From an uncultured Gemmataceae bacterium (lineage in GTDB: Bacteria; Planctomycetota; Planctomycetia; Gemmatales; Gemmataceae): 64,000 bases of DNA. The notes under the pieces are model-generated. The model saw only the letters and a program-made list of their open reading frames with translations. It did no database searches and was not told where the DNA came from. Positions 1 to 64,000 of the stretch are shown here, piece after piece (the first letter of the stretch is position 1; each line of letters begins with the position of its first letter). The position numbers were made by a program, and so were the translations under genes. The stretch spans positions 672,001 through 736,000 of the forward strand of contig CAVVPN010000004.1 of the NCBI GenBank assembly GCA_963750165.1. Direction: 5' to 3'.

Positions 1-3000
1 CTCGCCGCCGAGGTACAGCACCGGCTCGGTGCCGAGGTAGTAGCGCAGGTCCGTTGCGGTGTAGGTCGCCACGTCGTACTTGGCGAGCAGCACCGGTTCG
101 CCGGCATGGTGCGTCACCGGCCGGCCATTCACGGTGATCGTCGCCAGCGTGTACAGCACCACCTGGCCGTTGACGATCAACGGCTGGTTGTTGGCGCCGA
201 CGACTGGCTGGCCGACCTGCACCGGCTCGCCGCCGTGATAGGTCTGGGCCACGCCGTTGGTCTTCACCTGAGTCACACCGTCCGCGATGTACACCGGTTC
301 GCCGGTCATGTGGTCCAGCGGGTTGCCCTGGGCGTTCACGATGGTCGAGGCGGTGTACAGGATGGCGGCGCCCGTGGTCGGGTCCGTCTCGACATCGCCG
401 TTGGCGTTCACCACCGGCTGGCCGACCTGCAGCGGTTCGTCGCCGAAGTAGAACTGCTCGTCGCCGGCCTGGTGCGTTGCCCGGTGCTCGATCACCACCT
501 TGATGATGACCCTATCGGTCATCGCCAGGTGACTCAGGCTCAGGTGGTTCAGTTCCACCAGATCGTCGGCGCTGCCGTTCGGGGCCGGGACTACCGTGAA
601 CTCGCTCGGGTCCAGGTTGAACACGTTCGAGGTCGAGAGGTCGATGACGGTCAGCGTCACCGCGTCGCCGTTCTGCAGCCGGTACGGGAAGCCCTCCGAT
701 TGCAGGTCGAGCGTCGGTTGACTGCTGAGCGTCAGCGGCACATACTTCCGCTCGCCGGCGAAGTGCGTCGGGTGGCTCGCCAGCTCGGCCGCCGTCCACA
801 CCTCGACATTGCCGTCGGCGTCCAGGAGCAGCTGGTTGTTCGTGCCGACCATCGGTTGGCCGGGCAGGATCGGCTCGCCGCCGTTGTAGGTCGAGCCGGC
901 GCCGACCAACGGCACCCAGCTGTCGAAGGTCAGCGGCGTGTACGGGTTGCCGATGTCGAGCAGGTTGCCGTTCTGATCGACCACCTGGTACACCGGGTCG
1001 CGGCGGAAGTGCAGTTCCGCGTCGTCTGGCTGGTGCTGGAAGACGCTCTGCAGCAGCAAATTGCTCACCAGCACATCCGACGTGCCCACCTCGTTGATGA
1101 GCTTGCCGGCCGACGTCAGGAACAGCGTGGTGCCGCTGATCGAGTTGATCGTGTACGAGCCGTCGTTGTGGTTCGAGTTCTGGATGAAGATCGTTTGGCC
1201 GGCCTGGAAGCCGTCCGCCGTCCAGCTGCCGCTGCTGCGGGTGATGCTGTCATGCGTGCTGCCGGCCATGAAGGTCAGCGTCGGCTGACCGGTCATCTGC
1301 ACGAAGCTGGCGGTGCCGCCAGCCAGCGTGTCCGCCAGCGACAGCGTTAGTGTCTTGCCGTCGGTGCTGATGGCGGCCACGGTGTAGGTGCCGTTGTTGG
1401 CGCCTGCCCCCTGCACGAGGATGCCATTGTTGACCTGGAAGCCGTCGGCGCCCCAGTTGCCGCTGTTGCGCGTGATCGTGTCACCGCCGCTGGCGTTGTG
1501 CGTGAACGTCAGCGTCAGGCTGGCCGCGACCGCGACGTTGGTCGTCACCGGCACCGGCGCCGTGGACGTGGCGATGGTCAGCGTCAGGTCGGTCAGGGCC
1601 GTCACCGTGTAGACACCGTCGTGGCTGGTGCCGACCAGGCGAACAGTGTCGCCGGCGGTGAAGTTGTCGTCGATCCAGCTGCCGGCGTTGCGCGTGATGG
1701 TGTAGCCGCCGCTGATCGGCGCGAAGGTCAGCGTCGGGCTGCCGGTCAGGGCGCCGACCGTCACCTCGGAGGTCGTCGTCACCACGGAGCCGGTTTGCAC
1801 CTGAATGCCCGAGTCCGGGCCTTCGTTGGTCAGGTGGTTCGACGTGGCCAGCGTGATCGTCGTCGCGGTGACGGCGTAGATCGTATAAGCGCCGTCGTTG
1901 TGAACGGTGCCCTGCACGACGATGATCTGGCCCGCCTGGAAGCCGTCAGTGACCCAGCTGCCGGCGCTGCGTGTGATCGTGTCCTGCGCCGGCGTGCTGA
2001 CGTTGACGTTGGTCAGCGGCCCGGCATCGACCAGCTGGGCCGAACTCGTCAGGGTGATCGTCGCCGCGGTCAGGCTGGCGATGGTGTAGTAGCCGTCGTC
2101 GTGGACCGTCCCCTGCACCTGGATGACCTGGCCGACCTTGAAGCCGTCCGCGATCCAGCTGCCGCTGGCGCGGGTGATGGTTTCGCCGTTGCTGCTGAAC
2201 GTCAGGGTCGGGTTGCCGGCCGGCTGGATCAGGTTGTGGTTGAACGTCAGCGTGCCGGCGGCCGAGTTGGCACCGTAGTGAATCGGGTTGCTGGCCGCGC
2301 TGCTGACGTTGTTGACCACCGGTTCGCCGCCGATGTCGCGGACGAGGTTGCCGTTGCTCTCCACGGCCAGGTCGCCGGCGTAGTGCAGCACCGGATCGCC
2401 CGCCTTGTGGACCTCCGGGTTGCCGAACGGGTCGAGCACCGGCAACTTCGTGTACAGGTCCAGCACCGGCTCGCCGCCCTTGTACAGCAGCGGCGCGCCC
2501 GTGAACGGATCCGTCACCGGTTCGCCGGCGAAGTACGTCTGGCGATCCGGGTTGCTGGCGTTGCCGTGGAAGACCTGCTGGCCGCTGGTGGTCAGCACGT
2601 CCACCGGCACCGGCACCGTCGCCAGGGTGCCGGTCAGGTTGTTCGCGTCCGCCGAGCCGGTGATGTATACCTGGCCGGTGCCCGTCGCGTCGGTGCCGCG
2701 CACTTCCACAGGTTGCAGGTATGGCATCACCTGCGTGCGGTCCACCTGGATCAGCGCCGGGAAGTTCGTCGGCGTGTTCACCTGGAAGCCGTTGTTGTCG
2801 ATGTACAGCAGTTGGCGCCGACACCGAAGTCCTGCACAAAGGAGTCGTGCAGGGCGGTCTGCACCGTCGCGCCCGTGATCGTCTCGTTGTGCAGGTGGTC
2901 CGCGGCGCTCAGCGTCAGCACCTTGCCGGTCGTGTCGATGGCCGAGATTGTGTACGACCCGTTGTTGCTGTTGGTGCCGGACACATAGATGACATTGCCG

Positions 3001-6000
3001 ACCTCGAAGCCGTCAGTGATCCAGCTGCCGGTGTTGCGCGTGATGGTGTCGCCGGCCGTGCTCACGTGCGTGAACGTCAGCGTCGTGTTCGCCGCCAGCT
3101 GCACCGGCGTCAAAATCTTCTTGCCGGCGTCGTTCAGGTAGACCGGCTGGCCGCCCTCGGTCGCCGGCTCGTCGATGATCGCCGGCGGGTTGTGGATCGT
3201 GTTGCCCGCGGCGTCGGTGCCCAGCGGCGCGAACGTCAGGTTGCCGTTGCTATCGACGTAGACCAACCCCGTGGTGACGACGCCCGGCGGGATGGTGCCG
3301 GTGTCCACCGTGCCGTTCGGCACCGGGATGATGTCCGGCGGGTTGGGATTGCTGCCGGTCATTGTCGCGGTGGTTTCGTTGCCGTTGGCGTCCAGGTACA
3401 GCAGGTGGCCGCTCACGTCGCGCTTCTGAATGCCGAACTCCTGCACGCCGGTTTCCTGGATGCCCTGTTCCTGCACCAGGTCCATGACCGGGTTGCCGCT
3501 GGCGTCCAGCACGACGCTGTGGACCTGCAGGTAAGCCGGGTTGGCGGTGAAGTTTTCCAGTTGCACGCCCGTCGCCGTCAGCACCGGCACGTTCGTGAAG
3601 TTCTGGTTCATCGGCTCGACGATGGGGGCCAGTGTCGCCCGCACGTAGGCCACCGTGTGGCCCGTGCTGTCGGTGTAATACTGCACGCCGTCGGCCGCCG
3701 TCGGGGCGGTGTTGATGAACACCGTCGGCAGGTTGTTCAGGATGCTGGCGTAGGTGGCGGTGTTGACCAGGGCGGTCGTCTCGTCCAGGTGCGTGTCGCC
3801 GTCGAATGTCACATTCGACAGGATGTTGCCGAAGTGGCTGTTGTTGGACACGTTCAGCGTGGACTGCCCCGGGCCGCCGTGGATGGCGACGGGAGCGCGG
3901 GCCTCCTGAATGTTGTAGGTGTCGTTGTGCAGGCCGCCTTCGATGTCGATGCTCATCGGCGGCGGCGGGTTCGTGACGCTGGTCGGCGTCGCGCCCAGCG
4001 TGAACGTGTTGTTCAGGGCGCTGGGCAGCCGGATGTCCAGGTGCTGCACGTCGGTCAGCTCGATGCCGTAATACGGGGCACCGTCGGCGTCGTGGCCCAG
4101 CGGCGTGTTCGGGGCGGCGTTCGGCGGGTTGATGCCGAAGCCTTCCAGGCTGTAGTAGTCGTTGAAGATCGGCAGGCCGGTCGTCGGGTCGGTCGCCTGC
4201 GTGAACACCGTCTTGCCATTCACGGGCGTCGCGCTGGCGATCTGCTGCGGAATCTGCCGCAGTTGCAGCGAACCGACGTTGTCGCCCGCGGCGGCGTTCG
4301 TCGCCAGCTGGTCGTCCACGATGACGGTGTTGCCGTTCACCTGGTTGCCGACACCGCCGTCGATCCGCAGGTGGCCCAGGATGCCGGAGATGTCGTAGAC
4401 ACCGGTGGCCATCAGCGCGAACGGGGCTGGCTGCACGGTGACCGGCGGCGGCGTCACCAGCTTCGTGTTCTGCACCAGCTGGCCGACCTGGTAATTGATG
4501 GCGATGTCGCTGACCGTGAACTCGACCACCGGGTCCAGGAAGGCGAAGAACGAGTTGAACTTGAAGTTAATGTTGGTCACGTTGCCGACCACGTTCGGCC
4601 GGCTCGGGTCGGTCTTGAAGTACGGCGTGAACACACTCAGGATCTGCTGCACCAGGTTGGCGTAATTCTGAGCATACGCCTGGGCGGCGTTCAGGAACTG
4701 GCTCGGGTTGAGGGCCAGCGAGAAGATGCTCGAATAGCCCAGGGCACTGAGCGGCACGTCGAAGGTCACGGCGCCGAGGTTGTAGCTGGCCGGCGAATAC
4801 TGGACGGTCGGCGGCAGCGTCACCGTGAACGGCGGCGGCTGATACGTGTACGACGGCGGCGTGAACACCAGTGGCGGCGGCGTACCGCCCACATGAATCG
4901 TGTTGTCGCCAGTGCCGCCCGCAACCGTGACGAACGTGTTCTTGGCCGTGCTCAGCACCCAGATGTTGTCGTTGCCGCCGGCGCCATCGACGACGATGGA
5001 CTGGATGTTCGAGAAGGTGACGATACGGCCGGCGCCCGCGACGTAGGTGTTCGTGATGATGAAGGTGTCGTCCAGCGGCGTGCCGATGACCACCAGCGTG
5101 TTGGTGCCCGGGCCGCCGATGATGTCCACCGGGGCGTTTTGCAGGTACTCGTAACGGTTGGTGCCGGTGCCGCCGAACACCGTTTCCAGGTTCGTGATCT
5201 TCTTCGAGTTGGTCGGGTCCTCACGCAGCACCAGGAACGTGTTCAGCAGGAACAGGTTGTTCCCGGCCCCGCCGTGCAGGTACAGCGTGGCGCGGTTGTG
5301 ATCGACCTCGAAGTTGTCGTTGCCGGTGCCGCCGAGGACGAACAGCGGATTGCTGTTGCCGTTGGTCATCGCGGACGTGTTGGCCACCGGCACGCCGTTC
5401 GGGTACTCCAGGGTGCGGTTGCCCGGGTCGGGAATGAGCGGCACCGTGCCGACCTGGATGTTGTCGTTGCCTGAACCGAAGTTCACCACCGTCAGCGCCG
5501 CGGTGTCGTTCGACAGCACGTTGTCATTGCCGCCAAACGTGCTCACCAGCACGTCCTGCACGCCCTGGTAGGTGATGGTGCTGTGGCCCGGCTTGGTCGG
5601 ATCGCCGAAGATCACCGTGCCGGTGCGTGAGGCGCCGGAGCCGGCGGCGTTCAGCGTGATGTTGTCGGCGCCGTCAGTGCCGTTGACGATGAGCTGGCTG
5701 GAGCCCGCCTGCACCGCTGCCGGCGCGATGGTGATGTTCGCGCCCGACTGGCCATCGGTGCTGATGACGTAGTTCTCGGTGTACGGGTCGGCGGTGTCGC
5801 CCATGTTGTTGAGCGTCACGCTGCCGGTGAAGGGCGTGACGTGGACAGGGACGCCGCCGACGTAGATGACGCCGTTCTTGTTGCCGACCACCAGGGTGTT
5901 GTTGTGCGCGCCACCCTGCATGATGACGTTCGCGAAGATGCCGGTGATGTCCTCAACGATGGCGCCGCTGGCGTAGTGATCGGCCAGATTGTTCGGCACC

Positions 6001-9000
6001 AGGTTCGGCAGCGGCGAGGCCATGAGCACGCCGTCCAGCGACGATTCGCTCGGCGGCATCGTGGTCGAGTAGGCGCCGCCGTTGGTGCCGAGGATCGAGC
6101 CGATCACATATTTGTTGCCGAACAGCGACATGTCACTGTCGTGCGTCTGGATCAGCGTGTTGGTGCTGGTCGGGCTGATGAAGGTGTCCAGCGCCCCGCC
6201 ACCGACGAAGGTGTCCGAGCCCTGGCCGCCCTCAAGCGTTTCGTTGTACGGCCCGCCGATCAGCATCGAGTTGCCGGCGCCGGCGATCAGGGAGACGGCG
6301 ATCAGGTCGGGGTACGTGTTGGTCGTGTCGAGCGGGTTGCCCAGGCCGCTGGCGTCGAGAATGTCGCTGCCGCCGCCGCCGTTGACCGTCAGCGTGTCGC
6401 CCTGCGAGCGGACGCTGTGGTACAGCACGATGGTGGTGATGCCCTGATCGACCACCTGCACGTCCTGCATCACATGGCTCGGGCTCGGATCGATGGCCGA
6501 GACCACGAAATGGTCGCTGCCGGTGTCGCCCTGAATGAGCACGTTCTTGGCCGTGCCATCCGGAATGAAGGTGTAGGCCGGCATCGTGACGCCCTGGCTG
6601 TCGGTCACGGTGCCGTTGGGCACCGCGGTGGCGCCGAGGTCCACCGTGATCTTCGGCACGTTGGCGTTGCGCAGCGAGCCGATGGTGACGCTGCCGGCGC
6701 TGGTGCCGGAGTCCACGTCGATCTCGGCGACGCTGTTGGCCTTGATGGCGCCCTGGAAGGTGCTGCCCTGGTAGCCGGCGACCTCAACGTTGTAGTCGCT
6801 CGGATGGGAGATCACGATGTTCTGGCCGGTCGTGTTGCTGCCGGCGGCGATGGTCACCTGGCCGCTGCTGGCCGCTACCGTCGTGGTGCCGTTCGCGGTG
6901 TTGAACGGCCACTTGATGAGCGTCTGGCCGCCGCCCGGGAAGATCGAGGCGTAGCCGCCGTTCACGTCAATCTCGCCGCCGGCCGAGCTGCCGTGGATCA
7001 CATCGCCGGGGACGTAGCTGGAGATCCTCGACACGCCGGAGCCGGTCGTCACGCCGTCGCCGGTGCCGCCGTAAATGGTCGCCGGCCCGGTGCCGTAATG
7101 GACGATGTTGTCGGTGCCGGCCCCACCATAGAAGACGGAGCCCGCGGCGCTGGCCGGTCCGGTGTACAGGTAGCTGGCGGTGCCGGCGGCCTCGTTGCGC
7201 ACGTCGAGGGTGGCCGGGCCGCTGCCGCTGTCGTCGAAGATGTTGTTGCCGCTGCCGCCAACCAGCGTGACCGGCACCTTGACGCCCGGATCGACGACAA
7301 CGTTGTTGTTGCCGTTGCCCATGTCGCCGACGATGCCGGTCACGCCGGTGAAGGTCTGCGAGCGGCCGAACGCCGTCACCTTGATGGTTTCGCCGTTGGT
7401 GGTGCCGCCCAGGTCGTCGATGGTGTAGTCCTCATCAACCGGCGTGCTGTCGGTCGGCTCGCCGATGCCGCGCGACCCCGACCGCGGTCCGGTGTTCAGA
7501 TACAGCGTGCCGCCGCTGAAGCTGGTCGGGTCGCTCTGGCTGCCGGCCAGGTAGATCGGCGCCGGGATGGTCACGTAGCCGATGGTGAAGTCCGCTCCCA
7601 CGGAGATCGAGAAGAAGAAGAAGTGCAGCGTGATCCCCACGTGCAGATCCAGCGGCACCCGGCCGCCCGTGCGCAGCGCCGTCAGCGAGAAGTTGATGTC
7701 CACGCCGAACGAGATGCCGAAGATGTGGACGCTGACGCCGCCGGAGCCGGAGACCGTGAACGCATGGTCGTCCAGGCGGATGTCGAAGGTCAGGTAGCCG
7801 GACAGGCCGAAGGTGGACGAGCCCAGCGAAATCATGCCGGATACGTGCAGATGGAAGTTGCCGTTCGACTGCAGCCAGCCGTTCGCCTGCACCGTGGCCA
7901 GGCCGAAGAAGTCCATGCTGGCGTTGACGGCAATGATCCACTGGCCCATGCCCAGGTTGGTGGTGTACGTCGTCGCGTTGCCGTTGGCGTCGGTGTCCGG
8001 GACCGTGGCCGAGCCGCCGCCGACCTGGATGACGAAGCTGGCGTTGAAGTGCAGCACCGCCAGGATGTCCACCTGGCCGCTCAACATCAGGCGGAAGATG
8101 TTGGCGGGGATCATCACGTTGTTGTAGCCGCGCGTCTGGTTGGTCGTGTTGATCTCGAGCGAGCCGCTGGCGCTGATGTGGAAGATGCCGCCGAGGATGT
8201 CGAAGTCGAGCGACACGCTCAGGTCCAGCGCCAGGCCGGGGCTGCTGTCGTTGTAGATGCCGGCGAAGCCGGTGCCCGAGACGTTGAGCGGGCCGAGCTG
8301 GAACATCACGTTGAAGTACAGCTCGAAGGCGTTGTTCGAGATCATCACCATCACTTCGCCGCTGGCCTGGGCGAAGCTGCCGAAGCTCACCGAGCCCTGG
8401 ATGTCCAGCAGGAAGCCCGGTTGCAGCATGTGGCCGTCCTGCGTGGTCACGGTGGCGCCGGTGGTGTTGATCTCGAAGAAGAAGCTGGCGCTGAAGGTCA
8501 ACCCGACACTCTGGCCGAAGCTGCCGATGCCGGCGCTCACGTCGAGGAAGGCGAACAGGCCGGCCGACGTGACGCTCAGTTCGCCGCTCAGCTGGATGGA
8601 GCCGAGCGGGCCGAGCACGACATGGCCGTTGACCACGATGTCCATGCCGCTGGCGTTGATGGTGAACGAGAAGTAGCCCTGAATCTGCACGATGCTGGCG
8701 ACCGTTAGCGAGCCGCTCATGACCAGGCGGAAGCCGCTGGCGATGGGCTGCTGCACGATCATCAGGTTGCCGTTGGCGTCCTTCTCGAAGCCGTCGAAGT
8801 TGCCGTTGGCATCCTGGCTGATGGCGAACGTCGAAACCGTCTGCGTGGTGCTGAAGGTGTTGATTTCCAGCAGGAACTGGCCGTCCAGCTGCACGCCGGG
8901 AATCTTGTTGGCGGCCAGGGCCAGGAAGACACGGCCGACGACGCCGCTCTGGCCCGGCTGGCTGCTGATGGTCACCACCAGGTTCAGGGTGCCGGTCAGG

Positions 9001-12000
9001 GAGCCGAGGAAGCTGATGTTGGTACTGACGGCGCCCGTGACGATCAGCTGGCCCTGCGTGGCGTTGACGCCGACGCTGATTTGCAGGAAGCCGGTCAGGT
9101 CGAGCACGCCGCCGATATTCAGGTCCGCCTGGATGGTGGCGACGATGTACACCGCTGGCTGGGCGTTCGGGTCGCGGGTGCCGTCGAGCTTGGGCACGCC
9201 GGCGAAGATGGTGATGCTGGTCGGGGCGCCCGGGGGCAGCAGCGGCAGGAAGGCGTCCGGGATCATGAACGTCTGATCCTGCAGCGTCGTGTTGAACGTC
9301 ACCGTCACGGAGCCGGTGGCGCTGAAAATGCTGCCGACGTTGGGCAGGCCGATGTCGGCGCCCGCGGCGATCTTGAAGCTGCCGGCGACGCCCGGGTTCG
9401 TGCCGTCCAGGCCGGTCTTGACGATGAGCAGGCCGGTCGCCATGGCGTAGTTGATCGTGGAGCTGCCGCTGCCGAACGACAAACTGGCCGTGGCGTAAAT
9501 CTCGAACTCGGTCGGGTCGATCTTGATGTAGAAGCCACCGTTCAGGTTGAGCAGGGCACTGCTGGTGCCCGGCGGCTGCAGCTTGAGCGAGCCCACCACT
9601 TCGAGGGAGAAGCTCTGGGCCGCCAGCATGTACGTCTGCGTCAGGTCGCCGCCGTCGGGGCCGATGCCCGGGAGCGTCAGCGTCTCGGTCTTCACCTGGC
9701 TCGTGGTGTTGATCTGCAGTGTGCCCGAGGCGTTGATGTAGATGCCGTACTGCTCCAGCACCGAGAAGTTCGTTTGCACCGTCGCCACGCCCCAGAACAG
9801 CGGGGCGCTACCGTCCTGCGGGTTGGTGTCGAGGATGAAGATGCCGGCGGTCGAGCCGACCGTGCCCAGCTTGTAGATGCTCATCTGGCCGGAGAAGGTC
9901 AGCGTGAACACGCTCCGCACGGTGTCGATCTCGAGCTGCGCCTGCGCCTGGACCTCCATCAGCGGGCTGGAGGTCAGGCCGGCCGCGTTCAGGATGATCG
10001 CGCCCGAGATGTTGATGAAGAACGCCTGGGCGTTGGTGATGATGGTGAACGTCTCGGTCGAGGCCATGCCGCGGTTGCCGGCGCTGTCCTTCCACGCGCC
10101 GGCGATGAAGTTCACCGTCACGGTGCCGGTGTCCCAGCTGCCGGTGAAGGTGTAGCGGTAGGTGCTGGTGGTGCCCGCGACCAGCGTCGGGTTCGGGTTG
10201 ACGGTGATGTTCTCGCCGTTGGCGCCGGTCAGCGTGAACGGGGCGTTGACGATGCTGGTGGTGTCCACGGTGGCGCCTGGCGTCGGCGTGAAGGTCACGT
10301 CGATGTAGCCCTGGCCGTTGAGCGTCTCGCGGTCCACCGTCTCGCCGGCCATCGGGTTGGCCGTGGCGGCGGTGGCGCCGGCGACGATGAACGTCTCGGT
10401 CGCTTGCAGGTTGGTGGCGCCGCTGTCGTCGCTGAACTTGCCGGCCACGAACGTCACGGTGTAGGTGCCCAGGACCAGCGCGCCGGTGAACGGATAGTCG
10501 AAGGTCGCGGCGGTACCGGCCACCTGCGTCGGCGTGCCGAGCGGGACGTTGTTGCCGTTCGGATCGGTCAGCGTCACCTCGCCGCCGGCGATGGCGGCGG
10601 TGTTGATGTTGTGGCCCTGCGTCGGGTGGAACGTCACCTCGATGAAGCCCTGGCTGTTGATCTGCGTCAGGCCGATGCTGCCGCCGGCCGCCGGGTTGGT
10701 GACATCCGCCGTCGTGCCGTTGACGGTGAAGCTCTGCGTGTCCGCCAGATTGCCGGTGGCGCTGCCGCTGGTGTCGCCCTGGTCCTTGAAGGTGCCGGCG
10801 ATGAAATTCACCGTGACCACGCCCGTCGTGAACTGCCCCGTGAACGCGAAGCGGTACGTGGTGCCGTTCACCAGCGTGGGTGCGGTGTTCGACAATGTGA
10901 CACCCGCGGCGGCGCTGCCGGACAACGAGAACTTGGGCGCCGCGGTCGTGAAGCTGGTCGGGTCCAGAGTGTCGCCGGCCGCGGGGTTGAAGGTCACGTC
11001 GATGTAGCCACGGCTGTTGAGGGCGTTGATGTCGATGCCGGCGCCGTTGCCGGGGCTGTTGAGCGTCGCGGTGGCGCCGACCACGGTGAAGGTGAACGTG
11101 GTCACGGCGTTGGCGGTGCCGGTGACGGTGTTGCCGTTGACCATCGTGTCGGCGTCCTTGAAGGCGCCCGCCGGGATGGTCACCGTCACTGGGCCGAGCG
11201 GCCAGGTGAAGTTCGGCTGCGTGATGTCGTAGCGGAAGCGGTTGACGCCGGTACGCATCAGCGCATCAGTCATGCTCTCGCCGCTGTTCGGCACCAGCGG
11301 CGTCTCGCTGGTGGTGCCGTCCGCGTTGGTCGTCGTGACCATCGGCGTCGGCGTGCCGCTGACCGTCACCGCCGAGCCGTTGACCATGATCGTCAGCGGC
11401 GTGCCGGTCGGGTTCAGGATCGAGTTGTAGTCGAGCACCGCGCCGGTGGTGGCCATGTACTCGACATCGATGTACTGGTTGCCGTTGTCCAGGTGGCCGC
11501 TGCCGTTGATGCTGTTCACGTCCACGGTGCTGCCGGACGGGTCCGCCAGCGTGGCGGTCGGCGGCATGGCGTTCGACGCCGGCGCCGTCTCGGAGGTCGT
11601 CTGGAACGTCACCATCTGGCCGCTGGCGTTGCGGAAGCCCATCGAGATCGAGCCTTCGATGGTCAGCAGCCGCACCTGGTCGGGGATGTCTGCCAGGAAC
11701 AGCACCACGACACTGCCGTTGGCGACGTGCGACAGGTCGGCGTACAGCTTGCCGCTGATGCTCAGGGCACCGTTGAAGAAGTTCAGCGTGCCGCTGATGA
11801 GGAACTTGCCATCGGTGCTAATCTTGATGAGCACCATGCCGTTGAACAGCGCCTGCGAGGTGTAGATGTCGAACACCTTGGCGCTGGCGGTAATCAGCAT
11901 GGGCGAGGTGAACGCCGCCAGGAAGCCGTTCTCGCCCGGGTGTGATTGCAGCGTGATGAACTGCTGCAACACCTGCTGTTGCAGCGACGCCTGCCACTGG

Positions 12001-15000
12001 GCGGCGGTCTGCGATGTCGGCAGGCCGAAGTCGGAGTTGCGCAGGTCCTCGGGGTTGGTGATCGACGGCAGCGTCTTGAAGAACTCGACGCCGCCGGCGA
12101 AGTCGTCGATGGAGATGCCGGTCGGGCCGCCGATGTCGATGCCGCCGGGGATGTTCGCCTCGATGAACACATCGAGCGGCCCCAGCGCGCTCAGGCCGAA
12201 GCGGATGGTGAAGCCGGCCATGCCCGCGAAGGTGAAGCCGGCCTCCACGCCCAGGTAGAAGACGCGCTGGACCACCGGCGTCGTCGTGTCGGTGGGGTCG
12301 ATGATCGTGTTGTTGGCACTGATCCGGAGCAGGCCGCCAACCAGGCCGCCGCTGATCGTGCCGCCGAAGACGTTGCCGGTGACCGTCACGCCCAGCGAAC
12401 CGATGCCGATGATCGGGAACTGGCCCTGCAGCAGCAGCGACGGCTGGATCATGATGTCCGTGACCTCGCCGGAGAACGTCAGGCCGGGCACCCCCTTCAG
12501 GCCCATGACGGACGCGGACAGGTCGAGGATGAAGTCGCCCGGGTCTTGCTGGATGCCGTTGGGCCAGATCAGGCCGATCTTCTCAATCTGGATCGGCAGC
12601 CAGCTCGGCCAGCCGACGCCGCCGCCGCTCGTGGAGCCGACCGTCAGAAAGACGCCGAAGCCGGTCAGCGGCACGAAGGTGCCATCGCCCAGGAACTCGA
12701 AGTTGCGGGCCTCGCCGCCGATGCTCAGCGAGCCGATGTTGACCTGGGCCCCGACTGATATGAACGACGCCAGCGGTTGCGACGCGCTGGCGCCGGTATT
12801 AATCATCACCCCCTGGGCCGTCAGCGTCAGCAGGCTGCTGAGCTGGATCGAGAGGGTGTTGGCATAGAACTGGAAGGCGTTCACCTGGCCGTTGCTAAAC
12901 GTCAACGTGGCGCGGAGGGCGTCGGTGTCGGGCGTGCCGTCCGCGTTGAGGTGGTGCAGGGCCGGGTTGTAGGTGATCGACGCGGACACCGGCTTGCCGG
13001 GCAGGAAGGTGGCGCCACCCGAGGCGAAGAAGATGCTGCCGTTGAACGTCGTGCCGCCGGAACCGCCGAAGGTCATGCCGAAGTTCTGCACGCCGATGCG
13101 CAGGTCGTTGAACGACAGGATGCCAGGGATGCTGATCGGCTGGCCCGAGGTCGGCGTGTACGTCAGCTCGGCCGTGCCCAGCTGGAAGCCGTTGGCCCGC
13201 ACGACCAGACCCGGGATGGTCGGGCTGTTCGGGTCACTGGGGTTCGCGTTGAACGGGCTGATCGAGCCAGTGACGCCGAACGTCGGGAACATCACACTGG
13301 CCGACTCGACCACGACCAGTTGCTGATCGTCCGGGATGCTGCCGGTGATGCCGAGTTGCGCCACCGCCATGTTCGCCAGGGCGCCCTGGAAGGTCACGGT
13401 GTAGCCGGTGCCGGCCGTGGTGACCTTGACGTTGCCGGTGCCGATGCCGGGCAGCGCTTCGAGGTCGCTCTGCACCGTGGCGGCGGTGGCGCCGACGGCA
13501 ATGCTCGGCGTCGAGTTGCCGTTGTACGACAGCGTGAAGGCGCCGCGGGCGCTGATGACGTTGATCGCCTGCACAGCGCTGTCGCTGGCGTCGCCGGCCT
13601 TCGTGACCGTGACGCCATCATTCACGTCCGGGTTGTAGGTGACGACGATGCCGGAGGCGGTCACGTTGACCACGTTGGGCACGTCGATCTCCAGCGAGCC
13701 GACACGGAAGGTGAAGTTGCCCGGCACACTGATGCGGACGTGGCCGCTGAGCAGGCCGAACACATCGACGCCCACGTCGAGCAGGCCGAGGACGCTCGTC
13801 AACTTGGCGGTGACGCCGCTAAAGCTCAGCGTCGCCTGGTTGACGCTGACGGACAGTTCCAGGATCAAGAGGCCGTCCTGGAAGCCGATGTCCGCAATGC
13901 CGACCGACGGCCCTTGCAGGTTGAGCGGCCCAATGGTGAACGACTTGCCGGCGGTCGCCGGACCCGTGCTGGTCGCCGTGCTGGCGGTGAGCGTGAACTT
14001 CTCTGTCGAGGCGTTCATCTTGTTGCCGGCCAGGGTGCCGACGCTGTTGCCCTGGAAGTTCACATCGACTTCGCCAGGGCCGAACAGGTTGGCGTTGGTC
14101 GGGTCAGCCGGCTTCAGATAGTAGCGGTAGGTCGTGCCCGAGATCAACGTCGGCGGGCCGTCGAAGTCCGGGAAGCCGTTGCCCAGCATCGCGACGTTGG
14201 TGACGCCGGGGCCGCTCAGCTTGAATTCCTTGCCGGTGATGGTTGTCGGGTCGATGGCACTGCCGTCGCGGCTCTTGTAGGTCACGTCGATGAAGCGGCT
14301 GGAGTTCATCGTATCGACGCTGAGCGACTTGCCGTCCTTCGGACTGCTCAGCTTGGCCATCGGGCCGGCGGTCATGGTCCCGGTGCTCGGCGGCGGCGCA
14401 CCCGGCGGGTCGCCGGCGACGGTGCCGTTGACCAGCGTGAAGTGGCCGGTCTGGGCGAGGTTGCCGTTGCCGCCGTTGTCCTGGAAAACGCCGGTCGCGA
14501 AGTCCACTTCCACGTCGCCGGGCTGCGTGAACGAGCCGGTGAAGCTGAAGCGATACGTGTTGATCTCGTTCGGCACCTGGGTCGGCAGCTGGTTGACCGT
14601 GACGCCGGTCACCGGCATACCGTTCTCGCTCAGCGTGACCTTCGTGGCCGTGGTCAGGATGGAGGCGCTGTTGATGCCCAGGTTGTTCGGGTCCTCGACC
14701 TGCACGTCGAAGTAGCCCTGTGTGTTGAGGGTGTTGCGGTCGAGGATCTGGCCCTCATAGGGATTGGCCAGGTCCACGCTCGGCGGCTGCACCGGGGCCG
14801 GCGGCGTCGGCAGCGTCGCGCTCACGCCATAGATGGAGAAGCTGTTGACGTAGATGTCCTGCAGCTGGAAGCCGTCGGTGCCGCCGAGGGTGAAATCGAC
14901 CTGGCCGCCGACCGAGAAGGCTTGCTGGCCGTTGATGGTGATGGCCACCGAGGCGTTGCTGATGTCCACGACCACGGTGCCGTCCGGCTTCTTCGTGAAC

Positions 15001-18000
15001 GAGACGGTGCCCTGGATGTCCAGGACGCCGGCGACGGAAATGTGGATTGTGCCGACGAAGGAAGTCACCACGGCGGCCGTCGGGAAATTCAGCATGACGG
15101 AGCCGCCGCCGCCCGGGGCCGACGGATTCGGGATGGTCAGCGTCTGGTTGATCGCCGTGCCGGTGGTGTTGACCATCACGGTGGCGCTACCGGTGACGGT
15201 GAGGCCGTCCACGCCGAGCAGGCTGATGTCGCCGGTGGCGTACAGGGCAAAGGTGCCGTTGGGGAACTTGATGACGCCGATCTGGGCGTTGTTCAGCAGC
15301 ACGCCGACGGCGTTCGAGTTGATGGTGCCGTCCGGGTTCTTGTACGGGCCGGCACCGAGGAAGATCGCCAGGCCGGCGCCCGCGAAGGTCTGCACGCTCT
15401 GGCCGTTGATCGTCTGCGACGTGAAACTGATGCTGCCTTCGATGCTGACGAAGTTGGCGATGTTCAGTTCCAGGTCCGACGCGGCGGCGCCGAACAGCGG
15501 CCCGGCCCCGAGGTTGATGGTCAGCGAGTGGCCATTGACCGTGATGGTCTCGTCCACCGGCACGTTGAGCGTGCTGAACGACAGGGTGGCCGTGGCGCTG
15601 ACGCTGGTGCTGCCGCTGCCGGCCATGAGCTGGCCCGAGAGGACGCCGGCGACGCCGCCGTTCTCGATGACCATGCCCCCCTCGGCGCCGGTGATGCCCT
15701 GGGTGGTGCCGTCACCGGCGAAGCTCAGGTTCAGCGCCGCGATGCGCGTGATCGTGGTGCCGTCCGGCTTCGTGTACTGGTCGATGTAGAAGTCGCCGTG
15801 CAGCGTGTGCGAACCGCCGATGGTCACGTCGGTGTTGGTCGCCGTGACGCGGACGTACGGGCCGGCGGGCAGGCCGTTGGCCGCGACCGACTGCGTGTTG
15901 ATCGCCAGGCCGACCGTGGTCGTCAGCGAGAAGTAGCTGTCCACCGGCGAGCCGGCCGTCGTCAGGTTGGCGGACAGGCTGCCAGCGATGCCGCCGGACG
16001 TGACCTGGAAGCTGCCCTGGCCATTGGTCACGGTGAAGATTGGGCTGCCGCCGCTGGTGATCGTCAGGCCGACGTTACTGGCGGCCAGCGTCACCAGGGT
16101 TGTGGCGCCGCTGCCGGTCTGCGTGAAGCTGAAGTTGCCGGTCAGCGTCTGGCCGAGGATGCTCAGGCTGACGTTGTTGGCCTGCACCTGCAGGAACGGG
16201 CCGGCTGGCAGGTTCAGCGTCGTCGGCACGTTGTTCAGCGTGAACGTCTGGTTGATGGCGGCGGTGGTGTTGTTGATGTTCAGCTGGAACGTGCCGGACA
16301 GGAAGCTGCCGACCGTCACGGTCGCCTGCAGGGTGCCCGCCAGGCCGGCGCTGGTGACCAGGAAGGTGCCGCTGCCGCCGGTGACGTTGACGAACGGATT
16401 ATTCGGGTCGCCCAGGCCGAGGCTGACGTTGCTGGCCGTCAGCACCAGCCGCTTGACGCCCGCGGTGGTGTTTTCCTGGAAGCCGAAGTTGCCCTGCAGC
16501 GTCTGGTTCAGCACGGTCAGGCGGACGCTCTGGCCCGTGACCGTGACGCTCTCGGTGTTGGCCGGGGCAGTCACCGTGATCGGGTTGCCGTTGACGTCGT
16601 TGAACGTCTCGTTCAGGGCGGTGCTGTTCGTCTTGGCGATGGACACCGCGAAGTTGCCGGCGAAGGTGATGCCCGGCAGCGTCAGGCCGATGGTGGCGCT
16701 GAGCTGGCCGGCGAAGCCCGAGTCGTCGATCACCAGGTAGCCGCTGGCGTTGCTGACGTTGACGAAGTTGGCAGTGTCGTTGCCCAGGCTCAGGCTCAGG
16801 TTCGCCACGGTGATGCGGATGACCGGGTGGCCGGCGGCGTTGTTGGACTGCTCGAAGGAGAAGCTGCCCGACAGGCCCTTGCCCGCGACCGTGACCGACA
16901 CCGGGTTGCCGACGATGCGGATGAACGGCCCGGCCGGCAGGGTCAGCATGAACGTTTGGCCGGCGCCCGTGAACGTCTGGCTGACCGCGGCCGACGTGGT
17001 GTTAATGTCCAGCGTCAGGTTGCCGTTGAAGGCCAGCGGGATGTTCGTGGTCGCGATGGTGCCGCTGACCTGGGCCGCCACGCCGGCGGACGTCACCAGC
17101 AGGGCGCCGGTGCCGGTGAAGGTGACGAACGTCGTCGCCGTGCCGATTTGCAGCGTCAGGCCGGGGTTGCCCAGGGCGTTGACGGCGAAGGCGGTGCTGC
17201 CGTCCGCCTGTGTGTAGCGCTCGAAGGTGAAGTTGCCCTTCACCGCCAGGCCCATGAGTTGCAGCGACAGGTTGTCCACTTCCAGGCGGAAGAACGGCCC
17301 GGCCTGGATGTTCAGCGGCGGCAGCACCACGCCGTCGAGGGTGAACTGCTGGTTGACGGCCACGGTCATGGTGCTGACGGTGACAGTCACCTGGGCGCTG
17401 CTGGACAGGCCCAGGGCGGCGACGTTGAGGCTGACCGTGCCGGACACCGTGCCCGCCACGCCGGCGCTGTTGACCAGGAACTCCAGCGTGCCGTTGCTCA
17501 CCTGGAGATAATTGCTGGCGTTCAGGCTGAGCGTCAGGCCGATGTTGCTGCCGCTGACGAGGATCACCGGGTTGCCGCTGGCGTCCAGGGTGCGCTCGAA
17601 CGAGAAGTTACCCGAGAGCGTCTGGCCGAGGATGGTCAGGCTGGCGTTCGTGACCGTGACGTGGACATACGGCCCGGCCGGCAGGTTCAGCGTGACGGTG
17701 CTGCCGTCGGCCAGCGTCAGGGTGTCGTTGACGGCGGCGGTGGTGTTGTTGATGGCGACGCCGAAGGTGCCCGTGACCGTGACGCCCGGGATGTTGATCA
17801 CGACCGTGGCGCTGAGCTGGCCCGCGAAGCCGGCGCTGGTCAGCAGGAAACTGCCCTGGCCGTTCGTGACCTGCACGAAGTTGGTGGTGCCGTTGCCCAG
17901 GTTCAGGCTGACATTGCTGGCGGCCAGGCGGATGACCTGGTTGTGGCTGGCGTCGGTCACCTGCTCGAAGGCGAAGTTGCCCGTCAGCGTCTGGCCGGCG

Positions 18001-21000
18001 ATGTTCAGCGTCAGGCCCTGGCCGGACACCTGCAGGAACGGCCCGGCGGGTTCCGTCAGGTTGACCGTCTGCGTGCCCAGGGTCAGCGTCTCATTGACCG
18101 CCATGCTCGTCTGGTTCAGGCTGATGCCGAAGGTGCCGCTGAAGCTGACGCCCGGCACGTTCAGGGCGACCGTGGCGGACAGGCTGCCGGCGATGCCGGC
18201 CGACGTGATGACCAGGTAACCGTGGCCGTTCGTCACCGACACTGCGGGCGTGCTGCCGCTGCCCAGGCTCAGCGACACGTGATCGGCGGTGATCAGCGTG
18301 ACGGGGTTGCCGGCGCCGTCGTTCATCTGCTGGAAGGCGAAGTTGCCCGTCAGCGTCTGGCCGAGGACGTTGAGCGTGATGCCGGTGCCCTGGACCTGGA
18401 CGAACGGCCCGGCCGGCAGGCTGGTGGTCTGCGTGATTGGGGCCGTCGTGACCGTCGCGGTGGCGGTGCTGTTGATGAGCATCAGCGCCGCGGCGATGGC
18501 GGCCTGCACGTCGGCGGCGCTGGCGCCGAACGGAATCGGCGTCGTTTGCTGGCCGCCGACGGTCAGCGTGTAGGTGCCGCCGTTGGCCGCCACCGAGATC
18601 TGGTAATTGTTGCCGCTACCGCTCAGGCCGAGCGCCGGCAACGGCACCAGCAGCGAGCCGTCCAGGCTCAGCACTGGCTCGGACATGTTGGCGAGCGTGC
18701 CCTGGAAGGTGATGGTGTAGGTGCTGCTCGACTGCGCGACCGCCACATTGCCGCTGCCGATGCTCGACAGGCCAACGAGGGCGGTCTGCACCTGGGCGGC
18801 GGTCGCGTTGTAGGCGAGCGGGGCGGTGGTCTGACCGTTGAAGGTCAGCGTGAAGGTGCCGCCGCCGGCGACCACGGACACCTGCTGCACCTCGCTGACC
18901 GTCGGGCCGCCCTGCGTCGTGATGGTGACGTTCGTCGAAGGCGGCCGGCTGACCGCGACGAGGGCGGAGCTGTTGAGCAGCAGCGCTGCCAGCGTCTGGT
19001 TGGCGAGCGTGCCCTGGAAGGTGACCGTGTAGGTGTTGCCCGATTGCGTGACCGTGACATTACCGGTGCCGATGTTGCTCAGCGCCGCGAGGGCGGTCTG
19101 CACCTGGGCGGCGGTCGCGTTGTAGGCGAGCGCCGCGGTGGTCTGGCCGTTGAAGCTCAACGTGAAGGTGCCGCTGCCCGCGGCGACGGTCATCTGCTGC
19201 ACCTCGCTGGCGCTCGGCACGCCCGGCGTCATGATTGCCACGACCGCGGTCGCCGTCAGGGCGGTGCCGTTGATGGTCAGCAGCGGCTGCGTCGGCGTGG
19301 CCAGGCCGTTGACGAAGGTGATCGTGTAGACCGTGGCGGTGCCGGTCGTCGTGGCAGTGACACTAACGTTGCTCTGGTTCTGGAGGTTGCGGCCGATGTT
19401 CGACAGCGCCACCAGGGCGCCCTGCACCGTCGCGGCGCTGGCGTTGTAGGCGATGGGGGCGGTGGTCTGACCGTTGAAGCTCAGCGTGAAGGTGCCGCCG
19501 CCCGCGTTGACCGTCACCGTCTGCGCGTTGCCGGTCGCGGCCGCCACGCTGGCGATCTGGCCGTTCGCCAGCAGGTTCGCGCCACTGACGGACAGGACCG
19601 GCAGGTTCAGATTGGCGAGCGTGCCCTGGAAGGTGATCGTGTAGACGTTGCCCGTCAGCATGACCGCCACGTTGCCGGTGCCGATGTTCGACAGCGCCGC
19701 CAGGGCGCTTTGCACGGCGGAAGCGCTGGCGTTGTAAGCGATCGGGGCCGTCGTCTGGGCGGTGCCGGTCGGCGTGGCCTGGAAGCTCAGCGTGAAGGTG
19801 CCGCCGCCGGCGATCACCGTCACCGTCTGCACAGCACTGGTCGCGGGCTGACCAGCCGTGACGCGGTTGGCGGTCGCCTGCGGTTGCAGGCCGCTGTTGC
19901 TCGCGGCCAGCGTGCCGGTGACGCCGTTGAGGAAGGTAACCGTGTAGGCGTTGCCGGTCAGCGTGACCGTGACGTTGCTGGCGCCAACGCTGGACAGGCC
20001 CTGCAGGGCGGACTGCAGCGCGCTCGCGGCGGAGCCGACGGGGATCGGGGCGGTGGTTTGATTGCCGAAGGTCAGCGTGAAGGTGCCGCCGCTCGCCTGC
20101 ACCGTCACCGTGTCAACGCTGGTCGGGCTGCTCGTGCTCGGCGTGACCGCTACCGTCGGCGTGCCGGTCACCGGCAACAGCGCCGTCGTGGTGGCGGTCA
20201 GCGGCAGCAGGTTCTGGTTGCCGAGTGTGCCCTGGAAGGTGATCGTGTAGACGTTGCCCGCCTGCGTCACCGTGACGTTGCCGCTGCCGACGTTGCTCAG
20301 GGCGGCGAGGGCATTCTGCACCGCGGTCGCGCTGGCGTTGTAGGCGATGGCGGCGGTGGTCTGCGGCGTGTCATTGGCGTTGGCCTGGAAGGTCAGCGTG
20401 TAGGTGCCGCCGCCAGCCGCCGTCACCGTCACCTGCTGGACGTTGTTCTGCATGTTGCCGCCGGCCGTCTGCGTTGTCGCCGTCACGGTCGGCGTCGGGC
20501 CGGTCAGGTTGGCGGTGTTGACGGTCAGCAGGGCGAGGCTCTGGTTGGCGAGCGTGCCCTGGAAGGTGATCGTGTAGGTGTTGCCCGTTAGCGTCACCGC
20601 GACGTTGCCAGTGCCGATGTTGCTCAGGGCCGTCAGGGCGTTCTGCACGTCGGACGCCGCCGCGTTGAAAGCAAGCGCGGTCGTGGTCTGGCCGTTGAAG
20701 CTCAGCGTGAAGGTGCCGCCGCCGGCCAGCACGGTCAGCGTCTGCACCTCGCTCTGGCTGCCGCCCGGCGTCTGAACGGCGACGCTGGCCGACGGGTTGA
20801 CCTTGAGGTTCGTGCCGTCAATCGCCAGGGCCGACACGTTCTCGTTCGCCAGCGTGCCCTGGAAGGTGACGGTGTAGGTGTTGCCCGCCAGCGTCACCGC
20901 GACGTTGCCGTTGCCGATGCTCGACAGGCCGGTCAGGGCGGTCTGCACCTGGGCGGCGGTCGCGTTGTAGGCCAGGGCCGCGGTGGTCTGGCCGTTGAAG

Positions 21001-24000
21001 CTCAGCGTGAAGGTGCCGCCGGTGGCGACCACAGTCACCGTCTGCACCTCGCTGGTGCCGGCGTTGCCCGGCGTGGTGACGGCTACCGTCGCGGTCAGGC
21101 CGCCGGACAGGTTGGTGCCATCGGCGGTCAGCGTCGGGGCGGTGCCGCCCGCGAAGGTCACGGTGTAGGTGTTGCCGATGGTGATGCTCTGCGTCACCGG
21201 CGCGGTCAGCGTGTTGAACTGCGCCTGCAGCGTGCCGCCCAGGGTGACGCCCGGCACGTTCACCGCCACCGTGCCGCCGATGCTGCCGTCCAGGCCGGCG
21301 GACGTGATCAGCAGGTTGCCGCGGCCGTTGGTGATCGACACCACCGGCGTGCTGCCGCCCAGCGTCAGCGCCGCGTTCGCCACCGACAACTTCACCAGGC
21401 GGTTGCCGCTGCTGTCGAGCGTCTGCTCGAAGGTGAAGTCGCCGCTCAGCGACTGCTGCAACAGCGTCAGCATGACACCGGTGCCGGCGACGCGCACGTA
21501 CGGCCCGGCCGGCAGGTTGAACGTCTGGTTGACGCTACCCTGCGTCACCGTGATGGCGTTCTGGTTGCTGGTGAACAGGGACTGCACGGCGCTGAGCACG
21601 TCGGTGTTGCTGGCCCGCACGGAGATTGGGGCGGTGGTCTGATTGTTGGCAGTCAGCGTGAAGGTGCCGCCGCTGGCGACCACGGAGACGATGTACTGGT
21701 TCGCCCCGGCGCCCGGCGTCACGGTCAGCATCTGCAGGCCGACGGCGCCGGTGCCGCTGGCGGTCGGCGCCGCGGTGCCGGCCGGCAGCGTGATGGTGTA
21801 GGTGTTGCCGACCGGGAACGTCACCTGCACCGGCTGGCCGGTCTGGTTCAGGGCCAGGCTGAAGTTGCCGCCAAGGGTGACGCCCGGCACGTTGACGTTG
21901 AGCGTGCCGTTCAGGCTGCCGACCAGGCCCTGGGCCGTCAGGTTCAGGAAGCCGACGCCGCCGGTCAGGCTGACGAAGGTGTGCGTGCCGTCGCCGAGGC
22001 TGATGCTGAGGTTGGCCACCGTGACGCTCACGACCTTGTTGCCGTTGCCGTCGGTGGACTGCTGGAAGCTCAGATCCGCCGTGAACTGCTGGCCGAGCAG
22101 ATTCACCGCCAACCCGGTGCCGGCGATGCGCACGTACGGCCCGGCCGGCAGGTTCAGGCTGAGCGTCGTCGTGCCGACCGTCAGCGACTGGTTGACCGCC
22201 ACCATGCCGGTGTTGACCTGCACGGTCAGGTTCGCCAGGCTCAGGCCCGAGATGGCGACGCTGCCGCTGACCTGGCCCGCCAGGCCGGAACTGCTGATGA
22301 CGAAGAAGCCCTGGCCTTGCGTCAGGCTCGCCACCGGGGTCGTGCCGGCGGTGAAGGTCAGCGACACGTTGTTGCCGCCGAACATCAACTGCTTCGTTGG
22401 CGGCGCTGCCGAGTTGGCCGCGGCGGGCAGCGTCACCTGCTGGAAGGTGAAATCGCCGGTCAGTGTCTGGCCGAGCACATTCAGGCTCAGGCCGTTGGCC
22501 TGGATCAGCAGCAGCCCGGACTGGATGGTGATATTCGCATTCGTAGCCGGGTTCGGCAGCGTCACGGCGCCGGCGGTCGAGTTGAGTTCGAGCAGCAGGT
22601 TGCCGAGCGTCAGGTTGGCGAAGCCGCTGACGTTGAGCGTGCCCGAGGCGCTGAGAACGGCGGCGAGGCCGGCGTTGCTCGAGCTGCACCGAACCGTTGA
22701 TGGCTGTCAGGCTGACGTTGTTCGAGCTGTCGCCCAGCGTCAGGGTGCCGTTGGCGACCGTCGCCAGGAAGGTGCCGGCCTGGGCGCCCTGCGTGAAGGT
22801 GAAGTCGCCCGTCAGCGTCTGACCGAGGATGCTCAGGCTCAGGCCGGTGCCCTTGAACAGGGCGTAACTGCCGCCGGACTGGGCCGGGGCCGGGACGGTG
22901 ACGGCCGCGTTGAACGGGTCGGTCCAGGCGGTGGTGCCGTTGTTGAACTGCACCGTCGCCATGCCGGAGAACGAGGCGGCGGACAGGCCGAGCAACTGCA
23001 CCGTGCCCGTGGCGTAAACGCCATAGTGGCCGTTGGCCAGTTGCTCCACGTCCACCGTGGCGTTCGCCAGCAGGACGCCGCGGGCGGCCGGGTTCATGGC
23101 GCCGCCGGGCAGCGTCGCCGGGCCCTGGCCGAGGAAGATGCTCAGGTTGGTGCCGTGGAAGGCGCTGTGGCCGTTGACGTTGCTGAACGTCACCGAGCCC
23201 TCGATGGTCGCGAACGGCGGATTGCCCAGGCTGATGTTGCCCGAGCCGGTGATCTGGAACACGTCGCTGCCGTCCGGGAACACGATCGACAGCGTCTGGC
23301 CGCCGACGGTAATCATCTCGTTAACCGGCAGCTTGGAGTTGTTCATCTGCAGGCCGATGCTGGCGTTGGCGCTGACGCCGCCGCCGCTGGCCGAGGCGGT
23401 GCCCGACAGGAAGCCGGCCAGACCGCCGGAGCCCGGCACCGTCGGGTCGGGCGGCAGCAGCACGAAGGCGCCCTGGCCGCTGCCCAGGTGCTGGCCGTTG
23501 AACGTCAGGCTGACGTTGGTCGCGGCGACGCGCGTCACCGTCCGCGTCACCGGGTTGGCGGTGCCGGCGCCGGAAACCGTGTCGGTTTGCTGGTCGAGGA
23601 AGAAGTTGCCGGTGATGGCGACGCCCGCGCCGCCGCCGGAGCCGAGCGTCAACGTTGCGCCGTCGGCCTCGACGCGCACGAACGGCCCGGCCGGGATGTC
23701 CACTTCCATCGTCTGGCCTGGCAGCGTGTTGGCCGGGATGGTCGCGTTCACCATCGACGTGTTGAGCGCGATGTCCAGGGTAGTCGCGGCCAGTGTGATG
23801 GCGCCCGGCAGGCTGAAGGTGGTGCCGCTCAGCGTCAGTTCGCCGGCGACGCCCGCGCTGGTGATGACGAAGAAGCCGTTGGCCCCGGAGACGCTCAGGA
23901 TCGGGCTGCTTGGGTTGCCGAGCGACAGCGACACGCCGGTGAACGCCGCAGTGATGACCTGGCCGACGTTCGGCTCCGTCACCTGACGGATGGCCACGGT

Positions 24001-27000
24001 GGTGGCGCCGAGCTGCTGGCCGAGGATGTTCAGGCTGAGATTGCTGCCGTCGATCTCCAGGCTGTTGGCGGCCAGCGTCGCGGTGATTGGGGTGGTGAGG
24101 GTCTGCGTCGCGCTGGTCGTGTTCAGCGACAGCGTGAAGGTGCCGGCGAAGGTCACCTGCGACACGTCCACCACGACGGTCGCCGCCACCACACCGTAAA
24201 GGCCGGCGGCGGTGATGACGAACTGGCCGTTGATGCCGGTCGCTCGCACCAGTGTCGTGCCGCCACTGCTCAGGCCGATCTCGCCGTTCGTGACCGCCAC
24301 GGTGATGAGGTTGCCCAGCGCCGGGTTGCTCGGGTTGACCTGCTGCTGCTGGAAGCTGAAGTTGCCGCTCAGCGTCTGTGTCACCCCGCCGAGCGTCAGC
24401 ATCAGCGACACGTTCGACGCATTCACCTCGACGAACTTGCCCGCCGGCAGGTTCAGCGTCACCGACGACGTGCCGACCGTGAAGCTGTCGTTGACCGGGC
24501 TGGTCGTGGTGTTGATCGCCACCGTGAAGGTGCCGCTCAGCGCCACGTTGGGCACGTTCAGCGCCGCGGTCGCGGTCAGGCTGCCGGCCAGGCCGCCGGA
24601 CATGAGCAGGAAATCGCCGCTGCCGTTCGTGACCGACAGCAGGTTGCTGGAGCCGTCGCCCAGCGTCAGGCTGACGCCGCTGGCGCCGACATGCACCACT
24701 GGCTGACCGTTGACGGTGTACTGCTCGAAGAGGAAGTTGCCGGTCAGCGTCACCGCGCCGGCGATGGCCAGGCGGACGCCGGTGCCGCTCACCTGCAGCA
24801 GCGGCCCGGCCGGCAGGGTCAGCGTCGCCGTGGTGCCGCCGACCGTGAACGTCTGGTTGACGGCCGTCGTGCCGGTGTTCAGCGTCAGCCCGAAGGTGCC
24901 TGCGACCGACAGGCCCGGCACGTTGACCGCGACGGTTGCCGACAGCTGACCCGCCACGGTGCCGTTGGCGATAACGAACAGGCCGGTGCCGCCCGTCACG
25001 CTCACCAGGCCGCCCGCGAGCATGAGTTGCACGTTGCTGGCGGCGATCTTCACGACCGGCGTGCCGTTCGCCCCGGTCGCCTGCTCGACGCTGAAGCTGC
25101 CGCTCAGCGACTGGCTCAGGACCGTCAGCGTGCCAGTGCCGGCGATCTGCAGGAACGGCCCGGCGGGCACAGCCGTCGGCAGCAGCGTGCCGGCGGCGAA
25201 CGCGGTCATCGAGTTGTTGAACACCAGCGCCAGCGAGCCGGTCAAGCTGACGCCCGGCAGGGCCACGCTCACGGTGCCGCTGACGCTGCCGGCGGCGCCC
25301 TGGCCGTTGAGGTAAATGTCGCCCTGGCCGTTGGTCAGGCTCAGCACCGGCGTCGCGCCGCCGAGGCTCAGGGCGGCGTTGCTGACGGCGACGTGTACAT
25401 CCTTCTGGCCCTGGGCGTTGGTGCTCTGCTCGAAGCTGAAGTTGCCGCTCAGCGTCTGGCCGACGATGTTCAGGCTCAGGCCGGTGCCGGACACCTTGAA
25501 ATACGGCCCGGCCGGCACGGTCAGCGTCACCGGCGTGGTGCCGACCGTGAACGTCTGGTTGACCGCGGCTGTCGTGGTGTTGAACGCCAGCGCCACGCTG
25601 CCGCCGACGCTCACGCCGCCGGCCATCACGGCGATGGTGCCACTGACCTGACCCGCGATGCCAGCGGAGGTGATGAGCAGCGTGCCCTGGCCCTGCGTCA
25701 GTTGCAGCAGCGGGTTGGTGCCGTCGGTCAGCGTCAGCGTCAGGTTCGCCACGGTGACGCTGGTGACGCCGGTGCTCTGCTGGAAGGCGAAGTCGCCGGT
25801 CAGCGTCTGGCCGAGCAGGCTGAGCGTCACGCCGGTGCCCATCACCTCGACGTACGGCCCCTTCGGCACGTTCAGCGTCACGGCCTGGCCGCCGACGGTG
25901 ATCGACTGATCGACCGCCTGCACGGTGTTGTTGATGGCGAGGCTGAACTGGCCGCTGAAGTTGACCGGGGCGCCCGGGACGGTGATGGCGACGTTGCCAG
26001 AAATCTGGCCGGCGACACCCGTGCTGGTGAGGAGGAAGGCCCCCTGACCGTTGGTCAGGCTGACGATCGGGGTGCTGCCCGCGGTGAAGGTGAGGCTGGC
26101 GTTGCTGATGCCGACCACGGTGGAGGTGGTCGCGCCGGTCGTGGTTTGCTGGATGGCGAAGTCGCCGGTCAGCGTCTGCCCGAGGACGGACAGCGTGACA
26201 CCGGTGCCGGAGATTTGCACGAATGGCCCGGCGCGGACGTTAATCGTCAAGTTGACGTTGTCGATCGGCAGCACCTCATCGACGGCCGCCGGGGTCGTGT
26301 TGATGGCGACGCCAAAAGTGCCGCCGAAGGTCACACCCGGCACACTCGCCGCCACGGTGCCGCTGAACATGCCCGCCACGCCGGCGCCCGTCGAGATCAG
26401 GGCGCCCTGGCCGCCCGTCAGCATCACCGCGCCGCCGCCCAGCGACAGCGTCACGTTGCTGGCGCCGATCTCCAGCTGGGTGCCGCTCGCGGTCGTCACC
26501 TGGTTGAAGGCGAAGTTGCCCGTGAGCGTCTGGCCGAGGACGCTCAGCTGGGCGTTCAGGGCCTGGAAGCTGGTCACCAGGTCGCCGGTGGCGAACGTGA
26601 TCTGCACGCCGCCGGTGCTGCTGCCCGGGATCGACAGGAACTGGTTGATCGGCTGACCGGTCGTGTTCACCAGCACGCTCGCGGTGCCGGCGATGGTGAC
26701 GCCGCTGATGCCGACGATCTGCACACTGCCGCTGGCGTTCAGGGCGAAGGTGCCGTTGCCGAACTCCATGACGCCGACCTCGGCGTCGCCGATGAGCACG
26801 CCGGTCGCCAGCGGGTTGAGGTCGCCGTTGGCCAGCAGGGCCGGGCCCTGGCCGAGGAAGATGCTCAGGTGATCGCCCGCGAACACCTGCACTGACTGAC
26901 CGTTGACCGTCTGGCTGCTGAAGCTGACGTTGCCCTGCAGCGTCACGAAGTTGCCGATGTTGATCGTCAGGTTCGACACCGACACCGCGAACAGGTTGCC

Positions 27001-30000
27001 CTCGCTGGCGCCGAAGTTGATCGCGATGCTCTGGCCGTTGACCACGATCGTCTCGTTGACGGCCCCCGGCGTCGTGTTGATGCGGAGCAGGATGTTGCCG
27101 CCCGCCGACACGCCGCCGCCGCTAACCGTCGCGGTGCCGGACAGCACGCCCGCGATGCCCGTCGTGTTGACGCCTTGCAGACTCGTCGTGATCTCGACCA
27201 GGCCGCCCTGTCCGTTCGTCAGCGACACCGAGCCGCCGCTGACCGTGACGTGCGCCAGGCCAATGCTGAGGACCTGGGTGCCGTTCGGGTCCGTCTGCTG
27301 TTGGAGGAACAGGTCGCCCGTCAGCGTGTAGGTCGTGCCGCCGACCGAGATGGTCGCGTTCAGGTTCGTCACCATCACCCGCAGGAACGGCCCGGCCGGC
27401 AGCGTCAGCATCTGGCCGCTGACGAACGGCTCGGAAACCGCTTGTGAGGTGGTGTTGACCTGGATGCTGATGTTGCCGGTAATCGAGGCGAAGCCCGGCA
27501 GGCTCAGCGTCGCGTTGGTGCTGAAGGAGCCAGCGATGCCCTGCGGGTAAACGATCAACTCGCCGTTGCCATCGGTAATGTTCACGAGGGGCGTGCCGCC
27601 GACGGTTAGCTGGACGTGCAGGTTGGCCACCGTCGCCTTGACCACCGCGGCGCCCGTCGAGTTGGTGCCCTTCTGGAAGGTGAAGTCGCCGCTGATCTGC
27701 TGGCCGGCGACGGTCAGCGTCACGCCGGTGCCCTGGATTTCCACATACGGCCCCATCGGCACCGACAGCGTCACCGGCGTCATGGTGCCGGGGACGGTGA
27801 AGCTGGCGTTGACCGCGTTGCCGGTGGTGTTGACCAGCACGCTGAGCGTGGCGCTCAGGCTGACGCCCGGGACACTGACGCTCACGGTGCCGCTGCCCTG
27901 GCCGGCGATGCCCGCGGGGGTCAGCACGAAGTACGCCGAGCCGTTGCTGAGCGTCACCAGACCGCCGCCGAGCGACACGTTCAGGTTGGCGACGCTGATG
28001 CGGACTTCCGTCTGGTGCGTGGTCGCGTCCGTCGTCTGATCGAAGCCGAAGTCGCCCGTCAGCGACTGGCCGAGCACCATCACCGTCAGGCCCGTGGCGG
28101 CGAAGCGCACGAACGGCCCGGCCGGCACGTTCAGCACCACCGAACCCGTGCCCACCGGGATCGTCTCGTTGACCGCCTGGCTCGTCTGGTTGATTTGCAG
28201 CGTCAGGTTGCCCATCACCTGCACGCCCGGGATGTTGACCGTCAGCGTGCCGGACAGCTGGCCGGCGACGCCCGCGGCGGTCAACACCAGGCTGCCCTGG
28301 CCGTTCGTCAGTGAGACGTAAGGGTGAATCACCTGCACCACGGCGCCGGTGCTGTCCGTCTCGGCGTTCAGCCGGCCGCTGCTGGTCAGTGTCAGCACGG
28401 TGTCCGTGACCGCCGCGACAGTGTAGGTGCCGTTGTCCGCGCTGGTGCCGGTGACCAGGATGGTATTGCCGACCTGGAAGCCGTCGCTGTTCCAGCTGCC
28501 GGCGCTGCGGGTGACGGTGTCGCCGCCAGTCAGGGGGGCGAACGTCAGCGCCGGACTGCCGGTCGCCTGGGCGCCGCCGCTGGTGTCGCCGAGCACGAAG
28601 TTCACGTTGCTGGCGGCGACGAGGACCACCGGGTTGGCGTTGCCGTCGGTCATCTTCTCGAAGGTGAAGTTGCCCGTCACGGCCTGGCCGGCGACTGCCA
28701 GCTGAATGTTGGTGCCGGCCACTTGCAGGTACGGCCCGGCCGGCAGCATCAGCGTCACCGCCACGCCCGCGACCGTGAAGGTCTGGTTGACCGCAGCCGT
28801 TGTCGTGTTGATCTGCAGGCTGAACTGGCCGCTGAAGTTCGCCGCGGGGATCGACACCGTCGCGCTCGAGCTGGCCCGCCAGGCCGGCGGCGCTCGCCAC
28901 GAAGCTCCCCTGACCCTGCGACACCACCACCAGGTTCGTGCCGCCGGACGCGAACGTCAGGCCCACGTTTGTGGCCGCCACGCTGATGAGCGAACTGCCG
29001 TCGGGCTGCGTCAGTTTCTCGAAGGCGAAGTTGCCCGTCAGTGTCTGGCCGAGGATGCCGAGGCTGACGTTCTGGCCCGAGACGTGGACGAAGGGCCCGG
29101 CCGGCACGTTAATCGCCGTGCTGCTGCCCGCCGGCATGAAGCTGACCGCCGCCGACGTGGTGTTGAGCGCCAGGTCGAACTGGCCGCTGAACGTCACCTG
29201 CGGGATGTTGACCGCCACGCTGGCGCTGAAGTCGCCGGCCAGGCCGGCGCTGGTCACCTGCAGCGCGCCGCTGCCCTGCGTCACCGACACAATGGGGGTG
29301 CTGCCGGAGCCCAGCGTCAGGCCGACGTTGCTGCCCTGCACCACCAGCGACTGGAACTGGCCCTGGGCGGTCGTCGTCTTCGTGAAGCTGAAGTCGCCCG
29401 TCAACGACTGGCCGAGCACCGAGATCGTCAGGGCGGTCGCGGTGAAGGTATCGACCTGGTCCGTGGTGCTGAAGCTGAGCAGGACGTTCTGCGTCGTGCC
29501 CGGGATGCTCAGCGTCTGGTTGACCGTCTGGCCGCTGTCATTGACGCGGACGTGGGCGGTGCCGCTGACCGTCACGCCGGTGACGCCGAGCAGCTGCACC
29601 GTGCCGGTCGCGTCCAGGGCGTAGGTCGCAGTGCCGCCGCTGGTGAACTTGATGACGCCGATGTTGGCGTTGGCCAGGTACAGGCCCGTGGCGCCCGGGT
29701 TGATGTCGCCGTTGTCCAGCGTTGCCGGGCCCTGGCCCAGGAAGATGCTCAGTCCGGTGCCCGCGAACTCCTGCACCGCCACGCCGTTCAGCGTCGTGTT
29801 GGTGAAGGACAGGCTGCCGCCGATGGTGATGAAGTTGTCGATGTTGAGCGTCAGGTTGGCGCCATAGAACTGCGTGAACGCACTGCCGCCCGAGGCCACC
29901 TCGTTCGGCCCGAACAGGATGTTGACGCTGTGGCCGCCGATGGCGATGGTCTCGTCCACGGCGTTCGGCGTCGAGTTGATGCGGAAACCGATGTCGCCGC

Positions 30001-33000
30001 CGGCACTGAAGCCCGGCACACTGGCCGGCGGCGTCATCACCATCCCGGACAGGAAGCCGGCGACGCCCGCGGTGCTGATGATGAAGCCGCCCTGGCCGTT
30101 GCCCAGGACGTTGCTGCCGCTGACCGCCAGCGTGATGCCCGTGGCGGCAAAGCGCGTCACCGTGCCCTGCCCCGCCACCGTCGTCTGGTCGAAGCTGAAC
30201 GAACCCATCAGCGTCGCCGCGCTGCCGACCGTCAGCGACGCGCCAATCGCGGTCACGCGGAAGAACGGCCCCATCGGCTCGACCAGTGGCTGGCTGGCGC
30301 CGGTGATCGTCTCGTTGACGGCGACCGGCATCGTGTTCACGTCGATGACAACGCTGGTGGCGGTCAGCGTCACGCCCGGCACCGCGAAGCTCGCCGTCAC
30401 CGCGAAGTTGGCCGCGATGCCCTGCGCCGTCAGCAGGAAGGTGCCGCCGCCGTTCGTCACGTTCACGAAGGTGGTGCCGCCGGCCGCCAGCACCAGCATC
30501 AGGCCGTTCACCGAGAACGTCACCACCTTGCTGCCGTCGGTCGCCGTGGTCTGCACGACGGTGAAGGTGCCGGTGGGGGTCAGACCGATGGTCTGGCCGG
30601 CGATGCTCAGGCTCACGCCGGTGCCGGAGACGCGGACGTAGTTCGGGGCCGTGATCGTGTTCACGTCGATGGTGAACGCGCCGGCCAGCACCTGCACGCT
30701 CGGCAAATTGACGGCCAGCGTCGCGGTGATGCTGCCCTGGATGCCGTTGCTCTGGACCGTCAACATGCCCGAACCGGTGGCCTGGACCAGCGTGTTGGTG
30801 CCGTCGCCCAGGCTCAGCACCACGTTGCTGGCGGTGACCATCAGGACATGATTGACGTTGTCCTCGCTGAAGCTGAAGTCGCCGCTCAGCGACTGGCCGG
30901 CGGCCGTCAGCATCAGCCCGGTGCCGCCGAAGCGGTTGCTGTTGGCCGGGACGCTCAGCGTCTGCGTCACGCCATTGACCGTGATGCTGCGGTTGATGTC
31001 CGTCGTGAAGGTGCTGCGCTGGAAGCTCAGCGTGCCGGACAGGCCCAGGTGCTGGATGCCGACCAGTTGCACGCTGCCGCCGGCCTGCACCGCGATTCCG
31101 CCGGGGGCGATCAGCATCGCCAGGCTGGCGCCGCTGACCTGCACGCCGACGTTGTTGGCCCCGACGAAGATGCTGACGCCGGTGGCCGCGATCAGCACTT
31201 CGGTGAAGTCGTCCGCGGTGCCGAGCACACCGTCGGGGCCGGGGTTGGTCGATTGCTGGATCGCGAAGCTGCCGGTCAGCGTCACGCCGGCGACCATCAG
31301 GCTGACGTTGTCGGCGCCGAAGCGGCTGGTGCCGGCCGGCACGGTCAGCGGCGTCGAGGTGGCGCCGATGGTGACCGTGTGCGCGGCGCTGGTGGTGGTG
31401 TTGCGCTGGGCGTGCAGGTTGCCCATGAAGGTTACGCCGCTGATGCCGACGACGCTGGCGGCGCCGCTGGCGTCGAAGTCGTAGGTGCCGTCGGGCTCAA
31501 TCACGGCCAGCAGGGTGCCGCCGGTCACCTGCACGCCCAGCGTCAGCGTGCCGCCACTCATCTGGCCGGCGGCGAAGCTGACGTTCGTGGCGGAGATGCT
31601 GATCTCGTTGGTCGTCGCGTTCTTCGCGATGCCGAAGCTGCCGCTCAGCGTGGCGACCGGCGTCGTCAGCGTCAGCACGGTGCCAGTCCTGGTGCTGATG
31701 GTGTAACTGGTGCCGTTGGTGGTGTCGGCGTTGACGTCGATAGTGCCGCTCAGGCCCAGGTCGCTCAGGCCAGTCAGGGCGACCGTGCCCTCGGCGGTCA
31801 GCGTGAACGAGCCGGCCGGGTGGACGCTCACCAGGTAAACGCTGGCGTTCAGGCTGGCGTTGGTCAGCGACAGGCCGACGCCGCTAGCCCCGATGAAGGC
31901 GCTGACGCCCGACGCGGTGATGGTCAGCATCGTCGGGTGGCCCTGGGTGTCGAAGGTCACCTGGAAGCCGAACATCCCGCTCAGGGCGACGAAGCTCTGG
32001 CCGCTGCTCGGGTCCGCAATGTTCAGCGTCAGCGAACCGGACACGCTGACGAAATTGCCCTGCGTGAAGTTGAGGGTGACGCCTTCGAGCGTCTCGTCAA
32101 TCGGCGCCCCGGTGTTGTTGAAGTTCAGGGTCAGCGAAGCTTGCAGGACCACACCAGGGATGCCGACCGCCTGCACCACGCCGCTAGCCGTGCCGGCGAT
32201 GCCGGACGACTGCAGCAGGAACAGGCCGCTGCCCTGCGTCAGCATCAGGCCGTGGATCAAATTGGCGGCGCCGTCGGTCTGGCCGAGGGCAACGCTGACG
32301 TTGCTGGCGGCGAAGCGGATCACCGTCTGGGCCGGCACCGCCGGGTTGGTGCTGGTGGTCGTGTCCTTCTGGAAGACGAAGTTGCCGGAGATCGACTGGC
32401 CGGCGACGGTCAGCTGGGCGTTCGTGGCCGAGACGCGGACGAACGGCCCGGCCGGCACGTTCACGGTCACCATGCTGCTGCCGACCATGACCACCTCACT
32501 GACGGCGGTCGGCATGTTGTTGATTTGCAGCGCCAGCGTGCCGCTGAGCTGGAAGTTCGCGGCCGATTGACCGGCGTTGACCGTCGCCTGCACGCTGCCG
32601 GCCAGGCCCTGGTTCGTCAGGATCAGGGCGCCCGAGCCGTTGGTCAGCGACACCAGGTTGTTGCCGCTGCCGTCCTGCAGCGACACCGTCAACTGACTGA
32701 CGGCCACGGTCACCACGCGGCTGCCGTCCGCGGCGGTCTGGGACTGGAAGGTGAAGTTGCCGCTCAGCGTCTGGCCCGCGACGGTCAGCATCAGGCCGGT
32801 GCCCGTGACTTCGATGAACGGCCCGGCCGGCACGCTCACGGTCACCGGGTTCAGGTTGGCGTCGTTGACGCTGGCGTTGACCGCCGTGCTGCTCGTGTTG
32901 AAGACGAGGTTGAACGTACCGGTGAATCTGGCGTTGGCGCTGGCGGTGATGGTGACGCCGGCGTTCGTCACCTGGCCCGCCAGGCCGGCGCCCGTCAGCA

Positions 33001-36000
33001 CGAAGACGGCGCTGGGGATGGTCACCGCGACCAGGGTGTTGGTGCCGTCGCCGAAGGCCAGGCTGACGTTCGTGAAGTCCACGACCACCAGCGTGCTCGC
33101 CGGGTTGGTCGTGGTCTGCTGCTCGAAGACAAAGTTGCCGCTCAGCGTCTGGCCAGCGACGGTCAGCGTGACGTTGTTGCCGGCGACCCGCAGGAACGGC
33201 CCGGTCGGCAGATTCAGCATGACCGTGTTGGCCCCGACCATGAAGCTCTCGACCACCGGGGCGTTGGTGGTGTTGACCGACACGGTAAAGGTGCCGCCCA
33301 GGCTCAGGCTGCTGATGCCGCTGGCGATCGTGGCGCTAAGGGTTCCGGCCAGGCCGCCCGGGGTGATGACCAGGAAGCCGAAGCCGCCCGTCACCGAGAC
33401 GATGTTGTTGCTGCCGTCGCCGAGGCTGAAACTGAGGTTGTTGACGGCGACGCGGACCTGCGTCGCGGTGCCGCTCGGCATCAGGTTGACCGTGCTCTGC
33501 TCCAGGGCGAAGTCGCCCGTCAGCGCGACCGTGTTGGTCGGGCTGAGCTTCAGCGTCAGCGACACGCCGGTGCCCTGGACGCGGAGGTAGGGGCCGGCGG
33601 GCAGGTTGATCACTGTGTGGGTCGTGGTGCCGTTCAGCGTCACCGGGATGGTGTCGTTGACCGGGGCCAGCGTGTTGTTGATCGCCAGGGAGAAGCCGCC
33701 GCCGAAGATGACGTTCGGCGACGCGGTCACCTGCACGTTGGCCGACATCATGCCCGCGATGCCGGCGCTGGTCATCACGAAGTCGCCGGTGCCGGCGCTC
33801 AGCATGGCCAGGCCGCCGCCCAGGTTCAGCGACACGCTGTCGAAGTGGATCGTCAGGACGGTGTTGTTGTTGCTGTCCGTGACCTGGTTGAACGTGAAGT
33901 TGCCCATCAGCGTCTGGCCGGCCACCGTCAGGCTCACGCCGCTGGCGACGACGCTGGTGACCATGTTGGCCGTCGGGAACATCACCTGAATCGACGAGGC
34001 CGGGGTCGTGCCGACGGCCGGCAGCACGATGGTCTGATTGACCGCGGCGCCGGTGTTGTTGACCATGACGGTCGCCATGCCGGACAGGCTGACGCCCGAG
34101 ATGCCGATGATTTGCAGCATGCCCGTGGCGGTGACGGCGTAGGTGGTGCCGCTGGTGCCGGCGACCTTGACGACGCCGAGGCTGGCGTTGGTCAGCAGCA
34201 GGCCCTGGGCGGCTGGGTTGATGGTCGTGCCATCAGACAGGTAGACGGGGCCCTGGCCGACGAACAGCGTGATGCCCGTGGCCCCGGCGGTGTTGCCCGT
34301 GACCGCGAAATTGCTCGATTCGACCTCGACGAAGTTGGCGATCTTCAGATGGACGCCGCCGCCGAAGACGCTGATGAACGGCCCGCTCGCCGTGGCGACC
34401 TCGGTGGCGGCGAAGGTGATCGGCAGCATCTGGCCGCCCACCATCAGTGTCTGATTCACCGCCATCGTGGTGGTGTTGATGCGCAGGCCAAGACTGCCGC
34501 CGACGCTGAAGCCGGAGGCCGCCACGCTGATGTCACCGGACAGGCTGCCTGCGATGCCGCCGCCGCTGCCGCTGAAGAGGATGAAGCCGCCCGAGCCGTT
34601 GGTGATGCCGTTGCCCTGGTACGTCACCGCCAGGTTGGCGATGGCGACACTGGTGTAGGTGGCGGTGTGCGTGATGCTAAAGTCGCCGCTGATGACCACG
34701 CCACTGCCGACGTTCAGCTGGCCGCCCAGGACGGTGATGCGCGTGAACGGCCCAGCCGGCAACTGCAGGTTGATGGTGTCGCCGGCCAGCACGATGGACT
34801 CGACGACCGCGACGCTGGTGGTGTTGATCTCGAACTGGATGGTGGTCGCGCTCAGGCTCAGGCCCGGCAGGCTGAACGTCGCGGTGACGGTGACGCTGGC
34901 CGCGACGCCGTTGCTGTTGACCACGAGGAAGCCCTGGCCGCCGGTGATCGTCACATACGGCTGCACAATCTGCACGTGGACGTTGGCGGTTCCCGACTCA
35001 CTCTTGAGCTTGCCGAGCGTGGTCAGCGTCAGTGTCAGGCCGTCAGCGCTGACGGTGGCCACGGTGTAGGCGCCGTCGTTCTGGGCGCTGCCGGTAATCA
35101 GGATAACGTTGCCCGCGGTGATGCCGTCGGTGATCCAGCTGCCGCTGCTGCGGGTGATGGTGTCGCCGCCGGTGGTGGCGGGCGCGAACGTCAGCGACGG
35201 GGCCGTGCCGGACAGCGCGATCGGACTGCCGGTGTCGCCGAGCACCAGCGACAGGTTGTTGACGGCGACGCGGACCACGCGCTGGCCGTCGCTGCCGGTG
35301 ACTTGCTGGAAGACCACGTCCGCGATCAGCGTCTGGCCGCCGATGGTCAGGTGGATGCCGGTGCCGGTGACAATGACGTACTGGTTGGCCGGGGCCGTTG
35401 TGTCGATCTGCACTTGCAAGTTGGTCGTCAGCAGGAAGCCCGGGACGTTGACCGTCACCGCGCCCATGAAGCTGCCGGCGATGCCCTGGTTGTTGATGGT
35501 GAACATCGCCGTGGCGACCGTGACCAGAACCACCGGGTTGTTGGCATCGCCCAGACTCAGGCTGACGCCGGTGGCGGTCAGCTGCACCACCTGCACGCCG
35601 GCGCTGACCGTGCTCTGGAACGTCAGCGACTGGGCCGTCAGGGCGCTGCCGAGGACGGTCAGTGCGCCGTTGGTCACCGTCACCTGCACGAACGAACCGC
35701 CCGCCGTCACCGCCGGCACCATCACCGTCTGCGTGCCGATCATGAAGCTCTGGGCCGTCGTCAGCGTCGTGGTGTTGACCAGCACCGTGATCGTGCCGCT
35801 GAGCGTGAAGTCGTTGCCGAAGTCCGGGCCGAGCAGCGTGCCCATGGCCGCCCCGGCGATGCCGCCGCCGGTCGCCGGGAACAGGAAATCGAAGTTGCCG
35901 TTTTGCAGGGCGAGAATGCGGCGGCCGCCGGACTGCAACACCAGGCCGAGGTTGGTGCCGGTCACCGTGACGTTACCGCCGCTGTTCTGGAAGACGAAGC

Positions 36001-39000
36001 TGTCGGCGGTCAAGCTGTTGCCCAGGACCGTCAGCACGCCGTTCGTCACCGTCACCTGCACGAAGTAGCCGCTGGCCGGCGCGGCGGGGACGGCAACCGA
36101 CTGGCCGCCGACCGACAATGTCATGGCGGTCGTGGTCGTGTTGACCAGCAGCGCCACGGTGCCGGACAGTGTGACGGTGCCGCCAAGGTCCGGGCCGAGG
36201 ACCGTGGCGTTGACCACGGCGCCCGTGACGCCGGCCTGCGTGAACAGGAAGGCGAACGAGGCGTTGCTGATCTGGATGATGCGGGTGCCGCCCGCGGACA
36301 GCAGGAAGCCGAGGTTCTGGCCGGTGACGGTGACGGTGCTGGTGCTGCCACTGCCGCTTGCCTGCAGCACGAAGTCATCGACGGTCAGGGTTTGGCCAAA
36401 GACCGACAGCGTCGCCGGCATGGCGGGCTGCGTGGTCGTGGCCGGAGTGCCGGTCACCTCGACGCGGGCATAGGGGCTGCCCGTTGCGGCCGCGGCGACC
36501 GTCAACGTCTGGCCGTCCAGCGTGAAGGTCTGCACGTCCGGCGTCGTGTTCAGCAGCAACGAGAAGGTGCCGCTCAGCGTGACGCCGGTGATGGCCGGGC
36601 CCTGCACCGCCCCGTTCAGGACCACGCCGCTGAGGCCGTCCTGCGTGAAGCGGAAGGCGAAGTCGGCGCCGCTGATCGCCACGATGCGCGTGCTGCCGGC
36701 GGCCAGCGTGAAGCCGAGGTTCGTGCCGGAGATGTCCACCTCGGTGCCCTGCTTTTGCAGGATGAATTGATCGGCGGTCAGCGTGGCGACGTTGCTCACG
36801 GCCAGCGTCGCGGGCTGACCGTTGCTGCCGTCGATCTCCACCCGCAGATAGGCGCTGCCGACCGCGGCTGCGGCGACGGTGACCGACTGCGTGCCGACCA
36901 TCAGCGTCTGGGCCGTCGGCGTCGTGTTGATGAGCAGCGAGACGGTGCCCTGGAAGTTGATGAGCGGGTTGCCCGAGGCGTCGGTGTAGTCCGGCCCCAG
37001 GACCACTGCGTTGAGCACCGCGCCCGTGATGCCAGCCTGCGTGAACGTGAAGGCGAACGCGGCGTTGCTGATCTGAATGATGCGGTGGCCGCCGACCTGC
37101 AGCAGGAAGCCGAGGTTGGTGCCGGACACCTGCACGCCCGCGGCGTTCTTCACGAAGTCCAGCTCGGTCGCGGTCAGCATGTTGCCGAGCACACCCAGCG
37201 TCACCGGCGTGCCGTCGGGGTTGGCCGTCAGCACCACCTTGACGAACGAGACGCCGCCGGCCGCCGCGGGCAGCGTCACACTCTGGCCGCCGACCATGAG
37301 CATCTGCTGCGTCGGCGTCGTGTTCAGTTGCAGCGACACCGTGCCGGCCAGGGTGACCGCCCCGCCGAGGTCCGGGCCGAGCAGCGTGGCGTTCGTCACG
37401 ACGCCCGCGATGCCGTTCGCCGCCAGGGTGAAGCTGAAGTTGGCGTGCTGCAGGCCGATGATCCGCGTGCTGCCGGCCTGGAGCACAAAGCTCAGGTTGC
37501 GACCGCTCAGGGTGATGCTGGCGTTGCTGCCGGTGCCGCTCTGCTGGAAGTCGATCTCGTCGGCGGTCAGCGTGAAGCCGGGGACCGTCAGCGTCGCGGT
37601 CAGGATCTGCACCTCGACGAACGGCCCGGCCGGCAGGTTGACCGCCACCGTCGCGCCGTTGACGGTGAACGTCTGGCTGACCGCGGCGCCGGTCGAGTTG
37701 ATGGCGATGTTGACGGTGCCGGTGGCGCTGATCCCTGTGCTCGGGGCGATGGTCACCGTGCCGGCCGCCGTGCCCGCCAGGCCCGCGGAGGACAGCAGGA
37801 ATGCGCCCGAGGCTCCGCTCACCGTGACCAGCGGCGTACCGCCCGCCGTCAGCGCCAGGCTGACGTTGCTGAAGGCGACCGTCAGCACGGAGCCGCCCGC
37901 GGGTGTCGTCTGCTGCTGCACGAAGAAGTTGCCCGTCAGCATCTGGCCGGCGACCATCAGGTTCGCGTTGTCCACCTCGACGCGGACGAGCGGGCCGGCC
38001 GGGACGTTCAGCGTCACCGTGCCGACCGCCGCGGCGATCGTCTGGTTGACCGCGCTGGTGGTCGTGTTGATTTCGAACAACACGTTGCCGCTCAGGCTGA
38101 CGCCGGTGCTCGGGGCGATGGCGACCGTGGCGGCGACGCTGCCCGCCAGGCCGGCGCTGGTCAGCAGGAAGACGCCGTTGGCGTTCGTCACCGACACCAG
38201 GCCGCCGCCCAGGCTCAGGCCGACGTTCGTGAACGTCACCGTCACCACCGGCGTGCCGCCCGTCGTGCTCTGCTGCTGGAACGCGAAGTTGCCCGTCAGC
38301 GTCTGGCCGGCCACCGTCAGCGTCACACCCGTACCACTGACTCGCACATACGGCCCGGCCGGCAGCACCACCAGGGCCTGGGCGCTGGTCGCCGTCTCCG
38401 CCTGGAGCTGGCCAAGCGTCGTCAGCGTCAGCACGGTGTCCGTGACGGCCGCGATGGTGTAGGTGCCGTTGTTCTTCGTGGTGCCAGTGATCTGCACGCT
38501 GCTGCCGACCTGGAAGCCATCGGTGATGAAGCTGCCGGCGCTGCGGGTGATGGTGTCGCCGCCGGTGGTCGCCGCGGCGAAGGTCAGCGACGGCGTGCCG
38601 GTCAGCTGGACCGGGTGGGCGACGTTGACGTTGACCGCGGCGGTGGTGTTGTTGAACTGCACGTGGAAGGTGCCGCCGAAGCTGACGCCGGTGCCGGTCG
38701 CCACGGTCACGGTGCCATCGACCTGGCCCGCCAGGCCGGCGCTGGTCAGCAGCAGGGCGCCTGAGCCGCCGGTCAGCCTCACCAGGCCGCCGCCCAGGCT
38801 CAGGGTGACGTTGGCCGCGGTCACGCTGAAGACACTGGCGCCGCTGGCGTCGGTGGTCTGGCTGAAGCTGAAGTCGCCCGTCAGCGTCTGGCCCAGCACG
38901 CTCAGCGTCAGGCCGGTGCCGCTGAAGGTCTTGACCACCGCCGTCGTCGGGAAGTTCAGCACCACCGCCGGGGCGCCCGGAATCGCGATGGTGCGGGCCG

Positions 39001-42000
39001 AGAAGATCTGGCCGGTGTTGTTGAAGTCGATGGTGGCGGTGCCGCTGAAGCTCACGCCCGGGATGCCCAGCACCTGGATCGCGCCCGTCGCCACCAGCGC
39101 GTAGGTGTCGGGGTTGCCGCCGGTGCCGGGGATCTTCACCAGGCCGAACGACGCGCCCGAGAGCAGCACGCCGCGGGCGCTCGGGTTGATCGAACCGTCG
39201 CTGCGCGTCGCCGGGCCCTGGCCGAGGAAGATGCTCGCGTTCGAGACGCCGACCTGATTGTTGCTGAACGCGAAACTGCCCTCGATGGTCACGAAGCCGC
39301 CGAGGTTCAGGTTGCCCTGGCCGAAGAAGCTGAACACGTCCGCGTTCGTCGGGAAGTCAATTACCTGCTGCTGGCCGGCGACCGTCACCGTCTCGTGGAC
39401 TGGCAGGCCGGTGTTGTTGATCGTCAGGCCGATGGTCGCGCTGACGCTGAAGCCCGACGCCCCGATGCCCGCGGTGCCCGACAGCGAACCGGCCAGACCG
39501 CCGTTCTCGATCACGAAGGCGCCCTGGCCCTGCGTCACCCACGTGGACGTGCCGTTCATCACCTGCACGTTGGTGAAAGCGATGCGCGTCACCGTCGTGC
39601 CGCTGGCGTCGGTGCTCTGGTCGATGGCGACGTTGCCGCTGACCGTGAAGCCGCTGTCCGGGCCGCTGCCGCCGAACGTCAGCGACACGCCAGTCGCCTC
39701 GACGCGGACGAACGGGCCGGCCGGCAGGTTGATGACGACGCCGCTGATGCCCGGGGCGTTGATCTCCGCCGCGACCGTCTGCGGCCCCGTGTTCACTTGC
39801 AGGTGAATGCTGGCGGAGCCGGTGAAGCCCGGCAGCGTCAGCGTGGCCATCAGGCTGAAGTCCGCCGCGATGCCGGCGCTGGTGATGCGCAGGCCGCCTG
39901 TGCCACTGGTCACGGACACGATGGCCGGGCCGCCGGCCGGGCCCAGGGTCAGGCTCAGGTTCGTGACCGCGACGGCGACCACCTGGCCCGTGCTGGTCGT
40001 GCCGAGGGCGGGGTCGGGCACGTCGTTGGTCTGCTGGATGGTGAAGTTGCCGGAGAGTGTCTGCCCCAGGGCCGTCAGGCTGACGCCGGTGCCGGTGACC
40101 TGGATGAAGTTGCCCTGCGTGAAGTTGATGGTGGCCGTCGTGCCATCGACCGCGGTGAAACTCTCGTTGACCGGGCCGCTGGTGGTGTTGAAGCTGGCGG
40201 TAAAGTTGCCGGCCAGCGACAGGCCCGGCAGGGTGCTGGTCACCGTGGCGCCCGTCACCATGCCGGCGATACCGCCGCTGGAGAACACCAGGTCGATGGC
40301 GGCGATGCTGACGTTCAGCAGCTGGCTGCTGCCGTCGCCGAGGCTGAGGTTGACGTTGGACGCATGCAGCGTGGCCACGGTCGTCGGCGGGCCGGTGGCG
40401 GGGTTCGCCGTCGTCTGCTGGAAGGTGAAGTTGCCCGATAGCGTCTGGTTCATCACCGACAGCTGCACTCCGGTGCCGGCCACCTGCACGAACGGCCCGG
40501 CGGGCACGGCCACCGCCACCGGAGTGCCGTCCACCATGAAGCTGTCGTTGACCGCCGTGCTGCCGGTATTCACCTGAACCTGGAAGGTGCCGACCAGCGA
40601 CGCCTCGCCGGCGTTCAGCGCCACCGTGCCGCTCAGGGTGCCGGCCAGGCTGCTCGACGTGAGGATGAACGCACCCTGGCCGTTGGTCACGCTGACGATG
40701 GCCGGGCTGCCCAGGCTGAGCGTCACGTTGGTGGCACCGACGCGGATGATCGTCTGCTGGCTGGCGTCGGTGGTTTGCTCGAAGGTGAAGTTGCCGGTCA
40801 GCGTCTGGCCCAGCACCGTCAGGCTCAACGGATCCGCCTCGACCCGCACGAACGGCCCGGCGGGTAGGTTGACGTTGATGGTGGTGGTGCCGCCCATGCC
40901 GTTCGGCACCGTCGCCGTCTGCTGCACCGCGACGCCGGTGGTGTTGAGCGCCAGCGTGATGTTGGCCGAGCCGCTGACGCTGGTGCCGAGCTGCACCGCC
41001 AGGCTGCCGCTGACCTGGCCCGCCAGGCCCTGGGCGTTCAGCAGCACTGCGCCGCTCACGTTCGTCACCGACACCAGGCCGCCGCCAAGGACCAGGCTCA
41101 CGCCCGAGAACGCGACCGTCAGCACCTTCGCGCCGGCCGTCGTCGTGGTCTGGTCGAAGCTGATGTTGCCGGACAGCGTCTGGCCGAGGACCGTCAGGCT
41201 CATCGAGCCCGAGAAGCTGCGGGCGCCGTTGGCGACCGTGACGCTCGTGTTCGGCACCATCCAGTCGGCGCCGGTGTTGTTGAACTGCACCGTCACTGTG
41301 GCCGGCATGGTCGGCTGGCCCGGGGCGGACAGCGTGACGCCGGGGATGCCCAGCAGGTTCACGTTGCCCGAAGCGTAGACCGCGTAGTCGAAGCCGCCGG
41401 AGGCCATCGCGTCCGTGACGCGCTCGACGTTGACCGTGGCGTTGGTCAGCAGCAGGCCGCGGGCGGTCGGGTTGATGGTCGTGCCGTCCGCGAGATACGC
41501 CGGACCCTGACCGATGAAGACCGTGACGGACGTGCTGGTGACCGTCTGAGTGGTGCCGGTGCCCGTGAAGCTCAGGCTGCCCTCGATCAGGATAAAGTTG
41601 CCGATCTGCAGCACGCCGTTGGCGAGGACGAACTGGAAGAGGTTGCCCTCGGCGGCGCTGAAGACGACCGGCAGCGGCGTGCCGTTGACCGTCACCGTCT
41701 GGTTGACGGCGCCGCCGGTGGTGTTGAAGCGCACCGTCACGTCGCCGCCGATCTGGGCGCCGCCGGCCGCCACCGACACCTGACCCGACGCCACGCCGGC
41801 GATACCCGTCGTGGTCACGATGATGGCGCCCTGGCCGTTTTGCAGGCCCTGGCCGTTGACCGTCAGCGCCAGGTTGGTGACGGCGGCGCGCGTGACCATC
41901 GTCCCGTCGGCGGCCTTGCCGCGGTCGAAGACGAAGTCGCCCGTCAGCAGCTGGCCGGCCACCGTCAGGCGGGCGCCAAGGACCATCACTTGCACATACG

Positions 42001-45000
42001 GCCCGGCGGCCACGTTCACCGTCACCGGCTGGCCGGCCACCGTGATCGTCTGGTTGACCGCCTGGCTGCCGTTGTTGACCAGCACGCTAACCGTCGTGGC
42101 CGTGAGCGTGACGCCAGGGATGTTGACCGCGAGCGACCCGGAGAAGCTGCCGGCGAGGGCGCCGCTGTTCAGGATCAGGGCGCCGCTGCCGTTCGACACC
42201 GTGACCAGCGCCGTGGTGCCGTCGCCCAGCGCCAGCGTCGCGTTGCTGACCGCCACGGTGACGACACGGTTGCCGGCGGCGGTGGTTTGCGACTGCAGCA
42301 CAAAATTGCCGGTCAGGCTCTGGCCCGCCACCGTCAGCGTCAGGCCGGTGCCGGCGATCTGCAGGTATGGGCCGGCCGGCACGTTGATTGGGACCACGAC
42401 GCCGTTGACCGTCACCGAGTCGTTGACCGCCGTGCTGGTCGTGTTGATTTGCAGGGCGAAGGCACCGGCGAAGCTGACGCCCGTGCTCGGGTTGACCGCC
42501 ACATTGACGCTCGCCTGCCCGGCGATGCCGGCTGCGGTCAGGAAGAAGGTGCCGGTGCCATTGGTCAGCGTCACGAAGTTGGTGGTGCCGTCGCCCAGGC
42601 TCAGGCCGACGTTGGCGAAGCTCACCTGCACCAGCTGGGTGCCGGCGGTCGTGGTCGTCTGCTGCGCGGTGAAGTCGCCGGTCAGGGTCTGGCCCAGCAC
42701 CGACAGCGTGATGCCGGTGCCGGCCACCATCACGTACTGGCCGGCCGGCAGGTTCAGGGCGACGTTGCTGGAGCCGATGGCGATCGTCTGATCGACCGCG
42801 GCGCCGGTGGTGTTGATCGACACCTGGAAGCTGCCGCTGAAGGCGACGCCCGGCACGTTGACCGTGACCGCGCCGCTGAAGGTGCCCGCCAGGCCGCCGC
42901 TGCCCAGCACGAAGAAGCCGCTGCCGTTATCGACGCTCAGCAGGGTGTGCGTGCCGTCGCCCAGGCCGAGGTGGATGTTCGTCGCCGCGATGCTGACCTG
43001 CGAGCCGGTCTGCTCCAGGGCGAAGTTACCGGTCAGCTGGAGGTTCTGCAGGACGATCAACTGGGCGTTGGTGCCCTGCACCATCAGGTACGGGCCGGCC
43101 GGCAGGTTGACGCTCAGGGTGGTGTTGTTGAGCGTGACCTGCTCGTTGACCGCGGTGGCTGCGGTGTTGATCGACACGCTGAAGCCGGCCCCGAACTGCA
43201 CGGCCGAGCCGCCGCTGACGCTCAGGGTGCCGGTCACGGTGCCCGCGAAGCCGGCGCTGCTGGCGACGAACACGCCGCTCGCGTTCAGCAGGCTGACGGT
43301 GCCGCCGCCCAGCACCAGCGAACCGTTGGCCAGCGCCAGGGTCAGCACCTGGTTGCCCGTGGCGTCCGTCGCCTGGCTGAAGCTGAAGTCGCCGGTGAGG
43401 GTCTGGCCGAGGACGCTGAGCCGCAGGCCGGTGCCGCTGAAGCTGGCGACGTTGGCGGCGGTCGCGAAGGTCACCGGGTTGCCGGTGCCCGTGAAGGCCA
43501 TGCCCGTATTGTTGAACTGGATGGAGACGGTGCCCGCGAGCGTGACGCCGGGGACGCCGAGGAGTTGAACCTGACCGGTGGCTTGCAGGGCAAAGGTGTT
43601 GGGGCTGCCGTTGGTGCCGGCGATCTCCACCAGGCCGATGGTGCCGTTCGTCAGCAAAACGCCGCGGGCCGTCGGGTTGATGGAGTGGAACGGATCAGGT
43701 AGCTGGGGTGGGCCGCGGCCGAGGAACAGCGTCACGCCGGTGCCGCTGAAGGTCTGCTGGCCGTTGTTGTTCGTGAAGCTGACGCTGCCCTCCAGCGTCA
43801 CGAAGTTGCCGATGGTCAGGCTCACGTCGCCGGCCGACACCGCGATGAACGGCGCGGTCGTCGCCACCTCACTGCTGCCGAACTGGATCAGGATCGGTTG
43901 ACCGTTCAGGGTGATCGTCTGATTGACCGGGTTCGGCGTCGTGTTGAAGCGGACGTTGATGGTGCCGCCGGCGCTCGAGGCGCCCCTGCGGCCGCGGCGC
44001 TGATGTCGCCGGACAGTACGCCCGCGATGCCGCCGCCCGTGCCACCGAACACCACCAGGCCGCCCTGGCCGTTGGCGATCGTGAGGTTCTGGCCGCCGGA
44101 CGATGTGTTCGCGAAGACGTTGGCGGCGCCGACGCGGACGGTGCCGCTGGCGTCCTGGTCGAAGCTGAAGTCGCCGGTCAGCGTCAGACTGCTGCCAATC
44201 GCCAGCTGGGCGCCGAGGGCCGTGACACGGACGAACGGGCCGGCAGGCAGGTCGAGCGTCGTCGTGGTGCTGCCGATGGTGAACGTATCGTTGACCGGCG
44301 TGCTGGCGGTGTTGATGTCGAAGCGCACGGTGCTGACGGTGAGGGTCGCGCCCGGCAGCGTCACCGCGGCGGTGGCGGCGAAGCTGCCGGCGACGCCGAG
44401 GCTGTTGACGGTCAGGGCGCCGCTGCCGCCCGAGACCACGACCACGCCGTTGCCGATGTTCAGCGTCAGGCCGGCGACCGCGACCTGGAGTTCCCGGCGG
44501 CCATCGGAGGTGGTCAGCACCTGCAGCGTGAAACTGCCGCCCAGGGAGAGGCCGGCGGTGTTCAGCGTGGCGCCGCTGGCGCTGGTCACGGTTACCGACC
44601 GGGTGGCCGAAACGGTGTCGATGGTCACCGTGAAGCTGCCGGCGAACTGCATGCCCGGCACGTTGACCGCGACGCTGCCGGTGAAGGAGCCGGTGACACC
44701 CTGGGGCGTGATCGTCAGGCTGGCGGAGGCGATGCGCACGTCGGCCAGCGAGGCGCCGCCGGTGCCGAGTTGCAGGTCGGCGTTGGTCGCGGTCACCAGC
44801 ACGTTGTCGCCGGACTTCTGGAAGGTGAACTGATCGGCGGTCAGGCTGCTGCCGAGGATGGACAGTGTGCCCTTGGCGACCGCGACCTCGACGAACGGAC
44901 TGCCGGCGGCTGCGGCCGGGACCGAAACCGACTGGCCGGCTACCTGCAATGTCGTGGCGGTCGTGGTGGTGTTGACCAGCAGCGACACGGTGCCGGCGAG

Positions 45001-48000
45001 GGTCAGATTTGGCAGCGCCGGCCCCTGGACGGTGGCGTTGACGACGGCGGCGGCGACGCCCGCGGCGGTGAACTGCGCGGCGAACGAGGCGTTGCTGATC
45101 GACACGATGCGCTGCGTGCCGGCCTGGAGCAGGAAGTTGAGGTTGGTGCCGGACACCGCCACGCCCGTGGCGTCCTGCTGGAAGACGAACTGGTCGGCGC
45201 TGAGGGTGTTGCCGGCCACGGTCAGGGTCGCCGGGGTCGCGTCGGGGTTTTTGCCGATGACGACCTGGATGAACAGAGTGCCCGGGGCGGAGGCGGGCAC
45301 GGCCACCGTCTGGCCCGCGACGACCAGGTTGCGGGCGGTGCCGGTGTTGTTCAGCAGCAGCGACGCGGTGCCGGTCAGGCTGACGCCGAGGCTCGGGTCG
45401 GGGCCGTTGATGGTCGCGTTGAGGGCGGCGCCGACCAGGCCGCCGGAAGTCAGCAGGAAGGCGAAGTCCATGTGCTGCAGCTGCACGATGCGCGTCGCGT
45501 TGGCGTCGAGTTCAAAGCTCAGGTTTTGACCCGAGACCAGAATGCCCGTCGCGTTCTGCAGGAAGTCGATTTCGTCCGCCATTAGCGTGAAGCCGCCGAT
45601 CCGCAGGAAGCCGGAGATGACCTGCACCTGCAGCAGCGGCCCGGCCGGCAGCGTGACCGTCGCGCCCGTGGCGCCGGTGAAGGTGTGGAAGTCGGCGGTG
45701 GTGTTGATCGCCAGGGCGAAGGTGCCGCCGAGGCTAATGCCCGTGCTCGGCGCCACCGTCACCGTCGCCAGCGCCTGACCAACCAGGCCGGCCGTGGTCA
45801 ACTGGAACGTGCCGGCGGCGTTGCTGACCGTGACCAGGGCGCTGCCGCCGGCGGTCAGTGCCAGGCCGGCGTTGGCGAAGGTGATCGTCACCGTCTGCAC
45901 GCTCGCGGTGTTCTGCTGTTCAAAGGTGAAGTTACCCATCAGCGTCTGGCCCGCGACCGTCAGCACCAGGTTGGTGCCGGTGACGCGGACGAAGGTGCCG
46001 GCGGGCAGGTTCAGCGTGATGGTATCGGCACCGACCTGGAGGCTCTCGTTGACGGGGGCGCCGGTGGTGTTGAAGCTGACCGTGAAGGTGCCGCTCAGGC
46101 TGACACTGGGCACGGCACTGGCGACCGTGGCGGTCAGGCTGCCGGCCAGGCCGCCCATACTATTAATGATGAGGAAGCCCTGACCGTTCGTCACGTTCAC
46201 CAGGTTGTTGGTGCCGTCGGTCAGGCTGAAGCTGACGTTGCTGGCGGCGATGCGGATCTGCGTGTCGGTGCCGCCCGGCAGGTTCGCGGTCACCTGCTCC
46301 AGGGCGAAGTTGCCCGTCAGGGTGATGGTGTTGGTGGCGCTGAGGTGGATGGTCAGCTGGGTGCCGGTGCCGGCGATGCGCAGGTACGGCCCGGCCGGCA
46401 CGTTGACCATGACCACCGCCTGCACCTGGGCGCTGGCGTCCGTCTCGTTCTGGACCTGGCCCGAGATGGTGAGCGTCAGGACGGTGGCAGTCAGCGAGGC
46501 GACGGTGAAGGCGCTGTTGTTCTGGGCGGTGCCGGTAATCTTGATGGTGTTGCCGGCCTGGAAGCCGTCGGTGAGCCAGCTGCCGGCGCTGCGGGTGATG
46601 GTGTCGCCGGTGATCGCCGTGGCGAAGGTCAGCGCCGGACTGCCGGTCAGCTGGGCCGCGGTGGTCAGCGTCGTGGCCACGGCCGCCGGGGTGGTGTTGA
46701 TCGTCACGCCGAAGCCGCTGCCGAAGGTCACCGCGCTGGACGCGAAGTTGATCGTTCCAATCATGCTGCCGGCCAGGCCGGCGCTGGTGAACACAAAGTC
46801 GCCATTGCCGGTCAGGGTCAGCAGGTTGGACCCGCTGCCGAGGTTGGCGGCCACGTTGCTGAAGTGGACCGTCAGCACCTTGGTGCCGCTGCTGTCCGTG
46901 CCCTGACCGAACGCAAAGCCACCGGTCAACGTCTGTCCAGAAAAGCTCAGCGTGCCCGAGGTGACGCCGACGCTGGCGATGGTGATGGCGCCGGTGTTGT
47001 CGAAGGCGACCGATACGCCGCTGGCGGCGAGCGTCAGGCCAGGGATGCCGACCAGGGAAAGGTTGGCCGCCGTGGCGGTGAGGACGTAGGTGCCGGAGGT
47101 GGTGCCCTGGGTGACGCTGCCGTTCGCCCCCGTCAGCAGCAACCCCTGGGCACTCGGATTCGGGATCATGCCGCCCATGCCGTCGGGAATCGTCGACGGC
47201 CCCTGACCGACGAACAGTGTCACATTGCTGAGGGTGAAGGTGGAACCGCCACTGAAGCTGACCGTGGCCTCGATCTGAACAAAATTCCCCAGGTTGAGGC
47301 TGCCGGTGCCGACGAACGTGAAAGTGTCCGTGGCGGTTGGGAAGTTGATGGTGAACGTGCGTCCGTTCAGATTGATCGTCTGATTGACCGTCTGTCCCGT
47401 CTTGTTGAATTGCAGGCTGATCTCGGCGCCGACGGAGAAGTTGCCGGAGGCCACGCCCGCCTGGCCGGAGATGACGCCGGCGATGCCTGAACCGACGATC
47501 ACGAAGGCGCCGCTGCCCTGGGCGAGCGTCTGGCCGTTGAAGACCACCTGCAGGTTGGTAACCGCGACCCGAGTGATGGGGTTGTCGCCCGCGATCATGC
47601 TCTGGTCGAAGGCGAAGTTGCCGGTCAGTTGCGTGCCGCTGCCCGCCCCGCTGCCGAGGGTGATGCTGGCGCCCACCACCTGAACGCGGAGATACGGGCC
47701 TGCCGGCACCTGGATCGGCGTCACGACACCGGCAACCGTCACCGTCTCGTTCACCGCCACCGGGGCCGTGTTCACCTGCATCGTTACGGTACTGGCGCTC
47801 ACCATCACGCCGGGCACGTTGAAGGAGGCGGTGACCGTGAAGCTGGCGGCGACGCCCTGGCTGGTCAGCGCGAGCGAGCCGATGCCGTTCGTGATGCTGA
47901 CGTAGGTGACTGTACTGGTGCCCAGTGACAGGGCGGCGTTGCTGACTCCGAGCAGGACCAGCTGGCTGTTGTCCGCCGCGGTCGTCTGCTGCAGGGTGAA

Positions 48001-51000
48001 GTTGCCGCCGAGCGTCTGCTGCTGACCAGCCGGACCTAGTTTCAGCGCCACCCCGGTGCCGACGCTGGCGACGCTGAACGTCGGCGTCGCGGTCGTTGTG
48101 TCGATCTGTACATTGAAACTGCCGTTCAGGGCGACGTTCGGGACGTTGACCGTCACGCTGCCAGTGAAGTTGGCCATGATGCCGGCAGCCACGACGTTTA
48201 ACGTACCGCTGGCGACGCTGACATCCGCCAGGTCGTTGGTGCCGTCTGTCAGTCGCAGGGCCAGGTTCGTCGCCGTCACCTGAGCGCCGCTCGCGGACTT
48301 CGTGAAGGTGAACGAATCCGCAGTCAGGCCGTTGCCCAGGATTGTGAACGTTCCTCCACTGACATTAACGTTCAGGTACGTGCCTGGCGCCGCGGCCGGC
48401 ACGGTGATCGACTGTCCATCCACGCTCAGCGTTTGCACCACTGGCGTGGTGTTCACCAGCAGCGACACCGTCCCCGCCAGGGCCAGCCCCGGAATCGAGG
48501 GCCCCGTCAGGGTCGCATGGTTCACTGCTCCCAGGATGCCGTTCTGGCTGAACTGGAAGGTGAACGACGCATCCGTGATTTGCAAAATCCGCTGCGACCC
48601 CGCCTGCAACAGCAGACCGAGGTTCGTACCGGACACCTGTACTTCCGATCCGTTCTTCTGGAAGATGAACTGGTCGGCAGTCAGGCTGTTGCCCAGGACC
48701 GTCACACTCGCCGGTGTGGTGGTTTGCCCGGTGGTGGTCGGCCCAAGGACGACCTGCACGAAACTACCGCTGGTCGCCGCCGGCACCGGCACCGTCTGCG
48801 TGCCGATCGTGAACGTTTGACCGGTAGGCGTGGTGTTCAGGTACAGCGACGCCGTGCCGGACACGGTGATGCCGAGACTGGCGTCCGGTCCGGTCAGGAC
48901 CGCACCGAGGGCGGCGCCAGCCAACCCGGTTGGGGTTAGCAGGCCGGCGAAGCTCATTTGTTGGAGGCTCAGGATCTGCGTTGGTCCGGCGCGGGTGATG
49001 TAACCGACGTTCACGCCGGCGACAGCGATGCCGGTGCGACTTTGCTGGAAGGTGATCTCGTCCGCGGTCAACGTCTGGCCGGCGACCGTCAGCACGGCCG
49101 CCTGGGCCTGCACCTGCACCACCGGGCCGGCGGGCAGGTTCACGAGTACGGGCGATCCGTTCACTGTGAACGTCTGATCCACCGCCATGTTGGTCGCGTT
49201 GACGCCGATCTCGAAGTTGCCGGTCACGCTGACGCCGCTGCCGGTCGCGACCTGCACCGTGCCGGCGACCTCGCCCACGGCACCGCCGGTCGTCAGGATC
49301 AGCGCCCCGCTCGCCCCGGTCACGGTCACCAGCGGTGTCGCGGCGGCGGACAGCGCCAGCCCGGCGTTGGCGAAGGCAATGGTCACTGTGGCGGTGTTCG
49401 CGGTGGTGAACTGCTGGATCACAAAGTTGCCGGTGAACGTCTGTCCGGCGACCTGCAACGCGGCGTTGTTGACCTGAAGCTGGACGTAGGGGCCGGCCGG
49501 CAGGTCGATCTGCGCGGTGCCGGCCGTCAGGTTGATACCCTGATGAACGTCCGTTGAGAGTGTATTGATGGCCAGCTGGAAACTGCCCGTCAGGCTAACG
49601 CCGGTGCCGGGCGCGAAGGCCACCGTGGCGCCGGCCAGGCCGGCAATGCCGCCGCTGTTCAAAAGGAACGTACCGCTGGCGTTCGTCACCTGGACGAGGT
49701 TGCTGTGCCCATCGCCGAGGTTGACCTGCACGCCGTTGAAGGCGACGGTCACGACCTTGCTCAAATCGGCGTTGGTGTGCTGTTCAAAATTGAAGTTCCC
49801 CTGCAGCGTCTGTCCATCGACCAGTAGCGACACACTGCTGCCGGTCACGCGGACGTAGGGGCCGGCCGGCACGCTGACCGTGGCAGCGGAGTTGACGCCG
49901 AAGGCGAGCGCCGTGTTGACCGCCGCTGTCGAGGTGTTCACTGCCACCGTGAAGGTGCCGCCGAGGCTGACGCCGCTGGCGTTCAGGCCGACCGTGCCGC
50001 CCAGGCTGCCGGCAACGCCGGCGCTCGTCAGCAGCAGGGCGCCGCTGCCGTTGGTCAACGTCAACAGGTTCGCCGTCGTGCTGTCGCCCAGGTTCAGCGC
50101 CGCGTTGCCCGCGGTGACGGCAATGATGCTCTTGCCGCTGGCATCGGTGCCGGTACTGAACCCAAACGTACCACTGAGCGTCTGTCCAAGCACATTGAGA
50201 CCAAGGGTGCTCTGGAAGCTCTGCGTGCCGTTCGGCACGACCGTGGTCGGCACCAGGCTGGGGACGGTCCAGGCGGTGCCGGAGTTGTTGAACTCGACCG
50301 TCGCGCTGGCGGTCCCGGTGCCCGTCGGTCCCGTGAGGCTGACGCCGGGGATGCCCAGGAACTGCACGTTGCCGGTGGCGTAGACGGCGTACTGACCAGT
50401 CGTTGCGAACTGGTGGGCGTAGACGCTCGCCCCCGACAGCAGCACACCGCGAGCGCTCGGGTTGACCGAACCGTCCGCCTGCGTCCCCGGACCCTGACCG
50501 AGAAACACGTTCAGGTTTGTGCCGCTGAACGAACCATCACTGGCGAAGGTGACGGTGCCCTCGATGCTCACGAAGTTGCCGATCGTCACCCGGCCGGAGC
50601 CGTAGAACTCGAACAGGTCGGCGCCGGTGGTGAACTTGATTTCCAGGGTGCTTCCGTTCAGGTTGATCGTGTCATCGATCGGCGCCCCCGTCTTGTTGAA
50701 GCGCAGCCCAATAGCGGCTCCGGCCGTGAAGCCGTTGACCGCCACCGCCGCCACGCCGGACACGTAGCCGGCAATGCCTGTACTGGTGACGATCAGTGCG
50801 CCTGTACCCTGACTGAGCGATTGCCCAGCGATGGTCGCCTGCAGGTTGGCGATGGCGACGCGCGTGGTCGTGACGCCGGCGACGCTGCTCTGGTCGAAGG
50901 CGAAGTCGCCGGTGAGCTGGGTGCCGGTGCCGGCGCCGGTCGCGTTGACCGTCAGCGTGGCACCGATCACCTGCACGCGGACGAACGGGCCGGCCGGCAC

Positions 51001-54000
51001 CTGCAGCGCCAGTGGCACCCCGTCGATGTTCAGGGATTCGGACTCCGGCACAGGCATCGTGTTCACCTGCACGGTGACCGCGCCGGCTGTGACCGTCACG
51101 CCGGGGACCGTGAAGGTCGCCGTGGCGCTCACGCTCGCGGCCACGCCCTGGCTGGTGATCAGAAAAGCACCGCTACCATTCGTGACACTGACGTAAGTGT
51201 TCGTGCTGTCCCTGAGCGTCAGGCTCACGTTGCTGGCGCCGACCTCCACCAGCTGGCTGCCGTCGTTGGCGATGATCTGCTGGACCGTGTAGTTGCCCGT
51301 CAGCACCTGGCCGCCGACCGTCAACTGCTGGCCGGTGACCGTGGCCTGGATGCTCTGATGGTTCGGGTCGGTGGTGTCGATGGCGACCGTGAAGTTGCCG
51401 GTGAAGGACACCCCGGACAGGTTCACCAGCGCCGTGGCACTGAAACTGCCCTGAACGGACGTTCCGGAGAACTGCCCGTTCACCATGCGCGCCGCCAGCG
51501 TGAACTGCGCCGTGGTGCCGACGTTCTGCGTCAACTCGACGAGCGGATTCGTCCCATCCGTCAGCACCAGCATGGCGTTGGCAATCGTCAACTGTACACT
51601 GTTCGTGCCCTGCTGGAAGGTGAAATCGCCCATCAGCGTCTGGCCGAGCAGTTGCAAGTTGACGCCCGTACCGCTCACGACAAACGTCGGCGTCGCCGCC
51701 AGGGCGAGCACGACCGGGACGCCGCCGACGCTGAACGACTCGTTGACCGCGGCGCCGGTGTTGTTCACCGCCACCTGGAAGTTGCCCCGCAGGCTCACGC
51801 CCGGGGCGTTGACGGTGACCGTCCCGCCCAGGGTGCCCGCCAGGCCGGCGCTGTTAATCAGGAACGTACCTTGACCGTTGTTCACATCGACGAGGGCGTT
51901 CGTGCCGTCGCCCAGGGCCACCGTCACGTTGGAGGCGGCGACCTGTAGCACCGCATGACCGGCGCTGGTCGTGATCGACTGGAACCCGAAGTTGCCCGAC
52001 AGCGTCTGCCCCGCGACCGTCATCTGAACATTCGTCGCGTTCACTTGCAGCAGGGGGCCGGCTGCCACATTGACGGCCATTGTCGTACCGCCCACCATCA
52101 CGCTGTTCTGATAAGCCGAGCCGGTGCTATTGAGCACGAAGCTCACGTCACTGCTGGCCGTGTTCAGCTGAATCGCATTGGTCGTTGTCAGCGCGATACT
52201 GGCGTTCACCTGCCCAACCAGGCCGTCCGGCGTCAGCAGCGCCAGACCGCTGCCGTTGGTGATGGTCAGCGCCCCGCCCGGGCCGAGGTTGACGCCGACG
52301 TTCGCGAAGGCCACGGTCAGCACCTGCTGACCATCGGTCGTGGTCGCCTGATCGAATGTGAAGCTGCCGTTGAGCGTTTGCCCAAGGACGTTCAACCCCA
52401 ATGTGCCCTGGAAGCTGCGTGAACCTCTGGCCACGGTCGTGCCGATGCCCGGCACCATCCAGTCGGCGGCGGAGTTGTTGAACTGCACCGTCGCGGTGGC
52501 GCCGGCCGCCAGGCTGACGCCGGGGACGCCCACCAAACTCACGTTCCCCGTGGCGTACAGAGCGTAGTCCAGGCCGCCGGGTGTGGCACTATCCGTGAAC
52601 TGCTGGGCATGCAGCGTCACGCCGGTCAGCAGCAGGCCGCGGGCCGTCGGGTTGGGCGTGGTGCCGTCGGCGAGGTAGGCCGGGCCCTGCCCAAGGAACA
52701 GGCTCGCGTTGGTGACGGTCAGGTTGCCGTTGGTGTCCACGCTGACGGTGCCGTTGACCGTGACGAAGCCGCCAATGTTCAGGCTCGCCCCACCGGCCGT
52801 CAGCGCGATGAACGGTGTGCTGCCGTTGGCCGCCTCGTTGCTGGCGAAGACGAGCGGCAGCGCCGCTCCGCCGGTCGGGACCGATGTCTGATCCGGCACC
52901 GGAATCGTTTCGTTGACAGCGCCGGGGGTGGTGTTGATGCGCAGATCGAGGTTGCCGCCGAGCTGGAAGCTGCCCACGTTAGCGGACACCTGCCCCGAGA
53001 AGATGCCGGCCACGCCATTGCTCAGCACGACCAGCGCCCCGTGGCCGCCGCTCAGCGCCCCTGGGTGCCGACGGTCGCGGCCAGGTTCGCCACGGCGATG
53101 CGCGTCACGCTGCCGGTGCTGGTGCCGGTGCCCTGAATCTGATCGACGAAGAAGTCGCCCTGCAGCACCTGGCCGCCGACGGTCAACTGCGCATTCCGCG
53201 CCACCACCTGAATGTGCGGCCCGGCCGGCACGTTCACCTGCACCGACTGGCCGCCGACCGTGAACGTCTGATGGATGGCGGCGGACTCGGTGTTGAACTG
53301 CACCTGCACCGTCGTGGCCAACAGCGACACGCCGGCCGCACCACCGATGGTCAGCGTTGGGCTGCCCGAGAAGCTGCCCGCGACGCCGTTACTGTCGAGG
53401 ATGAACGCGCCCTGACCGGACTGGACATTGATACCGTTGTGGTTGGCATCCTGCAGGTTCAGACTCGCGTTGGCCAGCGCCACCGACACCACCTGGGCGC
53501 CCGTCGCCGTCGTCACCGCTTGCAGCGTGAAGTCGCCCGTTAACGTCTGTGTCTGTCCGGTGGCGCCCGGCAGCGGCAGCGTCAGCGTCTGGCCCGTGGC
53601 CGCGAGCTGGAAGTATGGGCCGGCAGGCAAGTTGAGCAGCGACGTGGACGCCGTGTTGACGCTCAGCGTGTACGTCCCCGACAGCGCCGCCCCGCCGACG
53701 GCGACGTTCAGGCCGAACGAACCGGTGCCGGCGAAACCACTGCTGCCGAGCTGGAACGTCGCGGTGGCGCCGTTGGCCGCCCCTTGCGGCGCCGTCAGGC
53801 TCAGCAGGGTGTTGCTGCCATCCGTCAGCGTCGCCTGCAACTGCGTGCCGGCGAGCGTGAAATCGAAGCCCTGCTGCGTCGAGGCGGATACCGTCCACTG
53901 GCCGGACAGCGACTGGCCCAGCACGTTCAGCGTGCCGCCGAAAGTCACTGGCGTCGTGATCCTTCCGGCGAGGAAGGCGAAGAAGTTCGACGCCACGCTG

Positions 54001-55178
54001 GCCGTGCCGCCGTGGCCGCCGCCGGCGAAGGCGCCTGCACTGATCGCCTTGCCCAGCTGCTGCGCCACCGTCCCCGGCGTGTCCCCGGCCACCGACGTGT
54101 AACTGTACGTCTGGCCGTCCAGCAGCACGCTCCAGACGTGGCCTGCGTTGACCGCGCCGCTGATGGTGAGCGTCGCGGACGTGAAGGCGGTCGCGCTGGG
54201 GGTGGCGGTGATGGCGATGCCGGGGTCCGTGGTCGAGACGCTGGAGGTGCCGCCCGGGTTGGCCGGGTTGCTCGTCAGATCCAGTTCCGAACCCTGCACT
54301 TCCGCCTGGCCGGGCACCTCGGCCACCACCAGGTTGTACACCTTGTTGACCGGATCGAGTTGCGGCTTGAAATACAGCCCGTTGCCAATGCCCAGCCCCT
54401 GGAACTTTGTGAAGTCGCCCGTCACGGAGCCGAAGGTCAGGAATGGGAAGGTGTCGCCGACGGCCGGCTGAAAATTGTTGCCGAGCTGCACTTGCAGCGT
54501 GCCGTTCAGGCTGGCGGCGCCGGCCACCTGCAACTGGTCGTAGCCATCGCCCGCGCCGGCCGCCCCCTTGCCGTAGACCTGAACGACCAGGGTGCCGGTC
54601 GCGGTCTGGCTGTAGGAGGCGAATTGCTGAATGCCCGGCGAGTTGCCGGGGCTGACCACGCCACTGCTGACCACGGGGCCGCTGACGGTGCCGTTGCCGG
54701 TCACCTCGTCCGTGGAGCCGAGCACCAGGGAACCGTCCACGCCGCCGCCCGGCGTCAGGTGGTAGTTGTGGCCGGCAGGCGCCGCCAGGGCGTCGGTGGC
54801 GAAGGCCTGGTCCAGGGCTGACGCTTGTGGCCCGGCCGGGGCGGCCGGTAGCGGCGTATCCTGCGTGAGCCAGTCTCCCGAGGCGAACAGCTGGTCCACG
54901 GCACCGACGGAATTCGGGGGCAGGCTGGTGGGCGTCTGAATGGAGCTGGAGGAAGGTTGCGGTACGGTCAGGTTGTTGGCCGTCACTCCGGTCTGGGTGG
55001 GGAGCACTGGCGGCTGGAGGGGGTTCTCGGGCAAAGCGGGCCCGGTCGGACAGATGCGATCTTCCAGTTGCTCCAGGCGCGGGCGTATCCACTCCCCCTT
55101 TGCGAAGAAGGGGAGCGGTCGCTTCGACTTCGGCGGCGGTTGGCCGTCCAAAGGCTGGTGCAACACGGAGATGGCCAT
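1..55178 (-). CDS. Giant extracellular beta-repeat protein with planctomycete export motif (>18,300 aa, 3' end beyond window; five 1-2 nt frame breaks)
   Basis: Minus-strand ORFs 53052..55178, 43906..53028, 27122..43867, 21535..28857 and 2778..22565 join with continuous repeat phase after 1-2 nt corrections. I translated 2814..1 by hand (QLLYIDNNGFQ...YYLGTEPVLYLGGE) and found no stop. Composition is uniformly G/T/V/A/S/L/N-rich. Confidence 0.85.
1065..3105 (-). repeat. Module A cluster: ~80-aa P.LTF....GDTITRS.GSW..DGF..G..I...GT..N(N/D)G.YT module (6 copies here; 4 more at ~28325-28570, ~34960-35225, ~38370-38612, ~46415-46655)
   Basis: Hand translation, e.g. DTITRNTGSWITDGFEVGNVIYVSGTNSNNGSYT, ETITRASGSWIADGFKVG, DTITRSAGSWVTDGFQAG, YTITRNAGSWIDDNFTAG, DTITRNSGNWGADGFQV, DSITRSSGSWTADGFQAG. 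Confidence 0.9.
4880..7430 (-). repeat. RTX/hemolysin-type Ca-binding-like Gly-rich nonapeptide region
   Basis: GGSGNNIF, GGAGTDNI, GGGGSDIL, GGQGSDTF, GGTGNDNF, GGAGNNLF, GAGGNDNI and GGTGDNTI in the 6595-aa ORF. Confidence 0.7.
10040..14790 (-). repeat. Six ~115-160 aa Ig-like repeats (A.L..P..G......N..GYIDVTF...YR(Y/F).F.G....G.V.V.F.AG...D)
   Basis: Four tandem copies at 10040-11565 and two at 13990-14790. The Ig-like assignment is inferred from length and pattern. Confidence 0.7.
14840..53960 (-). repeat. Core array of degenerate ~110-130 aa beta repeats (NT..VN.T..V....L.LPAGP(F/Y)....G..L...GQ.L.G.F.F.Q)
   Basis: Roughly 40 exact PAGP motifs plus variants counted by eye. Residues alternate hydrophobic/polar. 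The DNA 'gaagttgcccgtcagcgtctggcc' and close variants recur. Confidence 0.9.
18441..21810 (-). repeat. Module B inserts: ~95-aa EVQ.VTV.A.GGTFTLSFNGQTT..(L/I)AYNA.A..VQ.AL..LSNIG.GNV.VT..GN.YT.TFQGTLAN repeats (9 tandem + 1 single)
   Basis: Nine GG(S)T(F/Y)TL cores at 18441-21177 and one at ~21540-21810. A further copy lies at ~13330-13610. Confidence 0.9.
54325..54700 (-). other. Autotransporter-passenger-like / beta-helix cap domain common in PVC secreted proteins
   Basis: Translation VSPGNSPG...YDQLQVAGAASLNGTLQVQLGNNFQPAVGDTFPFLTFGSVTGDF. Confidence 0.6.
55047..55085 (-). other. Planctomycete extracellular-protein N-terminal motif (RPRLEQLEDRICP; Planc_extracel / LEPR-XLL-like)
   Basis: Residues 32-44 of the ORF starting at ATG 55178 match the RxxxExLExRxxx pattern. 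No classical hydrophobic Sec signal precedes it. Confidence 0.8.
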
Positions 55179-55511
55179 TACGCGCTCTACAAGTGCTCTG
55201 CTTGCCTTCCGAACAGAACGATCCCCATCCCTTGAAGGACGATACTTCGGCGCGACAACACGATCCCCGATCCCAGCGGGATGGACTACCCTGCGAGGGG
55301 GTAATCTTGCCCGTGGACCGTTTACCCAGGCGATTGGAGAGAGCTTCTTACAGACGAGCCGATTCCACCGGCTCTCAATTGCCGTTACGAGAGAGGCGCG
55401 GTACGATACGTCTCGATCTCACAGGCAGAACAGTTTCTGGTTGAGGTTTTGTGCCGCTCGTCAATCTTCTCTTTCCGTTTGATGAACGGGCGGCGAGTAA
55501 AGTAGAGTTAT

Positions 55512-55540
55512 GTGTTAATCGCCCAGATTGGCTCTGTCAA
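55512..55540 (-). promoter_or_regulatory. Candidate sigma70 promoter for the giant gene (TTGACA-17 nt-TAACAC)
   Basis: Perfect -35 TTGACA (+ strand tgtcaa 55535-55540), 17-nt spacer and a weak -10, in an AT-rich intergenic patch. Confidence 0.4.
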
Positions 55541-55665
55541 GCATTTTCCCCAAGAAGTTTTTTTTGATTGCCGTCTGCCGTTCCGTCTGGCGCGGACGCA
55601 CCAACAGTTCTGCTACAATCGTGGCAATATTGAAGTGACAGTGGCAATCAGGCATCCGCGGCGCG

Positions 55666-58122
55666 TCATTTCCGCAGCCGGGCCAGCGCCTCGCGGGCGT
55701 CGAGCGTCAGGTGCGCATCGGGAGCGCCGCCGGCCAGGCGCTGCAGCAGCGCCGTCGCCGCGGGTGTGGCCATCGCCTCCAGGGCCTGCACCGCCCGCAA
55801 CGCCCGCAGTGCGTCGCCCGGCGGCAGGTTGACATCACGCGGCGGGAGCGCGTCCAGCAACTTCTCGATGCGCCGTTTCATTTCCAGCGGTGGTTTCGCC
55901 GTTAGCGCCTGACGCAGAGCCGGGCCAACCTGACCGCCCAGTTGCTTTAACTTCGCCGTCGCCTGTTCGCGGGTCCTGAATTGTTTCGCCCCCAGTTGCT
56001 CGATGAGCGCCTGCAGCTCTTTGGCGGTAACGTTCGGCACCGGGGAGAGTTTTTTGTTGAAGAAGGGCACCGCCAGATCCGGGTGCGTCGCCAACTTGCC
56101 GACGGCCTCCTGTCCCGTCTTCGCGTCGCCATCGGCCAGCGCTTGCCAGCACTTTTCCAGGTCGGCCGCGGTCAGCTTGACGCCCGCGCCCGGCAGCACA
56201 CCGTGACCGGGGCGCACGTCCCAGAGCAGGACGGTCCCATCCGTACTGCCCGTGGCCAGCCATTTACCGTCCGGGCTAAAGATCGGAACACTCAACAAGC
56301 CCGCATAGCTTTCATGGCCGCGCAGGTCCGCGAACGGCTTGCCGGTGGCCATCTCCACCAGCCGCACGGTTTTGCTGTCCTGTGCCCAGGCGGCCAGGAT
56401 GCGGCCATCCGGCGAAAACCGCACGTTAGCGAACGCGCTCAGACTGGGCACCTGCGCATTCAGATTGAGTAACGTGCGCCCCGTGATGGGGTCCAGAATC
56501 ACCGACACCAGCGCGGAACCGCCGGACACAGCCACGGCTCGGCCTGTGGGCACGACGGACAATTTCGGTGGAAAAATTGGGTGTTCGGGGTGCCCGACCT
56601 GATGTTCCGGGCCGAGCAGTTTCCCATCCGTAACCCGTAGCCGCCGCACAACCGACCGCCGATCGGCCAGCAGCACGGCCGTGCCGTCCGCCGTGAAGTC
56701 AACGAAAGGAGAAGGAATTTGCTTGATCTCCGGATCAGACAAGGTCCACAGGAGTTTCCCCGTGGCGGCGTCGCGGAGCTGGAGCCAACCTGGCCCCAAC
56801 ACAACGAACTGGTTACCGCGTGGCGAAATGGCAACGATTCTGTCCCCGTCGGGGAGTCCGATCGGGGGCGTCTCCACCCCGCGGCCCAGGTCCAGCAGGG
56901 TATACCGTTTCCCATCCTGCGGCCTCTCCAGCACCACCGCGCCGGATGCCGTGAGGCTATGATGAAAATGGTTCTCCAGAACAACCCGTTTCAGGGCAGC
57001 CCCGGTCGTCGGCGAGGTCGTCCACGTCCACATGCCGTCGTCGTCCCACACGACCAGCCTGCCGTCTGGGAAAAACCCCAGTGGCTCCGGCCTGGCGTGG
57101 CCGATGAGTGGCAGCAATTCCTTGCCGGTGGCGGCGTTCCAGAGCTGAATCACGCCAGTATTGCTCCCGGTGGCCAGCGTGCGACCGTCCGGGGAAAAGG
57201 CCAGGGCGTCCGTCCCCGTCCGGGCGGCGATCTGCAAGCGTTTCTTGCCGGTTTTCACGTCCCACAGCCGCACCGGCGCTTCCTCCCCTCCCCGGGCTGC
57301 CAGGGTCCGCCCGTCGGGAGCGAAGACCGCCAGGCCGCCTCCGGTCGGCAGCGTTTTTAGTTGCCGTCCCGTGGCCGCGTCGATGATTTCCAGGCTCTCC
57401 TTGTCGCCGAAGGCCAGCTGCCGGCCGTCGCGCGAAAAGGCCAGGGGAATTGCCTCCTTTTCGTCCTCGTGCGACAGCCGTAGTTCGTTGGTGACCACAT
57501 CCCAGACCGTCAGCTCGTCTTTCCGCGGCGCGGCAAGGCGCCGGCCGTCCGCGGAAAAAATCGGCTGAACCCTGGCGCGTGCCGGCACGTCAAACTTCTG
57601 CACCTCCCGCCCGGTCGCCACGTCTCAGATCCGGCCGTCGCCGTCCTCGTCCACGGTGGCCAACTGTTTCCCCGCGTTGAGGAAACGCCCATTCGTGTAA
57701 AAGCCGAAGTGCGAGGGGAAGCAGCCGAAGGTCTTCTGCAACTTGCCGTCGGCGACACGCCACAAGCGGACGGCGCCGTCGTAGCCGACCGACGCCAGCG
57801 TCTTGCCGTCCGGCGTAAAACACACCGCCACGATTCTGTCATCGTGCTCGCCGAGTGCGAACACGCGCTTGCCCGTGGACACCTCCCACAGTCGAACCGT
57901 GCCGTTGTAACAGCCACTGGCCAGCAGCTTGCCGTCCGGCGAAAAGGCGAGCGCCTGAACCGAGTTCGGGTGCCTCAGCCGCATGGTGCCGAGGCGGGCC
58001 ACCGCGCCCGGCGGCAGCGGGTCGCCGTACCTGTCCAGGGACGCGGGCGGCTGGGCCGACGCTGGCGTCGCCAGACACCCCCACAGCAGCGGCAACAGAC
58101 AGACGAAACAGACGCGGTTCAT
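55666..58122 (-). CDS. WD40 beta-propeller protein with signal peptide and C-terminal helical (HEAT-like) domain; interrupted by in-frame TGA at 57625-57627 (pseudogene or base error)
   Basis: [23 protein letters not shown] signal, [16 protein letters not shown] motif and repeated AFSPDG..LA...G.V.LW units. ORFs 57625..58149 and 55666..57621 are in the same frame (CGG ATC TGA GAC GTG). Confidence 0.85.
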
Positions 58123-58239
58123 GGTCGGGCTCTCCTGGCAGCGGGCCAAAATCCCTGCCTCATCCTAACCGCCACCTCTACGGGGCTGCCATCCTGATCT
58201 CTGGCCGCCTGCACTACGGCCCGCCGACCGAAGTTTTCG

Positions 58240-58268
58240 TTGACAAACCCCACGCGCCGGGCGACGAT
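58240..58268 (+). promoter_or_regulatory. Candidate sigma70 promoter of the DUF1559 gene
   Basis: TTGACA at 58240-58245, 17 nt, then weak -10 GACGAT; AAGGAGG RBS at 58318-58324. Confidence 0.35.
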
Positions 58269-58329
58269 ACTTTCACAACATTCTTATGCCGAACTGGTGG
58301 TCTATTTCCGGGTTATCAAGGAGGTCTTC

Positions 58330-59253
58330 ATGCACAGGCGACTGCGCGGCGCGTTCACGCTCATTGAGTTACTGGTCGTCATCGCGATCATTGCCATCCT
58401 GATCGGCCTGCTCCTGCCTGCCGTGCAGAAGGTGCGCGACGCGGCGGCTCGAACGCAGTGTGAGAACAACCTGCACCAGATCGGCCTCGCCTGCCACCAG
58501 GCCAACGACACTTTCAAGGGCATGCCGCGCTACGCGGAGCAGGGCTACCCCACCGCGGGCGCCTTTTCGCCGCCTAACCCGCGCACCTTCGACGGCACCA
58601 TCCACTTCTATCTGCTGCCGTTCCTGGAGCAGAGTAATTTGATGCAGTTGTGGAACGGCGTCTCGAACAACGGCGCCAACGGCCTGAACGGGCCGAACAT
58701 CCCGCACACGCCGGAGGTGTTCGTCTGCCCGTCGGACCCGACCATGACCGACGACCGCACCACCAACCACAATTCGCCGTTGGCCAGCGGCGCCGGCTTC
58801 GCCATCACCAGTTACAGCTTCAACGGCCAGGTGTTCGGCAACACCTGCCAGCGGCCGCGCGTTCCGCAGACGTTCCGCGACGGCACCTCCACCACGGCGC
58901 TGCTGTTCGAGCGTTACGCCATCTGCGGCCAGAACGGCGACGTGCGGACCTGGGGCGACGGCGCCGGCAACTCGCCAAACGCCGAGGCGGCCTATCTCGT
59001 CAATACCGGCGACAACCCGGGCGTACCCGGCGTGGCCTGGGTTGACAAGTACGTGACGGCCGTGTTCCAGTCGAACCCGACACCGGCGGGCTGCCTGGCG
59101 TCGCGCTGGAACAGCGCGACGCCGCACCGGGCCATGGCCGTGCTGCTGGGCGACGCCAGCACGCAAAACATCAGCCCGGGCGTGTCGCTGGTGACCTGGC
59201 GAGCGCTGATTACGCCGGACGGCAACGACATCGTGGGGCCGGACCTGGAGTGA
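58330..59253 (+). CDS. Prepilin-type N-terminal cleavage/methylation, DUF1559 family protein
   Basis: [59 protein letters not shown] and a C-terminal H..M.VLLGDAS motif; strong RBS. Confidence 0.93.
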
Positions 59254-59258
59254 GCGTT

Positions 59259-59290
59259 GGCCGCGCAGGCGCGACGCCTGCACCACGGCC
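59259..59290. repeat. REP-like palindrome (GTGG foot plus GCAGGCG/CGCCTGC stem) after the DUF1559 stop
   Basis: Minus strand reads GTGGTGCAGGCGTCGCGCCTGC; 7-bp stem at 59265-59281. Confidence 0.55.
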
Positions 59291-59319
59291 AGGGCGCCGC
59301 ATCTCGACGTATGAAAACG

Positions 59320-59349
59320 TTGGCGTTCTTGGCGTTCTTGGCGTTCTTG
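59320..59349. repeat. Tandem 9-mer (TTGGCGTTC)x3
   Basis: ttggcgttc ttggcgttc ttggcgttc ttg, read directly. Confidence 0.85.
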
Positions 59350-59558
59350 CTGTGGCAAACCATGTCACCCCGCGCCCCGTCGTGCCACGCTGCGGAGCGG
59401 CTGCCGCGGTACGGATTGCGGCCTTCGCGACGGTCGCGGTATATTCCCCCGGCGGCCAAGATGCTCCCGTGGCACGGCTCTCCCGAGCCGTGTCGCCAGC
59501 CTGGCAGTGTCCGATTTGCTGCTGCTCTGAAGCCGCGCCCGCCGCGACGGCCCGGGGC

Positions 59559-59567
59559 TGCTATACT
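59559..59567 (+). promoter_or_regulatory. Extended -10 element (TGcTATACT) upstream of cimA
   Basis: TGnTATACT lies 45 nt upstream of ATG 59612. Confidence 0.45.
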
Positions 59568-59611
59568 TGAAGGAAGTACCTGGCGCACCCGGCACCTACT
59601 GGCGGACCTCC

Positions 59612-61177
59612 ATGCCACGCATCCACATCTACGACACGACCCTGCGCGACGGCAGCCAGGGTGAGGGCGTCAACTTTTCGCTGCAGGACAAACTGCGCCT
59701 CACGCAGCGCCTGGACGAACTGGGCATCGACTTCATCGAGGGCGGCTATCCGCTGTCGAACCCCAAGGATTTCGAGTACTTCCAGCAGGTGCGCACGCTG
59801 ACGCTCAGGCACGCCCGGGTCGCCGCCTTCGGCATGACGCGCCGCAAGAACGCTCGCGCCGAGGACGACACCTGTCTCAAGGCCCTGCTCGACGCCCAGA
59901 CCAACCTCGTCACCCTGGTCGGCAAGACCTGGGACATGCAGGTGCATGAGGTGCTGGGCGCGTCGCTGGAGGAGAACCTGCGCATGATCGGCGACTCCAT
60001 CGAGTTCTGCCGCCGCCAGGGGCGCGAGGTGTTTTACGACGCGGAGCACTTCTTCGACGGCTACAAGCACAACCCGGAGTACGCGCTGCAGACGCTGCGC
60101 ACCGCTGCCGACGCCCGTGCCAGCGTGCTGATCCTGTGCGATACCAACGGCGGCACCCTGCCGGAGGAAATCGCGGCCGCGGTCGCCGCGGTACGGCGGG
60201 CGCTGCCGCGCGCCGAGTTGGGCATCCACTGCCACAACGACTGCGACGTGGCCGTCGCCAACTCGCTGGCCGCGGTCGCGCACGGCGCCACGCAGGTGCA
60301 GGGTACGATCAACGGCATTGGCGAGCGCTGCGGCAACGCCGACCTCATCAGCGTGATCGCCAACCTGGCGCTGAAGCGCGGCCATGACGTGCTGCGGCCG
60401 GACAGCCTGCCGCACTTGACGGAGGTGTCGCGCTTCGTTTACGAGACGGCGAACATGAATTTCCGCAACAGCCAGCCGTTCGTCGGGGCGAGCGCCTTCG
60501 CGCACAAGGGGGGCATGCACGCCCATGCGGTGGCGCGGGTCACGGCCAGCTACGAACACATCGATCCGCGGCTGGTCGGCAACGAGCGTCGCATCCTGGT
60601 CAGCGAACTGTCGGGGCAGGCGAGCATTTTGAGCAAGACGGCCAAATACGGTCTGGCGGGCGACAAGGCGCTGACGGTCCAGGTGTTGCAGCGCGTGCAG
60701 GACCTGGAGCACGCGGGCTACGAGTTCGAGGCGGCGGAGGCGTCGTTTGATCTGCTGGTGCAGAAGGTGGCGGGAGTGTTTCGGCCGAAGTTCGAGCGGC
60801 TGGCGTACCACGTGGACGTGGGCACGGGGCCGGACGGCAAGCCGGTCAGCGAGGCGACGGTGAAGGTGCGGGTCGGCGAGCGGGTGGAGCACACGGTCAG
60901 CGAGGGTGACGGCCCGGTGAACGCGCTGGATAGTGCGTTGCGCAAGGCGCTGGCGCCATTCTTCCCACGGCTGGCGGAGATGCACCTGAGCGACTACAAG
61001 GTGCGTGTGGTCAACGCCCGGGCGGACACGGCGGCGCGGGTGCGCGTGGTGATCGAGTGGCGCGACGGCGATGCGCTGTGGGGGACGGTGGGCGTCAGTG
61101 AGAACATCATTGAGGCGAGCTGGCTGGCGCTGGTGGACGCGGCGGAGTACAAGCTGTTCAAGGACGAGGGCGTTTGA
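59612..61177 (+). CDS. cimA: Citramalate synthase (LeuA/CimA DRE-TIM family)
   Basis: YDTTLRDGSQGEG, EGGYPLSNPKD, YDAEHFFDG, HCHND, GERCGNA, SAFAHKGGMH and EGDGPVNALD (LeuA allosteric domain). Confidence 0.9.
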   Translation: MPRIHIYDTTLRDGSQGEGVNFSLQDKLRLTQRLDELGIDFIEGGYPLSNPKDFEYFQQVRTLTLRHARVAAFGMTRRKNARAEDDTCLKALLDAQTNLVTLVGKTWDMQVHEVLGASLEENLRMIGDSIEFCRRQGREVFYDAEHFFDGYKHNPEYALQTLRTAADARASVLILCDTNGGTLPEEIAAAVAAVRRALPRAELGIHCHNDCDVAVANSLAAVAHGATQVQGTINGIGERCGNADLISVIANLALKRGHDVLRPDSLPHLTEVSRFVYETANMNFRNSQPFVGASAFAHKGGMHAHAVARVTASYEHIDPRLVGNERRILVSELSGQASILSKTAKYGLAGDKALTVQVLQRVQDLEHAGYEFEAAEASFDLLVQKVAGVFRPKFERLAYHVDVGTGPDGKPVSEATVKVRVGERVEHTVSEGDGPVNALDSALRKALAPFFPRLAEMHLSDYKVRVVNARADTAARVRVVIEWRDGDALWGTVGVSENIIEASWLALVDAAEYKLFKDEGV

Positions 61178-61231
61178 GTTCGGCGTCCCGGTGGGGATCG
61201 ATCCGCCACCGGGACGCCGAACTCAAACGCC
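61169..61231. terminator. Perfect 26-bp inverted repeat between convergent genes (bidirectional terminator or REP-like element)
   Basis: ggcgtttgagttcggcgtcccggtgg (61169-61194) pairs with ccaccgggacgccgaactcaaacgcc (61206-61231); the loop contains the palindrome ggatcgatcc. Confidence 0.65.
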
Positions 61232-61249
61232 ACACCGACACTTTGACGA

Positions 61250-61573
61250 TTACAGGTTTTTCCGGAAGATGCCCTTCACCTTGTTGTCCAGGAAGGTGAC
61301 GGTCAAGTTCTTGTCATCACTGCCCCAGCGGACGATCTTCATGTTATCCGGGATGGGGATGTCCTGGCCGGAAGCCTTCTTGAAATCTTCCTTGGTGAGT
61401 TCCGTCCCCTTGCCCAGGATTTTCTCCACATCTTCCTTGCTCATATCGGTCTTGATTTTGTCGGCGTTTTCCTTGCTCGGAGCCCCTCCACCGCAGCCCA
61501 CCAGGAACGCGGCGCAGAACACGAACGCCAGGATCATCAACCCCAGATGCCGCATACGGATTGAACCTGTCAC
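61250..61573 (-). CDS. Small lipoprotein (SmpA/BamE- or DUF3862-like motif)
   Basis: GAGGAGG RBS 7 nt before GTG 61573 (alternative ATG 61555); hydrophobic signal with lipobox LVG-C; KENADKIKTDMSKEDVEKILG. Confidence 0.75.
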   Translation of the reverse strand: MTGSIRMRHLGLMILAFVFCAAFLVGCGGGAPSKENADKIKTDMSKEDVEKILGKGTELTKEDFKKASGQDIPIPDNMKIVRWGSDDKNLTVTFLDNKVKGIFRKNL

Positions 61574-61861
61574 AATCTTTCCTCCTCTAAAGAATGAACT
61601 GGTGCCGAACGTCCGTGGACGGGACGGCGGCGAAGGCGGTATGACCAGTGCTGGTCTTGCCGGCGCCCCCATCGGGGCTGCGAGTAGCCCTGGACCCTGG
61701 GAGCGGCTCTAGTCCTTCAGACACCACGGCCCCGCGGTTGGACCGCGGTCAACCACGTTGTAGCAGGCGGCTTGCGCACCGACCAGCGCCGGCTAGTCGC
61801 AATCTGGCGAAAAGCGGCCCGTTCACGTAAGGTATCCGGGTCGCCCGCAGGAGGAGCCGTC

Positions 61862-62734
61862 ATGAGCGAGGAACGCAACCCCGTCGCGCCGCCGTCCACC
61901 AGCGCCCCGGAGCTGGACCCGTGGCGCTTCGGCTGGCGCTACGTGCCGCAGCAGCAGCCGGACGGGACGGTGGTCCGCGAACAGGTGCCGCTCACCTACG
62001 AGGACGTGTTGCATCCTCAGGAGGGGGATGTCATCGTGGAGACGCCGGTTCACGATCAAACTTGCCTCGACCTGAAGTGCGCCCTGCAGTTGAAACTGGC
62101 TGGACGGTTGGGCTTCGTCGTCTTGCACAGTTGCCGGGTCGATTGGGGCGTGCCGGGGGTCCGAGCCCACGCCCCCGACATCGCTGTGATGGAAAACGTG
62201 GGGGAGTGGGACCAGAATCGCGGGACGTTCTACGTGGCCGAACTGGGAGCCAGGCCGGTGCTGGTGATCGAGGTAACTTCCCCAAGCACGCGGACCCAGG
62301 ACATCGTCACCAAGATGAGCCACTATTACCGCGCCGGCGTGCCCTTTTATGCGATCATGGACCGGGGCCCGACTGGGGAGGAGTTGAGCCCGCTGCTGCT
62401 GGGCTACCGGGCGACCCCAGCAGGATACGCGTGGGTGGATCCGGACGAGCATGGGCGTCTGCCACTCCCCCTGATGAGCCTGTCCCTCGGAGTGGTCGGC
62501 GGCCAACTGGTCGTTTACGACGAGCGGGGGAAGCGGATGGCGTCTTACGTCGAGGTCGCCCTGCGGCTCGAACATGAAGCGCAGCGGGCGGAAAGCGAGG
62601 CCAGGCGGGCGGAGGCAGAGGCCAAACGCGCAGACGACGCAGCCAGGCGGGCGGACGCCGCGGAGGCGGCGCGCGAGCAACTCGAAGCGAAGGTGCGCGA
62701 ACTCGAAGCGCGGATTCAGGCGTCCGGATCGTAG
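61862..62734 (+). CDS. Uma2 family (DUF820) putative endonuclease with C-terminal coiled coil
   Basis: H...APDIAV...PVLVIEVTSPST...K...Y.RAGVP.Y motif; AE/R-rich tail; AGGAGG RBS. Confidence 0.85.
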   Translation: MSEERNPVAPPSTSAPELDPWRFGWRYVPQQQPDGTVVREQVPLTYEDVLHPQEGDVIVETPVHDQTCLDLKCALQLKLAGRLGFVVLHSCRVDWGVPGVRAHAPDIAVMENVGEWDQNRGTFYVAELGARPVLVIEVTSPSTRTQDIVTKMSHYYRAGVPFYAIMDRGPTGEELSPLLLGYRATPAGYAWVDPDEHGRLPLPLMSLSLGVVGGQLVVYDERGKRMASYVEVALRLEHEAQRAESEARRAEAEAKRADDAARRADAAEAAREQLEAKVRELEARIQASGS

Positions 62735-62746
62735 GAGCAATTGTTC

Positions 62747-64000
62747 ATGGCCACCGAACTCCCCAAGCAGTACGACCCGAAAGACGCGCAGCAGCGCTGG
62801 CTGACGTTCTGGGAGGAGCACGGCTACAACCACAGCCGGCCCGACCCGAGCCGCGAGCCGTTCACCATCGTCATCCCGCCGCCGAACGTGACCGGGGCGC
62901 TGCACATGGGCCACGCCCTGAACAACACGCTGCAGGACGTGCTGATCCGCTGGCGGCGGATGCAGGGCCGCAACGCCCTGTACATGCCGGGGACCGACCA
63001 CGCCGGCATCGCCACGCAGGCCGTGGTGGAGCGGCGCATCCGCGACGAGGAGAAGAAGACGCGCCACGACCTCGGCCGTGAGGAACTGGTGCGGCGCATC
63101 TGGCAGTGGAAGGACCAGTACGAGGTCCGCATTCTGCGGCAACTCCGCGAGCTGGGCTGCAGCTGCGACTGGCAGCGGACGCGCTTCACGCTGGACCCGA
63201 TCTGTGCGCGGGCGGTGCGGCACACCTTCTTCCGCATGTTCCGCGACGGTCTGATCTTTCGCGGCAAACGTTTGGTGAACTGGGACGCCCAGCTGCAAAC
63301 GTCGGTGGCCGACGACGAGACATACACCGAGACGGTCAAGGGCGGCTTCTGGACGTTCCGTTACAAGGTGAAAGACAGCGACGCATTCATCCGCTTTTCC
63401 ACAACGCGGCCGGAGACGATGCTCGGCGACACCGCCGTGGCCGTGCATCCGGATGACGAGCGCTACCAGCACCTGATCGGCAAATTCGTGACCATTCCGC
63501 TGGTGAACCGCGACATTCCGATCATCGCGGACGGGCTGCTGGTGGACCCGGCGCTGGGCACCGGCGCCGTGAAGGTGACGCCGGCGCACGACCCGAACGA
63601 CTACGCCTGCGGTCTGCGGCACAAGCTGCCGATGATTAACATCCTCGACCCGGACGGCACCATCAACGCCAACGGTGGCCCCTATGCGGGCATGGAGCGC
63701 TACAAGGCCCGCGAAAAAGTGGTCGAAGACATGGAGCAACTGGGCCTGTTCGAGGGCCGCGAGGATCGCGACATCGAGCTGAAGCATAGCGACCGTAGCA
63801 AGTCGCCGATTGAGCCGTACCTGTCCGATCAATGGTTCGTGAAGATGGGCGACCAGGGCGACCGGCCGGGGCTGGCGCAAACGGCGATGGATGCGGTGAG
63901 CGACGGCCGCGTGCGCTTCTTCCCGGAGCGCTACCGCAAGACGTACCTGGACTGGCTTGGCGAAAAGCGCGACTGGTGCATCAGCCGCCAGCTGTGGTGG
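62747..64000 (+). CDS. valS: Valine--tRNA ligase (5' part, runs off window)
   Basis: MATELPKQYDP..., PPPNVTGALHMGHA, GTDHAGIATQ, TTRPETMLGDTAVAVHP, GTGAVKVTPAHD, RDWCISRQLWW; absent from the ORF track because there is no stop in the window. Confidence 0.96.
   Translation, partial: MATELPKQYDPKDAQQRWLTFWEEHGYNHSRPDPSREPFTIVIPPPNVTGALHMGHALNNTLQDVLIRWRRMQGRNALYMPGTDHAGIATQAVVERRIRDEEKKTRHDLGREELVRRIWQWKDQYEVRILRQLRELGCSCDWQRTRFTLDPICARAVRHTFFRMFRDGLIFRGKRLVNWDAQLQTSVADDETYTETVKGGFWTFRYKVKDSDAFIRFSTTRPETMLGDTAVAVHPDDERYQHLIGKFVTIPLVNRDIPIIADGLLVDPALGTGAVKVTPAHDPNDYACGLRHKLPMINILDPDGTINANGGPYAGMERYKAREKVVEDMEQLGLFEGREDRDIELKHSDRSKSPIEPYLSDQWFVKMGDQGDRPGLAQTAMDAVSDGRVRFFPERYRKTYLDWLGEKRDWCISRQLWW

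Follow-up and report, generated by a model that had tools for sequence, protein, structure and literature searches.

Six abutting reading frames on the minus strand

The window analysed here is a stretch of 64,000 nucleotides from an uncultured Gemmataceae bacterium (genome G000, positions 672,001 to 736,000 of contig C4). The genome encodes planctomycete hallmark families (DUF1501, PSCyt2/PSD1, and DUF1559 with N_methyl). On the minus strand of the window, six open reading frames that differ in frame are arranged head to tail, at 53052..55178, 43906..53028, 27122..43867, 21535..28857, 2778..22565, and 1..2781, the last being open at the window edge. The ATG at 55176..55178 is the earliest start codon following the upstream in-frame stop; a scan for sigma-70 promoters upstream of this ATG returned 0 sites. 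Together, the frames cover positions 1 to 55178 and run on leftwards past the window edge. The initial annotation had described this locus as a single gene of more than 55 kb, encoding more than 18,300 amino acids, whose final segment lacked a stop codon in the window. The last frame, followed outside the window, extends 24.5 kb further and reaches its stop codon at C4:647455-647457 (window position -24545). The size originally given thus stands as a lower bound, the full figure being 79,724 nt, or ~26,564 codons, for the six joined segments of the window and its extension.

Each of the six in-frame segments (708 to 9,117 codons) contained 0 in-frame stops, with codon log-odds of 0.33-0.54 per codon and a GC3 of 0.89-0.95. 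Codon log-odds were negative for the alternative frames and for the long plus-strand open reading frames. The longest single unbroken frame comprised 9,185 codons, stop to stop. A three-frame composition scan revealed a coding signal that was unbroken along the whole part of the gene located in the window, with switches of frame at ~53031, 43965, 28854, 22692, and 2808. As anticipated, annotation shreds the locus: fragments from the window itself are listed as the separate proteins P0001 and P0013 (5581 and 3035 residues).

Single-base shifts at the five breaks

Single-base shifts were visible in the DNA near the five frame switches (53060, 43985, 28868, 22681, and 2810). Breaks b1 (53055..53063) and b2 (43980..43988), both on the minus strand as are the other three, are located at CAGGGGCGC. 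The G run is one G short at b1 and one base is missing at b2, so that one G is absent from the context CAGGGG(G)CGC in both cases (shift of -1). Breaks b3 (28864..28873) and b4 (22677..22686) are located at CAGCTCGAGC, with one surplus base in the context CAGCTC(G)AGC (shift of +1). Break b5 (2806..2816, GCCAACTGCTG) has one base missing (shift of -1), and the old-frame stop at 2778-2780 overlaps a new-frame GTG (GTGA). A CTCGAG site (43974-43979, minus strand) directly adjoins b2. A single cause shared by all three CTCGAG breaks was considered and dropped: the shift at b2 is -1, and the neighbouring CAGGGGCGC run accounts for it best.

The repeat phase had been reported to continue across all five breaks. 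Matches to a hidden Markov model of the 122-residue repeat unit indeed crossed b1 to b4 (for example, residues 8696-8828 scored 135.6 over b3), but b5 sits outside the repeat array. DNA identity between the repeats does not exceed 78%, and misassembly is therefore unlikely.

The same contexts were associated with frame changes elsewhere in the genome. In a genome-wide codon-usage test that excluded the sites of the giant gene itself, the frame changed at 7 of the 44 GCTCGAGC sites that were coding on both sides, versus 25 of 1009 sites for six control 8-mers (Fisher p = 2e-4), and at 6 of 36 CAGGGGCGC sites, versus 58 of 2056 random coding positions (p = 6e-4). With the sites of the giant gene included, shifts were found at 9 of 46 coding GCTCGAGC sites and 8 of 38 coding CAGGGGCGC sites. 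The error is favoured by the context without being obligatory, about a fifth of the sites being shifted.

Housekeeping and other genes are split in this manner. A matching shift at CAGGGG(G)CGC divides an Hsp70/DnaK protein (Pfam HSP70 positions 1-372 and 373-597) and a GlmS paralog (TIGR01135 positions 1-429 and 430-607). A second copy of glmS is intact, and the glmS break by itself is therefore no proof of an artefact. Trigger factor (Trigger_N positions 3-93 and 89-140), an SBF transporter (2-142 and 163-306), a protein combining PSCyt2 and PSD1, and two other large surface genes are split at GCTCGAGC. The broken tig is the sole tig match over the family cut-off in the genome, and the dnaK cut-off is reached by no match unless both halves are joined. 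The tig break is located at about position 52078 of contig C3 and the dnaK break at about position 438850 of C11. At GCTCGAGC and CAGGGGCGC, the assembly contains single-base errors tied to the context, which split many genes, tig and dnaK among them, and findings of frameshifts, pseudogenes, or split genes in this genome should be discounted pending polishing of the assembly. Giant genes are also systematically concealed by such errors.

The codon-usage test was used in place of two cruder ones. A GC3 phase test at 6-mers (11.7% for CTCGAG versus 9.5% at random positions) and an ORF-merge test based on deletion or insertion of one base (4.1% versus 2.3-3.1% for controls) both had too high a background, the GC content of the genome being 67%. 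With a strict change-point test, only 3 of 761 CTCGAG sites were picked up, and neither b3 nor b4 was among them. When enriched k-mers were sought de novo at all 1984 same-strand frame changes, ordinary ATGA/GTGA gene overlaps dominated the result, which provided no total error load. CTCGAG itself occurs 763 times in the genome for ~3299 occurrences expected from base composition, a number that says little since palindromes of matching composition occur 34 to 5722 times.

A search for the junctions in relatives had been suggested, and read-through was found at three of them. The ortholog of genome G115 (contig C10, about 84,000-114,854; ~10.3 thousand residues; leader LESLEDR) passes b3 in one frame with 59% identity over 160 residues and passes b4 in one frame with 53% identity. 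The residue spacing of the two orthologs agrees at b3 and b4 after removal of one base from the G000 sequence. Metagenomic homolog P0004, which is collinear with residues 3284-6637 of the G000 protein at 50-54% identity, passes b2 in one frame (48% over 242 columns). P0002 contains the leader and the main repeats within one open reading frame of 5636 residues. Break b1 was crossed by paralog-level alignments only (36-48%), and no homolog spanning b5 was found in five relative genomes or in the wider contig collection searched. No genome of the same genus was present among the 41 or 151 genomes searched.

A search for sequencing runs with window positions 22001-32000 listed none containing this DNA or its RNA. 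From the context pattern and this homology, we infer that the breaks are errors. All five look like assembly indels at the level of the sequence, b1 to b4 being found in contexts that break frames elsewhere in the genome. The stop-free coding segments, the shifts of +1 or -1 in recurring error contexts, and the homologs reading through b2 to b4 show the continuity of the gene and the nature of its breaks, in agreement with the initial annotation of one gene hidden as six fragments; over b5, continuity is suggested rather than demonstrated. We conclude, with a probability of about 0.85, that the six fragments are one minus-strand gene of ~79.7 kb, coding for a chain of ~26,570 residues and split by five single-base consensus errors, and that the product is most likely an exported fibre.

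The main competing explanation concerns b5. With b1 to b4 taken as artefacts, b5 is unlikely to be a genuine boundary, with a gene of ~17,450 residues ending at the TGA (2778-2780) and a coupled gene of ~9,100 residues starting at the GTG (2781). The GTGA overlap is a normal way for coupled genes to abut, the b5 context is no genome-wide frame-change hotspot, and a paralog spanning b5 was no more detected within the genome itself than a homolog was elsewhere. However, a second product would lack a leader, the LE.LE.R motif occurring once in the entire reading. Within the concatenated protein, the motif [LV][LV]Y[LIV]D.NG is confined to residues 17248 and 17294, and a third copy (LLYIDNNGF) is found in the new frame, beginning upstream of the GTG. 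Two cysteines are present in the old-frame tail, ...GANCCTSTTTASR*, versus three in the 26,564-residue concatenated reading, and the coding signal is continuous over b5.

It is very improbable that the shifts are real mutations, and that the giant gene, tig, dnaK, and others are pseudogenes in a decaying or mutator lineage. The assembled sequence itself contains the shifts, and the G115 ortholog likewise has two; these are located at other positions, at which the G000 gene is continuous. The six segments are free of stops over 708 to 9,117 codons with a uniformly high GC3, and the shifts recur with the same sign in two specific contexts of 8-9 bases, which is a technical signature. This explanation would also imply that the sole tig and the only Hsp70 of dnaK grade are both dead. 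There is hardly any chance that the frames are six separate genes or are joined by programmed ribosomal frameshifting at the motifs. Some GTG or TTG is present near the beginning of every fragment, but, as the initial annotation had pointed out, the frames abut without intergenic space or a second leader, and repeat units and homologs continue through the junctions. Programmed frameshifting would have to operate by +1 at b3 and b4 but by -1 at b1, b2, and b5, at sites that are not slippery and in contexts where most other coding sites show no shift; b3 and b4 are both unshifted in the G115 ortholog.

Leader, repeat array, and C-terminus of the predicted protein

The protein read from the joined segments has a single plausible start, the ATG at 55178, and a single LE.LE.R motif, as originally stated. 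This motif, LEQLEDR (residues 35-41; 55056..55076, minus strand), follows a basic stretch and is part of the sequence LEQLEDRICP. It belongs to a genuine leader class, in keeping with the earlier assignment: the motif is found close to the first start in 58 open reading frames of this genome, of which 23 continue for at least 1000 residues beyond it. Export probably proceeds through this LExLExRxxP leader, as judged from the sequence. The first 100 residues contain no hydrophobic signal-peptide core (highest Kyte-Doolittle 19-residue mean of 0.3), and residues 1-60 and 1-300 matched no NCBIfam model, that of LEPR-XLL included, at E values up to 10. Residues ~150-270 (54369..54731, minus strand) form an N-terminal domain; within the first 708 residues, it alone matches large open reading frames in other genera of the family.

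The main array (residues 417-13,375; 15024..53930, minus strand) repeats an all-beta unit of 122 residues ~97 times in tandem. It is followed by a low-repeat central region (residues ~13,400-19,500), which starts within 1..15023 on the minus strand and continues outside the window, and by two more repeat regions, the last of which is predicted to be a short-strand beta-solenoid. The protein is acidic and essentially cysteine-free (3 Cys in 26,564 residues of the concatenated reading). No transmembrane segment was detected, the peak 19-residue hydropathy mean of 2.0 being located within a beta-strand region.

In Pfam and NCBIfam searches of 10 pieces covering the protein, the only family above threshold was DUF4214 (PF13946), located at the extreme C-terminus (E = 1.3e-11; 44.8 bits for a cut-off of 23.2). 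The Pfam search of these pieces detected no enzyme domain, and four sub-threshold matches (PTSIIA_gutA, MG2, Fer2_4, and similar) were disregarded. A search of the PDB with the sequences of both termini returned nothing at E < 0.1. Modelling of the C-terminal 600 residues yielded a beta-solenoid part (pLDDT of ~95) and a helical part resembling phycobilisome-linker domains (TM of ~0.6 on the target, rmsd of 3.4 Å). A model of three repeat units was all beta, with a pLDDT of 90.7 and a pTM of 0.86. These results show the architecture of the protein and provide a confident model of its beta repeat.

The 122-residue unit matched no Pfam or NCBIfam family, a Foldseek comparison of its model with the PDB gave no match at E ≤ 0.001, and an ESM Atlas search returned unnamed clusters only. 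Structurally, the three-unit model came closest to the beta-jellyroll ("beta-taco") proteins of the Lpt/TamB/AsmA type and to single-layer beta-sheet repeats (MORN, TCP10). The best VIA match had a Z score of 6.6, a value obtained with LptC (6mit_C; 120 residues aligned, rmsd of 4.1) and with MORN1, followed by LptF (6.3) and TamB (5.4). All neighbours were below a Z of 8, the level at which the tool assigns a common arrangement.

Comparison with known giant proteins and proposed function

Giant genes rich in repeats are already known from Planctomycetota (PMC5177795, PMC12673574). Giant genes have been defined as exceeding 5 kb (Reva and Tummler, 2008, as cited in Kohn et al., 2016, PMC5177795), and the largest gene in a survey of 29 planctomycete genomes was 36,239 bp (PMC5177795). 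West-Roberts et al. (2023, 10.1101/2023.11.21.568195) call "large" those proteins with at least 10,000 residues, which they report in Planctomycetota, and "giant" those starting from 30,000; they favour a role in adhesion and note that fragmentation hides such genes. The gene described here exceeds 5 kb and 10,000 amino acids, with 26,564 codons for the inferred whole, and its product falls in the "large" class, under the 30,000-residue threshold (10.1101/2023.11.21.568195). It is a further member of the known class of giant planctomycete genes, which are likewise reported to be very long, repeat-rich, little annotated, and presumed to act at the surface or extracellularly (PMC5177795, PMC12673574). 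It differs from them by its length of 79.7 kb, more than twice the surveyed maximum of 36,239 bp (PMC5177795), and by DUF4214 as its sole Pfam domain. If translated as one chain, the product would rank among the largest proteins of bacteria, far above the planctomycete giant genes surveyed to date. The Omnitrophota giants are described as having many transmembrane regions and SecA-like and enzyme domains (10.1101/2023.11.21.568195); the present protein has no outstanding hydrophobic segment, nor was an enzyme domain detected in it.

Other secreted protein types were also compared. The 10 pieces covering the protein contained no match to RTX/hemolysin repeats (PF00353) or to FG-GAP/VCBS repeats (PF01839, PF13517), and the likeness of the C-terminal solenoid model to the RTX beta-roll was weak (E of 5e-4, TM of 0.21-0.31, rmsd of 14 Å). 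In contrast to type V autotransporters, which are defined by a C-terminal beta-barrel translocator domain and a Sec signal peptide, the protein has no Pfam autotransporter family, ends with a helical DUF4214 region, and has no hydrophobic N-terminal core. The NCBIfam model of LEPR-XLL proteins did not match, despite the similar motif LEQLEDRICP.

We propose that the gene is translated into a single polypeptide of ~26,570 residues, which would be directed to export by the basic LExLExRxxP leader that this genome uses in dozens of its large proteins. The ~97 stacked all-beta units would form a very long fibre at the cell surface or in the extracellular space, and this fibre may serve in adhesion or matrix building. 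The product is probably a surface fibre or adhesin, the fibre shape and adhesive role being inferred. There is a slim chance that, after leader-route export without a classical signal peptide, the ~97 units instead stack into a single continuous, open beta-sheet groove like that of Lpt and TamB, hundreds of nm in length, forming a giant bridge or conduit that spans the enlarged envelope of planctomycetes rather than a passive adhesin. The Lpt/TamB/AsmA-like proteins reached Z scores of 5.3-6.6 in structure comparison, with no Pfam match or sequence relation.

Proteins sharing the unit with the putative fibre (P0002-P0047) originate from Verrucomicrobiota, Planctomycetota, Actinomycetota, and others, and some have a similar leader. 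P0014 is named "LEPR-XLL domain-containing protein", and others are named VCBS/FG-GAP or calcium-binding proteins. Many of these relatives add FG-GAP/VCBS or RTX repeats, unlike the giant protein. Among those listed, none nears its length, and most sit on short contigs. The 47 large proteins containing the unit have 2770-8815 residues. In total, the unit matched 1219 cluster representatives at E ≤ 0.001, including 308 at ≤ 1e-30. An all-beta unit shared by more than 1000 sequence clusters, yet assigned to no family or clear solved fold, deserves a family definition and a structure.

Extent and coding signal of the giant gene

Six ORFs follow one another head to tail on the minus strand (53052..55178, 43906..53028, 27122..43867, 21535..28857, 2778..22565, and 1..2781 of the window), neighbors lying in differing frames. 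ORF 1..2781 is open at the window edge and has no stop inside the window. In contig C4 of the source genome (9.62 Mb in 12 contigs, 66-67% GC), where the window occupies positions 672001-736000, this last frame continues for a further 24.5 kb, the stop-to-stop interval being C4:647455-675012 (9,185 codons). A three-frame scan of out-of-frame composition placed the frame switches at window positions ~53031, 43965, 28854, 22692, and 2808, the segments adjoining one another without gaps. The segments comprise, in order, 708, 3020, 5037, 2054, 6628, and 9117 codons (26,564 in sum) with no internal stop, and the reading from the ATG at 55178 to its stop covers 79,724 nt. The initial annotation had proposed one gene of more than 55 kb, encoding more than 18,300 residues and hidden as six fragments. 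The single stop-free chain was recovered, the size is larger, and the leftward extension of the contig that had been called for reaches a stop at C4:647455.

A codon log-odds model, with 1617 long ORFs of other contigs as its training set, gave 0.33-0.54 per codon in frame, versus -0.6 to -1.3 in the two remaining frames of the region, and GC3 was 0.89-0.95 in all six segments. Long plus-strand ORFs (up to 3,352 residues) scored negative, had a GC1 of 0.87-0.95, and are antisense shadows.

Frame breaks, sequence contexts, and homologs

We consider the giant gene to be one gene with artefactual breaks, with a probability of roughly 0.85. Each of the five breaks (b1 to b5, numbered from the start) is a one-base shift. 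At b1 (53055-53063) and b2 (43980-43988), both in the context CAGGGGCGC, the shift is -1, and one extra G in the run, where one is missing, restores the protein sense. At b3 (28864-28873) and b4 (22677-22686), both in the context CAGCTCGAGC, the shift is +1, and removal of the one base too many restores sense (CAG CTC (G) AGC, read as Q L S). At b5 (2806-2816, GCCAACTGCTG), the shift is -1, one base being missing. Three of the five CTCGAG sites of the giant gene are at or beside a break, which led to a genome-wide context test based on codon usage. Sites were counted if both 300-nt flanks were coding, on the same strand, and stop-free, and were scored if the frames of the flanks differed. Frame changes were detected at 9 of 46 testable GCTCGAGC sites versus 25/1009 for six control 8-mers, and at 8 of 38 sites for CAGGGGCGC and its complement versus 58/2056 random positions. 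Without the four sites inside the giant gene itself, the counts were 7/44 for GCTCGAGC (Fisher p = 2e-4) and 6/36 for CAGGGGCGC (p = 6e-4). Frame changes were also enriched at G or C homopolymers of at least 6 (~8%); the b5 context showed no enrichment in this genome-wide test.

The genes struck include housekeeping genes. GCTCGAGC splits trigger factor within its N-domain (tig, C3:~52078; Trigger_N 3-93 and 89-140, then Trigger_C), an SBF-family transporter (2-142 and 163-306; C4:~1107529), a protein with PSCyt2 and PSD1 on either side of the split (C3:~2693210), and two more large surface genes. CAGGGGCGC splits a dnaK-type Hsp70 precisely at model position 372/373 (C11:~438850), a GlmS (glmS paralog) between its SIS domains (C4:~956960), and a third protein between PAS and GAF-receiver. 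The base-level defects at these outside sites are those of the giant gene: ...IQG/(A)QLLLGSKSEVLLLDVTPLSLGIE in Hsp70, LQG/(A)RMIEE in GlmS, APL/SAPNIDPGK in trigger factor, and NWEQL/SFQTVDP in an adhesin of contig C11. The broken tig is the only match above its family cut-off, and no dnaK match meets the cut-off unless the halves are joined (604.7 + 300 bits). A second Hsp70 is likewise split (C11:684565-686092). The GlmS split proves less because an intact paralog is present on C12. The recurrence of same-sign shifts in two short contexts, with housekeeping genes struck, points to a systematic consensus error of the assembly rather than to biology. Across the assembly, context-specific single-base indels split many genes; they are +1 at GCTCGAGC and -1 within the G stretch of CAGGGGCGC, with more at G/C runs of at least 6. 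Polished sequence is a prerequisite for any frameshift or pseudogene call in this genome.

A profile of the repeat unit gave 101 matches in the concatenated read-through protein, ~97 of them in tandem within residues 417-13,375. Matches cross b1 (682-801), b2 (3656-3788), b3 (8696-8828, score 135.6), and b4 (10772-10900). The proposal that the repeat phase continues through all five breaks thus holds for b1 to b4 and does not extend to b5, which lies outside the array. Matches were present in 8 of 151 genomes of the same family, the source genome included. Genome G115, from another genus, harbors a clear ortholog (63% identity; C10 ~84,000-114,854, loci L034-L035; ~10.3 thousand residues), which has a leader of the same kind (ALESLEDRILP) and is collinear in the N-domain, main repeats, central region, and C-terminal repeats. 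As the initial annotation had suggested, junction-spanning peptides were compared with related genomes: b3 and b4 are read through in one continuous G115 frame (160-residue peptides, 59% and 53% identity). The spacing at these junctions (AGLAGQMSGTVSIPAANFSG vs AGLAGQL-S-ATVSIPAANFSG; INGAVQIGSAGVAAV vs INGSVQL-S-NAGLAAV) is that predicted from deleting one base in the source genome. The G115 ortholog has its own shifts at ~100,150 and ~103,450, where the source gene is unbroken, and the G115 assembly (10 contigs, completeness 70) probably contains the same kind of errors. Protein P0004 (metagenomic, 3795 residues) matches residues 3284-6637 collinearly (50-54% identity), with 48% identity in the alignment across b2; b1 is crossed by paralog-level alignments only (36-48%). 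Homolog P0002 combines a leader (RIEQLEDRIAP) and repeats within one 5636-residue ORF.

Continuity is least secure at b5, for which the alternative is a real boundary between two genes. The old frame stops 30 nt on, at a TGA overlapping the GTG of the new frame, thus resembling a frequent junction of coupled genes. The b5 region also lacks a counterpart in G115, in five more relatives, and in the species-representative collection, and is spanned by no paralog in the genome. However, the product of a second gene would be devoid of a leader. In the concatenated protein, the motif [LV][LV]Y[LIV]D.NG is confined to residues 17248 and 17294, and a third copy, LLYIDNNGF, lies in the new frame and begins upstream of the GTG. 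The old-frame tail contains two cysteines, versus three in all 26,564 concatenated residues. We regard a boundary between two genes as improbable and favor a single gene interrupted by artefactual breaks.

This gene is 2.6 times as long as its G115 ortholog, with a main repeat region longer by ~8,000 residues and a stretch of 7,000 residues (16,500-23,500) that is missing from G115. Since the repeats display at most 78% DNA identity over at least 300 nt, we take the greater length to be a true expansion rather than a misassembly.

Domain order and predicted structure

The composition of the protein is T 14%, G 12%, A 11%, V 10%, L 9%, S 8%, and N 7%, and it is acidic since D+E (1302) exceed K+R (528). 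No outstanding hydrophobic segment was detected, the maximum 19-residue Kyte-Doolittle mean being 2.0, in a beta-strand region, and 0.3 in the first 100 residues. The N-terminus consists of a basic stretch followed by LEQLEDRICP. The corresponding LE.LE.R motif is present within 90 residues of the first start in 58 ORFs of the genome, of which 23 extend at least 1000 residues past the motif, 9 at least 3000, and one 11,353. The N-terminus thus represents a leader class shared by large proteins. NCBIfam models did not match the leader. Residues ~150-270 are the sole part of the first 708 matching other genera (11 of 40 other genomes, always within a large ORF).

The array of ~97 units of 122 residues each (417-13,375) is followed by a low-repeat region (~13,400-19,500), a second repeat family (~19,500-24,000), a third family of ~75-residue repeats (TFTVSGWTG..., ~24,400-26,400), and a C-terminal DUF4214 domain (Pfam E 1.3e-11), besides which Pfam and NCBIfam revealed nothing. 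A ~65-residue insert (...TITRSAGSWITDGF..G..I.V.GT..N.G.YTIA.V....LTL) recurs both between beta units and within the central region (window ~45,200-46,000 and ~37,500-38,300; left of the window, C4:~673,000-674,400) and matches large ORFs of related genomes G160 and G124 and of contig C11.

A three-unit model, for which the alignment input was 20 paralogous three-unit stretches of the giant gene itself, had a pLDDT of 90.7 and a pTM of 0.86 and contained solely long beta-strands (10-15 residues) and tight turns. Foldseek found no match in the PDB at E <= 0.001. Against 48,161 representative chains, the best Z was 6.6, rated by the scan tool as a common arrangement, and the top neighbors were LptC, MORN1, LptF, TamB, and porins. 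The main building block of the gene is unnamed and without a solved fold. In a model of the last 600 residues, a beta-solenoid of short strands (pLDDT ~95) precedes a helical domain (pLDDT ~70-80), which aligned with phycobilisome-linker domains (TM ~0.6 on target, rmsd 3.4 A, 112-120 residues). The DUF4214 region (~210 C-terminal residues; L001:7458-8100, outside the window) has a modeled fold resembling this linker, of the PF00427 type. On the evidence of the model, such an end would be odd for a giant beta-repeat protein of a non-photosynthetic bacterium.

Distribution, neighborhood, and other large genes

A 1000-residue array query retrieved 1219 cluster representatives at E <= 0.001 and 308 at <= 1e-30; a 5000-residue query retrieved 47 proteins of 2770-8815 residues. 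These 47 unit-bearing proteins, nearly all unnamed, originate from Verrucomicrobiota, Planctomycetota, Actinomycetota, Desulfobacterota, and others, and many also contain FG-GAP/VCBS or RTX repeats. The C-terminal repeat is also common in smaller proteins, several of them labeled Gemmataceae.

Planctomycetota are rich in giant genes, the largest in a 29-genome survey being 36,239 bp (PMC5177795), and a 2025 review restates surface, transport, or extracellular functions for them (PMC12673574). West-Roberts et al. describe planctomycete proteins of 10,000 residues or more, place those of more than 30,000 residues, among PVC phyla, in Omnitrophota only, and regard such genes as hidden by fragmentation (bioRxiv 10.1101/2023.11.21.568195). 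The present gene is of the same kind as the known planctomycete giant genes and an unusually large example. It overturns nothing expected for the phylum and is noteworthy for its size, its uncharacterized fold, and a clean demonstration that assembly errors hide giant genes. Among exported-structure roles, we give a surface fiber or adhesin about an even chance.

Upstream of the giant gene, on the same strand, are WD40 genes and, farther, genes for a DUF1559/N_methyl protein, a LeuA-like synthase, and a class I tRNA synthetase; downstream are DUF1501, hydrolase, and epimerase genes. None of the genes adjoining it was recognized as a secretion-system or partner gene. A terminator-like hairpin 13 nt past the stop (L001:7419-7442, minus strand) is at chance level (1 found versus 0.6 in shuffles). 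An in-frame TGA (window 57625-57627, minus strand) separates WD40 ORFs 57628-58164 and 55669-57624 at the position of an expected 'WD' Trp (...DGRI*DVATG). Either a TGG>TGA substitution error or a genuine nonsense mutation could account for it.

The genome has several further very large genes that bear the leader or resemble adhesins, located on C3 (plus strand, 11,353 residues past LE.LE.R) and at C11:2077909-2092529, C11:2099102-2110694, and C12:1070928-1082064. Three of them are also in two frames, split at sites of the types found in the giant gene. One contains PPC/Big_5 domains and another PD40 and cadherin domains.
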